Positions 1 through 64,000 of a stretch of 64,000 bases of DNA are shown here, piece after piece. Each line of letters opens with the position of its first letter. The stretch's first letter is position 1. This stretch comes from Anthoceros angustus (Eukaryota > Plantae > Anthocerotophyta). The translations under genes were made by a program, and so were the position numbers. The notes under the pieces were generated by a model that saw only the letters and a program-made list of their open reading frames with translations, made no database searches and was not told where the DNA came from. The stretch spans positions 186,001-250,000 of the forward strand of contig MU008172.1 in NCBI GenBank assembly GCA_010909165.1. Reading direction: 5' to 3'.

Positions 1-2399
1 TCTGGGCAGAGGCAATAGTGACTGCTACCTACATTCTCAACAGAGTGGTTACCTCTGCTTTGCCTGGATGGACTCCCTATGAGGCCTTTTGGGGCAGAAA
101 ACCCAGTCTGTTACACTTGCGAGTCTTTGGATCACCTGCTTTCGCGTATGTTCCAGAAGCAAAACGCAACAAGTTAGATAACAGGTCTGTCCCTCTTATT
201 TTCCTAGGCTACTCTGAGGAATCAAAGGCCTATAAACTTTATGATAAAGTCACTTCAAAGATTGTTCTTGCTAGGAGCGTGATTGTTAGTGAACTTACCC
301 AATCTCGAGAACTCCCTGAGCATGACCTTCTAGATAGGCAGACCTCAGATCCCACTTCAGCTACTCCTTCTGAAGCTGAAACATCAGGAACCCCAGTTTT
401 TGAAATTGCACCTCATCAATATCCTCAGTCAGATGGGGAAGGACCTACTGCAGAAGATCTGGATGCAGCTGACGAGCAGCATCTGGATGGAGTTGCCCAG
501 CAACCTGAGGACGATCCTCCACCAGCAGCTGATGATGAGATACCTCCTGCACATGCTGTGGGGGAATTTGCAGAGGATCAGGCTTCCTTACATGAATTCG
601 AAGATGTGATCTCTCTGTCTAGTGTTGAAGATGATGCACGATCTGCTCTTTCTGAGGAGCCTGAGCCTGGACCACAACCAGCACCACCTGTGGATCAACA
701 ACCTCGTTATAATTTCAGGGAACGGAGATCTCGAGATCAGTGGTTTGAACCCCCCTACCAATCTTTGGATTTTCGTAGGCCCTCTGTTCAGGTTTCTGAT
801 CTTCATGTACCCGATGTCAGACCTGACCCACAGTCATATGATGAGGCTGTTAACGGACCTGATGGTGACAAATGGAGAATCTCCATCGAGGATGAGTATC
901 AATCTCTTATCAGAAACGGCACATGGGAGCTAGTTGATCTTCCACCTGGCAGAAAACCAATCAGTTGTAAATGGGTCTTTAAAACAAAACTTAAGGCTGA
1001 TGGTACAGTAGCCAGGTATAAGTCCAGACTAGTTGCTCGAGGCTTCAGTCAGATTCCAGGCATAGACTACGGGGACACCTTCTCACCTGTTGTCAAACCA
1101 CCCTCTGTTCGCATTCTCCTTGCTTTGGCAGCCGAGTTTGACTTGGAAGTCCAGCAAATGGATGTTTGTACTGCATTTCTCCATGGTGAGCTTGAAGAGA
1201 TGCTGTACATGGAACAACCTGAGGGGTATATCGATAAAAAATGGGTTAAAAAGGTCTGCAAGTTACTTAAGACTATCTATGGCCTTAAACAGTCCCCTAG
1301 AGCCTGGTACAAGAGAATAATGAAGTACCTTAAGAAGCTAGGGTTTCTTCAGTCTCCTACTGACAGCAATGTCTTTCTTCTCGTTGTTGGAGCACTCTTT
1401 GTTATCTTGGCACTCTATGTGGACGACTGTGTCCTGCTTAGTAATAGCACAGAACAGTTAGCCAAGGTTAAAGACATGCTTCGACAAGAATTTGAAATGA
1501 CTGATCAAGGGGATTTGCAGTTTTGCTTGGGTATACAAATCCTTCGCAACAGGTCAACTGGCACTATTACCTTACATCAGACGAAATACCTTAAGGAGAT
1601 TTTGAAGCGGTTTCATCTTCAGGATGCTCGCCCTATAGCCACTCCCTCGGCAGTAGGGGAAAAGCTGATCTCTGCACAGTCTCCACAAACACAGCGTGAG
1701 ATTGAAGACATGAGCACTGTACCTTATGCCGAGGCAGTGGGCTGTCTGATCTTCCTTGCAAACTGGACTCGCCCCGATATTAGTTATTCAGTGAGCATGG
1801 CGTCCCAGTTTCTCCGACAACCTGGCAGGGCACACTGGGCTGCCGTTAAAAGGATTTATCGGTACCTCAAAGGCACCATCAACTATGGGCTGCAATATTC
1901 CGCCAGTGGGAATAGCTGTATGGTACTTACCTCCTTCGCAGACGCCGACTGGGCTTCTGACGCCGACACCAGAAAGAGTCTCTCGGCTTACTGTTTTCTG
2001 CTATCTTCTGGAGCTGTGAGTTGGGGCTGCAAGAAGCAGGCTTCTCTAGCTCTTTCCTCCACAGAGGCTGAATACAAGGCCTTGACTGATGCTTGTAAGG
2101 AGGCGGAATGGCAGAGGCAGTTCCTGGAGTCTGTACAGCAGCAACAGAAGGAGCCCACTATGTTATACTGCGATAATATGAGCGCAATAGCTCTTGTGGC
2201 AAACCCTAGGTTTCACGCCCGAACTAAGCATATTGAGCTATATCACCACTACATAAGGGATGTGGCTGAGCGAGGGGTCGTGAAGGTAGAGTATGTTAGC
2301 ACACATGATAACACTGCAGATATCTTTACCAAGGGTCTGTCCAAAGTCAAGCATTTCCAGCATCTCGCAGCCCTAGGTCTGCGTGAGTTTGTGCTTTAA
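1..2399 (+). CDS. Ty1/Copia pol polyprotein, 5'-truncated by the window edge: integrase C-terminus, linker, reverse transcriptase, RNase H
   Basis: Uninterrupted 793-aa ORF 18-2399. Motifs: TPYEAFWGRKP..HLRVFGS (integrase tail); NGTWELV, KWVFKTK, YKSRLVARGFSQ, QMDVCTAFLHG, LYGLKQ-like IYGLKQ, LYVDD (RT); FADADWA, SSTEAEY, RTKHIE, ADIFTK (RNase H). INT-RT-RH order is Copia-type. Confidence 0.97.
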   Translation, partial: WAEAIVTATYILNRVVTSALPGWTPYEAFWGRKPSLLHLRVFGSPAFAYVPEAKRNKLDNRSVPLIFLGYSEESKAYKLYDKVTSKIVLARSVIVSELTQSRELPEHDLLDRQTSDPTSATPSEAETSGTPVFEIAPHQYPQSDGEGPTAEDLDAADEQHLDGVAQQPEDDPPPAADDEIPPAHAVGEFAEDQASLHEFEDVISLSSVEDDARSALSEEPEPGPQPAPPVDQQPRYNFRERRSRDQWFEPPYQSLDFRRPSVQVSDLHVPDVRPDPQSYDEAVNGPDGDKWRISIEDEYQSLIRNGTWELVDLPPGRKPISCKWVFKTKLKADGTVARYKSRLVARGFSQIPGIDYGDTFSPVVKPPSVRILLALAAEFDLEVQQMDVCTAFLHGELEEMLYMEQPEGYIDKKWVKKVCKLLKTIYGLKQSPRAWYKRIMKYLKKLGFLQSPTDSNVFLLVVGALFVILALYVDDCVLLSNSTEQLAKVKDMLRQEFEMTDQGDLQFCLGIQILRNRSTGTITLHQTKYLKEILKRFHLQDARPIATPSAVGEKLISAQSPQTQREIEDMSTVPYAEAVGCLIFLANWTRPDISYSVSMASQFLRQPGRAHWAAVKRIYRYLKGTINYGLQYSASGNSCMVLTSFADADWASDADTRKSLSAYCFLLSSGAVSWGCKKQASLALSSTEAEYKALTDACKEAEWQRQFLESVQQQQKEPTMLYCDNMSAIALVANPRFHARTKHIELYHHYIRDVAERGVVKVEYVSTHDNTADIFTKGLSKVKHFQHLAALGLREFVL

Positions 2400-2626
2400 C
2401 TAGTAGTCTGAAGGCAATTGTCTGAGCAGGAATTGAAATGGGACTAGCTCTAGCCTGTCTACTGATACCTATCCTGTGCACACTTCACAGCTAAACCTGG
2501 TGTGCAGGGTTCTTCAGTCTTCAGCCTTTGTCTTCCCACCATGGCCGGGGCTCAAAGCCTTCCTGTTCAGATTTCCACTCAGGCCTTCTGTTAGTGTAGT
2601 TGTCACTTAGCTCAGTGGATGAAGCT

Positions 2627-3240
2627 CTATTTCTGATCAAACCGTGAGTAGGTGACAATAATGCTAAGCCAGAACGTACATACCTCATACAGTTTCTTCC
2701 TGCAGTCCCGTGTTTCCTTCTCAGCTCCACTCTTCTCCTGAGCTATAGGCTTACTCTGGGCAGCAGCTTTTGCAATTAACTCAGCCTGCTGCCTAGCCAC
2801 TTCTTCGCGCTTCAGGTCAACCAGCTTCTCAACCTCCGCCAGCGTGGCCATAGCTGTCTTCATATACTCCGACAATTCCTGAGTTTTGGAAGACACAGGG
2901 TGTGGCTCACTCAGGCGTAAGGGTTGGCTGTCCACCTCGTCCTCCTCGTCAGTGCTGTTGGGGACAGGGTCGATAGTTGTGACACTGGCGACTGAAGGGC
3001 TCAGTGACTCTGAAGATTCAAGCTCCACCACAGGGATCTGGTTGATGAATCCAGGGCGCAGGGCAGGCGGGGGTACGTCCTCGGAGGGATTCACGTCAGG
3101 AGCTTGGACAGCTTCCCTGACCGTGATCTCCCTCGCGAGGGACGATTCCTCCGCTGGCTGGTCCTCTTCATCTTCCTGGGCTTTGTGTTGTGGCTGTATC
3201 CTCCGTCTTCACCGAGCTGAACCCCAGACCGAGTCTTCAT
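2627..3240 (-). CDS. Antisense ORF between pol stop and PPT, acidic then coiled-coil; probably one frameshift near the 5' end
   Basis: ORF 2627-3094 stays open upstream to about 3205 (RRRIQPQHKAQEDEEDQ...). ATG at 3240 starts MKTRSGVQLG one base out of frame. The C-terminal part is heptad-like (ELSEYMKTAMATLAEVEKLVDLKREEVARQQAELIAKAAA). Confidence 0.5.
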
Positions 3241-3406
3241 CTTATGCAGTGCTGTGGCTCTCCCACACAGGAAGCAAGCGCAGCATATGAAGGCAAGGAT
3301 CCGGAGTTCCATGAGAGCGGGGGTAATGGGTAGATTAGCTGAGGCGTAATGTCTGGGCTGTGGGTGGTACTCAATGGGAATCGTTGTTTTTAAACCAGTT
3401 AGGTCT

Positions 3407-3566
3407 AAGAGGGGGTGTTGAGGGTTATGTTTAACCCTACCTGGTTTAGGTTACCAGGGTTTATACAACCCTAACTCAAGAGACACAATTTTGTTCTTAT
3501 ATACTCTTGTTTAACATTAATTGCATTGTATCATTTTACAAAATATCAGCTTCCGCTAGTTTAACA
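3407..3566 (+). mobile_element. Polypurine tract (3407-3415) and short 3' LTR (3416-3566, 151 bp) of the Copia element
   Basis: AAGAGGGGG followed directly by TGTTG...TTAACA (TG...CA ends), downstream of pol. The 5' LTR lies outside the window, so the LTR end is inferred. Confidence 0.75.
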
Positions 3567-3611
3567 CTGGCTCTCACCCGAGCGACCCGGGTTCGAGTCC
3601 CGGCAACGGAA
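3567..3611 (+). pseudogene. 3' half of a tRNA-Glu(CTC) gene, interrupted by the Copia insertion
   Basis: ctggCT-CTC-ACccgag cgac ccggGTTCGAGTccgg-type T arm (B box GGTTCGAGTCC) and caacgga acceptor strand, matching plant tRNA-Glu. The D arm and A box are absent; the LTR sits in their place. Confidence 0.85.
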
Positions 3612-3677
3612 CTCTAGCATTTAACAACCTTATACTATCTTCTAGGGAAAACTCGTGCGGCGCTTTTTTCTCTGCAT

Positions 3678-3860
3678 GTTTGATCACATGTTGTCCTTGC
3701 TCGGCCCGTGTAACTTTTATCTCAAACCTTTGCCTTTTATTTTCCCTGTTTTTGTTTCTCTAGTCCAGTTTGATCACATGCTGTCCTTGCTCGGCCCGTG
3801 TAACTTTTATCTCAAACCTTCGCCTTTTATTTTCCTTGTTTTTGTTTCTCTAGTCCAGTT
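3678..3860. repeat. 90-bp tandem duplication (2 copies); related sequence recurs split around the TIR element at about 5610-5641 and 7297-7410
   Basis: gtttgatcacatg..gtccttgctcggcccgtgtaactttta... starts at 3678 and at 3768. Confidence 0.9.
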
Positions 3861-3920
3861 CTCTTTCACGTATGTTTGTGTACACCCTCCTTCATCCAAG
3901 TTACGGCTGCACTTGGAGCT

Positions 3921-5004
3921 GGACCCATGCCAAACGTCTCAAGATTCAAAAGATGCAAAAGGTTCTCACTACTAGTTCAAAGTTTTAACCACTAGAAAAA
4001 AGATGAGGGCTAAGTAAAGATAAGAATATATCCACATTAGGGAGGCGCACAAAAAGGATTGAAAACATGGAAAGGAACCCTTTAAAACAATAAAAATATC
4101 AAAAAATACTAAAAATTTCAAAAAATATCAAAATTTCAGTGCAAGTGCACGCACTTGCCTCAAAAAATTGGAATTTTCTGGGACTTTTTTCAGATTTTTT
4201 AGATTTTTTGCTCTTTTTTTGTTAGGATGAACTGCATGGGAATGCACTAGGCCCCTGGTGCGCAAGTGGGCGCACACTTGCCCCCTCGGTGCGCAAGATT
4301 TCAGGAAGCTTGCGCGTGCCCCCGCCCCTAGTGCACGCACTTGTTCACCCAGCTAGGCCTCCCTGGCATGTTTGATGACAACCCGGTACTAGGTCACCAC
4401 CGACACAGATGGAAACACCGTAAAGGATAAAAAGGGGATAGGGTGTTCTTCGTCGCATTAGGGCATATGATAGATATATGAGAGCGGTCTAGGTGAACCT
4501 CCGCCGATGTCTGCTTCTTGTTATTTCGTCGGGAGTTCTGGCACATCCTCAGACCTCCAAAAGGACATGTTTCCCCATTAGAAGATCATTTTTCGCGTTC
4601 GTTTTGCACAGTGCGCGCACAAGTTTGCGCATAGCATTGTACCAAGTGCGCATTTGTGCGCACCTAGGCCCTTTGGAATACACAAACATATAGAACCACA
4701 CAAAATGCAGAAACTACGGACATGACGAAATTATGGAACAATGAGGTCACTGACCCTTCATCACGCTAACTAAATCACCATGAATCTGATTAGAAGGCGC
4801 CAGCTCGGTGTAAATGACTTGACAAGAAGTGGCACCGAAGCTGAGAATGCCAGAAACCGATGGATGAACACCTACAAAAAAACAACAAAAACCAAATCAA
4901 CTTGAGTTTTTTCGGCGAAATAGGATTGGGATTTTTACCAAAACCCCTTTTGATAGGAAAAACCCCTTTTGACAGGAGAAACCCCTTTCTACACAGACGT
5001 TGTT
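3921..5004. mobile_element. Left-truncated copy of the AACAG-TIR non-autonomous DNA transposon
   Basis: Co-linear with about 6182-7296 (caagattcaaaagatgcaaaaggttctcactactagttcaaag...). Ends in the right TIR cccctttctacacagacgttgtt followed by a G run. Confidence 0.8.
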
Positions 5005-5450
5005 GGGGGATCTAGAGTGGAATTTCTTCCAGAAGGTAGAGCTACCAGGAGACGTCTGTAAGAGGGAGGTGAGACGGTTGTATTCGATTTGGAAGAACTG
5101 AGCCTTTTTCATGGAGAGGAAGGTCTTGTAAGGCTTTATAGTGGCTTTATAGAGAGGAGAGTGGTGAGACCCGGGTGGAAGTTGGAGTTGGCGGAGAGTT
5201 TGGTGCAATTGGAAGCGCATGCGCTTACAATCAGCATCAAATCAGGGGTGGCGGGGAGCAGTATTTTGTGGGGTGGAGGGAGGTTAAATTTGAATGGAAA
5301 GGTAGACCTGGCGAAGGAAAGAACAGCCGAGGAAGAGGTGAAGGCCATCGAGAGGAAGGGAAGGTCCTGTGGAATTGACATCAACTCCGGGTTGAGACTG
5401 ACTGCTGGCTAGACCAGTCCCTCCTCAGGGAGACCACGTTTGCAGGCTTT
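5005..5450 (-). mobile_element. Degenerate non-LTR (LINE-like) fragment from the endonuclease-RT linker
   Basis: Minus-strand frames give ...YNRLTSLLQTSPGSSTFWKKFH, resembling the post-endonuclease FW(K) motif of LINE ORF2. No RT motifs are present. Confidence 0.4.
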
Positions 5451-5641
5451 GCTCTTCTACTACAAAATGCGAAATGCACTTTTTATTTTATTTCTCTGCT
5501 TTTAATGACATCCAGGCCAAATACTCTATCCTTCTTTAGTGTGCAAGTTTTTTCTACGACGCTTTTTTCCTTTCATATTCCCAAGCTCTCTGCTCTGTCT
5601 TTTTGAGATGCTGGATCACAGGCTGTCCTTGCTTAGCCCCC

Positions 5642-7296
5642 AACAGCGTCTGTTTAGAAAGGGGTTTCTCCTGAAACCCCTTTTTGCACACGGATGTGGC
5701 CGGACCCCTTTTTGCACTTGAAAAAATCCGCACTATAATCAGCCTTTTTGGTATTTCTCTGCAGACATGTCACCCGCAACCTTTTGAATAATTGTTTTGA
5801 TACACGTTATTTGAGATTGTAGATTGCAAGTACGTGGCAAAAACCTAAAGTCCCATTCTCGTTCGGCTTTTTCTTTCAAACTGGACACAGAATTCGCGCA
5901 AACTTATGCGCGCACTTACATCTAAAGTTTCCAACATCCGGCAATCATTGCCAGGTGTTGGACGTATACAAACGTTTAGAGTTTTTAGGGCTTGCTTATT
6001 CCGGTGCGCAAACTTGTTTGCGCACCAACCTTTCATTCATACCACTCAATCCTAAGACTATACTCGCCTCGAGAATTTTACAGACTTTGTTTCTTAGACA
6101 TTGGGACAATAATATCTTCGTTGACCGATATTCTTGATCCACATGCAAGGCGAGAATGAGAGTGGCATGGTCCAGACGCATGGGCCCACGCCAAACGCCT
6201 CAAGATTCAAAAGATGCAAAAGGTTCTCACTACTAGTTCAAAGTTTTAACCACTAGAAAAAGATGAGGGTTAAGTAAAGATAAGAACATATCCACATTAG
6301 GGAGGTGCACAAAAAGGTTGAAAAGCGTCGAAAGGAACCCTTTAAAACAACAAAATATCAAAACAAATACAAAATAATTCAAAATTTTAGGCAAGTGCGA
6401 CTTGCCTCAAAAACTGGACTTTTTGTGATTTTTAGGGTTTTAAGGGTTTTTAGACTTTTGCTCTTTTTCTTTGGATGAACAGAGGAATGCACTAGGAGGC
6501 ATGAACCATATGGGTTCATGCTCCTAGGCCCTTCTTGACCTTGGTGCGTGCACTTGTGTGCACACAGGCCTCCTGCCCCACAGTGCGCGCACAAGCACCT
6601 GCCCCTGCCCAGGCCTGCCCCACAGTGCGCGCACTTATGCGCGCCTAGGCCCCCCGGTACATGCACTTGTTCACCCACCGGGCCCCTAGCATGTTTGATG
6701 ATAACCCGGTACTAGGTCACCGCCGAAAGAGACGGAAACACCGTAAAGGATAAAAAGGGGATAGGGTGTTCTTCGTCGCATTAGGGCATAGGATAGATAT
6801 ATGAGAGCGGTCTAGGTGAACCTCCGCCGATGTCTACTACTTGTTATTTTGTTGGGAGTTCCGGCACATCCTCAGACCTCCAAAAGGACATGTTTCCCCA
6901 TTAGAAGATTATTTTTCGCGTTCTTTTTGCACAGTGCGTGCACAAGTTTGCGCATAGCGTTGTTTAGACGCGCACTTATGCGCGCCTAGGCCCCCCTGGT
7001 ATACAAAAACATACAAAACCACACAAAATGCAGAAACTACGGACATGACGAAATTATGGAACAATGAGGTCACTAGCCCTTCATCACACCGACTAAATCG
7101 CCATGAACCTGAGTACAAGGCGCCAATGCGGTGTAAATGACTCGACAGGAAGTGGTGCCGGAGCCGAGAATGCCCGAAACCGATGGATGAACACCTACAA
7201 AACCAACAAAACCAAACCAACGGGCTCGAAATAGGGTTGGGATTTTTTCCAAAACCCCTTTTGACAGGAGAAACCCCTTTCTAAACAGACGCTGTT
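5642..7296. mobile_element. Complete non-autonomous TIR DNA transposon (1655 bp), 32-bp perfect TIRs, probable 4-bp TSD CCCC
   Basis: Left end AACAGCGTCTGTTTAGAAAGGGGTTTCTCCTG (5642-5673) is the exact reverse complement of 7265-7296. CCCC flanks both sides. Removing the element restores a sequence resembling the unoccupied paralogous site at about 3693-3716. Confidence 0.9.
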
Positions 7297-7489
7297 CCCC
7301 TGTAACTTTCATGTCTTTCCTCTGCCTTTTATTCTCCCTGTTTTTGTTTCTCTAGTTCAGACGTACGTATATGTACACCTTCCTTCATCCAATTTACGGC
7401 TGTACAAGTTGTGTCCCATAGTGGTTCTTCCACCCTAGTGGACATAAATCAAGTTGTTGTTGTTGTTCGTCCTTATTGGACTTAAAATA

Positions 7490-7560
7490 AATGTTGTGGT
7501 AGGCGGTTAGGATACCCGGCTCTCACTTGAGTGACCCCGATTTGGAGTCCCTGCAATGTT
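7490..7560 (+). pseudogene. Degenerate tRNA-Glu(CTC) pseudogene
   Basis: gttgtggtaggcggttaggatacccggCTCTCACttgagtgaccccgatttggagtccctgcaatg aligns end to end with tRNA-Glu. The anticodon stem, T arm/B box and acceptor stem carry mismatches. Confidence 0.75.
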
Positions 7561-7673
7561 GTTTACCATTTTCCGATACTCCTCATCATTCTATTCACCC
7601 TCCTTCCAAGCGGAACCAGGTCTGTGACACCTCCCCATCATCGATTTGGAAATGTAAATCCACAATTGCTAGG

Positions 7674-7878
7674 ATATCCAAAGCCACAATGGCAATTTAC
7701 GTGGAACCACAACTACCAGCATATCCAAAGCCACAATGGCAATTTACGTGGAACCACAACTACCAGCATATCCAAAGCCACAATGACAATTTACGTGGAA
7801 CCACAACTACCAGCATATCCAAAGCCACAATGGCAATTTTTATGGAACCACAACTACCAGCATATCCAAAGCCACAAT
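7674..7878. repeat. 47-bp minisatellite, about 4.4 copies
   Basis: Unit atatccaaagccacaatggcaatttacgtggaaccacaactaccagc starts at 7674, 7721, 7768 and 7815, with a partial copy at 7862. No spacers. Confidence 0.95.
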
Positions 7879-7937
7879 TGTCAGGTAGCACAGCAGTAGC
7901 AGCGTATGCCATAGCTGCTCTCTAGCTAGTCCTACTA

Positions 7938-7980
7938 GTGAAGAGTAGGTTATACTCAGTGAGTATAACCTACTCTTCAC
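7938..7980. repeat. 43-bp palindrome (21-bp arms, 1 central base) inside the first copy of an approximately 120-bp direct duplication
   Basis: GTGAAGAGTAGGTTATACTCA-G-TGAGTATAACCTACTCTTCAC. The second copy (about 8051-8130) has only one arm. Confidence 0.95.
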
Positions 7981-8278
7981 CAAGGAGTGACACTTCTATC
8001 ACCTCACACATGCACAATGTCAACATCCGTTGCGTAGGCCATAACTGCTTTCTAGCTGGTCCTACCGGTGAAGAGTAGGTTATACTCACTCCTATCACCT
8101 CACAACATGCACATTGTCAACACCCGTTACAAAACCAGAGCTAGTGCTGGAAACGTAAAAGAGAGCTCACTCATGTCACAACACAAAACCAAGCGTGAAA
8201 GAGATAAAGAGACAAGCAATCACGTTACCTCAACCCTTCGCCCCAATGCTTCTTTGGCAAATTTGTTGACCCTTGCGT

Positions 8279-8354
8279 GGCTTTGGTTTATCATGAATTC
8301 ATGGAAAGACAGGTGCGGCTTTGGTTTATCATGAATTCATGGAAAGACAGGTGC
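8279..8354. repeat. 38-bp tandem duplication
   Basis: ggctttggtttatcatgaattcatggaaagacaggtgc twice. Confidence 0.9.
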
Positions 8355-8625
8355 AACGCTCAGTTGCACAGAAGCCATGTGTTGTGCAACAGCAGTGAGG
8401 GCCCGGAGGGCCCGGACCGCTGCCTTTGCAAACTCTTGTCCAGGTCAGGTCAATCACCCGCTGTATGTGTGTGGTAGGCAAGGCATTGATTTTCGGAAAG
8501 CCTAAGCTTCAGTTGACTGCCGTGAAGTGGTGGTCTAATCCAATGACGGGCAAGGCTGGTACTGGTACATAATCTCCGCCGGTCTTGAGTCAAATTTATC
8601 GTCAGTGTCCAGCGGCCATGGTCTA

Positions 8626-9369
8626 CAGTCAGACCCCTCTAATTGGGAACAATTGGGAGTAGCAAAAATCGTCCCATTTAGAGGGGTTCCCGTTTAGGCA
8701 TTTTCATCTTTTTTGAAAATAAAAATATTTAAAAAAATCAAAAATTCTTTAAATCAAAAATTCGAAAGAGCTTAAAAGCTTCCAAAAAATCCAAAAAATC
8801 CAAAAAATCCAAAATGCTCCCTCATACTACATAGCTGCCAACTTAATTCTAGTTTGCCAGGTTAAAATAATCATCAATTCTTGATTGATGCTGAGTTGTT
8901 TTCATCCAATGACTAGCAATATGTTTTTCCAACTGAGAATGCAACTTCAAAGCATCAAGAGTGTTATGTGGCATCTCTTCCAAAAACATCTTCGCTATCC
9001 TCACAGCATTATCTACATCATCCTTTGTCGTACGCGGTCTTGGCGCTATGGTCTCCACCGACGCTGTATCATTCTCCTCACCCTCCTCATTGATAGGCGG
9101 AGGAATTAATGCTTGCCATATTTCATCCTCTGTACGAATATACGTAATCTCGATAAGACGATTTCCTCAATTTTTCTATTTTTAAAAAAAAATATGTATT
9201 TTCCCTTTTACAGAGGTGTACTTGCATTGAATGTTTGGAAGACATGTTCCCATTTACAAATTAGAGGGGTTTCCCATTTAGCATGTAGCACATTCAAGGG
9301 AGTAAGCCCGGGCGTCCCATTTAAAGGGGGTTCCCATTTATAAGGGTCCCAATTAGAGGGGTTTGACTG
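8626..9369 (-). mobile_element. Tc1/mariner-superfamily (pogo-like) deletion derivative, 744 bp, TA TSD
   Basis: TA|CAGTCAGACCCCTCTAATTGGGA ... TCCCAATTAGAGGGGTTTGACTG|TA (1 mismatch in 23). Internal TCCCATTT-type subterminal repeats. Minus ORF 8849-9058 ends ...TTQHQSRIDDYF, like pogo-type transposase C-termini. Confidence 0.85.
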
Positions 9370-9591
9370 TAGTCTGCTTAACCGACCTGATCACCCGTAC
9401 GCGCTTTGAGCTAAGTATTTATACCGACTCGTGGATTATGATCGAGCAAGAGTCAGCATCATCTCCAGGAGTTGCACCGCCATGCCACTTACGTCGACGA
9501 GTGCTGCGCCACGCTCTCCCCTCATCACAGGCAATCATCTTGATTGAGGCGTCCCAGAAAGATATAGGCCGGTCCGGCGTGCTCATCAGAG

Positions 9592-10269
9592 ATGGCGAGA
9601 AGCGGGAGCAATTTGATTACATTGAGCGTGGCGTTGGCTGCTCTGCTCGTGTTTGCAGCTCCCATGCTAAGTCTGGCGGCCGACGAGGACCCTCTTCAGG
9701 ATTTCTGTGTGGCGCTCAACCCGCGGACCCCGAATCCTGTGGTGAACGGAAATGCTTGTAAGCCCGTGGCGGCCACCACGGCTCAGGACTTCAAGTTTTC
9801 TGGCCTCAACACGGCCGCCGAGGCACAGGCTGCCAAGCTGCTTGCCGTGGTCACTCCCGCTTTCGTGGCCCAGTTTCCGGGCCTCAACACGCTGGGCCTG
9901 GGCGCGGCCAGGATCGACTTCGCCAAGGCCGGGCTCAACCCTCCTCACGCTCACCCGCGGGCCTCCGAGATCTTCTTCCTGGTGGAAGGCACTCTCACGG
10001 TTGGCTTCGTCTCCTCCAACGCCAACACCCTCTTTCGGCAGACCATGAACAAGGGCGACCTGTTCGTGTTTCCCAGGGGCCTCTTGCATTTTCAGAAGAA
10101 TGTGGGTAACGGGCCTGCCTGGGGAATTGCTTTCCTCAACAGCCAGAATGCAGGGACGCAGCAGGCAGCCAAGGCCTTGTTCGCCTCTGGCTTGTCGTCC
10201 CATGTGCTGCAGCAGACGTTTGGTATCAACCAGAAGAAAGTGATGCTACTCCAGAAGCAGCAGCAGTAG
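9592..10269 (+). CDS. Germin-like protein (cupin, secreted), 225 aa, intronless
   Basis: Signal peptide, then ADEDPLQDFCVA and NGNACKP. Germin box 1 GLNPPHAHPRASEI and box 2 GDLFVFPRGLLHFQKNVG; all Mn ligands (H, H, E, H) are present. Confidence 0.97.
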   Translation: MARSGSNLITLSVALAALLVFAAPMLSLAADEDPLQDFCVALNPRTPNPVVNGNACKPVAATTAQDFKFSGLNTAAEAQAAKLLAVVTPAFVAQFPGLNTLGLGAARIDFAKAGLNPPHAHPRASEIFFLVEGTLTVGFVSSNANTLFRQTMNKGDLFVFPRGLLHFQKNVGNGPAWGIAFLNSQNAGTQQAAKALFASGLSSHVLQQTFGINQKKVMLLQKQQQ

Positions 10270-10425
10270 AGTGGACGGCCCTCATTCCTAGGAGAGCATG
10301 CCCGATTTTTGATGAAAGCTATGCTGTTGAATCCTCCCCATCATTTTCTTCTAAGAGTGGACGGCTCTCACTCCTAGGAGAGCATGCCCAAGTGAGGATG
10401 AATCCTCCCTATCATTTCCTTCTAA
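10270..10425. repeat. Imperfect tandem duplication (about 85 bp) in the germin-like 3' region
   Basis: gagtggacgg.c.ctca.tcctaggagagcatgccc...gaatcctccc.atcattt.cttctaag occurs twice. Confidence 0.8.
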
Positions 10426-11656
10426 GTAGTTATGATCGAGACCAGCCATCGACTGCATTGTGATTGCATGATGATCCTCTGTCAATACCGGAGGAGCAGC
10501 AACTGGTCGGTGCAGGCTGCTGGAAGCATGGACTCCTTTCTGTTGACTGATGTATCAATCAGCAGTCCGATGCTGGTTCGGATGTTATTACATCCAGTAT
10601 TATAGTATTCTGGTTCCTCGCCTCAATGCTATCGTAGCTGAAAGCTGATCGTTGAAAGTGGACATCCCCCCCTCACCCCACCCCCCTGCATTTAGTCTCT
10701 CCATCGGTACCGCTGGAAGCTGCTTGCTCTACATCTAGCTTGTGGCCTTCATGTTTTCTGAATGTCTGATTTGCTTGCGACTTTTAGGGATCCTGTGCTC
10801 ACGTGGAGACGGACGCCTTTTGACCATCTATGCATCGTACTACAAGCTGAAAAACGACCATGACTGCAGCAGCTGCGGTTTACCGGAGCTGGAACAAGAC
10901 TCTGACTGTCCATGCTCCCCTGCTCGCGCATCTTTCGCTCCACGTTCTCACATGATCAAACACTGGTACACCAGCGTCCATTGGACGCCAACGTGACATG
11001 GATGCAGTGAAGCTGTGAGCCATATCTTGAGTGAAGCTGATGATGCATAGGACTTCACACGACATGCTTCACGAGGCCTGCACCTGAGTTCAAGATGCCT
11101 AGATGTACATGGTTATCAGAATTTGCAGCAATGGAGAGTCTTAATTGCCACAGGGAATAACAGGCTACTTTCAATGAAATGCTTTCTGGACAGACAGAGA
11201 GGAAACGCAAGGAAAATTTTTGGATACGTCAGTAGGATGTTATGATGATCAGCCATCACCAACTACACAAAGGCAGTACTGAGAGCAGCAGTTGCAAGCT
11301 ACATTCTAGCACAAACCTGAACTCTTGCACAAAAGGGGGCCAGAGGGGCTGGGCAAGAGCCTGAAGGTGTGCGCGAAGGACACCAAGCGGCCTCCAAGAC
11401 TTGGACGGTTGCAGAACTCGAAACTGTAGGGCACTGTCATCTTTGTCAGCCAGATCACCTACATACGTCCTACATACGTATGTAGACGCAATGGGCACCG
11501 AAGCCACGGGCCTTCTAAGTATGTTCATATGTGAAACGCGTTTGGATCCGTTAAAGTTAAAACACAAAACATATAAAGCAGCAGCTAAACGAATTTGGTG
11601 AAGGAGCTCTCTAGGTTTTGAGTTGCTTTGGCAGTAATCTTTGGTGTGCCTTGACG

Positions 11657-12613
11657 ATGGCGGGAGGGATTGCTCGAGGGCGCCTGGCGGAGGAGCGGAA
11701 GGCATGGCGCAAGGACCATCCGCATGTGAGGCAGACTTCTGGTCCTTTAAGCTCTCTCTCTGCGCTCTTCTCAGGCCGACGCCTTGCTGGATTCTGTGAG
11801 CCACTGTTTGAAGAATCGTGGCAAGATAGTTTCCCAGGCTGGCAACCGGAGTGCTACAGCCTACGGAGAGGACTTCGGTTGCAATGTGCAGGGTTTCGTC
11901 GCCAGACCAGAGACATTGGCAGAAGGAACACCGAACATGATGGTGTGGCAGTGCTACATTCCAGGCAAAGCTGGGGTAAGCCCCGTGTTGGAACCAGGCG
12001 CAACGCAAAGCGCAGGCTGATGGCGGATTGACGCAAGCTGCTTTGTATGCTGTGGATTGATTTTGTGGGTGACGCTCCGCAGACTGACTGGGAAGGTGGG
12101 TTTTATCCCCTAAAGATTCACTTCAGCGAGGACTACCCAAGTAAGCCACCCAAGTGCAAGTTCCCCGAGGCCTTCTTCCACCCGAACGTGTACCCTTCAG
12201 GCACCGTGTGCCTGTCAATATTGAACGAGGATTCGGTGAGCCCCATGATCGCTGCATTCCCCAGATTGTGACGCCTCCATTTGTTATCTGAGCAATTCAG
12301 CTTTTTTCTGTAGGGATGGAGACCGGCAATCACTGTGAAGCAGATTCTGCTGGGAATCCAAGAGCTTCTGGATTCCCCTAATTCCTTGGACCCTGCTCAG
12401 TCTGCGGCCTATCAGATTTTTACTCAGGTACGCAGATCTTGGAAAGCTAGGTCTAGTAACCTTGACCACTCACCTGCAGGTGGATGTGGAGATGATTGGC
12501 GGTGCAATGCTCTGACTGTGTGTGTTGTCCCTGCTATTGTGTAATGGCAGGAACCAGCAGAGTATAAGAGACGGGTGAAGCAGCAAGCCAGGAACTACCC
12601 CAATCTCTTGTGA
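11657..12613 (+). CDS. SCE1: SUMO-conjugating enzyme E2 (SCE1/UBC9), 160 aa; exons 11657-11725, 11892-11975, 12083-12235, 12314-12427, 12551-12613
   Basis: Spliced translation [30 protein letters not shown]...[15 protein letters not shown]...[40 protein letters not shown].../[20 protein letters not shown]. Four GT-AG phase-0 introns (166, 107, 78, 123 bp). Catalytic Cys present. Confidence 0.97.
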
Positions 12614-13513
12614 CCATGTCTCTCCATTGCAGTACTACCTCTCCTGGAAAACAGAAGAACCACCGAGAGAGAGATAGCATCAGGCTGCTCTGCGAAAGCA
12701 AAGCGGACTTCAGGAACCGTCTCCACCTTAGACTTCGCAGTTTGAGCTTTCTTAAGGGGAAGAGGAATCTGTTTTTTTCTTTTTGGTTGTTGGCTAACAG
12801 AATTTGTTCTCTTGCAAATTGCATGGGCTAGTAGGAGGCCGATTACTCCTCTGTGTACAATAGCAAGTCAGCTGCAGAAAGTGGCAATTAATTTTAACCC
12901 GCATTCTAATGTTACTCCTGTGTCAAACATCCGGCAATCCTGCCCCCGTGGTAATGTGTGGCAGAGTGCAATGCGCTTTCTGTAGATAAGGACAAACAAT
13001 GTCTCAATGTGGGTTGGTAGGTAGACTAGGTATTTTGGGTTGCGTGTCGATTTTAGAGTTGGATCCAGGCGCGCGGGGCAGGAATGCACAGCAGCAGATC
13101 CGGAAATGGCAAATGGCACTCCCGGGTACGCAACGGTAACGTATGCAGGCGGGATTTGAAATGAGGAAAGTTGCGTATAAGAAGGGCAGATTTAGGCAAG
13201 GGACTAGTTCACAGCTGGCTAACTACACCACTGGCGGGAGTTAGCGGTTCTTCTCCAGGCTGCTGCTCGCCAGACTTCTCGGTGTGGCGCGAGCGCCTGC
13301 TGGCACGGCCTGTCTTGCTGGAGCCCATTTGTTATGACGCCGGCTTGATCTTTGCTGGAGGAGGCAGGGTTGGCGGGCGCGGGAGTCCGCTGATGCATCT
13401 GCCAGGCAGCCGCGGGAGTCCGATCAGGCGACGCAGCAGCAGCAGCGGCCGCACCGCGGCAAGATTGGTGCGTTGCAGCCGCTGCCCTGGGCTGTGCACG
13501 TGAATTGGGCGCA

Positions 13514-14396
13514 ATGGCTCAGACCCTGCCTGTGAACAACCCGCTGGAGCAGCTGTCGGCCATGTCCCAGGCGGTGTGGCAGAAGACGCAGCTGTCGGCC
13601 GTGTCGCAGGCGGTGTGGCAGAAGACGATGGAGGTGATGCAGGTGCTGGACAAGGGCAGGGCGGTGGCGCTGGCTGCATCCGCCTCCGGCTCCGCTTTGG
13701 GCTCCATGTCCGTGGCGGCCCAGAAGGCGCAGGTGTGCGCGCCGCCGCACGACGCCAAGATCGATGACCTGTCCGTGGCGGGGGACGCGGCCGGAGCCGG
13801 GGCTGGCAATGCGGTGCCCATGGCGGGCAGAGCGGGGAAGAGCAGCAAGCCCAGGCCCACTTGGGTCAAAGAGCCGTCGCAGAATGCCCTAGCCATAGCG
13901 CAGGAGGTTGCGGGGAACGCTCAGGTTTGCTGGTCCGGCTTCATCCGTCCGGTGGACAAGGTGTGGGAGATCAGCTCGGGATTCGGGCCTCGATGGGGCA
14001 GGCACCACAACGGTGTCGACCTGGCCGCCCCCACCGGCGAGCCGGTTCTTGCTGCGGATGCGGGGGAAGTCACGTTTGCCGGCTGGGAACCTAGCGGCTA
14101 TGGCTACCTTGTGGAGGTGAGATGCCATGTAGAATGCATGTTTAGGTTTCCCTACTTAATGGCAGGATCTTGTCTCTGACCCTGGGATTTGCTCTCAGAT
14201 CACACACAGCGATGGCTGGAAAACTCTGTATGCCCACAACAGCGAGATCTTTACATGGGAAGGGCAGCAAGTGAAGCGAGGAGACTGCATCTCCTGTGTG
14301 GGAGAGACTGGCAGAGCTACAGGTCCCCATTTGCATTGGGAGATCAGGAATCAGCACGGTTGTCCAGTAGACCCTTCTTGCTACGTTGCCTTGTAG
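13514..14396 (+). CDS. Peptidase M23 family zinc metallopeptidase (NlpD/DipM-like catalytic domain); exons 13514-14116 and 14199-14396; 5' end uncertain
   Basis: ISSGFGPRWGRHHNGVDLAAPTGEPVLAA..G.V.FAGW..SGYGYLVE/ITHSDGWKTLYAHNSE...VKRGD.I..VGETGRATGPHLHWEIR...PVDP. HxxxD and HxH ligands intact; 82-bp GT-AG phase-0 intron. Confidence 0.95.
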
Positions 14397-15369
14397 TAGA
14401 TCTAGCACATCTCTTACAGAATTCTTCTTGCCCTAACGCTTTTCACTCTTAGCAGCAACACCAGTATGTCAACGAGCCATGGTTGAGGTGGGGATGCTTT
14501 GCTGCATTCAGTAGGCTGCTTGAGGAAGGAAATTCTTCGCAGACCTTCTCCTGCTCCGGTCTCTGCTGTTCCTGTTTCCTTGTGCTATAGTCCCTATACA
14601 ATGCCAAATCCTGATGCCTCTTCAGGCTGTGCTTCAGATTTTGATTCTCGGAGACATCCCGGACAAGTTAGCATTGTTGGTTGAAGCTTTGACAGCGTCA
14701 TGATGTCCTGGGCTGCCAAATGTATGACGGCTGTCCATTCCGGCCATAGAGGGAGGCTGGAGCCACGTCCGTCATTGCTCCACGTTGGGCATTGACAAAA
14801 CCGTCACTCTCGGTGTAATCCAGCCCACCCCGGTAGGCCCACAAGGCAAACTGCTCAAGTGCTGGTCGGACGTGGCCCACGAAATCCCCATGCCCTTGAC
14901 TTCTGAAATGTCGGTTTCCAAACATTCAGCCTGCTGGTGCACCTTGCTTTTCTTTGTCTGTATCACTGGCATCTCTAGCTATAGCCTAGCTTCACATAGG
15001 AGAGCTTCTTAACCTAAATACACATGCAACGGCTGTGTTATTGATAGTTTACATATTCACAAAGGTAATACTAAAAAGATTGCTATGCGTTCTTATATAC
15101 CTGTATAAAACGATTTGGGAGAGACTTCCTAAAACCTTACCCAAAGTCATCAAACAGTGTTAAGACAAGATCACAAACACAGAAGGTATGTGCGCAACAA
15201 TTTTACTCCAGTGATGAACTTCCTCATTACCGTCGGCATGCTGAGTTGAGAAGCATGATTCATACATGGAAACTGGAAAACTATCGTGCCACTTCTGTGT
15301 GCAACCATGAGTTACTCTGTTCATGGAGACTCTTCACAAGGTGGGCTTGATGGCCTTGGCGGCACTCCG

Positions 15370-15665
15370 AAGGAACCGACCCGGATCAGGCTGGACCGGA
15401 TGACCGCCCACGCACGGCCGACTGGATGATCGCCGGACCACCGGACCGGCGATCCGAGGGACCGGCTAGACGGAGGACGGCCGAAGGATCAGACCGCATC
15501 GGGCCGATGGGACTGGCGTCTGGTGACCCACCTGTGGCTCGGCTAGACCGGATGACCAGGGCCGGCCGCCGTGAGGCTGAGGGACCGCCTAGACTGGCGG
15601 AAGGTCGAGGGACCAGCTGCACGGACGGACCGTCGACGGCCTGGCCCGTCGACCCAGTCCGTGAG
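15370..15665. repeat. GC-rich cluster of short imperfect repeats (gaccggatgacc / ggctagac), probably part of an LTR-retrotransposon remnant
   Basis: The motif recurs several times and is followed by an AT-rich TATA-containing stretch. No paired LTR found. Confidence 0.4.
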
Positions 15666-16140
15666 CTTTATTTCCCTCGATATCTCTTTTGTGCAAAATT
15701 GCGCAGAGTTGTCTCTTGGATTGTCTGATGTCTATATAAACATTTATATGGAGTTAGAGGGTAATGATCAATATGGGATAGGGCTAAGTAATAGGAGAGT
15801 ATTTCATGAAAAGGGGTAAATGGGGGAGTATTTCTAGAAAAAGGCTAAAGATGACTCTTCTCGAAGGCTATAAAGAGGTTGAAAGAGCTTGAATATGATG
15901 CAGATCGAGTTCGTGCCATACAAGTACATGCTTGTAATATAAACATGAGTGACAAGGAGCACATTAAGAGTATGATGATACGTTTACATGAATTGACCCA
16001 CACAGATTTCTCCTTTTAGTCCCATGGGACGTAGAAGCTTGATTACATTGGAATACTAGGAACCTTACCACTGTTGTTCGAATCAGAAAATACAAGATGT
16101 GCTAACTTAGTTGCCCAAATTGTCTGCAGCAATCTTCCCT

Positions 16141-16446
16141 TGTGTAGCGCTGGGCTAGCTACAATTAAATATTAAATTAAGCTTTCACTAAAGAGCAGCC
16201 GCAGCGTCGAACATCATTTCTTTCCTTCCAGCGCATTTGCACAGAACATCACACCAACGAACGCTCACGTTAACGCTAACGTTGGTGAGTGATCATCGCA
16301 GAGAGAAATGAGAACGAAACATTTTTTTTTACATGATAAAAGGCATTCACTCCATGCTCCTCAAATTCCAAACATCGATCGTCACACTGACCAGTCTGGA
16401 ATCACGTGGTACCATGTCGCTTACCATGTCTTTCGAAACCAACTTG
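16141..16446 (-). mobile_element. 3' LTR (16141-16321) plus adjacent internal end of a Gypsy element, cut off by a TIR-element insertion
   Basis: Near-identical to 39010-39290. TG...CA ends. Homology stops exactly at aaccaacttg|AACAGCGTCTG, whereas the 39-kb copy continues aaccaacttg|caaatc. Confidence 0.8.
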
Positions 16447-19400
16447 AACAGCGTCTGGGTAGAAAGGGGTTTCTCCAGTAACCCCTTCTTGCACATGTCT
16501 AAGGATGGACCCCTTTTTGCGCCATGCAAAATCCGAACACAAATCGGCTATTATGTAGCAAACCCTCGTGTTTTCCTATAACGAAGAAGCATGGACACAT
16601 AATGTGTGTTATTGAAATGTACAGCAATAATGACAAGATGAAACCATAGTCCACCTTGTGGACTTGTGTATATCGTGAAAAAATATTATTCGGCAAACAT
16701 GTGCGCGCCCGCCCTACCGCCAATGCCTAATTTATGTTCACATTCTCAATCAGTTACTCCTCAAACGCTTGTGTTTCGATCTCGGGACAATAATGTCATC
16801 GTTGATAGACTGTAGGCGAGGATCGTGAACCGCAAGATTTTGATCTGATGGGTTTGCCCCTATAAATCCGCCCATGCCAAACGTCTGTAAATGCTGAATA
16901 TCCCAAGTGGGATCCTTCACCGCTGGGGCTGTTTCTTGCTCATCGACACGCTTCTTCGGTGTTTCTGATTCTTTCGTTGTTGCTTTCTCCTTTTTCTTCT
17001 GTGGTCCCTGGGATTGACTCAAATCCTGAAGATCGATGGGAGCGGAAGTGCCATGAGTTAAATGAAGAAACGACGCTCTCGACTTGATAGACCTTCCGCC
17101 TGCTAACTCCTTTGCGAAAAAAACCGGATGCCCTCGCCTATGTGGCTTGGCCAATGCATGCGATTTAACCGGCGGTGTTCTGTGGAATGCCTCCGGGAGA
17201 GGCTGGCGAACGGATTATGCTCTCGGCACTAGAGAAAGTAATTCAGGGAGAGTTAAGCGTGAGCGGCATGAAGACGTGGATCATAAAGGCAAAAGTTAAA
17301 TGTGATACAAAGCTGCTCTGTTTACGGTGTACGTCATTTGCAGAGGTTGAGAGAGTACCCACAACGACGGCGGATGATATCGCAAAGTTTCAACCGGTTT
17401 TCACCACATCGTAAGTTATTCTCTATCGCACTATGGATTAGTGCGCGCACTTGTTTGCGCATCCCCATCATTGTCAAATTTCACAATGCTTTTTGGTACT
17501 GCACTTTGAAGCAAGAGAGTACAAAGAAAAGTCATTCCAGATAGCTTCAAAGAGCATATCAACGCAAAGAAGGAACCGGAAGAGGGTGGAAGACCTTCGA
17601 GAGAATTAGCGTGAGGAGGACAATGATGCTAAACTATCCACGCCCAAGTCCCAAAAGCAAACAGAAGTCGTACCAAGTAATTATCGGTGATATTCAGAAA
17701 TGGCGGCTATCTTGGAAAGCGGAATACAAACCGCTGGTTGTTGATTTGCCAAGAGGGAATGTGTCGTAATCGGATCGAGATGACATCCAAGATTATGAAA
17801 AAATCATGGATGGGTTCATGATCAACGGTCCGCAAAACCTTCGAGTGGTATTCATGCATGGTCCGAGATCGGCGTGACGCTCGAATGCGCCAAATGGTGC
17901 TGGGGGTGTTTATACCATGGTGTGGGAGAAAGATAATTTAATTGCACGGAGGACATGCTAGCTGTGGGGCTGGAGGCGGGCTTCGCAGCGGGGCCACTAA
18001 GTCCGGAAGCCTGGCTCAAGGCTTCAACAACAAAATCGGAGGCCATGGAGAGAAGGGGAGAAGGGTGGGAAGAGGGTGGCTCTATTCCTTCGCCATACTG
18101 ACCGAGGAGACAGTTTACATTCGACGCCTGGAGCTGATGGATCGATGAAGGTCTTGGACAAGGATTGATGGTTGTTCAGATCCGCAACTAAGACGAGCAT
18201 GTTTTGACGCTATACAAGCCGTGGATTATGGGTTACAAGGATGCACCGCCAAATCAACGGGGCAGTGGTGGTGGGCAACATTGACATGTCTAATGGGGAT
18301 CCTGTAGTACGCTTGCTCGCATTACAAGGCCCCAAGAATTTGATGCGGTGCCATGTGGTCCCGAGCTATACAGAGCGCTCGAGATCGTTCAACAATCTTG
18401 TGATCAAGAAGTGCGAACCGCGCTTTTGCTTGTTCGGAATGTAGGCGGAGCAATCGTATTCGCAACTCGATCCAATTTCCGCTTCCAATGTTTATGCTTC
18501 GACCGCTTGTCTCTAACACTGAGCATTGTTCATTGCGCAGGGCTCTGTGATGGGGAATGCGTTCATCAGGACGTTGTGTGCGGAAATCACACAAACAGTC
18601 GTTCAGCAAAGGAGGGTCATGGCGCTGTGGCGCGCAAGAGCCGAGGTGCGTGACGAGGAGGAAGAGAAGGACAGCGACAACGAGGAGGGCACCGAATTTG
18701 GCCCCGAGGATGAAGACTATGGCCCAATGCCTGATATCCTGGGACATTCGGATGAAGAAAATTCGGACGCACAACAGGACGACAGGGATGCGGGGGTTTT
18801 CATGCCTTATGAAACCCCCCGGGGGTTGCAGCATCAGCTGGAGGTGGTAGAGGGGCGCCGCCGGGCCAGAGCCGGTCGAGGTCAGCAGTTCTTGGAAGCC
18901 GGAGGAACCGGCGCTGCCGCCGGCCTCACACCCAGGAGCAGCCTCAGGCACCACCGCATGAGGCGGAGGAGAGGGCGCCGCCGGCCGCGCCCGCTATGAC
19001 TAAACAGAGGGCTGCGAGAGAGGAGGAAGGGCCTAAGGGGAAAGGCGGATCTGCCAAGGAGATCGGAGCAGAGGAAGGACGAGAGGACCATCCTAAAGCA
19101 AAAGCAAAGAGGAAAGGCAACAACCGCAGAGGGTGGAAAATGTGGTGACATTCCCACTATTCATGTGACAGTATCAGAGAGGATTGCGGAAGCTATCCGG
19201 ATGAAGACCCTTGACACGGGTCGAGAAGCAAGATATGCAAAGAAGGTAGTATTGGAAACAAAGTTGGTGAAATTGGAGAACCTTCGCAAGATCGCACCGA
19301 CCGATGCATGATACGGAGGGTGGATGAAGCATGGGCCAATTATTTGGCGTGTTATATCGAAGGGAGGATTGAAGAGGGCGTTTTGCCTTTATTATGTATG

Positions 19401-21561
19401 ATTGATCCTGGAGTGTGATGACATGGAAAAACTAGATCGTAGATTCGGCCAAAAATATGTCATGGGAGTCCTTGGAGGAAACCACACTTATGCGGCAATG
19501 AAGCATCTTGCGACATCTCCGCAAAAGCGGTTTCGATGTGGAGGCTCATGTGTACTGTGGTCTCAATGTAGAGATGCGAGTCCTCGCCCGAGACCATGTA
19601 CGATGTCGACAAGCGCGGAAGATGAATTTTATAGAGCGGTGAGGTATTTGCGTGATGAATTGATTATTGCGAAACGGGATGCTGTGCGAGATGACCATGA
19701 CATGGAAATTCAACTTGTATAAGGTGTTGGGGCTTATTGAGGATGATGAAGCCAAGATGATGTTTATAAACAGAACAAGGTTGACAACAGGACCCACATT
19801 TTATGCATCGCGAAACAAGAGGGTAGGGTATGGGAAAATGTAGACAAGATATTTACGAAGTGGGAAGCAGGGGAGTTGCCAGAGCAAAAGAAGCATGTGA
19901 TAGCAGGGACAAGCAAGAAGAGCAAGGTGAAGCGGAAAGTGACCGACGAGGCTAACAAAATAGACACTGTCTATGTGAAGCCAAAAGATATGCTTGCAAA
20001 GCCTTGGAAATCATTTCAAAAGTTCAGTGAGTGTGGCAGCAGATACTTATCACCGCAAGAGAAAGTGCGGTGTCTCATTGACCGAAAGGAATGGATGACG
20101 ATATATCGCGGAAGAAATTCCATATTATTCAAGTGGCGATGGCCAAACACTTGGGTTGCTCTTCTTTGAAGAGGTTCGGCAGAGTATCCCCAAAGACTCA
20201 ATCGATGAAATGCTCGCGATTCCAAACGGCATTTCGGGGAAAGGTAAGCCATTTTCCTGCACCTTCATTCCATTTTCAATTCCGGGGGTGCCACCGCCCG
20301 CGCCCACATGTCCGAGCGATCGCTGGGGCGCGCCGGCCGCGCCTCCACCTTATTAGTTGTGAGGTGCTTGAGCCTGGCTTCGCATTCTAACAGGTTGTTT
20401 GGTTTTTGGCAGCAACTGAAGGACGTGGAGGTCTTGACAAAGCTGCCCGACGACTTCCGGCATTTCATTTTCGAGATCAATAATTGGAAGGGCTTAGAGA
20501 ATGAGCAGCGGGCTTTGGCGGACAAGGACTTGCAAGAAGGACTCCAGATATTCAATGTTCCGTCAACTGAGAAACAGGTCCAGTACCAGGTGGAAGCCCG
20601 CAACGTTCTGGACATGCGTGGGTTTTTGAGGGGAAGGAAATACACCCTTCTAGTCATGGATGTTCCTCGTGGATTTGACATCGGGCCAATGGACAAACGA
20701 ATGGATTTATCGATGATGGGTCTTGTGTTCCAAAGTTTCGGAGAAACGGAAAATGACGACTTCAATTATCGTCATGCATGGTGTTGAAGAAGCCCATACG
20801 GTAAGGGAGGCTATGCGAAGTGGTGTGCCAAAGGCGGCTTGGTGTCATTCATTTGGGATAAGACTAACATGAACAACGATGAGGAGGATTTGAGGCGTGG
20901 AATACGTTACGCTTGGATGGGGTGTGAAAGATGGATGTTCGAAGGACAGCCATGATGCCAAATGTGATGCACGGACCTTCAACAATGGAAGATCATTGTG
21001 GACACCCTCATGCGTCAAAAAGTTTACTGTCTCATGACAAGTTGGTAGTGTGCCCATACCGAGACCATTGGGTCTTATGATGAAACTCGTGAGGACATTC
21101 TCCAAGGAGGGAGACGGGTTATTGATGCATGCTCGTGGGACTACGACACTAGCTGCGCTGTTGCAGTGGCAATCAGATTGCAATAGAGGCGGACTTGAGA
21201 TGCGCAGTTACATTGCCCAACAGACACGCGTTGATGTCTTGCCCGATGCGACGAGAGCTGACTTTTGAGCCGCACCGAAGGGGACCATCTCAGTTCTGGG
21301 CAAAAGAGGTATGTATTAGCGAGAAAGACTGCTTGAAAGCCCAAGTCGTCGCATTGAGTGCGAAGAGGTTGAAGACGACAACCGGCGAACTTATGGAGGA
21401 TGGACAGCAGACTTTGGATGCTGTATGGCAGGCGACCCCGACAAACGACGACACCCAAAATGACATCAATGAAGACCAGGAGGCTTTGGGTGCGAATGAT
21501 AGCTTTGACGCACAGGAGATGGAGCGCATGCGGAATTTGGCACTTGTAGAAGATTCGGCCC
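16447..21561 (+). mobile_element. Left arm of a large AACAG-TIR DNA transposon carrying methyltransferase-like cargo; right end not found
   Basis: 16447-16478 matches the 32-bp TIR of the 5642-7296 element at 29/32 positions, and the subterminal motifs (aaccccttcttgcac, ggacccctttttgc, aaaatccg) are shared. Confidence 0.75.
17150..18250 (+). pseudogene. Frameshifted beta-class amino-methyltransferase-like gene, copy A (linker plus MTase)
   Basis: Linker LEKVIQGELSVSGMKTWIIKAK; motif-IV-like YKPLVVDLPRG (DLPRG at 17743-17757); YIRRLELM; motif-I-like IDGCS(G)S at about 18164-18185; QAVDY. Confidence 0.55.
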
Positions 21562-21599
21562 GGATGCAATGGTGGACTCTCAAACAATCCTCGCGATAG
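19250..21599 (+). pseudogene. Frameshifted ParB/Srx-like domain plus beta-class N4/N6 DNA methyltransferase-like gene, copy B
   Basis: IRRVDEAWANYL...LPLLCMIDP...YVMGVLGGNHTYAAMKHL (GGNH at 19474-19485). Linker VWENVDKIFTKW. YTLLVMDVPRGFD (20659-20673). RPLGLMMKLVRTFSKEGD(R)VIDACS..TTLAAL..GNQIAIEAD (about 21060-21200, read across two shifts). Confidence 0.75.
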
Positions 21600-23395
21600 A
21601 ACATCAGACGATTAGCAAAATGCCATGCACTTAGCGGGTGTAGGTGTTTAGTTTTGCAGCTACTACGAGAAAACCCGCATGTTCGGATGTTTTCAATTCT
21701 TAAAATTAACAATGGGTCTTTTCTCAAATTTTGTTGTTACACGCGGCTCTTAGTAGCAGCCACCAGCGCCATGTGGGTTCGTATGGGGATGCCATTTTCC
21801 TTAGGTTTTCCGCTAGGATATGCATACACGAACGGTCTCAGATCAAACCAGCCGCTTTTCCGCAATTTGTGGATGGTGTCTTTTCCACAAAGGGTTATTT
21901 TTCCTTGAAGGGGTTTGTATATTCCCCTTTATAATTTATGGTGTTATGGGCAATGAGTGTTTGTGGGCAGCGTGCTCACGTGCCTCATGAGGATGTCGCA
22001 GTCGCACCCATCGCATCGTCTCAAGCGGGCGGTTGGAGCTATATGATTCTGCAGCCTAGTGTGATTCCAAGTTCTTAAATGCAAGGACACTTCAACATGC
22101 GAGACCGCTGTGGCGTGGCCATAGGGTGGCATCTGTGGATCGCCCGCCCATGTTTGAAGTGCGGTGTGGATGCAATGGTGGACTCTCAAACAATCCCTCG
22201 CGATAGAACATCAGACGCTGATTAGCAAAATCTGCCTTAAGCGGGTGTAGGTGTTTAGTTTTGCAGTTGCTACTACGAGAAAACCATGTTCGGATGTTTC
22301 GACCCCTCTTAAAATTAACAATGGGTCTTTTCTCAAATTTTGTTGTTACACGTGCTCGCTTAGTAGGGTGGCGCCACGCCATGTGGGTTCGTCTGGGATG
22401 CCATTTTCGGTTAGGTTTTCCGCTAGGATATGCATACACGACAGGTTCCAGATTCAAAACCAGCCGCTTTTCCGCAATTTGTGGATGGTGTCTTTTCCAC
22501 AAAGGGTTATTTTTCCTTGAAGGGGTTTGTATATTCCCCTTTATAATTTATGGTGTTATGGGCAATGAGTGTTTGTGGGCAGCGTGCTCACGTGCCTCAT
22601 GAGGATGTCGCAGTCGCACCCATCGCATCGTCTCAAGCGGGCGGTTGGAGCTATATGATTCTGCAGCCTAGTGTGATTCCAAGTTCTTAAATGCAAGGAC
22701 ACTTCAACATGCGAGACCGCTGTGGCGTGGCCATAGGGTGGCATCTGTGGATCGCCCGCCCATGTTTGAAGTGCGGTGTGGATGCAATGGTGGACTCTCA
22801 AACAATCCCTCGCGATAGAACATCAGACGCTGATTAGCAAAATCTGCCTTAAGCGGGTGTAGGTGTTTAGTTTTGCAGTTGCTACTACGAGAAAACCATG
22901 TTCGGATGTTTCGACCCCTCTTAAAATTAACAATGGGTCTTTTCTCAAATTTTGTTGTTACACGTGCTCGCTTAGTAGGGTGGCGCCACGCCATGTGGGT
23001 TCGTCTGGGATGCCATTTTCGGTTAGGTTTTCCGCTAGGATATGCATACACGACAGGTTCCAGATTCAAAACCAGCCGCTTTTCCGCAATTTGTGGATGG
23101 TGTCTTTTCCACAAAGGGTTATTTTTCCTTGAAGAGTTTGTATATTCCCCCTTTATAATTTATGGTGTTATGGGTAAGGGAGTGTTTGTGGGCGTGCTCA
23201 CGTGCCTCATGAGGATGTCGCAGCTGCAATCTCGGGCGTCATTCAAGCGGGCGGTTGGAGCTATATGATTAAAGCGCAGTCAGTGCAGATTCCAAGTTCT
23301 TAAATGCAAGGGACACTTCAACATGCGAGACCGCTGCGTGGCCATAGGGTGGTGATTCTGTGGATCGCCCGCCCATGTTTGAAGTGCGGTGTGGA
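21562..23395. repeat. Tandem triplication, unit 606-612 bp
   Basis: ggatgcaatggtggactctc starts at 21562, 22168 and 22780. Copies 2 and 3 give identical translations over more than 130 codons. Junction microhomology GGA. Confidence 0.95.
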
Positions 23396-24690
23396 GCTAG
23401 ATTTTGCGAGCATGTCCCGACGGTGATGGCCACCATGCCCGCTTCCATCTTCACCGACGCCCCGCTAGGCCGCTCGGACGACCATATGTCTTTTCATATG
23501 AGAGGGCGGCGGAAAGTATATCTCATGCACGATAACGAGGGCAAGGTGGTGGGTGTCGATATGCACAAACGCGCGGTTTGGAGGTGGCTTCCTCCTACAA
23601 CAAGGTCTCCTTAGGACCGTGGACGGCCTCGGGTCACTAGTTGGAAGGGTGGACACCGGGTCTAAAGGTTCACAAAAGCCACCCAAAACCATGTTTTCCG
23701 ATTTCATTAAAAATCCTATCTAGGAGCAAATCATAGAGGATCTGCTTTTCCGTGTTTGTATGTCCGCATCTCATATTAGTTTGGCTAACCAGGTACATTG
23801 CCTATAAATGATTTGAAAATCGGGCAATTTGTATGGACAACCAAAAGGCAACGCGCAATGGAAAGTCCACGCGTGTTGCATCGGTGTCCACCGTCATGGT
23901 CGCCGCCTGCATTAGTGGGAGGGTCGTGGTGGCACCGACGCCTGCATAAACCTTGCATCTCCGCCCAATGTCGCGCGAGGGGAGGAAGATTTTGACGCCT
24001 ACCGCTCATTGCGTGGCCATAGGGTGGCGTGATTCAGGATTGCCCGCCCATGTTTGAAGTGCGGTGTGGAGCTAGATTTTGCGAGCATGTCACCGGTGAT
24101 GGCCACCATGCCCGCTTCCATCTTCACTGATTACGCCCGCTAGGCCGCTCGGACGACCATATGTCTTTTCATATGAGAGTCGTGGCGGGCACAGTATATC
24201 TCATGCCTGATAACGAGGGCAAGGTGGTGGGTGTCGATATGCGACAAACGCCTGCGGTTTGGAGGTGGCTTCCCTCCTACAACAAGGTCTCCTTAGGACT
24301 GGTGACGGCTCCTGGTCACTAGTTGGAAGGGTGGACACCGGGTCTAAAGGTTCACAAAAGCCACCCAAAACCATGTTTTCCGATTTCATTAAAAAACATC
24401 CAAATCTAGGAGCAAATCATAGAGGATCTGCTTTTCCGTGTTTGTATGTCCGCATCTCATATTAGTTTGGCTAACCAGTACATTGCCTATAAACGCAGAT
24501 TTGAAATCGTGGCAATTTTGTATGGACAACCAAAAGGCAACGCGCAATGGAAAGTCCACATGTGTTGCGGTGTCCACCGTCATGGTCGCCGCCTGCATTA
24601 GTGGGAGGGTCGTGGTGGCACCGGACGCCTGTGCATAAACCTTGCATCTCCCATGTCGTAGGAGGAGGAAGATTTTGACCGCCTCATGCT
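23330..24690 (-). pseudogene. Probable 2OG-Fe(II)-dependent dioxygenase C-terminal domain, in two tandem copies (period about 680 bp)
   Basis: Stitched minus-strand reading: ILYDLLLDRIFNEIG...VLRR....AF(VA)HIDTHHLALVI....W...VKMEAGMVAITVGTCSQNLAPHRTSNMGG..RI..TLWP. This gives HxD, a distal H and an R with the spacing of the 2OG-FeII_Oxy fold. Several frameshifts must be crossed. Confidence 0.45.
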
Positions 24691-24699
24691 CAACCATGA

Positions 24700-26170
24700 G
24701 ACCCTGCCCGCGAATCGTTTGGAAGTGGCTTGCCACGCCTCGAATTTTTTGCGATGGAGACCCCACCTCTCGACTGACCATCAAACGAGAATTCCACATG
24801 GGCGATGGAAATTGGAAGTTGCCCGCAGTGGTGGCAATCACAACATGGGGATTCCTTTCAAGCACGCTGGAGTGATCCCGCCCGCTTCATTGCTTGGTCC
24901 TTAAGGAATTTCGGTTGAGGCGGAGGCGGTGCAAACTCGCGACATCGCTGTAACGTGTTGATCAACACCGGATTCCACTCGGGGTTGGAGCAGAATGGTG
25001 TGGAGGGCAAAGGAGCACGACATGTCCAGTGTACTTACCGGTGGTCAAGGATAAAATTGGAGAAAGTCATATTGCTACATGTGTGTACCGAGGTGTGTTA
25101 GTGCGCTATATGTGAAAGTTGAACATCTGTTTCGTTGGATTGTCACATGACATCCATTGTCATCTTCGACATAGCTTTTATCTCGTGGGTTTACATACAT
25201 AGTCTTCCCTAGTGGAGATTAGGAGCTTGTATTGATCCGCCTGCTCAGATAATGGACGCCGCGCTTCTTTGAAATCGGTCCGTTGTTTCGTGAAATCCAT
25301 ACCTTGCAGTGCAAGCACGCCCATGAGCTCGCTCATCAAACACCGGCCAATCATCCGAACACATTCTCCGAATCGCCACCACTCCCATGCTTCCTAGCTT
25401 GCGTGCTCCACCAGACCGTGTTCGTTGTCTAGGTCGCCTCCAGGACCTTGCCACCGCCTGAATTTTGCAAGCGATGGAGACCCCACCTCGACAACCGACT
25501 CAAACGAGAATTCCACATGGGCGATGGAAATTGGAAGTTGCCCGCACCGGTGGCAATCACAACATGGGCGGGATCCTTTCAAGCACGCCTGGAGTGATCC
25601 CGCCCGCTTCATTGCTTGGTCCTTAAGGAATTTCGGTTGAGGCGGAGCGGTGCAAACTCGCGACATCGCGTAACGTGTTGATCAACACCGGATTCCACTC
25701 GGGGTTGGAGCGTGAATGGTGTGGAGGGCAAAGGAGCACCGACATGTCCAGTGTACTTACTTGGTGGTCAAGGATAAAATTGGAGAAAGTCATATTGCTA
25801 CATGTATGAGGTGTTAGGCGTGCTATATGAAAGCTTGAACATCATGTGTTTCGTTGGATTGTCACATGACATCCATTGTCATCTTCGACACATGCTTTTA
25901 TCTCGTGGGTTTACAACATACATAGTCTTCCTAGGTGGAGATTAGGAACATTTGGCGATTGTATTGATCCGCTGTCAGATGAATGGACGCCGACGCTTCT
26001 TTGAAATCGGTCCGTTGTTTGTGAAATCCATACCTTGCCCGATTGTGCAGACGCCCATGAGCTCGCTCATCAAACACCCGGCAAATCAATCTAACACATT
26101 CTCGAATCGCCACCACTCCCATGCTTCCTAGCTTGCGTGCTCCACCAGACTGCGTTCGTTGTCTAGGTCT
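24700..26170. repeat. Tandem duplication, period about 725 bp
   Basis: gcgatggagaccccacctc...aattccacatgggcgatggaaattggaagttgccc at about 24750 and 25470. Junction microhomology cttgccac at about 25448. Confidence 0.9.
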
Positions 26171-29100
26171 CGCCTGGGACCTTGCCACCGATGTGTTTGT
26201 TGTGTTCATAGCCGCATGCACGTTCTACCAGTGCGATACCACCGGCCGTCCGTGCTTAAGACCACACCGGGTCCTCCTACCGTAATCCTCGAAACAAACA
26301 CGTAGCCTATCCACGTCCGCACGACACACCTCGATCCGTGAAGCAAAGTTTTCCAATCCTACATCCCCACCATCCGGCGCACACACCCGAGGAGGGTGCT
26401 CTTCCGCCTCCTTCACTTGCTGCTCCGCATCCCCAAGGACCATTGAGTTGTCGCTGCATGCTTCACCACTTGCCATATGACCCTTGGTCTCGTTCCTCGT
26501 TGGTCTCGCTTCAACGACACATATGAACCCCGAGCACGCCCATGTTGTTCACCATGGGCTCCTTATTGAACGTCTTCCGCCTCCATAGCTCCTCGCCCAC
26601 CTCCTCCTCTTCCGGCCGCCACCGTCCATGGAATTGATTCAAGGTCCATGAATTGAGCGCACTGGATCCACATCAACAAATGACATTACGGCATAAATGC
26701 TATCATACCCGACCCCGATCCGCGACCCGTCCAAAGACCCAATCTCCTCATCAGACATACAATTGAATCAACCTCTTCAAGAGTCTTAGGGGCTTCGATA
26801 GGGGAAACAACCCGATCATCCGCAGTTGTAACACAATTTTAGTTCCACCGCTCGCAAACAGTTGTCACTCCACCGCCAAGTTGCGCTTCTCTCGAGCACA
26901 AACGGTTGAGGCACACAATCCTTATCCAAGCTCGCGCAAGTGAAAAGTCCTCGCATCGCATACCTCCGACAATGCTGTCACATTGGTTTTATGCCGAATA
27001 TCGTCACACCCCCGCACGCTTCCATCAAGACTTCTCTAACCATAGATGTGTCATCCGGAGAATGGAAGACCACAATACGAAATGTGGATGTGATGCCTTT
27101 GAACCGCATGATGACCCCTTCAAACTCGCCTTGGTAAATCTTGTGTCATACTCGTGATTGGGGATCTAGATCCAAGCCTGGGAGGTCTAACAACAACAAA
27201 GCATACGGCTCTACAACCGGGCCATGTTCACTATGTTCCCACACGATCCCGACCTTGCCGGGTTTTTCGGCTTGGAGTCGCTCACGATCATCCGCTTATC
27301 CTCGTGTGGTCGATTTCAAGGCACGCGACTCCTCCATCCGCTGTGCCCGCCTTGAATATGTGCTCCTTGAAGTTCTCGTAGGGCACCCCACTCAAGGCAA
27401 GTGTTGGCACGCACATGAAAGACACATCCCCACCAACAAATGCAAGCGACTGCTCGAATGTACGGTGTGAATGCCTCCACTTTCCATGACTTATAAGGAC
27501 AAGAAAGACAAGAGAGAAACTCGATTTGGGTATAGCTAAGTGTTCATCGAGGACCCACTGATTTTTGAATGGAAGTTACTAATGATTCACCATGCAATCG
27601 GGATATCGTTCTGAACCTCTTCAAATGTCTCACGCTGCAAATGCTTGGCGTCACATGGATGAGGTTGAGTTTTTGGCCTTGTCCACCCACACGAACATTT
27701 GTTTCAATGTCAATTCTCCAGCCAGGACTTTCATGCATGTCTTCAAGTTGTTGTTCCCAGCTGCAGACTGTTCGATGCCCTGGAAACACTTCCATACCCT
27801 CACCGGTATACTAAGCTCCTTTGTGTCAATGACCAAGTTTGCTCTAACTGCTAGTTGTCTTCCTTGAAGCCTGATGTGAGAGCCCGAGCCGCTTCCACCG
27901 CCAGCAACTGCTTGCCTCCACTTCTCAAAGATTTCATCCACGCATTTCCACACCTCATCATCAACACATTCTCGAATCGCCACCACTCCCATGCTTCCTA
28001 GCTTGCGTGCTCCACCAGACCGTGTTCGTCTAGGTCTCGCCTGTGGACCTTGCCACCGATGTGTTTGTTGTGTTCATAGCCCGCTTGCATGCACGTTCTA
28101 CCAGTGCGATACCACCGGTGTCCGTGCTTAAGACCACACCGGTCCTCCTACCGAATCCTCGAAACAAACACGTAGCCTATCCACGTCCGCACGACACACC
28201 TCGATCCGTGAAGCAAAGTTTTCCAATCCTACATCCCCACCATCCGGCCATCAAGCACACCCGAGGAGGGTGCTCCGCCTCCTTCACTTGCTCCGCATCC
28301 CCAAGGACCATTGAGTTGTCGCTGCATGCTTCACCACTGCCATATGACCCTTGGTCTCGGCTTCCTCGTTGGTCTCGCTCAACGACACATATGAACCGCA
28401 CCAGCCATGTTGTTCACCATGGGCTCCTTATTGAACGCCTTTCCGCCTCCATAGCCTCGCCTCGCCCACCTCCTCCTCTTCCGCCGGCCACCGTCCATGG
28501 AATTGATTCAAGGTCCATGAATTGAGCGCACTGGATCCACATCGTAAATGACATTACGATAAGAATAGCACCCGACCCCGATCCTGCGCTGCCCAGACCC
28601 AATCTCCTCATCAGATACAATGAATCAACCTCTTCAAGAGTCTTAGGGGCTTCGATAGGGGAAACAACCCGATCATCCGCAGTGTTGTAACACAATTTTA
28701 GTTCCACCGCTCGCAAACAGTTGTCACCCACCGCCAAGTTGCGTTTCTCGAGCACAAACGTTGAGGCACACAATCCTTATCCAAGCTCCTGCGCAAGTGA
28801 AAAGTCCTCGCATCGCATACCTCCGACAATGCTGTCACATTGGTTTTATGCCGCAATAGTCGTCACAAGACCGCACGCTTCCATCAAGACTTCTCTAACC
28901 ATAGATGTGTCATCCGGAGAATGGAAGACCACAATACGAAATACCGGATGTGGTGATGCCTTTGAACCGCATGATGACCCCTTCAAACTCGCCTTGGTAA
29001 ATCTTGTGTCATACTCGTGATTGGGGATCTAGATCCAAGCCTGGGAGGTCTAACAACAACAAAGCATACGGTGGCTCTACAACCGGGCCATGTTCACTAT

Positions 29101-29830
29101 GTTCCCACACGATCCCGACCTTGCCGGGTTTTTCTCGGCTTGGAGTCGCTCACGATTGTCATGCCTTATCCTCGTGTGGTCGATTTCAAGGCACGCTTCC
29201 TCCATCTCGCCTGTGCTCGGCCTTGAATATGTGCTCCTTGAAGTTCTCGTAGGGCACCCCACTCAAGGCAAGTGTTGGCACGCACACATGAAAGACACAT
29301 CCCACCAACAATGCAAGGCGACTGCTCGAATGTACGGTGAATGCCTCCACTTTCCATGACTTATAAGGACAAGAAGCGACAAGAGAGAAACTCGATTTGG
29401 GTATAGCTAAGTGTTCATCGAGGACCCAGATTTTTGAAGGCAGGAAGTTACTAATGATTCACCATGCAATCGGGATATCGTTCTGAACCTCTTCAAATGT
29501 CTCACGGCAAATGCTTGGCGTCACATGGATGAGGTTGAGTTTTTGGCCTTGTCCACCCACACGAACATTTGTTTCAATGTCAATTCTCCACCAGGACTTT
29601 CATGCATCTTGTCTTCAAGTTGTTGTTCCCACCGCATCTCGATGCCCGAAACACTTCCATACCCTCACCGGTATACTAAGCTCCTTTGTGTCAATGACCA
29701 AGTTTGCTCTAACTGTGTTGTCTTCCTTGAATTCTGCGGGCCTTGTTTGTGTGAGAGCCCGAGCCGCTTCCACCGCCGTGCAACTGCTTGCCTCCACTTC
29801 TCAAAGATTTCATCCACGCATTTCCACACC
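26095..29830. repeat. Tandem duplication, period about 1870 bp, doubling the methyltransferase domain
   Basis: acattctcgaatcgccaccactccc at about 26096 and 27967. Both units end ccacacctcatcatcaac. Copies differ mainly by small indels. Confidence 0.9.
26620..27210 (-). pseudogene. Beta-class amino-methyltransferase-like domain, copy C
   Basis: YALLLLDLP-GLDLDP (about 27175-27205), then (Q)KPLRLLKRLIQLY(S)DE(G)DWV(L)DG.AGSGSGMIA...RNVI..DVDP (about 26800-26665). This matches the textbook KP.Ll.rli..s.eGD.VLDpF.GSG tail. Confidence 0.75.
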
Positions 29831-30400
29831 TCATCATCAACCTTCGCAACACAATAATCCAAAGGTCCGGTTATCCACGAGGCGGTGATAGCGACCTTAG
29901 GTCCATGCTTGGTCGCATCCCACTTAGGAACCCCGCCACCGGCATATATCTCCAACTTCAGTCTAAGTCACACTTGCCCATCATAGCTCGGCCTTCATCT
30001 CGCCTGCGTACCTCACACGGTCGATGAAAGTAAAAGTCTTCCGGCATCCGCAATGGTGTTGTGATCTGGCAACTAACCTCATCTCCTCATTTGTGAGGCC
30101 AGCAAGAACATATGCATCCATCCACCGTACTTTTGAACCAATGGATACAAGTCGGCTAGTCTAGATCGCTGGAAGGAATGATTCCCCAATACATAAAATT
30201 TGTACACCCCGATCCACCTTATCCATGTCAAAGAAGTTCTTGTTGGGACCGGGCGGGTCTACAATGACAATCATGGGCGACACCGACCACCCACGTGGAA
30301 TGCTTCATCTTTTGCATCAAAGCCTCCACCCAAGCCAGTCTAGCTTACGTACCTTGCCAAACCGACATAGTTCTTCCGGAGGTCTACAACCTGATGGATG
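28500..30400 (-). pseudogene. ParB/Srx-like domain plus linker plus methyltransferase-like domain, copy D (paralogue of copy B, opposite strand)
   Basis: QVRKLDW.WVEALMQKMK..PMIVIVDP...FYVLG(G)NHSF (about 30175-30198). Linker EVWKCVDEIFEKW and GELTLKQMFVWVDKAK-type segments. EPPYALLLLDLP-GL (about 29035-29070); motif-I tail at about 28560-28660. Confidence 0.7.
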
Positions 30401-32134
30401 CTTTAACGTGGACTCCCATACTCTTTCCCGCAATTGCCTCCTCGCAACATCTCTCCGGCCTCACTCGTCTAGCCTGTCATCCGTGGCTACAAGACTGCCC
30501 TTGGCCTTCTATGAACTTTGGGAGCTCTTCGCCCCTCTCGGACATCATGTGCCATTCGCTTGCCGCGCACTTGTTGACCCTCCCACCCGCCGTCCTCCAC
30601 GCGATTGCCAAGACTCTCAATCCCTTCCTCTTTTCCTCGATTGTCTACCAACGATCGACGGCTTGAACCCTTCGCGTGCCATGGGCAGACCCAAATCCCG
30701 GTCCGTTGCATCCACCTCCATCGTCATCTTCCACGTCTGCCGGGGCTGGATATGATCCACCGGCCTCGGGCCATCGCCAATGCCATCGCCAAACCCCTCA
30801 TTGTCTGGTCCCCACCCGCATCCTCATCTTCGTCGGCTAGAGAGGTTAGGGTGACATCATCGCAGGCCATGGGCTAGGAAAACCAGCTGAGTGTGGGCGG
30901 ACTGCTTGGACTCAAGCACCGGACGTCCGTGGCTCGCAACCCTCTTACCAGAAGCTTTCATTTCGCAAACTAGTTGTCAAACGTGTCCCATGAATTATAT
31001 TTTGTGCCACCACCTTTTGTTGCAGTTTCACTGCGCAGATCATGCATACTGCTGGCGGTTGCCAACGACCGCTGCAGTGATGGATTTGCTCGATCCCATT
31101 CCGCACTAGGAGTTGCCATTTGATTTCCACTCGCAGATGCCATGCTAGGGGCCTTCTAGATGCCCTTTCGATGTAAGCAATGCATCATCCGCACACCTTC
31201 TAAACATTGCTGGTGCAAAGCCTTGTGGAAGACACGATGTCCATCACCGTGTCGCAATGCCTCCAAAAGTCTTGCCTTTTCCTCGGTTGGCACGCCACAA
31301 TGTCAAAGTTCTTCACCGCAAAGATGTATACTCTAATCCATTGCGGGTCCGACGAAGAGGCTCCTTGTGCTTGAGCCGATCGCAATATGACGACACCGCT
31401 CATCCTTCGTGATCGATCGTGAAAACAATGCCCCGCACATTTCTTTTGGCTGGTGGTTCGCATCATCCTCCATCGACACATACAAGAAGAGCAAGTCTTG
31501 ATTGGGTCGTTGCACCGTCCAACTTCTCTTTGTAATGTCAAATGGCGAGATCATCTTGTACATCCGTGGATCAAGTCAATATCGGACCGCTTGTAAGGAC
31601 TCGGAAAGATGCCTTGGTCGGGGATGCTCTTGTGGAAAGACCCGCATCGTGGCGCAGCTTTGAGTTGTCCTTGGAGTCCGGGCCGGTCCCGCCGCCTGCT
31701 CAAGGCCCGTGAGTCTGCCCTCCGCCGCGCCTTTTTTTCTCCACCGGAGGCCCCGCGATTTGTTGGAGTCATTCTTCCGCTCGAGCCCTTGAGGAGCCAT
31801 TCGTATGCAACTATGAAAGAAGTGAGATCACGAAGTGTTTAGATTGTTAAAAGTCGATACACGCATGAGCCGCAACTTCTCGAACACGGACACCTGTGTG
31901 CGGAGTTGATGGGTTGATGCTCACGACTAGCCCACCGCACCCTCGAGAGCAATGAATTGCACGCTGCGATGAGGAGGTCGAGACATTCTGCACGCCGCCC
32001 CGCCTCCGATGGACAAAGTGCGGGTGAGTGTGAGAACGACCTGCTTTCTCGGCGCGGCAATCTCTTGCTTTTCCGCCACACATAAGCTAGATGGAAATAC
32101 ACATCTTCCCGCCAAAGCGAGAATGAATCTATAC

Positions 32135-33765
32135 CATCCGAAAGGGGAAGGTGGGGTCACGTGCCATGAAGGAAGACACAGGCAAGGCAGCTCAGAATCA
32201 AGCAACTCCTTAAATGCTTTGTCGCATGACCGCGTGTTTTGCCATTGTCGGCTAATGTGGCAAATGCAAATTTGAGCATATTCTAAGGTATATGCTAGTT
32301 ATGCCACGGCTAAAATAGTGTTCCGATGGCATAACGATGGGCACCTAGAGTGATTCAAAGATCCACCGACTAGCTGACCGCCGCTTCCTACCAAAAGTGG
32401 GCATCGACTTCATTGCCGAGTGCGAAGGCTTATTTCGCACAAGCCCGCGAATTGTATCGAGTCGCATCCACTTCTCATCCACCTTGCGCATCCTCCTCCT
32501 CCTCCCGGACGCCACGCGCCCCTCCGTGTGAGAGCAATGGCCAACGACAGCAGCGGCGTGTTCGATTTTGCAAATTTCGCCGGGTCGATGCATGTCATTC
32601 CCGAACGGTGGCCATGAGTCCGACGACTCAATTGTTGATCTCACGATGATGCCCGCACAACCCCGCCGTAGTTTTAGAGGATGATTCACGAGCTATGGCG
32701 GCGGCCGGGCATAGTCCTTGAAGAGACACGGTGAAAGACTTCACAACGGTGGAGAGCGATGACGATGTGCGTGTTCCGATATGGAGGGGGGAACGGAGGA
32801 TATGGTTGCGGTGATGGCGACCTTTTTCGACGATCCCGAATGCGCGGAGAGGATCAAGAGGAGCTCGTGACGTTAACCGGATGTCCGGTGCTCGACGCAG
32901 ACGCCGACGCAGGCCCGACTGCCACCACGAGGCGACTGCACCATCCATCCGGAAAGGGGAAGGTGGGGTCACGTGCCATGAAGGAAGACACAGGCAAGGC
33001 GTGCTCAGTAATCAAGCAACTCCTTAAATGCTTTGTCGCGGCGACGTGTTTTGCCATTGTCGGCTAATGTGGCAATGCAAATTTGAGCATATTCTAAGGT
33101 ATATGCTAGTTATGCCACGGCTAAAATAGTGTTCATGGCATAACGATGGGCACCTAGAGTGATTCAAGATCCACCGACTAGCAAGTACCGCTTCCTACCG
33201 CCGCAAAGTGGGCACATCGACTTCATTGCCGCATTTAGTGCGAAGGCTTATTTCGCACAAGCCCGCGAATTGTATCGAGTCTTGCGCATCCACTTCTCAT
33301 CCACCTTGCGCATCCCTCCTCCTCCCCTGACGCCACGCCTCCGTGTGAGAGCAATGGCCAACGACGCCAGCGGCGCGTGTTCGAAAATTTCGCCGCGGGT
33401 CGATGCATGTCATTCGAACGGTGGCCATGAGTCCGACGACTCAATTGTTGATCTCGGCCGATGATGCCCGCACAACCCCGCGTAGTTTTAGAGGATGATT
33501 CATGCGCTATGGCCGCGTCGAGTGCATAGTCCTTGAAGAGACACGGTGGCAGACTTCACAACGGTGGAGAGCGATGACGATGTGCGTGTTCCGATATGGA
33601 GGGGGGAACGGAGGATATGGTTGCCGATGGCGACCTTTTTCTGCACGATCCTGCACGATGCGAGGCGGAGAGGATCGCAAAGGAGCTCGCACGCGTTAAC
33701 CGGATGTCCGGTGCTCGACGCAGAGGCACCGCCACCACGAGGCGACTGCACCATCCATCCGGACT
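32135..33765. repeat. Tandem duplication, period about 810 bp, upstream of the transposase
   Basis: ggggaaggtggggtcacgtgccatgaaggaagacacaggcaaggc at about 32143 and 32957. Junction microhomology accatcc(atcc)g. Confidence 0.9.
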
Positions 33766-33899
33766 TCTTCGATCACCGCGGCGCATCGCGAAGATGTACC
33801 GGCATTTGGCGTAAACCGGATAACACCGACGCGCCGACAAGGTCCCTCGGCGGCGTGGGGGTCCGAATACTATCGAGAATGTGCTACACCGTGCAGAAC

Positions 33900-36650
33900 A
33901 CCGGGCAAGACTCGATGTGGAGAGTGCGAGTCTCCGGACTTTGGTGAGAAGATCCATGCATTGTTGATTTTGGGCTTGGCTTGGAAACAATATCGCACGC
34001 GGGTGATGGCGGAGTTGCAAGCACGGGAGTCGCCCAAGAGCTAATGTGGTCCGTGGTCCCGGATCTTTGTTTGGTGATTGTGATGCCATCCAGCTTGAGT
34101 TGCTCGAGATGATGCCTCGCGCACATCCGCCAAAGGTGAGGATCTGCAACGAGCTGCACCGACGCTAAGCGTAAAGTACCTCGCCGAGCTAGAATGGATT
34201 TGGTCTTAGAGAAGCATTGTTCGTGGCTTGTGCGCGATTTAAAGCGGCATTGTTGTGACAAAAATGTTTAGAGCGTGTTGGCCATTCAAATTGAAGGTGA
34301 TTCGTGTAGCATTCTTCCGCATGACAAAAGGAGAGGGGAACAGCATTTGCAAGACCATCGGATCCGATCAAGACGAAGAGGAGTTGTTGCCCATAGTATG
34401 GATAAACCGGATTCCACATGGGAAGAAACAGTGTGTGTGAGGGCTCGGGGGTTTTACGCATTGGGTCACTAAGATACAAGAATGCGCAAACCGGGTAGTG
34501 AAAAATGTTAGATGGACCGTAGGCTACGGTCTCAAAAGCAGCCAACGCCATATGGATTACACGTCATGTGGATGGACGTTTTCTTCAAAGGTCAGGAAAG
34601 ATGCCGAATCGGAAGTCTTCAACTTGCCGACTCGACACTAAAGAGGAGATCTTCATTGAGTATGCGAGCGGAAACGGTCGATGTGCTCCACGTTTATTGA
34701 CTACTTTTGCAAGCTTTGGATGAAGTATTTCCTGTTAAAATACCACACAGCAACCGGCCATCTGCGGCATCGATGACCTAAAGAGGAAAATAAAAAGGCG
34801 GTCGGATCACGACAAGGTGAGATGGCGGTCCTTATTCCGGTCACCGGATGTCCCGCCGAACTTTGGCGCAACCCCATGGCCTCACACCCTTTTCTTGCGA
34901 ATGAAGGGGGCTTGAAACAAACCGTGTGCACATTGGCGCCCTTATTGTTGCGTGCAGACAAGAATGTGGAGCCGAGTCCACAGAGAACAACAAGAAGGAG
35001 CGCGAAATGGCGCGCACCGCACAAGTGCGGCGGGCTAAGTTCATTGGTATTGCCATAGATGGTATGGACCAAAAACAGAGTTGCCCCATTACCGCAGATT
35101 GCCAAAGACGGTTGATTCCGGAGCCCTTGTCGGGCTTCACGTTCTAGGTGTGCTGGTGTTCAACTACTTGGTGCGCACTAGTGTATTTGAGTTTCGAATG
35201 TGAGAAATGATCCGAATGGAATCAGAGCCGTGATTCAGATGTTATCAATACTGGAGGGGCCGCTATTCTATACTTGCGGATGGACAATTGCTCAAAACAA
35301 GAATCGGAGGTATTGGCATATCATCCATGCTTGTGGCGAAAGGTATCTTCAAAAAATCAAGGTGGGGTTTCTTCTTGTTGGCCATACCCACGATCGATTG
35401 ACCAAATGTTTTCGAGGTTCTCGGTTGTGCTAGGGTTGAAGGATGCTTACAGCCCGAAATGATAGGGTTGCCGGAGCGGGCGACACCCCATCACCGCAGA
35501 TTCACATAAGAAGGAGGTGCGACTTCAAGACCTATCTATGGCCGAAGGGGATCGTCGCAACGTATGACTTGCATAATCACGCTTTCAACACCAGTTCAAA
35601 ATAACAAGGGAGAAGCTGCTATCGAGAGGACGGATGCTAAGATGCAAGGAGTTTTCAAGTTCGATCAGGTCACCGGAGGGTGGTGTGCGCTATTACGTGG
35701 GTGCCACCACGGGTGAGCGACTCCATTGTTGCCGTTGGTCCCATCACATGCCCAAGGTAAAGGAAAGGGACAAGCAAAGCGGAAGGATGCCCCGATGCCT
35801 GGCGGTAGTAGTAGTGTAGTGGCGGAGTCCATGAAGTAAAAGCGGGCCTAGAACGCACCAGCGACATATGAATGTGGAGCAACTAGCATGGTGGGATACG
35901 CCTGGGATGAACAGTAGCAATAGCCGAGAGACTAGCAGCATTCCATTCCGTTGGAGAGAATGGTCTTGGTACACTCGCGATGAAGAAAACGAGGTACCAC
36001 CAGAGACCCTCCAGACTCAACTTTGGTTGATCCCGCAATGGCCGACGGATTTTTGGACATGGTGGAGGTGTACACAGGGCACATCAAGTGCGGAGGGAGG
36101 GCAAGGCGAGGCTCAGTCGAGGTTGTGTGAAGGAGATTGAGGAGGGAATGATGGTTGCTGTCAAGCCGGGATGATCCAGAGGCGACCATTCGCTCGCAAA
36201 AGTGGTGGAGGTGGACCATGATGCGGGGTCCCTTTCATGATAGTTCATTGCGGAGAGAACAATGATGCATTCGAGGGAAGGTACATGGAGGAGTTTGTGA
36301 TACGGAAGCGCCCACCGTCGAGGGAAAAAGTGCGATCAAAGAATGGAGGCAAAGGGCGTCAGGAGAAGCATTTGCAAAGCCTCAACTTCCCAGAGACAAA
36401 TGTGCTGGCCTATGATTTCGCGCTGACAAGGAACAAGACGTTGCAGAGGACGACAATGAAGCTGATAAAGACCAAAGTCTTTGAGTTGCGGTCAGAGCCG
36501 GCTGATGAACCGGCGAGGCTTCCGCCAGCTGACACGAATGTCATGCCCGAAGACATGATTGACTCGGAAGACCTCGACAATGTGGAATCAACGGATGAGT
36601 CCACAGACGTGGTGGTGGACCACCGGATGGTCGGACTGGAGAGGAGCCGA
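33900..36650 (+). mobile_element. Frameshifted DDD transposase, Sola-like / DUF7869-type
   Basis: FIGIAIDGMDQK..CP (D at 35058); LYLRMDNCSKQ/NKNR (D at 35283); IKVGFLLVGHTHD(R)IDQMFSRFS (about 35371-35420); C-terminal VLAYDFALTRNKTLQRTTMKLIK. Confidence 0.8.
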
Positions 36651-36689
36651 TGAGGCAACCTAATATTGTCAACTTTCCGCCTTGTACCA

Positions 36690-38080
36690 GACGTTATGTC
36701 CCCTCGGGCTTGAATGCGTGGATTGTTTTCGTCTTTTCGGAAAGGTTTAACACCGGCATCATCTGCTTGTAGGAAGTTGACGGTGATAATGTCCGGAGCA
36801 TGTAACGGCGACTATGTCGAAACCGATCCGCAATGTGGTGCTCTAATTTTCTAACAATGTTCGGTGGTTTGTCGTTGAGAGCAGGCGAGGTTTCAATGGT
36901 GATCATGCAGTCATCTATGTTCGACCAGCAGTGGCGAAGTGTTCCCGAGGATGGTCACGCCAGGATGTCCGTGGCAAGGCGTATGCCGCAGCGCAATGTT
37001 TGTTTTCGGTTCTAGTTCGGGACCGCCCCTAATGACTATGGGGTGGAACGGACGGGGTCCGATCTCGCGGCTCGCGAACGGACGCACGGGCGAAACTGAG
37101 TACCAAGACGGGCTCAAAAAGGCGTCTTCCTCCACTGCTTCCACCGCCACAGAGGTTGTCTTCCACCTCCTTTGTGGTTTGTGCACCATCCCTCCTCCTC
37201 GGCGGAGAGCCGTCCTCACGCCATGCTCCTCCACCTCCTTCCAGCCCTTCCGGATGAGGACTGTCCGGTTTTGCCTGCGCGCCCCTTCTCCTTACGTCCC
37301 CCATCCATCCAACCTTCCTTGAACTAACCTCGCTTGCAGCCCTTCCGGATGAGGACTCGCAGAGGTGGCTACGAGTCACCACCTCGTATCACAAGGGAGG
37401 ATGTGGAGGCAAAGCGAGCCAAGGCGGAGAAGGATGGAAGTTGCCCATCCGGGACTTGTGTGGAGGCCATTTGGGTCTCCAGGCGGCGGGAAAGAGATGG
37501 TATGTGGCCATCTCCTTCCATGCAGAGGCGGTGGCATCGTAGATTTTATGCTTTAGGAGGTAGGAAAAGCCAAGGGGTGGAAGAGGACTATAGGATAGCG
37601 AAGGAGGGGTTCCCGGAGGCGAAACGGGGTGCAGCAACTCCAGCATGCGAGAGGAAGGAGGGGTGAAGGAAGAGCTGAGGACTGTCCGGTCCCAAAGAAT
37701 TGTTTAGAGCTTCCGTGACCTTGCATGCCGTGAGTCCATGCAATACCAGAATGAAGGTTGCCGCAGGAGGAGTCGCCGGGAGCGGGAGCGGGTGGAAGTG
37801 AAGGAGGAGGCAAGCACTTACCGTACCTTTTCGCTTGAGAGTTGAGCATGGTTGTCGCATGCACTAACGGGCTGTTCATTGTGGCGTAGACAGTGATGGG
37901 GACACCCTTGGCAAACCGGAGGAGCACAATTGGAGATAGGAGCGTGAAGTGGGTTACCTAGGTTTTTGCAAGCGATCCAGACTAGAAGCGGGGCGGAGGG
38001 GGAAGAGAAAGGGAGGGGAGAGGGGGGGTTGGATGCTTCGTAGCTTTCTCGTGGCTTCACTGGGGTCAGAGTTGGGGACG
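36690..38080 (-). other. Degenerate accessory ORF(s) convergent with the transposase, function unknown
   Basis: Protein-like fragments (LNDKPPNIVRKLEHHIADRF...MLRTL...SYKQMMPVLNL; LLKHKIYDATASAWKEMATYHLFPAAW) separated by low-complexity purine-rich DNA. Confidence 0.3.
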
Positions 38081-39009
38081 GCAATCACATGATTTTGTGT
38101 ATGTCAAGTTTTAGCGTCTGATGTGCAAGCCATGGTCTGCCGCGAAGTGTGAAGCGGAAACGGGGGTTTGAGTTTGGGGAATGCCTGATTCGGGAATGTT
38201 TTGTCTGTCACCGGACAGCCGGTGGCTATGAGCCAACGGTCAATGTCACATGGCATGGACTAGAGGGGCGGTTACATGTGAACTACACCATATCGGTTTT
38301 CCAATACTTTATTAGCGAGAAATGTATTCATCAAGATATACTTTGTACCTTGGGGATGTATATTTGAATAATATTATTCCATGTATTTTACATGAATAAC
38401 CCTAAGGCCCACAAACAGTGAGCCCGCTAGTGATGCATTCATCAATTGTGTAACATGACGTACACTTTTCCATATGCCGCTTTGTAAAGGTAGCTTTGGT
38501 CGTAATGTATCCCAAAAGTGACAGATTGAAATAAAGCCTAAATAAATGTTCTAGTCACGCCATAAATTTATAAGGATCTCTACTTTTTCTCCCGAATGCC
38601 TCTTTTGTTTAACCATGAGACATCGAGGTGTGGAAATATTGCCAATAAATTTCAAGTTTTGATGAAGTGGAATGGGTTTGGGTGTCTGTGAGTTGTATTT
38701 TTAGCGCTTTCCCACAAACCCTCAAAATCAACGTTCGAGTTTTCTTAAGTGCAAATTTTGATGACATATTTGGCCGTCCGGAAAGTGGAGTGTGTCACTA
38801 GCCCTAAGGAGACCTGTTCTACCGTCTGCAGCTTTGAGCACCAGTGTTTCTGCTGGATCCTTGATTTTGGCCACCGGAAGCAACAAAGAAGGATAAATAA
38901 TTAGAACAACGAACATGCCTAGTAGCTTGTTTTCGCTTGAGAGACTCCTCTCAAGCTTTGCATCCTTCCGTGCCGCAACATTGGTCTATGCTTCAAACTC
39001 GCAGACCCT

Positions 39010-40460
39010 TGTGTAGCGGCTAGCTACAATTAAATATTAAATTAAGCTTTCACTAAAGAGCGTAGTCGAACATCATTTCTTTCCTTCCTTGCGCAGAACA
39101 TCACACCAACGAACGCTCACGTTAACGTTAACGCTGGTGAGCCGATCATCGCAGAGAAATGAGAACGAAACATTTTTTACATGATAAAGGCATTCACTCC
39201 ATGCTCCTCAAATTCCAAACATCGATCGTCACACCGACGATGCGGAATCACGTGGTACCATGTCGCTACCATGTCTTTGAAACCAACTTGCAAATCATCA
39301 TCTTCGATATGGCGATCGAGCGAGCAACCGCAAGATGAGTTCCGAGCCCACTTTTTCCGATCGTGAGTGCAAGGGGCTTTGAAATATGCAGGCGGTGGTA
39401 GATTCTATTGTCGTTCGGCGGTGGAAGGATGAAGTGCATCGGTCAATGTGAGCATACTCGAGCTCGAGTGCAAGATGGGTCAGGATCAAAACATGGTTCG
39501 TGTTCGGAAGACAGGGTGAATGCGAGATTCGGAGGAAGGGCAAGCTCATAGGCCACAGGGCCAATGCAACGGAGGATACTAAGGACCAACAAAACGAGGG
39601 AAATCTTACGAATCCCGTGAAGGGATAAATTCGGCGACAAGACATAGGTACCAACTGCAAATTCTTGAGGGGCAGCGATGATTGGCGATTGGGCTTGGCG
39701 GTTTTGGGTTCCAAACAGACGAGCCTCTGCGCGATTTGGACACGTTGGTGAGAAAATCGACAAGCGGCGAGGACACAAGCGTGAAGGCAAGGAAAGCAGC
39801 GTGGGGTGAAAACCTTTGTTGAACAAGAATGGAGTAACTCGGGTTGAGGCGTTAGGGGCGTTGTTGTAGGCAAACTCAACGAGGTGGAGAAAGTCCAGCC
39901 ACCGAGTTTGGTGCACACCGCATAAGCACGGAGTATATCCTCTAAAACTTGATTAGCTCGCTCGTAGCACCATCCGTCCGAGGATAAAAGGCGATGACAT
40001 CTGAGCTTGGTGCCAAGACCACTGAACCGCTTGCGAGCGGCGTAAACTGAATCATGATCGCTCACAAGAGAGCGAGGAGGCCATGGGCATATAAAACCAC
40101 TTTCCGAATAAGTCGGTTTGTTCATTAGAGCATGTCTCGAGGTGGAGGCAAGGAGCACTTGATGAGTAAGCTTATTCGTGAAGACCGACGCATCAAAGCC
40201 GAGTGCGAGGCAATCCGGTTATGAAGTCAAGTGTGACTTGCTCCCGAGGCGATAAAGGGCGGGCAAGGGTTGGAGCAGCCGGCAAGGCGTTGGTGACAAG
40301 CTTTGTTGCATTGGCATAAGTTGCAAAGGAGGACATAATCTCGGACGTCTGATTGAGTGAGGCCAAAAATAGAGCCGATTGAGAGTGGTAGTAGTAAGAT
40401 TTATGACATGTAGATGGAACATCGTGGGCTTCGTAAATCAAAGCCCGGCAAATATGGGGA
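39010..40460 (-). mobile_element. Ty3/Gypsy 3' end: short LTR (39010-39172), A-tract at the PPT position, possible chromodomain, integrase
   Basis: WLDFLHLVEFAYNNAPNASTRVTPFLFNKGFHP; ILRCIGPVAYELALPP; VTLDFITGLPRT. LTR shared with 16141-16321. Confidence 0.85.
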
Positions 40461-41019
40461 ACTTAAGGGATGTCATACGTGACACTACTCTACACTTGGG
40501 TTTAGTGTTTGATTAGCATTAATTAATCTAATGACTTGTCTTTAAGTAATTAGTATTAATTAATCTAAAGCGCTTACATTAATTAAGTATTGATTAGTGT
40601 TAATGAAACATGGTTAGCAATAGCTAACGGATGGCTTTCAAGGTCACTAAGCATAGGGCAATGCATGCAAGCCACCTCTTCATCCCACTTGGGCTTGAGG
40701 ATTGCTCCTATCTATAGCAATCCTTGCGATCTTCCTTTGATGTCCTTTCATAGATGGTGACCCCAATCTATTCTCTTTCTTTAATAAAACCAATTATTTT
40801 TCTCCCATGTGCGTTTGCATTCACATCCAATGAAGGATATCGATGCTATGGTACGCTCGAGGCTTGTCCATCTCCTCCACATATATATACAATGCCTTTC
40901 CCATGTGCACTTTGCACTCATATCCAACGTAGAAGATGCCAAAATCGCATATATACATATGTATGTAGGTTCCGGCCGCAACATGCTATTGGAAATCTGG
41001 TGTCCACTAGAATCTTACG

Positions 41020-41400
41020 AGAATCTAGACTCACTTGCTTCTTCTTCCCTTAAGCTTCTCCTCGAACTAGCTTTGCATGTCTTAGCTCTATATCATGTGA
41101 CGTAGTTTGGAGGTGAGTTGAAGAACAGAATCTACCAAGACCAAATTTTAAAGGCTATATGTGCGATCCCACACACCAAAATTATTATCGACTCACTTGC
41201 GTCCCTTGAGCTAGCTTTGCAAGGCCTAGAGCTCTATATCCTGTGTAGTTTGGAGGTGAGTTGAAGAACACCGAGAATCGCCAAGCCCAAATTTGTAAAG
41301 GCTATATGTGCGATCCCACACACCAAAATAATCATCGACTCACTTGCTTCTTCCCTTGAGCTTACGCCTCGAGCTAGCTTTTCAAGGCCTAGAGCTCTAT
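41020..41400. repeat. About 2.5 tandem copies of a 145-165 bp unit, probably within an LTR
   Basis: gactcacttgc..cccttgagc..tagcttt.caaggcctagagctctatatc..gtagtttggaggtgagttgaagaaca recurs. Confidence 0.8.
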
Positions 41401-41624
41401 ATCCCGTGGTCGGAGTGGTAGCTATCGGAGGTTCGACATCATCCGTATTCCGCTGTAGGTTGTAGCAATTGCGGTGTGGGATGGATGCGAGGTGGAAGGG
41501 TGTGAGACAAGGATGGATGCCGAGGAGGGTGGAGATGAATGGAGTGACCCGCCTCACGACATTGTGATGGCGATCTGGCAAGGTCTTGGTGCGAGTGTGG
41601 TTTGGGAAAACCCGGGCACTCCCA

Positions 41625-42115
41625 AGGGCNCCCACACCCCAGGCCAAGGCCCCTCAAATGCCAACCTCATATTCACAATGGTGCCCCAACACCCCGTCGC
41701 TCTTCTCCTTTGCTTTCCTTTTGGTTTATCACTTCCCTCGAGAAGAGTGTCGCTTCCCTCAAAGCGATGTGTCGAATGTAATCCAACATGGGTATGCTCA
41801 CACGGAATGGCAATTTCAGCCAAAGTCGAAGAAATTTCGGTGGAGACTTCATTTACTTGCGATGTCAAGCAGATACCTTGACATCGCTAGCGACCGCATC
41901 TTGCGCAAGTGAAGGAGGTTAGACCTAATGAAACTCTTGCTACGGTGATGGGCCTTACGACGATCGACAACATGAAGAATTGTGTGGTCTATCACCTCCC
42001 AAACACAGGACCCAACTATTGTTAAGCGATTGGGTCCCTCAAGCGATTACCCCATACCAAGTATGTAGGCCTCCGGATGATCTATACAGGCGATGCCGTT
42101 TTGTGATCAACTGTG
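41625..42115 (-). repeat. Dispersed repeat, reverse complement of about 53775-54258
   Basis: For example, ggtatgctcacac..aatggcaatttc and catgaagaattgtg match in inverted orientation; overlapping translations (TSQVNEVST, GSDKPKGKQRRRATG) are shared. Confidence 0.85.
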
Positions 42116-42259
42116 ATGGTGGTTACCATGTGTTTTGCCTAAATCCACCACTGGCGGGGTCCGGATCACTATTGTGGCCTGAAAGCGAGCTACAGCGGGC
42201 ATAAGCCATCGGGCTTGCGGCTAGGGAGGGGCGAGGGGGAGCAGGAGTGTCGAGGCTAA

Positions 42260-45200
42260 GGATTTACAGGCTGTCCTTGTCATGGGACATCATCCATGAG
42301 GACGGTAGGTGACAGATTTGCCGGTGGCGGGTACCCATCTTGGGAATTTGTCCCAATCTTGGGACATGATAGTCCACGGTGGGATTGCGAAGATTGTCAG
42401 CAACCACATTAAATTTCTGAGCTAAGGTGAGAAGGGCGATGTGAGTTAGCAAGTGTTCTCTTTATACCTTAGCCTAGTTTGAGCGTTTTCACTAACCAAG
42501 GACATGGGCGGATATATCCTTTATGCTAATTGGGCCATTGTCCAAGGATTCATTTCCTTTAAAATTAGTTATAGGAAATAGAGCCGTTATGAACGAATAG
42601 CTAGGTCACAAAAAGCCACTTAGTTGTAGGTGTGAAACGGGCCAAATACAAACCAGACGATGCACACGATCAGCGATGGGCGGAAACACCAGGCGTGTCT
42701 TTGGTTTGACATTATAGGCGCAAAGCGGCGGTGAGGAAGCGATCAGCGGCAAAGCATGAGGATGATGGCGGAAGCCAGCATGAAGATAGCGAGGAGAGCG
42801 TCTTAAGTTTTTGGTCTTGGAAATCGTGCAGCGAGGGTGCTGCTGCTAGGAACAAAGACATTGTGTGATTTTCCAGGAATCACGTATCAAACTTCTGCGG
42901 ATCACGGGCGTTTTTGCTCTGGCGTGTCCCCGCTGCGGTCTTGAGGTGCAATTCTGAACCTCAGCCAGTATATTTGGCTGAGAAACATCAAAATTAGCTT
43001 TGGTTGCTGAAATCGCGGCATTTGAAGACCGATCTTTCAAAGGCGCTTCTCCAATCCGGAGCGGCGGCATTTGAGGCGCCTCCTTCACCTAGGGTGACGC
43101 CATTCTAGAGCTAGGAGCACAGCTGGGCGATTGCAGCTGCAGCCGTGGCCAAATCCAGGCCCAAATCGTGGGCATTTCCAGAATCAGCTGGGATTTCGAG
43201 ATTTGACGGGCGTCTCTTCATCTCTGTTTGCTCCTTGCAGCCACAGAGCATGTTGGAGAGGAGGACATATCTAACCATTCAAGATTTCCAGATCAGGAGC
43301 AGGCGGATTGCAGCTTAGCCAACATTTCTGATTGTGGGGATTTTGCCAGTGAATCAGTCAAACCTTGTGCATTGTTAGGGACAGTCGCTGGCTATTATAG
43401 CTATAGGAAGCACTAGTGATTCAAGATGCGTAACGTGGTTTGTTTTTGACCCTCTCGGTGGCTGGGGTTGGGAGTTGACCTCTAGAGCAGGTCCCATTTC
43501 GGGGAGCATGAAGCGATCCATTTGAGTTATGCAACCTCACTATGGGTTGTTGAGGGCAGGTCCCTACATCTTTGGGGTTGGGACGGTCCCACTTGAGGCT
43601 GACGGTCCCCTTGCCGAACTGTTGGGGCGAGTACTCTTGACAGCTGGGATTCTTTGAAAGCTATGTAGAGAGTCTGGCTATTCCTTTACAAATTTGGGAG
43701 TGTCACGCTGATCCCATGCGCTAGCCATATGGGTGATGCACCCCGAGGGACATGAGATTAGTCCTCGCTATTGTTTGAGGACACGAGACATTCATCAACG
43801 AACCACTCTTGAGCAGGCATAGGCCAGAAGAAGTTCTTTCCAACATCAGCAACCAGCACAAGAGGAGTTGGCCAGCAGTTCACAGGAGCCGGGCCGCCAC
43901 ACACCTTGGCTTGACAACCGGTGGTCTCCATTTTGAGATCTCGGTAGCCGGCAAATTCATCGACTCCTTCTTGCGGGAGATCAACCGGAACAAACTTGTC
44001 CCAATTCGAGGCCTACATGGACAAGATCATCAGCTGATCTTTCAAAGGATTCAGACACCATGGAAGGTGGAGGACCCTCATACAGGCAAGACGGATTTTC
44101 TGGGAGACTTGACACACAATGCAAGATTTTCGGTTGTCCCTCAATGCCATCATCAGTCGGGTCAGGTTCAAACATGGTGCCGCTTACAATCACCAGTAGA
44201 TGTTTGAACAGCTTTCAAGCTACTTGACGGACAAAGTATTTGGTTGTATGAGGCACATCAAGGCGGTTGTCCTCTACCATCTCCACGGTGAATCCAGCGG
44301 TTTCAAGGGCCTTGGCAGCTTGCCTGGCGGCAAGTTGGCAGCGTGAGTGCCCACAAGGAGAAGATCGATGCTGGGACAGTTGCAGCCACTATCCAGCCAC
44401 CATCCGTGGTGAGTCAGGCACATTTGGATCTGCTGACCTCACACTCAAATCAGCACTTAACAGCACATTTGCGTACGGCGTACACTTGGCTCATGCGCCA
44501 AGGTGCGTGGTAAACCCTCCACGACATAGGAGTTAGGCGTGCTCAGTTACAGCAAGTGCTGAGCTACGGCTGAAGCTTCAACGGCCGTCCTACTCGGGAC
44601 TGCTAGGGGAATCTCAACACTGGACCTCGACAATCCCATACCTAGGACTGCCGGGAGAGTCCCAATGTCAGGCACTTCCAGCCCCATGCTCAGGATTGCC
44701 TTGAAAGTCCCCACCTGGGACCCCACAGTCCCATACTCGGGATTGCCGGGACTGCCGACGGATCCCACATGGGCAACCTCACTTGGGGCTTCAGGTTGGG
44801 TACTGCCCACCACTATCGACCAAGTTACAAAGGTGGGAATGACAGGGCAAGCCTCCAACAGTCATGGGGGGACCAGTCACTTGGAGGGTAAATGCGCGCC
44901 TATGCTTCCCAGCGGCGCGGAGCACTTGGGAGCACCCATGCATTCAGCCCATTACCCGCATGAATGTGCAAGTGAGCAATGCCATGGTGGACAATAGGCA
45001 AGGTCATGTCACTGTGAATGGCTATGCTCCCAAGCTCGTGCACGCTTTTAGACATGGGGGCACAGCCAGTGATCATTGGCAAGGCTCTTGCAGCCAGGCT
45101 GAACTTGCAAGGAACGGCACTCCGCCATTCACCCTGGAACATCTAGACAGCATCAGGCGCTAAGGAACTTGTGTGTGGGGAGATTGTCCACCCAATTGCC

Positions 45201-46130
45201 ATAACGTTCAAGCCCACGACAGCCGCTGCCATGACATTGGCCATTCGTTACCTTGTCACAACAGCCACTAACTACAATGTCCTTCTTGGGTAGGAAATTT
45301 TGTTCCCACCCAGCATCGGCGTGGACAATTGGATAGAGCAAGCTCACTACCGTCCAGATTGGCGAAGTGGAGGTCAGCAAGTGGCGCATTTCCCCTTGCA
45401 TGCACGTAAGCAGTTGGATGCTTGATGTACTTTATGATGGCTATTCTGGTCATATGGTGACCATCGGTGTCCTAGAGGTGCTTCACATCTCGGTAGCATT
45501 TATGCGACATCTTTGGAGCTTGATGATCCGGATCCGGCTGGGAGGACAACCATTTGGTCATAGCGGCACTGCCCTGAAGACAACTCACCATCATTCGCGG
45601 TGTCTAACTTAGCTCGTGAGCTATTCCACGGTGCGACCGCTCGGCTTCAGCAATCACCATTGAACGATCCACAAAATTGTGGAATCGACATCATTTCATG
45701 GGACTCCTCCTTCGAATGACCAACCATGACTCCATTCAACAAGAGTGCTTCCAGGCCTGGGCAAATGCCACCGAATAGTTCTAACACAATAGTCTACTGT
45801 GATAGCTATCCCAAGGCGCAACGCATTGCTGCCTTTTGCCTTTAGGAGCTACAACAACGATTCCCCCATTACAGTATGGGGACCGGATCCGGAATGAGGA
45901 CTCTGATCCCAGTCGCAAGCCTCGCTTATGTCTTTGAGACTTTCGATTGGGTCATGGGGCCCTAACTCACCGCGAGACAGCGCGGATACATGCCACTGTT
46001 GCTCCGTGCAGGCGCATTCTCCATGAAGACTTGAAGGGATGCAATGTGACCACTTTTCACATCAATTTGACCAGCAAGGAGCCCATCTACAGGAGGTGCT
46101 ACGTGTGGGAGGAAAACCCTAGGGCTTAGG
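42260..46130 (-). mobile_element. Heavily degenerate Gypsy gag-pol remnant
   Basis: KFNVVADNL (RNase H tail NVVADALS-like) at about 42400; protease-like LPAVLGMGL at about 44650; gag-like fragments at about 45500-45800. No RT catalytic motif could be read. Confidence 0.45.
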
Positions 46131-47169
46131 GCTTCCCCCTCTAAGCCACTTATCGCAGCCAAAGCCGTGCGTTGGGTTTCGTCCCATGAGACTTGTGTGA
46201 AAGCTTCGAGTCTTGTGAGAAACAATCGCTACTACTGCTGATGACACAACTTCTCAGCCTTCTAACAAGCAAGGCGCCTCTACTCTCCCTCTTACGGCGG
46301 CACCACTTGCCTTTGCAGAAAATCACCAATCCTCGACCTACAACGACACAACACAATTGCAGGTCACCTTAGCGAGGAGCCTATCACGCCGAGGACCCAC
46401 AGTCCACACATAATTTCGTCCCTACTTCTAAGACCAATCTTCTCCACTCGGGCGCCCTTTTGCAGTTGGGATTAGGTCCCTTAGGCTGCACTGTGGCCTT
46501 CCACTAACACCTACCTCTAATCCTCTACTCATCTCCTCCTCTTCCTCCTATTCTAACCTCGGTTTGGGCTTCTTGGCCTCGGCTCGCCCTGCAGCTGTGC
46601 ACAGGGTCGGCCTACAGCAAGTTCTTCCTTGGGCGGTTGCTATGAGTTTGACACCAGATAGCGAGAACCTCGAGTCTTTCCTGTAGTCTACCCTCAAGCC
46701 GAGGTTCCACAGGCATTGCCACACACCCAAAGCAAAGCAATTTCACGGCAACCATTCACAAGAGCAACTCGTTTAGGCACTTGCGAGCAAGCCCTCCACC
46801 AAGCACTCAGGCCACGCGACTTCCTCTCTCTAGACTGCGTTGGCTCACGGTAAACGAATTCCTTTACAAGGGCAAAGGACTCGCGAGTATGATACTTTAC
46901 TTTGTGAAATCCTCCTCCTCTTATAGAGGCCTTCCATACAACCTCCCTCGGGTGACCACATTGCAGGAGCCACCTTTCCCAATATTTTATTATTTCCCTC
47001 TTGCCGATGTTTAAGACACAGCATCTAAGTCTATTATGCAGTTCTAGATAAACTCTATTCTAGCTACTTCACCTAAGATCATTCTTAAAGAATGTGGTCT
47101 ACATCACTATCCTTTCTATTATTCCTCTCATCATTTATGGTCTTTGACTATTGTGGACAAAGCGGACTC

Positions 47170-49150
47170 TCCTTGGGGTTAGGAAATAAGTTGGGTTTGT
47201 TTTTTATTAGGTATGGAGTGTAAAATAAGGCGGAAAGGGAGGAATAGCCAGACGGTACTCGGGCCATACTCCAGACTCGGACTCGAGAGGTGAGTAACGG
47301 ACCACAGGCCCACTCGAGGACCTCGGACCACGCACCCGGAGAGTGTCAGGATAAGTCGGACCTCCCGGGTCAAAATGGGATAAATCCATAAGTAAAGTAA
47401 CTTAGAGTTGGAGCATGAGTTAGAGGAAGCCGTGGATGGTCTTGAGTGGTGAGCGGGCATCGTGAGACCCGGGACCGTAGGGTTGCAGTGGCGTTATAGG
47501 CGGTATTCAGCTCCGGGTACCATGTGGCCCGGTAAAGGCCAGTAAGCGTGGCGTAAGCCATGCAGGCCCATGGCAATAACAGTGCGGACGGTAGCCCCTT
47601 CCGCGGCGATTACTTAAAGCGGCGGAGGTCATTCTTCAAACAACCGGCCGTACTCTCTCGAGACACCCGGCTCTCTGGCGTTGTCTTTTATCGCTCGAGC
47701 ACCCTTCGCGGTTTGACTTGGCGAGTAATTGGCCTTGGCAGGAAGGGGTTGTGGAGCCTCACGTTTGACGGCGGAAGGAAGGGTGTGGGAAAAAGCGGCG
47801 GAGGTGCCGGGGAGCCATGGCGCTTAGTGGGCGCAACAGCGTCCTGGCCTTCTCCGAACTTCGAGTGGTGCGTTTGGAGGAGGCGGAGTAGCACTGGACA
47901 TTTTCCGGTGTCTAGACCTTGACGGGCGTCACCCTAGTCCGGGAAGATCGCCAGGAAGATGTTGGCGGCCAGGAGGTCCGATCAAGAATGCTGCGGGAGG
48001 ACCCTAGGGTGGTGGGTGGAGGTCTGAGTGATTTACAACCGCCCAGTGAATAGGGGGTAATGCGGAACCCACGAAGGTGAAGGGGAAGGTGGAAGCGGCC
48101 GGGCGGCCCTTTTGCGACCGAGGGGCGGCGATCACTCAGGTGGCATTGTCTCCGGACCTCACGGGCGGGAGAAGTACGATCGATGGCGAATTATAAATCC
48201 CTTTGGAACATGGCTTCGACCAATGTGGACCACCTTGGGAACAATTTGCTGGTGTTCCTCCACGACCTCCGGAAGAAGCGCCAAACTAGGCGAGAATAAT
48301 TTTGCCGGATCAGCGGAGGCTCATGGTGAGTGCAGCCACCTCCCGCGTTATCGCCGTTCTTGATCATGTGGGGCACGAACCTTACGAAGGAGGTGAGGAG
48401 GCGACCCTCCGAGGAAAGGTTGGCGCCCCTGGGAGGCGGAAGGAAGGTGCGAGCGAGCCCGGCGGTCAGGAGCCAAGAGGTCGGGAGGAGGCGGCCCAGG
48501 AGGGATTCCAGGACTCCCATCGTTTGGGCCGGACCCCCTCGCCACCTAGGGAAGTGTGGGAGGACATCCACTTCTCTCCTCTTAGTGCCGGGAGCGGCCA
48601 GCGGAAGGCGCAGGGGCAGGAGTTGGTGGCTCCGGCTCAAGCAGGCAGCCAACAAGCGGCAGTGCTGAGCCCCGGCCGGACTCGTCGGGAACCGAGCGGA
48701 AGGCGGTGCCGCGCCCGCGCGGCGGGGCCGGCGCGTGCCCTTGCCCTGCCGCCAGCGGGTGGCAAGCGGGAAGTCTGAAGAGGCGGAAAGGCCAGGCAGG
48801 AGGCGGGAGGCCAGCGGCCACCGGGCTGTCTGTCCCCAGCAGGGAGAGGCAAAAGGCTCCGGACCCCTTCACCACCTCAGGAGCCCCGGAGGAGGCAGGC
48901 GGAGAAGGAGTTAGCGGCCAAGGGCCAAGGAGGTGAGCTCGGGACCAACGGCCTCGGGACACGAGGGTCCCGATTGAGTCCCGAGAGCCCAGTCATTAAA
49001 CTCCATAGTTTATTATAGTAACCACGGTCCTTTGGGTTACTTAAACTAGGGTTAAATACATTACTTAGGGTTTAGTATTTAAGACCAACTCTTTGTAATC
49101 ATTATTATTCATTATTCAAGTTTGTTGTTCTCTCTAAGCAATATTGTCAT
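47170..49150. mobile_element. LTR-like segment (GC-rich core, AT-rich end), family unresolved
   Basis: Composition and structure only; no partner LTR in the window. Confidence 0.25.
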
Positions 49151-51349
49151 GAGTATCGAGCAAGGTATCATCTATCTTCCTTGCATTGCTAGAGACATCT
49201 TCCTCTGATGGAAAATGACTACGCCGCAATAGGAATCGGGTGCACAGCAGGAGCTTCTTTAATCTCATCACTAATAGCTATATCAGAGAGAGGGATCGTC
49301 TAAGGCGCCTGGGCCGACTATCACGATCATCTTCATTAAACAGAACTCCTGCTTTCGGTCACATGTTCCGCGGCCATCGATATCTACACCTCCCATTACC
49401 TTATCTGGGAGGTTTAGGGTATCAGGATAGAAGGAATTCACAAACATCGGAGTGTGAGCAACCTTACCCAAGGCAATCAAGCAGAGGAAGCCTCGCGGCG
49501 ATTTTTGCTTAGTGAGGTCTATGACGAACCCGTTGTTACCTTAGGAGATTTGCAAGGTATTTTGTTTGACACACAACTCGCAATCAGGCACTTACGAGAC
49601 AGATTTTCCTGGAAATCAACGGCATTAAACAGCAATTGGATGCCCTGGTGAAGCAGTTCAGCGAGAATCTGGAATTGAGCGATGGCCCCATAGTTGATGG
49701 GCATCGCCATACGATCTTGTGAATTTTAGCGGGCATTGCCCGGCCTCCCTGCCCAGCAATTTTCTGATAAATTTGCCAAAAGGGACGGGAGATTCCAAGA
49801 GTCGTGAGCTAGAAATTGAAAGGACACCAATCAAGTTGGAAAAGGCATTTTGGAAGGAAGGTTATTAATTAATTGTGGTAATTAATTAATTGTTTAGTGA
49901 GCGATGGGTCACACCTAATTGCCACTATAGCTGATGGGTCACACCTAATTGCCACTCCAGCCATCACCAACTACTGGGTACCCTTTCATCTTCTCGCGAC
50001 CGTCAGGCGAACCGAATTCCGCTTCAACTTCTTTGAGGCAGGGCTCGTCTGCCATGCGGAGCACCGGCCGCGTCGGTGGGCGGGTGTGCACAAGGCCAAG
50101 CTTTGATCTTTGCCCAAGGATTATTTTATGCACACAAACGGGATTGTATGCAGGATTAAGCCAGGATCTGCCAATTTGTGAAAGGACGAGGCTTACTTTC
50201 CATTCCGTACGCCATCACCACTCAGCGCTCACGGCGGTTACCTAATGACCAGCGGGCTCCACGGCTCACGCTGAGGATCGGCCTTACGGATCAGCGGCGA
50301 TTTCACCGCCCAGGCGCTTGCGTCCTCACGGCGAGACCATCCCCATCGATCGAGTACGGGCGACCACGACCTCCGCCCGGCGCACGAGTTGGATCTCTAG
50401 GTTTCATCACGGGCGGGATCTACGCCGGTCGCGGCGGGGTCTGCCGAGCAATTGCGAGCCGAGCGCTTGGTGGGGGTCTTGCTTGCATCCGATTTGCGGG
50501 AACCGGCCCGTAGCCACGCACCACATAGGGTTCTCGATACGGCCCGGTCGCCCAGCATCGGCCGCCTCGTACTCCACGGATCAGGCGCATCCGGGATCTG
50601 CCGGCCTGTACTCGGGATCGGGCGCCACATCCGGGATCGGCCGCCTCTTGCCGCCGCGGCCCGGGATCGTGCATAGCCGGGATCGATCGCCGCGGAGGGA
50701 GGATCGGCCGGTTCTCTTACCGCGTCTCGGCTGCTGAGGCGCCTGAAATTCCTTTACACTTCCACCATTTCACGACACATCCTCTACAACCGTGAACACA
50801 TCATGGCTGGAAATTGACGATAAGGTTTGGATAGCGAGGACATTAAGCAGCGCTCGAATTTGAGGAGGCCATGCTACGGATGCGGGCCGCCTCGGGAATT
50901 CTTGGATCGGTAGCCTTTGGTTCTCTACTACGGAGCTTTTGGTCGGGACATTTGGCTCTTTCACAAGAGGAAACGACATCAACATCGGGATGGATCCAGT
51001 GAGGCAATTTTCTAATTTTGCACGGACCTTTCTCACAAGGTCGGGAGGAGCCTGAGGATCGAACTTTACTACCTTCACCTGGAGGCGAGTTTTCTTCAGC
51101 ACAAGCATCGGGTTCAACCTACCAGTTTCCCTCAAGCAGTACAACCTTTGCCAACCTACGGAGTTGGACTTGGGAATCCTACGCCTACCGGGGCTGGATT
51201 CGCCAACCTTCTTAGGCGTTTGGGCTGGATTTGGGAATCCGTGAGTGGATATGAGCGGGCTTGGACAAGGCAGGGCGTGCAGGATCCTGCGATCACGGCT
51301 GGTCCGGAGTCTGCTCACAATCACATGCAGGCCCATAGCCTACATGCCT

Positions 51350-53610
51350 TCTTACACAATTGAGTTCAAGGAGGCGGGATAGGTTTAATGGGACTAAATA
51401 TAATGCCGGAGTGTTCGCATGCGTCTTTGCACTAGATGCCGGCATGTGTGGGGTGTTGTTAGTGGACAGATCCAACCACCTGCGGCTCGCTCCACAAATT
51501 GATCAGGAGAGATGGGAGAATGCCAACAACGTAGCCGAGCCCTCATCATTAGTGGGCTTGATGAAGTGTTAGTGCCGGTCGCTTTCCTTACCAAGGGGCG
51601 GGACATCCGACAGCTTGCACAAACATACGATGTGAAGAATGTACTCACCTATGTCTTTGTCGGAAGTGAAATTTTTCTTCGCATGCGTGATGGTGATAAA
51701 GTTCTTTTTTGTTGGAAAATTCGAGGCAACTTAGAGCTACCTTGATTTCACTTGGTTTTCCCATGCACGAGCTTGATGTCGAGGCTGTTTTTGACCAGCC
51801 TTCCCACCCGCTATCGCCTTTTGTCACTAGCTATGGTGCCACACTTCGTGATGCTAGTAGGCTGCAGCACGGGTCGCCCAGTTGATGATTAGCTTTGGAT
51901 GTAGTTGGAGCCGCCTTCGTGAAGAGCAGCCCTCGCAACACATCGCACTTTAATTCGGCAGACCAAAGTCGATAAGGTTCTCTCTACATCCAAGTTCCGC
52001 CTAAAGGCCGGCAAGCTTTTTCCCTTCTAAGGATTCCAAGTCAGGACAGGTCAAGAGGACAGGTGCCTGCAATTGGTGCGGATCCCTTGGTCATTGGGAA
52101 CGAGAGTGTAGAAAGAAAAGGTCGGAGAACCTAAGAAAGCCGAGAAGACTCTCGTGCTCACTCCCCAAGCCTTCTAAGGCGACATCCGCAAGCCTCCTGC
52201 TGTTATGAGCTTGCCACCACTGTGTTATTAGATGACTGGTACTTGGATTCCGGAGCAACGACACACGTCGGTCACAACAGGACTCTGATGAGCAATTTTG
52301 TCTCATTGCACACTGCTGAACGGGTACTTTTGGGAGATGAGATTCCTAGAACAGGACTCAAGATTCTTGGACGCGGATCCTGCTATTTTCAGCCATTTGA
52401 TGGAGAGCTCCTTCGCATTGACAACGTCCTCTATGTGCCTGATATGGCCAAGCACCTTTTGTCAGTAAGCCAGCTTATGCAGCTTAAACGTTTTCAGCTA
52501 ACTTTTACTTCTGACGGCTGCATGCTCACCACCTCTGGTCCTTCACCTTCCCTGGTTGCTAAGGGCCTGCTAGAGCATGATTTATATAGGCTAGATATAT
52601 TTTGTGTACCTACCAAGAGTGCCCGTGTGGCTGAGAGGTCTCAGACAGCTTTAGCTCAGTTGTGGCATGCCCGTTTGGGCCATGCTAACAAGGATAAACT
52701 CATAAAAATGTCCAACTTCGAATGTTATAGAGAACCACTACCTAAGTGTTTTAAGGACCCTCCCATATGTGATTCTTGCATATTAGCCAAGCAGAAAGAA
52801 CTCCCGTTTCCAACCATCAGCTACAACACCACATCCCCTCTAGACCTAGTTCATGCAGATATCTCTGGAAAAATACATGTTCCTTCTTTAGGTGGTTCCC
52901 TCTATTACCTCACCCTTACTGATGATTTTAGCCGCTACTCCTGGACCTTTCCCATGAAAAGAAGCTCGACACCTTTGCCTATTTTCAGGAATGGCTTACC
53001 ATGGTTCAGATGACCGCGCCTCTCCATGCTTGAGGTATGGAGGTGCTCCGACAATGGTATGGAGTTTGTGAATGGCCCTTTTGATGAGTACTTATCTGGA
53101 CAAGGGATCATTCGCAATCGAGATTCTACACTCAAGAACAAAAACTGTTGTTCGCCAAACCAAACTTTGCTCAGCATGACTCGGAGTATGCTAGCTTGGC
53201 GGCTTGAGTGTGTAAGGTGAGGCGGTTGGATTGCCACCTACATCCTCAACAGTTGCTTACCACTGCTCGGTTGTACACCTTTTGAACGGATCTGGAAACG
53301 CAAGCCCAGTTTGCTCCATCTCCGTGTGTTCGGCTCCCCTGCATATGCCTATATCCATGAGGAACAGAGGAAGAAGCTGGAAGATCGAGCTCGACCCCTT
53401 ATTTTTGTTGGATATGGTGAGGAGACGGGTTGTATGACCCTCCACCAGATCCTCGCCTTGCTCGGAGCATCACTTTCAAGGAGCTCACTCCACCCAGCCC
53501 GACATCTTCTCTTCCGCCCGCTCTCCTCACTTGATGTTGCGGATTTTGATGCCCCTCCCACAGAGTATCCTCAATATGCTGCTTATGAACCGCCACCTCG
53601 CCTGCTTTGA
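51350..53610 (+). mobile_element. Second Copia family: gag, zinc knuckle, protease, GAG-pre-integrase, integrase; RT and RNase H absent
   Basis: CNWCGSLGHWERECRK (about 52068-52115); WYLDSGATTHV; LWHARLGH...CDSCILAKQ; LDLVHADISG, LTLTDDFSRYSW, SDNGMEF; HLRVFGSPAYAY..KKLEDRARPLIFVGY. Confidence 0.92.
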
Positions 53611-56449
53611 TCAACAGTGCAGCTAGCACTCGTGGGGTGGAATTCGATATGTGTAGTTCCGCAGGCTCCGCCGCATCACAACTCTGTTGTGGATTTTCAG
53701 TGGATGCGTAACTTGAGCGTGATGACGAACTGCACTTTGACACACAAAGATATGGACATCCATCCAAATGTTCCCGACCAGCTCAAGATGAACAAAACGG
53801 CATCGCCTCCTCAGATCATCCGGAGGCCTACATACTTGGTAAGCGAGGGACCCAATCGCCGTAACAATAGTTGGGTCCAGTTTGGGAGGTGATAGACCAC
53901 AATTCTTCATGTTGTCGATTGTCGGGCCCATCACTCAGCAAGAGTACCCCATTAGGTCTAACCTCCTTCACTTGCAAGATGCGCTGGTGCCAGTGTCAAG
54001 GTATCTCCTGCTTGACATCGCAAGTAAATGAAGTCTCCACCTCGAAATTTCTTCGACTTTTGGAAATTGCCATTCGTGTGTGAGCATACCCATGTTGGAT
54101 TACATTCCGACACATCGCTTTGAGGGAAGCGACACTCCTTCTTGAGGGAAGTGATAAACCAAAAGGAAAGCAAAGGAGAAGAGCGACTGGGGTGTTGGGG
54201 CACTGTGAATATGAGGTTGGCATTTTCGAGGGGCCTTGGCCTGGGGTGGTGGGGCACCAGGGTCAAGGCCCGAGGGGCCCACTTAAGGCGTGTATATTTA
54301 GAAGGGTTTCTACAAACCCAAAAGAAAGCGGAGCAAAAGTTTGCGGGGGTGGTGGGGCACTGTGGTCATGAGCTTGGCATTTGTGGGGCCCCAACTTTAG
54401 TTGAGCCCTATCTTTATGGAGGGAAGCTCGCGGGTTACTGCCGCAAAAAGTGAGGTGGTGCGTTGAGCCTCATGTGGTGGGGAGGTCATGCTTTGGGGAC
54501 CCCTATGACTTGGGCGCTATATACATGTAGGGATCTCCTTGTTTTTATGGGGAAAGCTTGCTCGAAAAGATGTGTGGAATGTAATCCAACATGGGACAAA
54601 AACAAGTGCTCTTGCACTTGTTGAGAGACGCCTCCCGAGGCGGTAAACTCGAGAGTTGCAAAGCTCTCGAGGCCAAGTCTCTGCCTACTCGTTGGTGATG
54701 ATCACGTCGCGGGAAACCGTCGTTGTCGAAATCCTGCACCAACGGCGACCAGCTCCAGTCGGTCGACGATAGCCCCACCATAGAAACCGANTGCCGTCAC
54801 CGTCAAGTTCTGCCTTGTGGCGGAGGACTTGGAATCAAGTGGCGCCATGCGGTTCACGGAAGGAGGTGTGTCAAGAGGGCAGCCGGTGGTAAAGGCGTGT
54901 GTTGGGAGGTGCCGTCACGCCTAGTGACGGCGCTGGACGGAGATGGGGTCGGAGGGAGTGAGGCCGTGAAAGACATGAGGGATGGAATCGGAGGCGGATG
55001 AGATTCCAGCGGGGAGGCAATTGTGTCGTCACCGGCAAGGCGGAGGCGAGGGGCATGGGTCAGCTGCTGAACAAATGGGGTGGGAGAGGGAGGCGGTGGC
55101 GAATGGAGGAGGCGGGGTCCATAGCGAAGCCATGGTCGTGGTGGGGGCCAAAAGGCGAGTGGCAGCCATGAGGGAATTTTGAGGGAGGAGAAAGAGGGCG
55201 GGGAGTGCTTGATGGCGACGCAACAGGCCGAGAGATGAGGCAGGGGCGACATTGAGGCGTGCCTAACCGTGCAGACACATACAGCGCACTCCGTCTTGAA
55301 AGCATGGACCTCCATGAGGCCCCATTGAGGCTCGCCACGTGACAAAAGGTGGAGGCCGAAGAGGAAAGCGGGGAGGTGCTGGAGGCGGCGGGCCGTGTGA
55401 CGCGCGGGCGCCACAGCGGAAAGAGCGAGGATGGAAGGAGGCGGATTGTGGGCAAGAGGTACATAAGAAAGCGGATGGGGTGCGGGAAGGTAAGCAATTG
55501 AAGGTCGTTGTGCACACCACTATATCTGCACATGTCTTGAAGGGCATGCTGCGATGTTTGTACCGTGGAGTGCGTGCGGAGGAGGCGGAGGTGGATGCGA
55601 TGGAAAGGGAAAGTCATGAGACGACGCAAGAGGAAGGGAGGAAGAAAATCGCAAAACAGGGGGGTTGTAGGAGGTTTCCTTCTCATGCATACGATGAGGA
55701 GTAGGAAATTAGAAATGAAGAAGCGCCCTGTATGGAGCGAAAAGAACCCCGCGCCGGCGCAAAGCAAACTCCTAGGCAGAAGGACAAAGTAGTAAATCGA
55801 TAAGAAGGGTGGGCGAGCCATGGCAAGAAGCCGATGGGCATGGGGACAAGCCGCACGTGCGCTAGAGAAGGTAGGTTGCGACCGGATACACAAAAATAGG
55901 CGGCAGGGGTGAAATGTGGGATGTATGTATGTTTTCGAGAATGATGAATACAAAGTATAGTATCACGGACGTGTACAATTTACGTTAGCGATTAATTATA
56001 AGCGTGTTTTATACAAAATGAAATATAACCGTATGTCACGAAATTATCGTATATGGCATATTACCAATACCAGATTCTCTAGATGTATGCATACATGTAT
56101 TTATTTATATGTATTCATACGAGGTAATAAGGAAACCAAGTATTCTATATGGTAAATGTAGTAAAGGAGGAAGGTAGATGGGGAGGAGGTTGACCAAGCC
56201 TCCAAAAGTGTTACAAGACTTTTCTTGTAACACTTTATATTACAACCGTGTTGCAATCTTGAGAAGGACAAAAGCGCCTCTCACTTCATCTCAACAAAAT
56301 TGCAACACACTTGCAACATGGTTGCAACAAACACTCCGGTTTGGTTTCCAAGCCAAAGTGTAACAAGCCCAAAAGTGTTACATGACCCCAAAATTGCAAC
56401 ATAAGTGTTACATCCGGGGTCCAAATCTTAACATAAGTGTAACATAGGC

Positions 56450-57130
56450 TGCCTTTTCTAGTAGGGCATGGGGACACAGAGAGCAGGGGTTCGTTGAGGC
56501 GATGGGCGGAGTGGCGGGGTGAGAAGCGGCCTTGGCGGTGAAGGCCAAGGCAGTGTGCATGGCATGGAGAGGCGATAGTCATGGCGAGTGCGGAGTGGAG
56601 GCGGCGTGAGCGGGGGGTGGCGGGGCGGAAGGGTTGGAGGATGGGATGGGCGGAGGCGGAGGCGGGCGGGCGGGCGGGGGCGGAGGGAGGCGGGGGCGAG
56701 GGGCATGGGCCGGGTCCGAGGGGCGGCGGAGGGGAGTGCCACTGTGTGAGTGGAGGAAGGGAGGAAGGGAGGCGGGGCCGTCTGCGAGGAAGGCGGAGGA
56801 GGCGGAGGCGGAGGGGCAGGCGCCGTCGGGAGCGAGCCAGGCGGAGGGGCAGGCAGGAGGCGGAGGCGGAGGGAGGCGGAGGGGCGGCGGATGGCAGTGG
56901 CGGGGCGGAGGAGGCGAGCGGAAGAAGGAGGGAGATGGGGCCGAGGCGCAGGCAGGAGGGATGGGGAGGACGAAGGGAGAAGCGAAGTCGGAGGTGGAGG
57001 CAGGCAGTGCACTCGAGCACAAGCAGTGTCTGGCGGGTGTGGAAAGGGAGGCAGTCGGGAGGCTGCCTTTCAGTGGAACTTTGAGGAACATCGCGGAGGG
57101 GCGGAGGAGGCGGGGCCGGACATTGAAGGG
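56450..57130. repeat. G/A-rich low-complexity tract (GGCGGAGG-type)
   Basis: Strong G skew on the + strand; the many long ORFs here are compositional. Confidence 0.8.
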
Positions 57131-57799
57131 GCTCATGAGGCTGGGATGTGCACCATGGGCGTTGAGGAGGTGGGCACGGTGCCGAGATGGAGAGGATGCT
57201 CAGGTCAGAACACTAGAAGGCGTGCAACCTCATCCTACAAAATGTGACCATCACGCGGGTGTGGGAGTGCGGATTGTGCAGGCGGCATGCGGGCAGTGAG
57301 GTCTTTCGTGCGAGAAGCGGTGGACGTGCGAGCCCATGCCGGAGGCCATGGAAATCTTGCATGATCAGTGAGTGCGATGCAGCAGTGCCGATGTACATGT
57401 GGCACATGGTGTGAGTGTTGAGGGAACTTGGTCCCCATGGTGGTCATTGAGTCCAAATGCCGCAGGAGAAGCGAGAGGAGCTAGCAGTGCGAGTGCTTTC
57501 TGCAACGACAAGATGTACATGTTCCACTTGAGGTGCCTGCCATAGATGGGGCCACGCACTACATAACGTGGGCGGTGCTCGAGGACAACAAGCGGGCGGG
57601 GAACAATCTGGCGTCGCGGAGGCGGAGGTTTGGTCACCGCGGATTCGGTCCGATTGTGCGGAGCACAACCTAGTGGAGGAGGACTGAACCAGCGGCAGAG
57701 CAGTAGGAACTTCATACGGGGGCCATCCGTGCACAATCGTGCATAATCAAGTTGTCATGTGAAGGGGATTTGGATGCATTGTGCTTGCGATTGCGGTCA

Positions 57800-58290
57800 C
57801 AGACTATCCGGAGCCGGGGCATATAACGCGGTGGTGGGGATGTGGGTGTGGGCGTGGATCGAGCACGGAGGCGAAGGAGAAGTGGGGCTTCGCATAAGAG
57901 GTACATGTTGGAGCTCCAGATGCGTGAGTTGGATACCACGAACCCTTGGCACATACATTCCTTGCGCAAAGATTCATGCCCACCATGAGGACGGTGGCGA
58001 CTTTCGTTGGTGTGGAACTTGCAGGTGAGGAAAATGAGGTCGGGAGGCGATGACATAGCAGCGTGGGTGGGGATGTGGGTGTGGGCGGTGGATCGAGCAC
58101 CACGGAGGCGGAAGGAAGTGGGGCTTCTGTCAAGAGGTACATGTTGGAGCTCAGGGGCGTGAGTTGGATACCACGAACCCTTGGCACATACATTCCTTGC
58201 CTTGACATTCATGCCCACCATGAGGACGGTGGCGACTTTCGTTGGTGTGGAACTTGCGGTGAGGAAAATGAGGTCGGGAGGCGATGACAT
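57800..58290. repeat. Tandem duplication, period about 240 bp, in a degenerate Cys/His-rich ORF region
   Basis: gtggggatgtgggtgtgggcg...gagttggataccacgaacccttggcacatacattccttgc occurs twice. Confidence 0.85.
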
Positions 58291-59149
58291 GAGCCACGTC
58301 CATGAGGCCTTCCGGAGGAGGAGGCGGGTGGCTGGTAGGGCCGCTTTGCTTATGGGAGTAGGCAGGAGGGCGACAACGACTACTATGTCCCGGACCACAA
58401 GACGCCCGCAACGTTGCACCGAGGTGGCACCGCTTCCTCCAATTGCATTGCCGATGGGTAAGTGAGCGTCAAGCCAAGGCCGTCGTGAATGTGAGCACCA
58501 GCGATTCTGACGACAAAGGATGTGTGCAGGACATGCAAGTGGCGAGGACATGGCGTCTGAGGCGGGGCTTGCAATGTACAAATTACCTCCGGACATGTAT
58601 CGTGACGAAGGTGATGTAGGCCAGACAGCGACGGGATCCCACCGCAAAGATATGGTGTGGGAGTGGAATGAAGACCGATTGCACTCTGTGGACATGGAGA
58701 GCCCTTAACCTCTTGAACACTTGTCATCCGAGGTGCGTCGCGGAGGCGGTGTTAGCAGCAGAGTCTTGGTTGTGTACTGCAAGCGGGTAGAGAGGTGCAC
58801 ATGGATAGGAAAGGCGAGGGAGTGAGTTCCGCGGACCCAAGACACACTGAAAGAAGGCAGCCTGTATGGGTTCTGACTTAATAAGCAAGTGTGACGCACA
58901 TGGAAAGCTGGGGCAAAAGCAGGCGGGGGTTGAGGCGAAGGGAGAATGGAAGCGGGCCAAAATCACGGGCCGAGGGAACACGATACAAGGCAAGCATGAG
59001 CCGAGGGCCAAGTTGAAAAACGGGCATGATATGTGGCAGTGGTGAGAATAAGCGAATGAGCGTCAAAATTTGGTCAAGTCAAAGCATGGGAGCGGGATGC
59101 GAAGACACCTACAAATCTAAAGCCGTAAAGGCCTCGTACATCAAGTCCT

Positions 59150-59600
59150 ATCAAAACCCCTGCTCCACGGTGCCTAAAGCACATGACCAGATCCTAACCC
59201 CATGATCACCGCCTCGATGATGTAGAGGTCGTTCATCTCCTCCCACAAGACATGGTTGGCGTGCGTCCAATTCGTAGAAGACGTTGAGATGAAATCCAGG
59301 AGGGGCGATAAGGCCGAGGCCACTGCAGCCTGACTCAAGCCAGTGAAACTTGGCCATCCACACCTTGAAGTCCTCCAGTGACTCCGGGTGCTTGGACCGC
59401 GAGGCCTCACAATGATCGTTAGGACCCAATGGCCACCCATCAAAATGGGTATGCATGAAATAGTGCGCCCACTGGAAGGCACTCGCAGAGGGAAGTCCAG
59501 TCCAAATACACTGCGACCACGTTCCTCATTTCGAAAGAACTTGAAGTCAAGGGTAGTGGCGATGAGGTCGTTGTGGTCCTCCGCATGTCGCAATAAGCAT
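59150..59600 (-). pseudogene. Ulp1-like (C48) cysteine peptidase remnant, transposon accessory type
   Basis: TTLDFKFF...TISCIPILMGGHWVLTIIVRP (PI..HW.L His motif), then ...ESLE. The catalytic Cys region could not be read. Confidence 0.55.
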
Positions 59601-59959
59601 CAAGCTCCTCGTCTGACGGAGGATGCATTATTTTTGGGGTCATAAGACACAGAAACAACTCACTCCACATATTAGGATCGGGTGAGCTCGGAGGAGATTG
59701 TGGAACCCTCCTCCACTGCTGCCCCGCACATGCAGTGGCTGCAGGCTGCGCGGCCTGCGGCATGTGAGGAGGAGAGGTGGGCCGGTGCCTGCCATCCCGC
59801 CCACAATCGCAGTAAGCCTGCAACAATACCTGCAGTGGCACCAGGCAGCCATCTGCGTGTCAGCCGTTTGCAAGAAAACGAGCATCAAACAATTCGGCAT
59901 CACCATGGGCACGAAGAAATGGGGACGAGGTTAGTTGGTGCTTGGTGCAAGGATGGATG

Positions 59960-61030
59960 GAGGAGCTACTGGGTGCCTCCCTTGCGGCGCCTTGGCCTCG
60001 CCCGCCTCGCGCCCGCCTCCGCCCGCCTCCGCGCCCTCGCGCGCCGCCTCTCCTTCCCTTGATTGCCGCCCCGTCCCCGGTTGGGCGCGCCTGCGTCGTC
60101 CCTCGGCCCAGGCCGCTTGCTGCCGTCCCTCGTCTCCCTTGCCCGCCTCCGTCCCTCGGCGGCTGCGTAGCGAGCCCTGCCTTCGCCCGTGGCAGCGGCC
60201 GCCCTTCACTCGCTGCGGTCAGCGCGAAACCCCCGCCCCGGCTGCGCCGCCCTCGGTCCACATTCGTGGCAGGTGGGGCTCGCCCGCCTCGCCCGCCACA
60301 CTTTGTGCGGCGTCGACCAGTGAAGGCCCGCCCGCCTCGCCGCCTCGCCCGCGCCCGCCTCGCCCGCCCGCCTCGCCTCGCCCGCCTCGCCCGCCTCGCC
60401 CGTGCCACCGCCTCGCCGCCTCGCCCGCCTCCGTTGCCCGCGCCCGCCTCGCGCCCGCGCCCGCGCCCGCCTCGCCGCCTCGCCCGCGCGCCGCCTCGCC
60501 ACGCACCGCCCTCCCGCCTCCGCCTTGCCCGCCCGCCTCGCCGCCTTGCCCGCCTCTCCTTCCCGTGCCGCCTCCGTCCCTCACCCGGTGAGGCCGCACG
60601 CCTCGTCCGTCCCTCGGCCCATTGCGAGCCCGCTTGCCTCGTCCCTCGTCTCCCTTGCCCTCCGTCCCTCGCCACGCCCGCCTCCGCCTCGCCCGGCCTT
60701 GCCCGCCTCGCCGCCCGCCTCCGCCCCGCTGCGGTCAGCGCGAAACCCCGCCCCGGTGCACAGCTCGCCCCTCGCGGCGGCCGCCCGTCGTGGCGGTGGG
60801 GCTCGCCCGCCACTTTGTGCGGCGTCGACCAGTGAAGGCGCTGGTGGCGAGCGCCTCTGCACGGCACGCTCGCTGCACACACACTGCTGGGCCTTTGCTG
60901 CCTCGCACCTCGTCGCCCGTGCCACCGCCTCGGGACCTCGCCCCTCCACGCCCCTCCGCACTGCGTGCGTGGGTCGCCCGTGCACCGTCGCAGTCGTGAA
61001 AGCAACCCGCCAAGGTGATGTTCCTCGCCC
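59960..61030. repeat. Very GC-rich CGCCT/CGCCC tandem array with a larger internal repeat (cgctgcggtcagcgcgaaacccc...cactttgtgcggcgtcgaccagtgaagg at about 60210 and 60727)
   Basis: Directly visible; strong C skew on the + strand. Confidence 0.85.
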
Positions 61031-61419
61031 TGCCTAAACCCCCGCCGCCCAAATTTCTTAGGATATGAACCCTAAAACGGGCATGTGGTTTATGGCCACG
61101 CCCGCCTCCCTAATGGAATGCGGGCATAAAAAAATTTCTTGATGCGTGCGGGAGAAAAAAGCAGTGAGTCGGGAAAAACCCTAAAGTTCCTTTCTTTCTT
61201 CCGGTGACTCGGGTGCTTGGTGCCCGTCCCTCGGCTACCCCATTTGGTCGGGTTACCAAACCGGACACCAAAAGTTTTGCGGAAAATAAAAATGCCCCGT
61301 CCCCTCTGTCCTCTTTGGTATGCCATACCTATCAATCAAAATTTAAATTTTTCTTTTTTTTGGATAGTTTTATTCTTAAATTTATAATATTTTATTTTTT
61401 TTAAATAGGAAAAATGTAA

Positions 61420-61477
61420 TCGGGACACCTCCCTTAATGGGACCTCTAAAGGCACTCCGAATTAGGGGGGTGGACTG
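61420..61477. mobile_element. Orphan right TIR of a pogo-like element
   Basis: TCCGAATTAGGGGGGTGGACTG|TA resembles TCCCAATTAGAGGGGTTTGACTG|TA at 9347-9371. No left TIR found. Confidence 0.6.
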
Positions 61478-61574
61478 TATATATTATGTACCTACACTGA
61501 TATTGTAGCTTTACAGACATTATAGGCCCTATATCTTCATTCTGTTTCTTCCTGTGAGCTCCAAAGAGAGCGGT

Positions 61575-64000
61575 ATGGGTGGTAAGCGCCGCCGGCAGGC
61601 GGTGTTCCAGGAAGAGCAAGAGGAAATGGCTGGTGTGGACGAGCAACCGGGTGTGAACGAGCAAGCCGTAGCTGTGTTTCCTAATGGAATCGCAAATGGA
61701 CGGGAAGCTGAGGCGGAGACTTCCGGCGCTGTTGAGAAGCCGGTGGGGCTACAGATTTACTGGAATCTCTCTCTGAGAGATCAGAAAGCTAGGGAGGAGG
61801 CCTCGGTTGCGTTGGTGAAAGAGCTGACATTGGCGCAGCAGGAATGGGAGGGAAGTAGGAAGGGGGGGCAGAAAGCAGCGCAAGAGGAGGTGTTGGGAGC
61901 TTCCTCTGATGAAGTGCTGCTGGCGGGGTGTGCTCCGGATGTGCGCTATGCTTTGCGTCGGCTTGTGCGGGGTCTGTCGTCGTCCAGGGAGACCGTTCGA
62001 CAGGGATTTGCTTCTGCCCTCGCGGCGGTGCTTGGTGCTCTGACGTGTGTGGATGGGGAAGCTGTATTGAAGCTGGTGAATAAGAATTTGGAGGTTGCCT
62101 CCTCCATGAAAGGCCAGGAAGCAAGAGATGTGCTGTTAGGGCGCCTGTTTGCGCACGGTGCACTGATACGAGGTTTCAGAGAGAGAACCATGTCAGTGGA
62201 GCTGGCCCAGGAGATTACGCAGCTGCTTTTGTCTCTAGCTGCCCGGAAGACCTTTTTGCGGGAGCCCTCCGTTTCTCTGTTGTTAGAGTTTGCAGAACCC
62301 TTGCCTGCAGAGGTTTTGAGGAAGGGCGTTTTTTCTGCTCCTTTGTTCCAAGAATGGATCCAGGCGAAGCTGGATGGCGCTAGCCCTGATGCGTTGTTAA
62401 TGGCATTGAGATTGTTCCCGAAACTACCTGCTCCAACAAGGGAGAGCTGTGCGTTGGTTTCGGGTTCTGACGATTTGAAGCAGGTACTCAGTCCGGCGCA
62501 TCTCTCATCTCTAGTTCCGATTTTAAAGGAGACAACCTGCAGCCTTCCGAGGGTGCACTCGTTGTGGCCAGTCTTCCTCGAGCTGCTGCTGTCAGGTAAC
62601 AAAGTTGGGGTTCCAGAAAGGAAACGGAAAAAGAAGCCAGCATCAAATGTTGGCCAGGAATGGGAGACCAATCTAAAGAATTTCTGGAAGATTGTGGTTG
62701 AAGAGGGCTTATTAACTTCTTCTCATGAGAGGAAGCACTTGGCCATGGAGCTGTTGCTACTGCTTCTCCCTCGCTTGAGTCCATCGTTGGTGAGGATTGT
62801 TTTAACAGGACCCATTGTGCGCTGCCTATCGGATGTGCTTTCTGGACAGCAGACTTGGTTGCACAAAGCTGCTCAGAGGTGTTTGCAGGAAATTTGTCAA
62901 TGGGCTCAACAAGAGGATGAGCGCATCATTGAAGTGATAATCAGCTTGCAAGGATGCACTTGTGGGAAATTTGATGTGAAGTCCAGCACTCAAACGGTCA
63001 GGACTCTTTTTAGCAAGCTATCAGGTGAAAGCAGCTGGAGGGCTTTGATCACAAGGCTTTTCAAATGTTTTCTTCAAGGTTCTCCTGGGGTACATGAACA
63101 CAAAGGAGCTAGTGCAGTGGTAGGTGGAATGGAAGACCTAGGTTCTTCTGGGCACGAGACTAAGGAGGATGTAAACGAAGGGCAGGACGGTGGAGAAGAA
63201 GAGCTGACTACCGAGGATCACTCAGCTTTGGATATGGCAAAAGTTTGGGTTATAGACCAGCTTCTGCTAGTTTTTAAGGTTGCGCAGCTTGAACCTGTGG
63301 TTCGGTCTAGTCTGCAAAAAGACGTTCTTCGGTTTTTGGCTTTGCATGGGTTGTTCCAGGCAAGTGCTCTTGTGGATAGAGAGATAACGGATGTGGGTGA
63401 AAAGTTGGAATTTCCGGAGGGGCCCATCTCAAACCATGTACGGAACATGTGTGTTACTCGACTCTCTACTCTTCTGGTGGATGCACAACGGTCTGTTCCC
63501 TTTAAGCACAAACCGAAAAATCAGGGGAATGAAGCAGACAGGGATAACGTTGATTCATCACAAACAGAAGATTTTGCAGGATTTTTAGTTGAATTTTTGG
63601 CCAGGGTCCAGAAGTTTGACTATATATCATTTGTGCGTCCACTGTCAGAAGATAACAGGAAGGCCTTGACAGGTCTTCATGCAGCTCTTGTGCAAGTGAC
63701 CAAAGCCCTATCTACATGTGACAAGGAGAGCGCAGCGAAGCTGAGAGCAATGCGGCTGTTTTTGGTACAGCTACTTTTTCGATTATATGTGGAGCCAGAT
63801 GCTCCAAGTGACATAGTGGCAGAGCTGCTGCTGTGCTGTCAATACCTGTTTGGGCAGCTCTTTGAGGTGCCAGTGGCAGTTGCCCCACCTGATAACGCTG
63901 AACTTCCAAATACTATGGATGTTCTGGTTGACATTTTGTTGTCAGTGCTAATACAGCCTTCCGCGCGTCTTCGGGCTGGTGCAGAGCAATTGTTTAAAGT
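61575..64000 (+). CDS. MYB-binding protein 1A / DNA polymerase V (Pol5) family nucleolar protein, 3'-partial
   Basis: MGGKRRRQ...YWNLS...REEASVALVKEL...CAPDVRYALRRLVRGLSSSRETVRQGFASAL...SSHERKHLAMELL...PSARLRAGAEQLFK. The start and the last codons are in the same frame; no stop falls in the window, so the ORF track omits it. Confidence 0.9.
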   Translation, partial: MGGKRRRQAVFQEEQEEMAGVDEQPGVNEQAVAVFPNGIANGREAEAETSGAVEKPVGLQIYWNLSLRDQKAREEASVALVKELTLAQQEWEGSRKGGQKAAQEEVLGASSDEVLLAGCAPDVRYALRRLVRGLSSSRETVRQGFASALAAVLGALTCVDGEAVLKLVNKNLEVASSMKGQEARDVLLGRLFAHGALIRGFRERTMSVELAQEITQLLLSLAARKTFLREPSVSLLLEFAEPLPAEVLRKGVFSAPLFQEWIQAKLDGASPDALLMALRLFPKLPAPTRESCALVSGSDDLKQVLSPAHLSSLVPILKETTCSLPRVHSLWPVFLELLLSGNKVGVPERKRKKKPASNVGQEWETNLKNFWKIVVEEGLLTSSHERKHLAMELLLLLLPRLSPSLVRIVLTGPIVRCLSDVLSGQQTWLHKAAQRCLQEICQWAQQEDERIIEVIISLQGCTCGKFDVKSSTQTVRTLFSKLSGESSWRALITRLFKCFLQGSPGVHEHKGASAVVGGMEDLGSSGHETKEDVNEGQDGGEEELTTEDHSALDMAKVWVIDQLLLVFKVAQLEPVVRSSLQKDVLRFLALHGLFQASALVDREITDVGEKLEFPEGPISNHVRNMCVTRLSTLLVDAQRSVPFKHKPKNQGNEADRDNVDSSQTEDFAGFLVEFLARVQKFDYISFVRPLSEDNRKALTGLHAALVQVTKALSTCDKESAAKLRAMRLFLVQLLFRLYVEPDAPSDIVAELLLCCQYLFGQLFEVPVAVAPPDNAELPNTMDVLVDILLSVLIQPSARLRAGAEQLFK

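Follow-up and report, generated by a model that had tools for sequence, protein, structure and literature searches.

Organization of the locus

The window, a 64-kb stretch of DNA analyzed at its full length, contains a block (16447–38800) made up of methyltransferase-like (MTase-like) pseudogenes, a broken transposase, and local tandem duplications, with a terminal inverted repeat (TIR) at its left edge (Table 1). Transposable elements are packed in a dense mosaic across the region. In the rest of the window some long ORFs are intact, among them a 793-aa Copia ORF and a cupin gene.

Table 1. Features of the block and its edges, in window coordinates.
Feature	Position	Strand	Remarks
311-bp direct repeat, left copy	16137–16446	+	right copy 39006–39290, 88% identity
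TIR and subterminal region of a TIR transposon family	16447–16540	+	starts AACAGCGTCTG..TAGAAAGGGGTTTCTCC; 4 copies in window, 0 expected
A0, decayed N-terminal half of a third MTase-like copy	17545–17992	+	DLPRG 17743–17757; two in-frame stops
Gene A, ParB-like/MTase-like pseudogene	18523–21265	+	several frameshifts and stops
Local tandem duplications (612 bp x3, ~680 bp x2, ~725 bp x2)	21626–26230		without coding support; span read as dioxygenase
1.87-kb tandem duplication inside gene B	26284–30025	-	doubles the MTase-like domain
Gene B, ParB-like/MTase-like pseudogene	26550–31566	-	head-to-head with the transposase
815-bp tandem duplication	32134–33763		spacer between gene B and transposase
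DUF7869 (Sola-like) transposase, frameshifted	35058–36611	+	DGMDQK 35058, MDNC 35280, QNKN 35293, GHTHD 35380

MTase-like domains were assessed with a profile made solely from relatives outside the window. Of four such domains claimed in an earlier note, those at 20.6–21.2, 26.6–27.2, and 28.5–29.1 kb are recovered, but the last two are the two copies of the 1.87-kb duplication and thus belong to one gene. At 17.7–18.2 kb only the N-terminal half, A0, holds up, and weakly: it matches the profile with an E of 0.0045 and the relative P0005 with an E of 1e-4, with stops written as X and the alignment crossing DLPRG. Gene A comprises an acidic N-terminal region (18523–18996), a GGNH motif (19474), DVPRG (20659), and motifs X/I (PRPLGL...RGTTT, 21059–21148), with profile matches at 20248–20784 (E 2e-7) and 21038–21265 (E 0.015).

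Gene B reads as a conserved ORF-like upstream part (31566–31399), a ParB-like domain (30460–29984, with LGNHS at 30175), a middle region, and a doubled MTase-like domain (copy 1, ~27295–26550; copy 2, ~29150–28320; profile E 5e-13 to 4e-9). Both tandem copies contain LLDLPGL, FHSPDD, SKPLRLL, and GSGSG. They also share an identical in-frame double stop, indicating that gene B had died before the duplication. Multiple frameshifts and stops are likewise present in A0, gene A, and the transposase; because all reading frames in the block are broken, nothing in it can work. Coverage in RNA run X2 is practically nil, and the block is not an autonomous element. Its copies are dead as assembled, and present activity is not supported.

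The earlier note also placed a probable 2OG-Fe(II) dioxygenase with an HxD...H...R signature at 23.3–24.7 kb. This candidate is not supported: the span is non-coding, a 680-bp unit present twice, and most of the indels between its copies are not in multiples of three. Eleven pieces of the span have no match in Pfam at E<=1, and no similarity to the relatives L001–L004 was found.

A transposase and its accessory gene

The transposase is identified by a tblastn match (1.5e-40) to a DUF7869 protein of L001, an unrelated 9-kb public contig from another organism, and by Pfam, where two pieces of the window match DUF7869 (E 5e-5 and 1e-3). It carries the pattern D...DN..QNKN...GHTHD. It had been drawn at 33.9–36.6 kb, of which 33.9–35.0 kb is without homology support. 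The name Sola1 is putative, following from the Pfam match and the naming used in PMC12477816.

On L001, a 619-aa DUF7869 protein (168 bits) is encoded divergently from the accessory gene, and the two proteins are collinear with gene B and the transposase, in matching relative orientation. This head-to-head pairing in an independent copy supports a genuine linkage, beyond chance nesting, of the ParB-like/MTase cargo to a Sola-like/DUF7869 transposase. The opposing view, in which the ParB-MTase genes are host or domesticated genes lying by chance beside an unrelated transposase, fits the dense transposable-element mosaic and the lack of a TIR pair tying the genes together. It is nevertheless extremely improbable, since the same pairing recurs in L001 and in Ectocarpus, all window copies are pseudogenes, and, as a soft measure, short-read words occur at depths of tens to hundreds, which points to many copies.

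Ends, duplications, and the nature of the block

The terminus at 16447 is a genuine TIR, and its family makes 4-bp target-site duplications (TSDs). The 30-mer starting at 16449 recurs three times in the 64-kb window, at 5644(+), 7294(-), and 5002(-), against a chance expectation of 0, and a 1.66-kb relative at 5642–7296 is flanked by the 4-bp duplication CCCC. No inverted partner lies rightward of 16447 in the window, nor are there paired TIRs around any cargo copy there; a 4-bp TSD was found only on the 5642–7296 relative and not around a block element with paired TIRs. Any tie between this TIR and either cargo or transposase is putative, and A0 is directed inward from the terminus, a non-canonical orientation. 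The entire block is bracketed by the 311-bp repeat, whose left copy abuts the TIR start; in the right copy, the sequence runs on unbroken past the point where the TIR begins in the left one.

Sequence identity is 20–24% between genes A and B, and 34–43% between either of them and L001/L002. Each is thus closer to copies in another organism than to its neighbor in the block, so the two did not arise by duplication inside a single young element. This argues against the arrangement first proposed, a single Sola-like transposon of ~22 kb running from 16447 to ~38800 with two ParB-MTase genes and a dioxygenase as a coordinated kit. Although the 16447 TIR is real, 21.5-kb Sola1 elements exist in Ectocarpus (PMC12477816), and a weak 19-nt inverted match joins 24282–24300 to 38818–38800, such an element is improbable: one terminus is present with no inverted partner to its right in the window, at least three diverged cargo copies lie inside, the dioxygenase is without any support, and the bracketing sequence is a 311-bp direct repeat and not a TSD.

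The block is instead most likely a graveyard for a cut-and-paste transposon family of Sola1 type (DUF7869 transposase), holding two or, more probably, three copies that diverged long ago. The accessory gene of these elements, opposite the transposase, encodes a GGNH ParB/Srx-like N-terminal domain and then a beta-class MTase fold. In this reading, gene A and A0 come from other lineages and survive without a transposase, and only gene B and the transposase keep the canonical head-to-head layout. Local tandem duplications of 0.6–1.9 kb have inflated the region.

Some of this disorder could have a technical origin. If the five adjacent tandem duplications, the 311-bp repeat, and the many frameshifts came from poorly polished long reads or a linearized haplotype bubble, the true locus would be more compact and its genes closer to intact. 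Duplicates differ by ~8–12% with a transition:transversion ratio near 1 and are separated by 10–43 small indels (many of 1–6 bp), few of them multiples of three. At each of the 12 best-supported indels, the short-read contigs have letters that the window lacks, the right 311-bp copy resembles an empty site of the left copy, and one 612-bp duplicate is 100% identical. The divergence pattern and the extra short-read letters suggest that some frameshifts and duplications may be assembly noise. However, 212 of 455 short-read contigs match the window at >=99%, the majority of depth agrees with the window at most listed indel places, both gene B copies share the in-frame double stop and the DLP-GL variant, and the long ORFs elsewhere in the window are intact. 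An assembly artifact is therefore unlikely, though far from negligible, as the source of these features, and an old graveyard of Sola1-type copies is still the favored reading.

The MTase fold and its altered motif IV

By sequence, the cargo has the beta-class N6/N4 amino-MTase fold, motif IV preceding motifs X and I. Relatives exceed the PF01555 cut-off of 26.7 bits (L001:5868–6752, 43.3 bits; P0004, 30 bits), and P0001 and P0004 are recovered by phmmer. The window's own broken pieces alone fall below the PF01555 threshold but do match the family profile, which in turn matches solved beta-class MTases, including 2zie (1.4e-7), rotifer N4CMT (8s9m, 2e-5), DpnA, M.RsrI, M.MboIIA, and CcrM. Over motifs X-I-II the family matches more than 1000 phage methylases, whereas its N-terminal half has no detectable relatives among 1.8 billion representative proteins save two fragments from one sample.

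The motif order proposed earlier is borne out: DLPRG precedes SPYQKP...DGCSGSGS in P0004, P0005, and L001, as DVPRG precedes motifs X/I in gene A. Motif IV reads D-L/V-P-R-G in every copy, with DLP-GL in gene B, and departs from the canonical (D/N/S)-P-P-(Y/F/W); in the profile search, DLPRG aligns to DPPYG of 8urk. Motifs I and II (DGCSGSGS...RNVxAVDxD) are kept in P0004, P0005, and P0006 and align to VLDPFAGTGTT of 2zie, while SAM-binding motif I and motif II are degenerate in window copies A and A0. Intact relatives are under purifying selection for the accessory gene, with dN/dS of 0.08–0.21 among the L001–L004 paralogues, which keep D-L/V-P-R-G.

As motif IV is D-L-P-R-G and not D-P-P-Y, opinion on activity is divided. 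The accessory protein may well be a working enzyme whose catalytic loop has changed, our tentative first choice; a non-catalytic SAM/DNA-binding module is a serious second possibility, and some other function takes up what remains. With the canonical catalytic motif absent, the working "DNA-modification kit" of the earlier note is something inferred and not found.

The GGNH domain

The GGNH domains at 19.47 and 30.18 kb are homologous to the domain in L001/P0007 (tblastn 2.6e-10 and 1.2e-14; profile 7.5e-13), but their identity as ParB is less firm. Pfam and NCBIfam give no match at E<=1, and the PDB gives none with either a single sequence or a profile. The nearest language-model neighbors are DUF3723 (0.96, 186 shared features), ParB_N (0.93), and DUF6551 (0.90). 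Two AlphaFold models are unusable (pLDDT 40–47; 46.6 for the ParB-like domain). The motif is L-G-G-N-H-S/T-W/Y-x-A, lacking after its His the Arg of the GxRR/GGxHR box; we take its Gly-Gly-x-His to resemble the FGGCHR of Srx. The putative ParB assignment draws only on this motif resemblance and the language-model match and is not confirmed.

Comparison with known systems

The closest published counterpart is Sola1-1_Ec32 of Ectocarpus, a giant Sola-1 transposon with a ParB and N4C/N6A MTase gene opposite the transposase; its authors suggest that the element is bound and marked by the protein it encodes (Genome Biol 2025, PMC12477816). By its published description it resembles the window family in having the accessory gene on the strand opposite the transposase. 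The host here is plant-like instead of a brown alga, and the copies in the window are dead; motif IV of the family here is DLPRG. In the red alga Bostrychia, the cargo of giant Plavaka transposons includes a gene for an N6-adenine methylase and another with a ParB domain (PAG2/PAG3); PAG3 joins ParB to a 2OG-dependent oxygenase, and the MTase is joined to a SET domain (10.1101/2025.02.11.637652). This is the trio imagined in the first reading of the window. The present family differs in its transposase superfamily, in joining the ParB-like domain to the MTase, and in having no detectable oxygenase; tandem arrays of short inverted repeats were not found beside the gene. With both algal systems in print, the combination is not undescribed: the design is published for algae, and what is added here is a land-plant host.

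Phage and prophage ParB-terminase loci have a ParB N-terminal domain joined or linked to a beta-type N6/N4 MTase (Iyer et al., PMC4738411). These enzymes keep DPPY where the window family has D-L/V-P-R-G; phage ParB-methylase genes are the likely ultimate source of the fold. DUF3723, the nearest language-model neighbor, is a conserved accessory gene of the fungal Starship giant transposons (PMC9156397) and likewise a DNA-segregation-like protein riding a cargo-carrying transposon. It shows no HMM-level similarity to the GGNH domain, however, and lacks an MTase fusion, and Starships use a tyrosine recombinase. The window family shares its PF01555 fold class with rotifer N4CMT (8s9m) and, by description, with Marchantia DN4MT1. 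Those two are host genes with one domain and canonical catalytic motifs, and their 4mC activity has been demonstrated, whereas the window family is transposon cargo with a GGNH domain and a non-canonical motif IV.

Functional implications

In live copies, the DDD transposase would excise and reinsert the element, leaving 4-bp target duplications. The accessory protein would bind its own element's DNA through the ParB-like part, and the SAM-binding MTase fold might then mark that DNA or merely hold it. A bolder proposal, which we consider a long shot, is that the D-L-P-R-G ParB-MTase is a functional, selectively maintained land-plant Sola1 enzyme with a new activity, and that the family is a reservoir for domesticated plant non-5mC MTases such as the liverwort 4mC enzymes. 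If so, the new activity could involve a different atom or substrate from that of DPPY enzymes, or a SAM-dependent DNA clamp.

The locus itself adds little, because it is dead, rearranged, and without the claimed dioxygenase. Transposon-borne proteins that bind and modify DNA are a theme recently recognized in algae, with a different version in fungi. A land-plant-like genome with several ancient lineages of the family, and a conserved non-canonical motif under purifying selection, extends the host range of this theme and provides a concrete protein for testing non-5mC DNA marking.

An accessory gene paired with a Sola-like transposase

Transposable elements abound in the window, which is eukaryotic and plant-like. 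Its long Copia ORF, considered as an intact paralogue, is ruled out as it encodes a Copia reverse transcriptase. Long ORFs are absent between 16 and 39 kb, where both strands hold only stop-to-stop pieces of 70–230 aa. GC skew is positive at 18–25 kb and negative at 26–32 kb, a sign change that fits genes on opposite strands; the decayed genes described below are gene A (plus) and gene B (minus). Pfam searches with the window's own pieces return no family for the claimed methyltransferase (MTase) and ParB parts, and weak matches at 35191–35459 to DUF7869, a domain of the Sola-like transposase for which a literature search found no papers.

Searched exhaustively with phmmer against 1.84 billion representative proteins, the longest window piece (20248–20784) has no true relatives other than P0001 and P0004. 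A word-indexed search adds P0005, P0006, and P0007, and all five proteins come from a single public run; a metagenome scan gives 43 pattern matches and no true relative. DNA identity between the relatives and the window reaches at most 68–71%, over short stretches only, so they are not the window sequence re-sampled. P0004 is an intact ORF of 446 aa that contains, in this order, LLLLDLPRGL, VFHSPDD, and VVSPYQKPLRLLKK...DGCSGSGSG...RNVVAVDVD and passes the Pfam threshold for N6_N4_Mtase.

L001, an outside 9-kb contig, encodes a DUF7869 protein (619 aa, 168 bits) on one strand and, divergent from it on the other, a conserved ORF upstream, an ORF of 488 aa that contains the ParB-like GGNH domain, and the MTase-like part. 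Placed on the window by tblastn, the L001 proteins keep a collinear order, and gene B and the transposase therefore stand head-to-head exactly as in L001. The transposase proposed in the earlier note is confirmed by this DUF7869 homology, and its linkage to the cargo recurs in L001, which has the identical pairing.

Features of the window and placement of the L001 proteins
Feature	Position	Strand	Evidence
Intact Copia reverse transcriptase ORF, 793 aa	18–2399		
Cupin (germin-type) gene	9592–10269		
Peptidase_M23-domain ORF	13505–14179		
Gene A, a second, more diverged copy	19453–20574	+	tblastn with L001 proteins
Middle region and MTase, second match	27965–26629	-	tblastn with L001 proteins
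Middle region and MTase, first match	29639–28320	-	tblastn with L001 proteins
GGNH domain	30430–29648	-	tblastn with L001 proteins
Upstream ORF	31566–31399	-	tblastn with L001 proteins
Transposase	35072–36611	+	tblastn with L001 protein, E 1.5e-40
Copia gag-pre-integrase/integrase pieces	52222–53013		

In L001 (2528–3175), in a second outside contig, L003 (779–1501), and in the window, the conserved ORF (215–240 aa) shares its strand with the ParB-like gene and lies 5' of it. It could represent a first exon or else a third gene; its neighbors in a protein-language-model atlas are weak (0.65–0.80) and nothing usable emerges from them. Downstream of the methylase gene, L001 also carries a minus-strand ORF (8021–8425) resembling a fragment of a non-LTR reverse transcriptase.

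The MTase-like part

Window copies were compared with a profile built from outside relatives only. Both gene B copies match it at E values of 5e-13 to 4e-9, and gene A at 2e-7 and 0.015. A weak third fragment, A0 (17.6–18.0 kb), gives no match when its pieces are searched separately. When X is put at its two stops and the pieces are read as one, it covers profile positions 7–117 via DLPRG, VVFxHxP, and VWEKxN (E 0.0045 to the profile, 1e-4 to P0005), which weakly suggests another MTase-like remnant. Four MTase domains had been claimed; gene A, gene B, and weakly A0 bear this out, but two of the four are gene B seen twice, as a 1.87-kb tandem duplication (26284–28153 and 28154–30025) doubles its MTase part. 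Both tandem copies share an identical in-frame double stop in the motif X–I region and an identical DLP-GL variant; given the common double stop, gene B was a pseudogene before it was duplicated.

The family profile matches solved beta-class amino-MTases, among them the TTHA0409-type 2zie (1.4e-7), the bdelloid rotifer N4C methyltransferase, DpnA, M.RsrI, M.MboIIA, and CcrM. These matches span motifs X, I, and II, and in the 8urk alignment LLLLDLPRGLELD lies opposite LIVADPPYGLGKD. Motif IV precedes motif I, the beta-class order originally proposed, and the SAM loop is retained. Every copy seen has D-L/V-P-R as its catalytic tetrapeptide in place of (D/N/S)PP(Y/F/W). Canonical amino-MTases use an aromatic residue to stack the flipped base, and the family has an arginine at that position. 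Matches to phage methylases, which number more than 1000, are confined to the C-terminal motifs. The N-terminal MTase piece returned nothing usable from the language-model atlas, and an AlphaFold model built for it from P0004 with a 10-row alignment has a pLDDT of 40.5, too low for a fold comparison.

The ParB-like domain

The GGNH domain follows the pattern VW.G.V.I.V.WC.EP.EL...KLD...VE.LM.KM.....LPMVVML......YTCYVLGGNHSWQA...L......ATVLAGL.E.EM..VATDHN and to the eye resembles ParB N-terminal/Srx sequences. Searches of Pfam, NCBIfam, and PDB, by single sequence or profile, found no match, comparison with phage DNA gave chance matches only, and the AlphaFold model (L001, 8-row alignment; pLDDT 46.6) is unusable. 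The sole independent support is the language-model atlas, where the domain (L001 3924–4560) exceeds the recognition threshold and has as neighbors DUF3723 (0.96, 186 shared features), ParB_N (0.93), and DUF6551 (0.90). DUF3723 is a conserved accessory gene of the giant fungal Starship transposons, described as homologous to bacterial chromosome-segregation genes (PMC9156397). Because of these neighbors and that described homology, the domain is named ParB-like with moderate confidence; the earlier ParB claim has support from the atlas and no confirmation from the Pfam, NCBIfam, or PDB searches. The proximity to DUF3723 is a hint that accessory proteins of ParB-like type turn up repeatedly among cargo transposons unrelated to one another.

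The GGNH tetrapeptide also occurs in translated 725-bp tandem units (24830–24841 and 25549–25560), probably by chance, which illustrates that four residues prove little.

Tandem repeats in place of a dioxygenase

A 2OG-Fe(II) dioxygenase had been proposed in the block. The interval 21.6–26.2 kb is built of tandemly duplicated units: a 612-bp unit in three copies, of which two are 100% identical, and units of about 680 bp and about 725 bp. The claimed HxD...H...R pattern falls in the two 680-bp units, whose mutual indels are mostly non-multiples of three. Eleven pieces of the interval match no Pfam family at E<=1, and its pieces have no match in the outside contigs L001–L004. An accessory gene combining ParB and a 2OG-oxygenase exists in red-algal Plavaka elements (10.1101/2025.02.11.637652), making the dioxygenase idea reasonable, yet it is not supported for this block.

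The two identical 612-bp units (21845–23068) stand against 8–12% difference in all neighboring duplicates, which suggests that they arose very recently or through an error of the assembler.

Boundaries of the block

The 16447 terminal inverted repeat (TIR) is real: about 30 bases from its start are found at three further places in the window, in one orientation or the other, and a 1655-bp copy with such termini (5642–7296) has CCCC on each side. A 4-bp target-site duplication would suit Sola elements (PMC3627910, for Sola2) as well as other superfamilies. The 1655-bp copy is a non-autonomous TIR element, whose family also has an orphan right end at 4972–5004.

Of the TIR pair proposed to bound a single giant element, only this left end is present: neither a pattern search (3 mismatches) nor a Smith-Waterman scan found an inverted partner to the right. 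An inverted match between 24282–24300 and 38818–38800 is short and lacks a sharp boundary, making it a weak candidate for a terminus pair. A0 points inward from the 16447 end, contrary to the family layout. Given this orientation and the missing partner, ownership of the block by the 16447 TIR is unproven. A 311-bp direct repeat (16137–16446 and 39006–39290, 88% identical) flanks the block, and its right copy continues unbroken exactly where the TIR starts in the left copy. The pair looks like a filled and an empty site in series, produced by a genuine rearrangement or else by faulty assembly. Next to the right copy is a minus-strand ORF (39298–40158) that by eye resembles a Ty3/gypsy integrase C-terminus and has no Pfam family.

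Decay, assembly quality, and selection

Duplicate pairs differ by 8–12%; transitions and transversions are about equally frequent, and small indels are numerous. Such differences seem more characteristic of noisy reads than of decay in plant transposable elements. Among 455 short contigs of a DNA run aligned to 26300–31600 (5301 letters), 212 match at >=99%. Indel differences number 122, and in each of the 12 best supported the window lacks letters that the contigs have; the depth majority backs the window at most of these places. The shared stops show the genes to be truly broken, and some of the frameshifts and duplications may have a technical origin. An RNA run gives essentially no coverage.

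Among intact paralogues of another organism, dN/dS is 0.08 for the ParB-like domain, 0.13–0.17 for the MTase part, and 0.21 for the upstream ORF, rough values given saturated dS that nonetheless indicate constraint. Genes A and B share 20–24% identity in the middle region, below the 34–43% of each to L001 or L002 (another outside contig), and the family therefore comprises old lineages. By the same comparison, A and B are not a recent pair within one element.

Relation to known elements

The combination had been thought undescribed. This does not hold: Sola1-1_Ec32 of Ectocarpus, a 21.5-kb family, encodes a 1104-aa ParB-like and N4C/N6A MTase protein opposite the transposase (PMC12477816), the arrangement of gene B. 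Bostrychia elements differ in having parS-like inverted-repeat arrays beside the gene; a search adjoining the window gene found none. The window thus holds a land-plant-like representative of a known design. What may be new about it is that the DLPRG motif is conserved, that there is evidence for purifying selection, and that the language model links it to Starship DUF3723.
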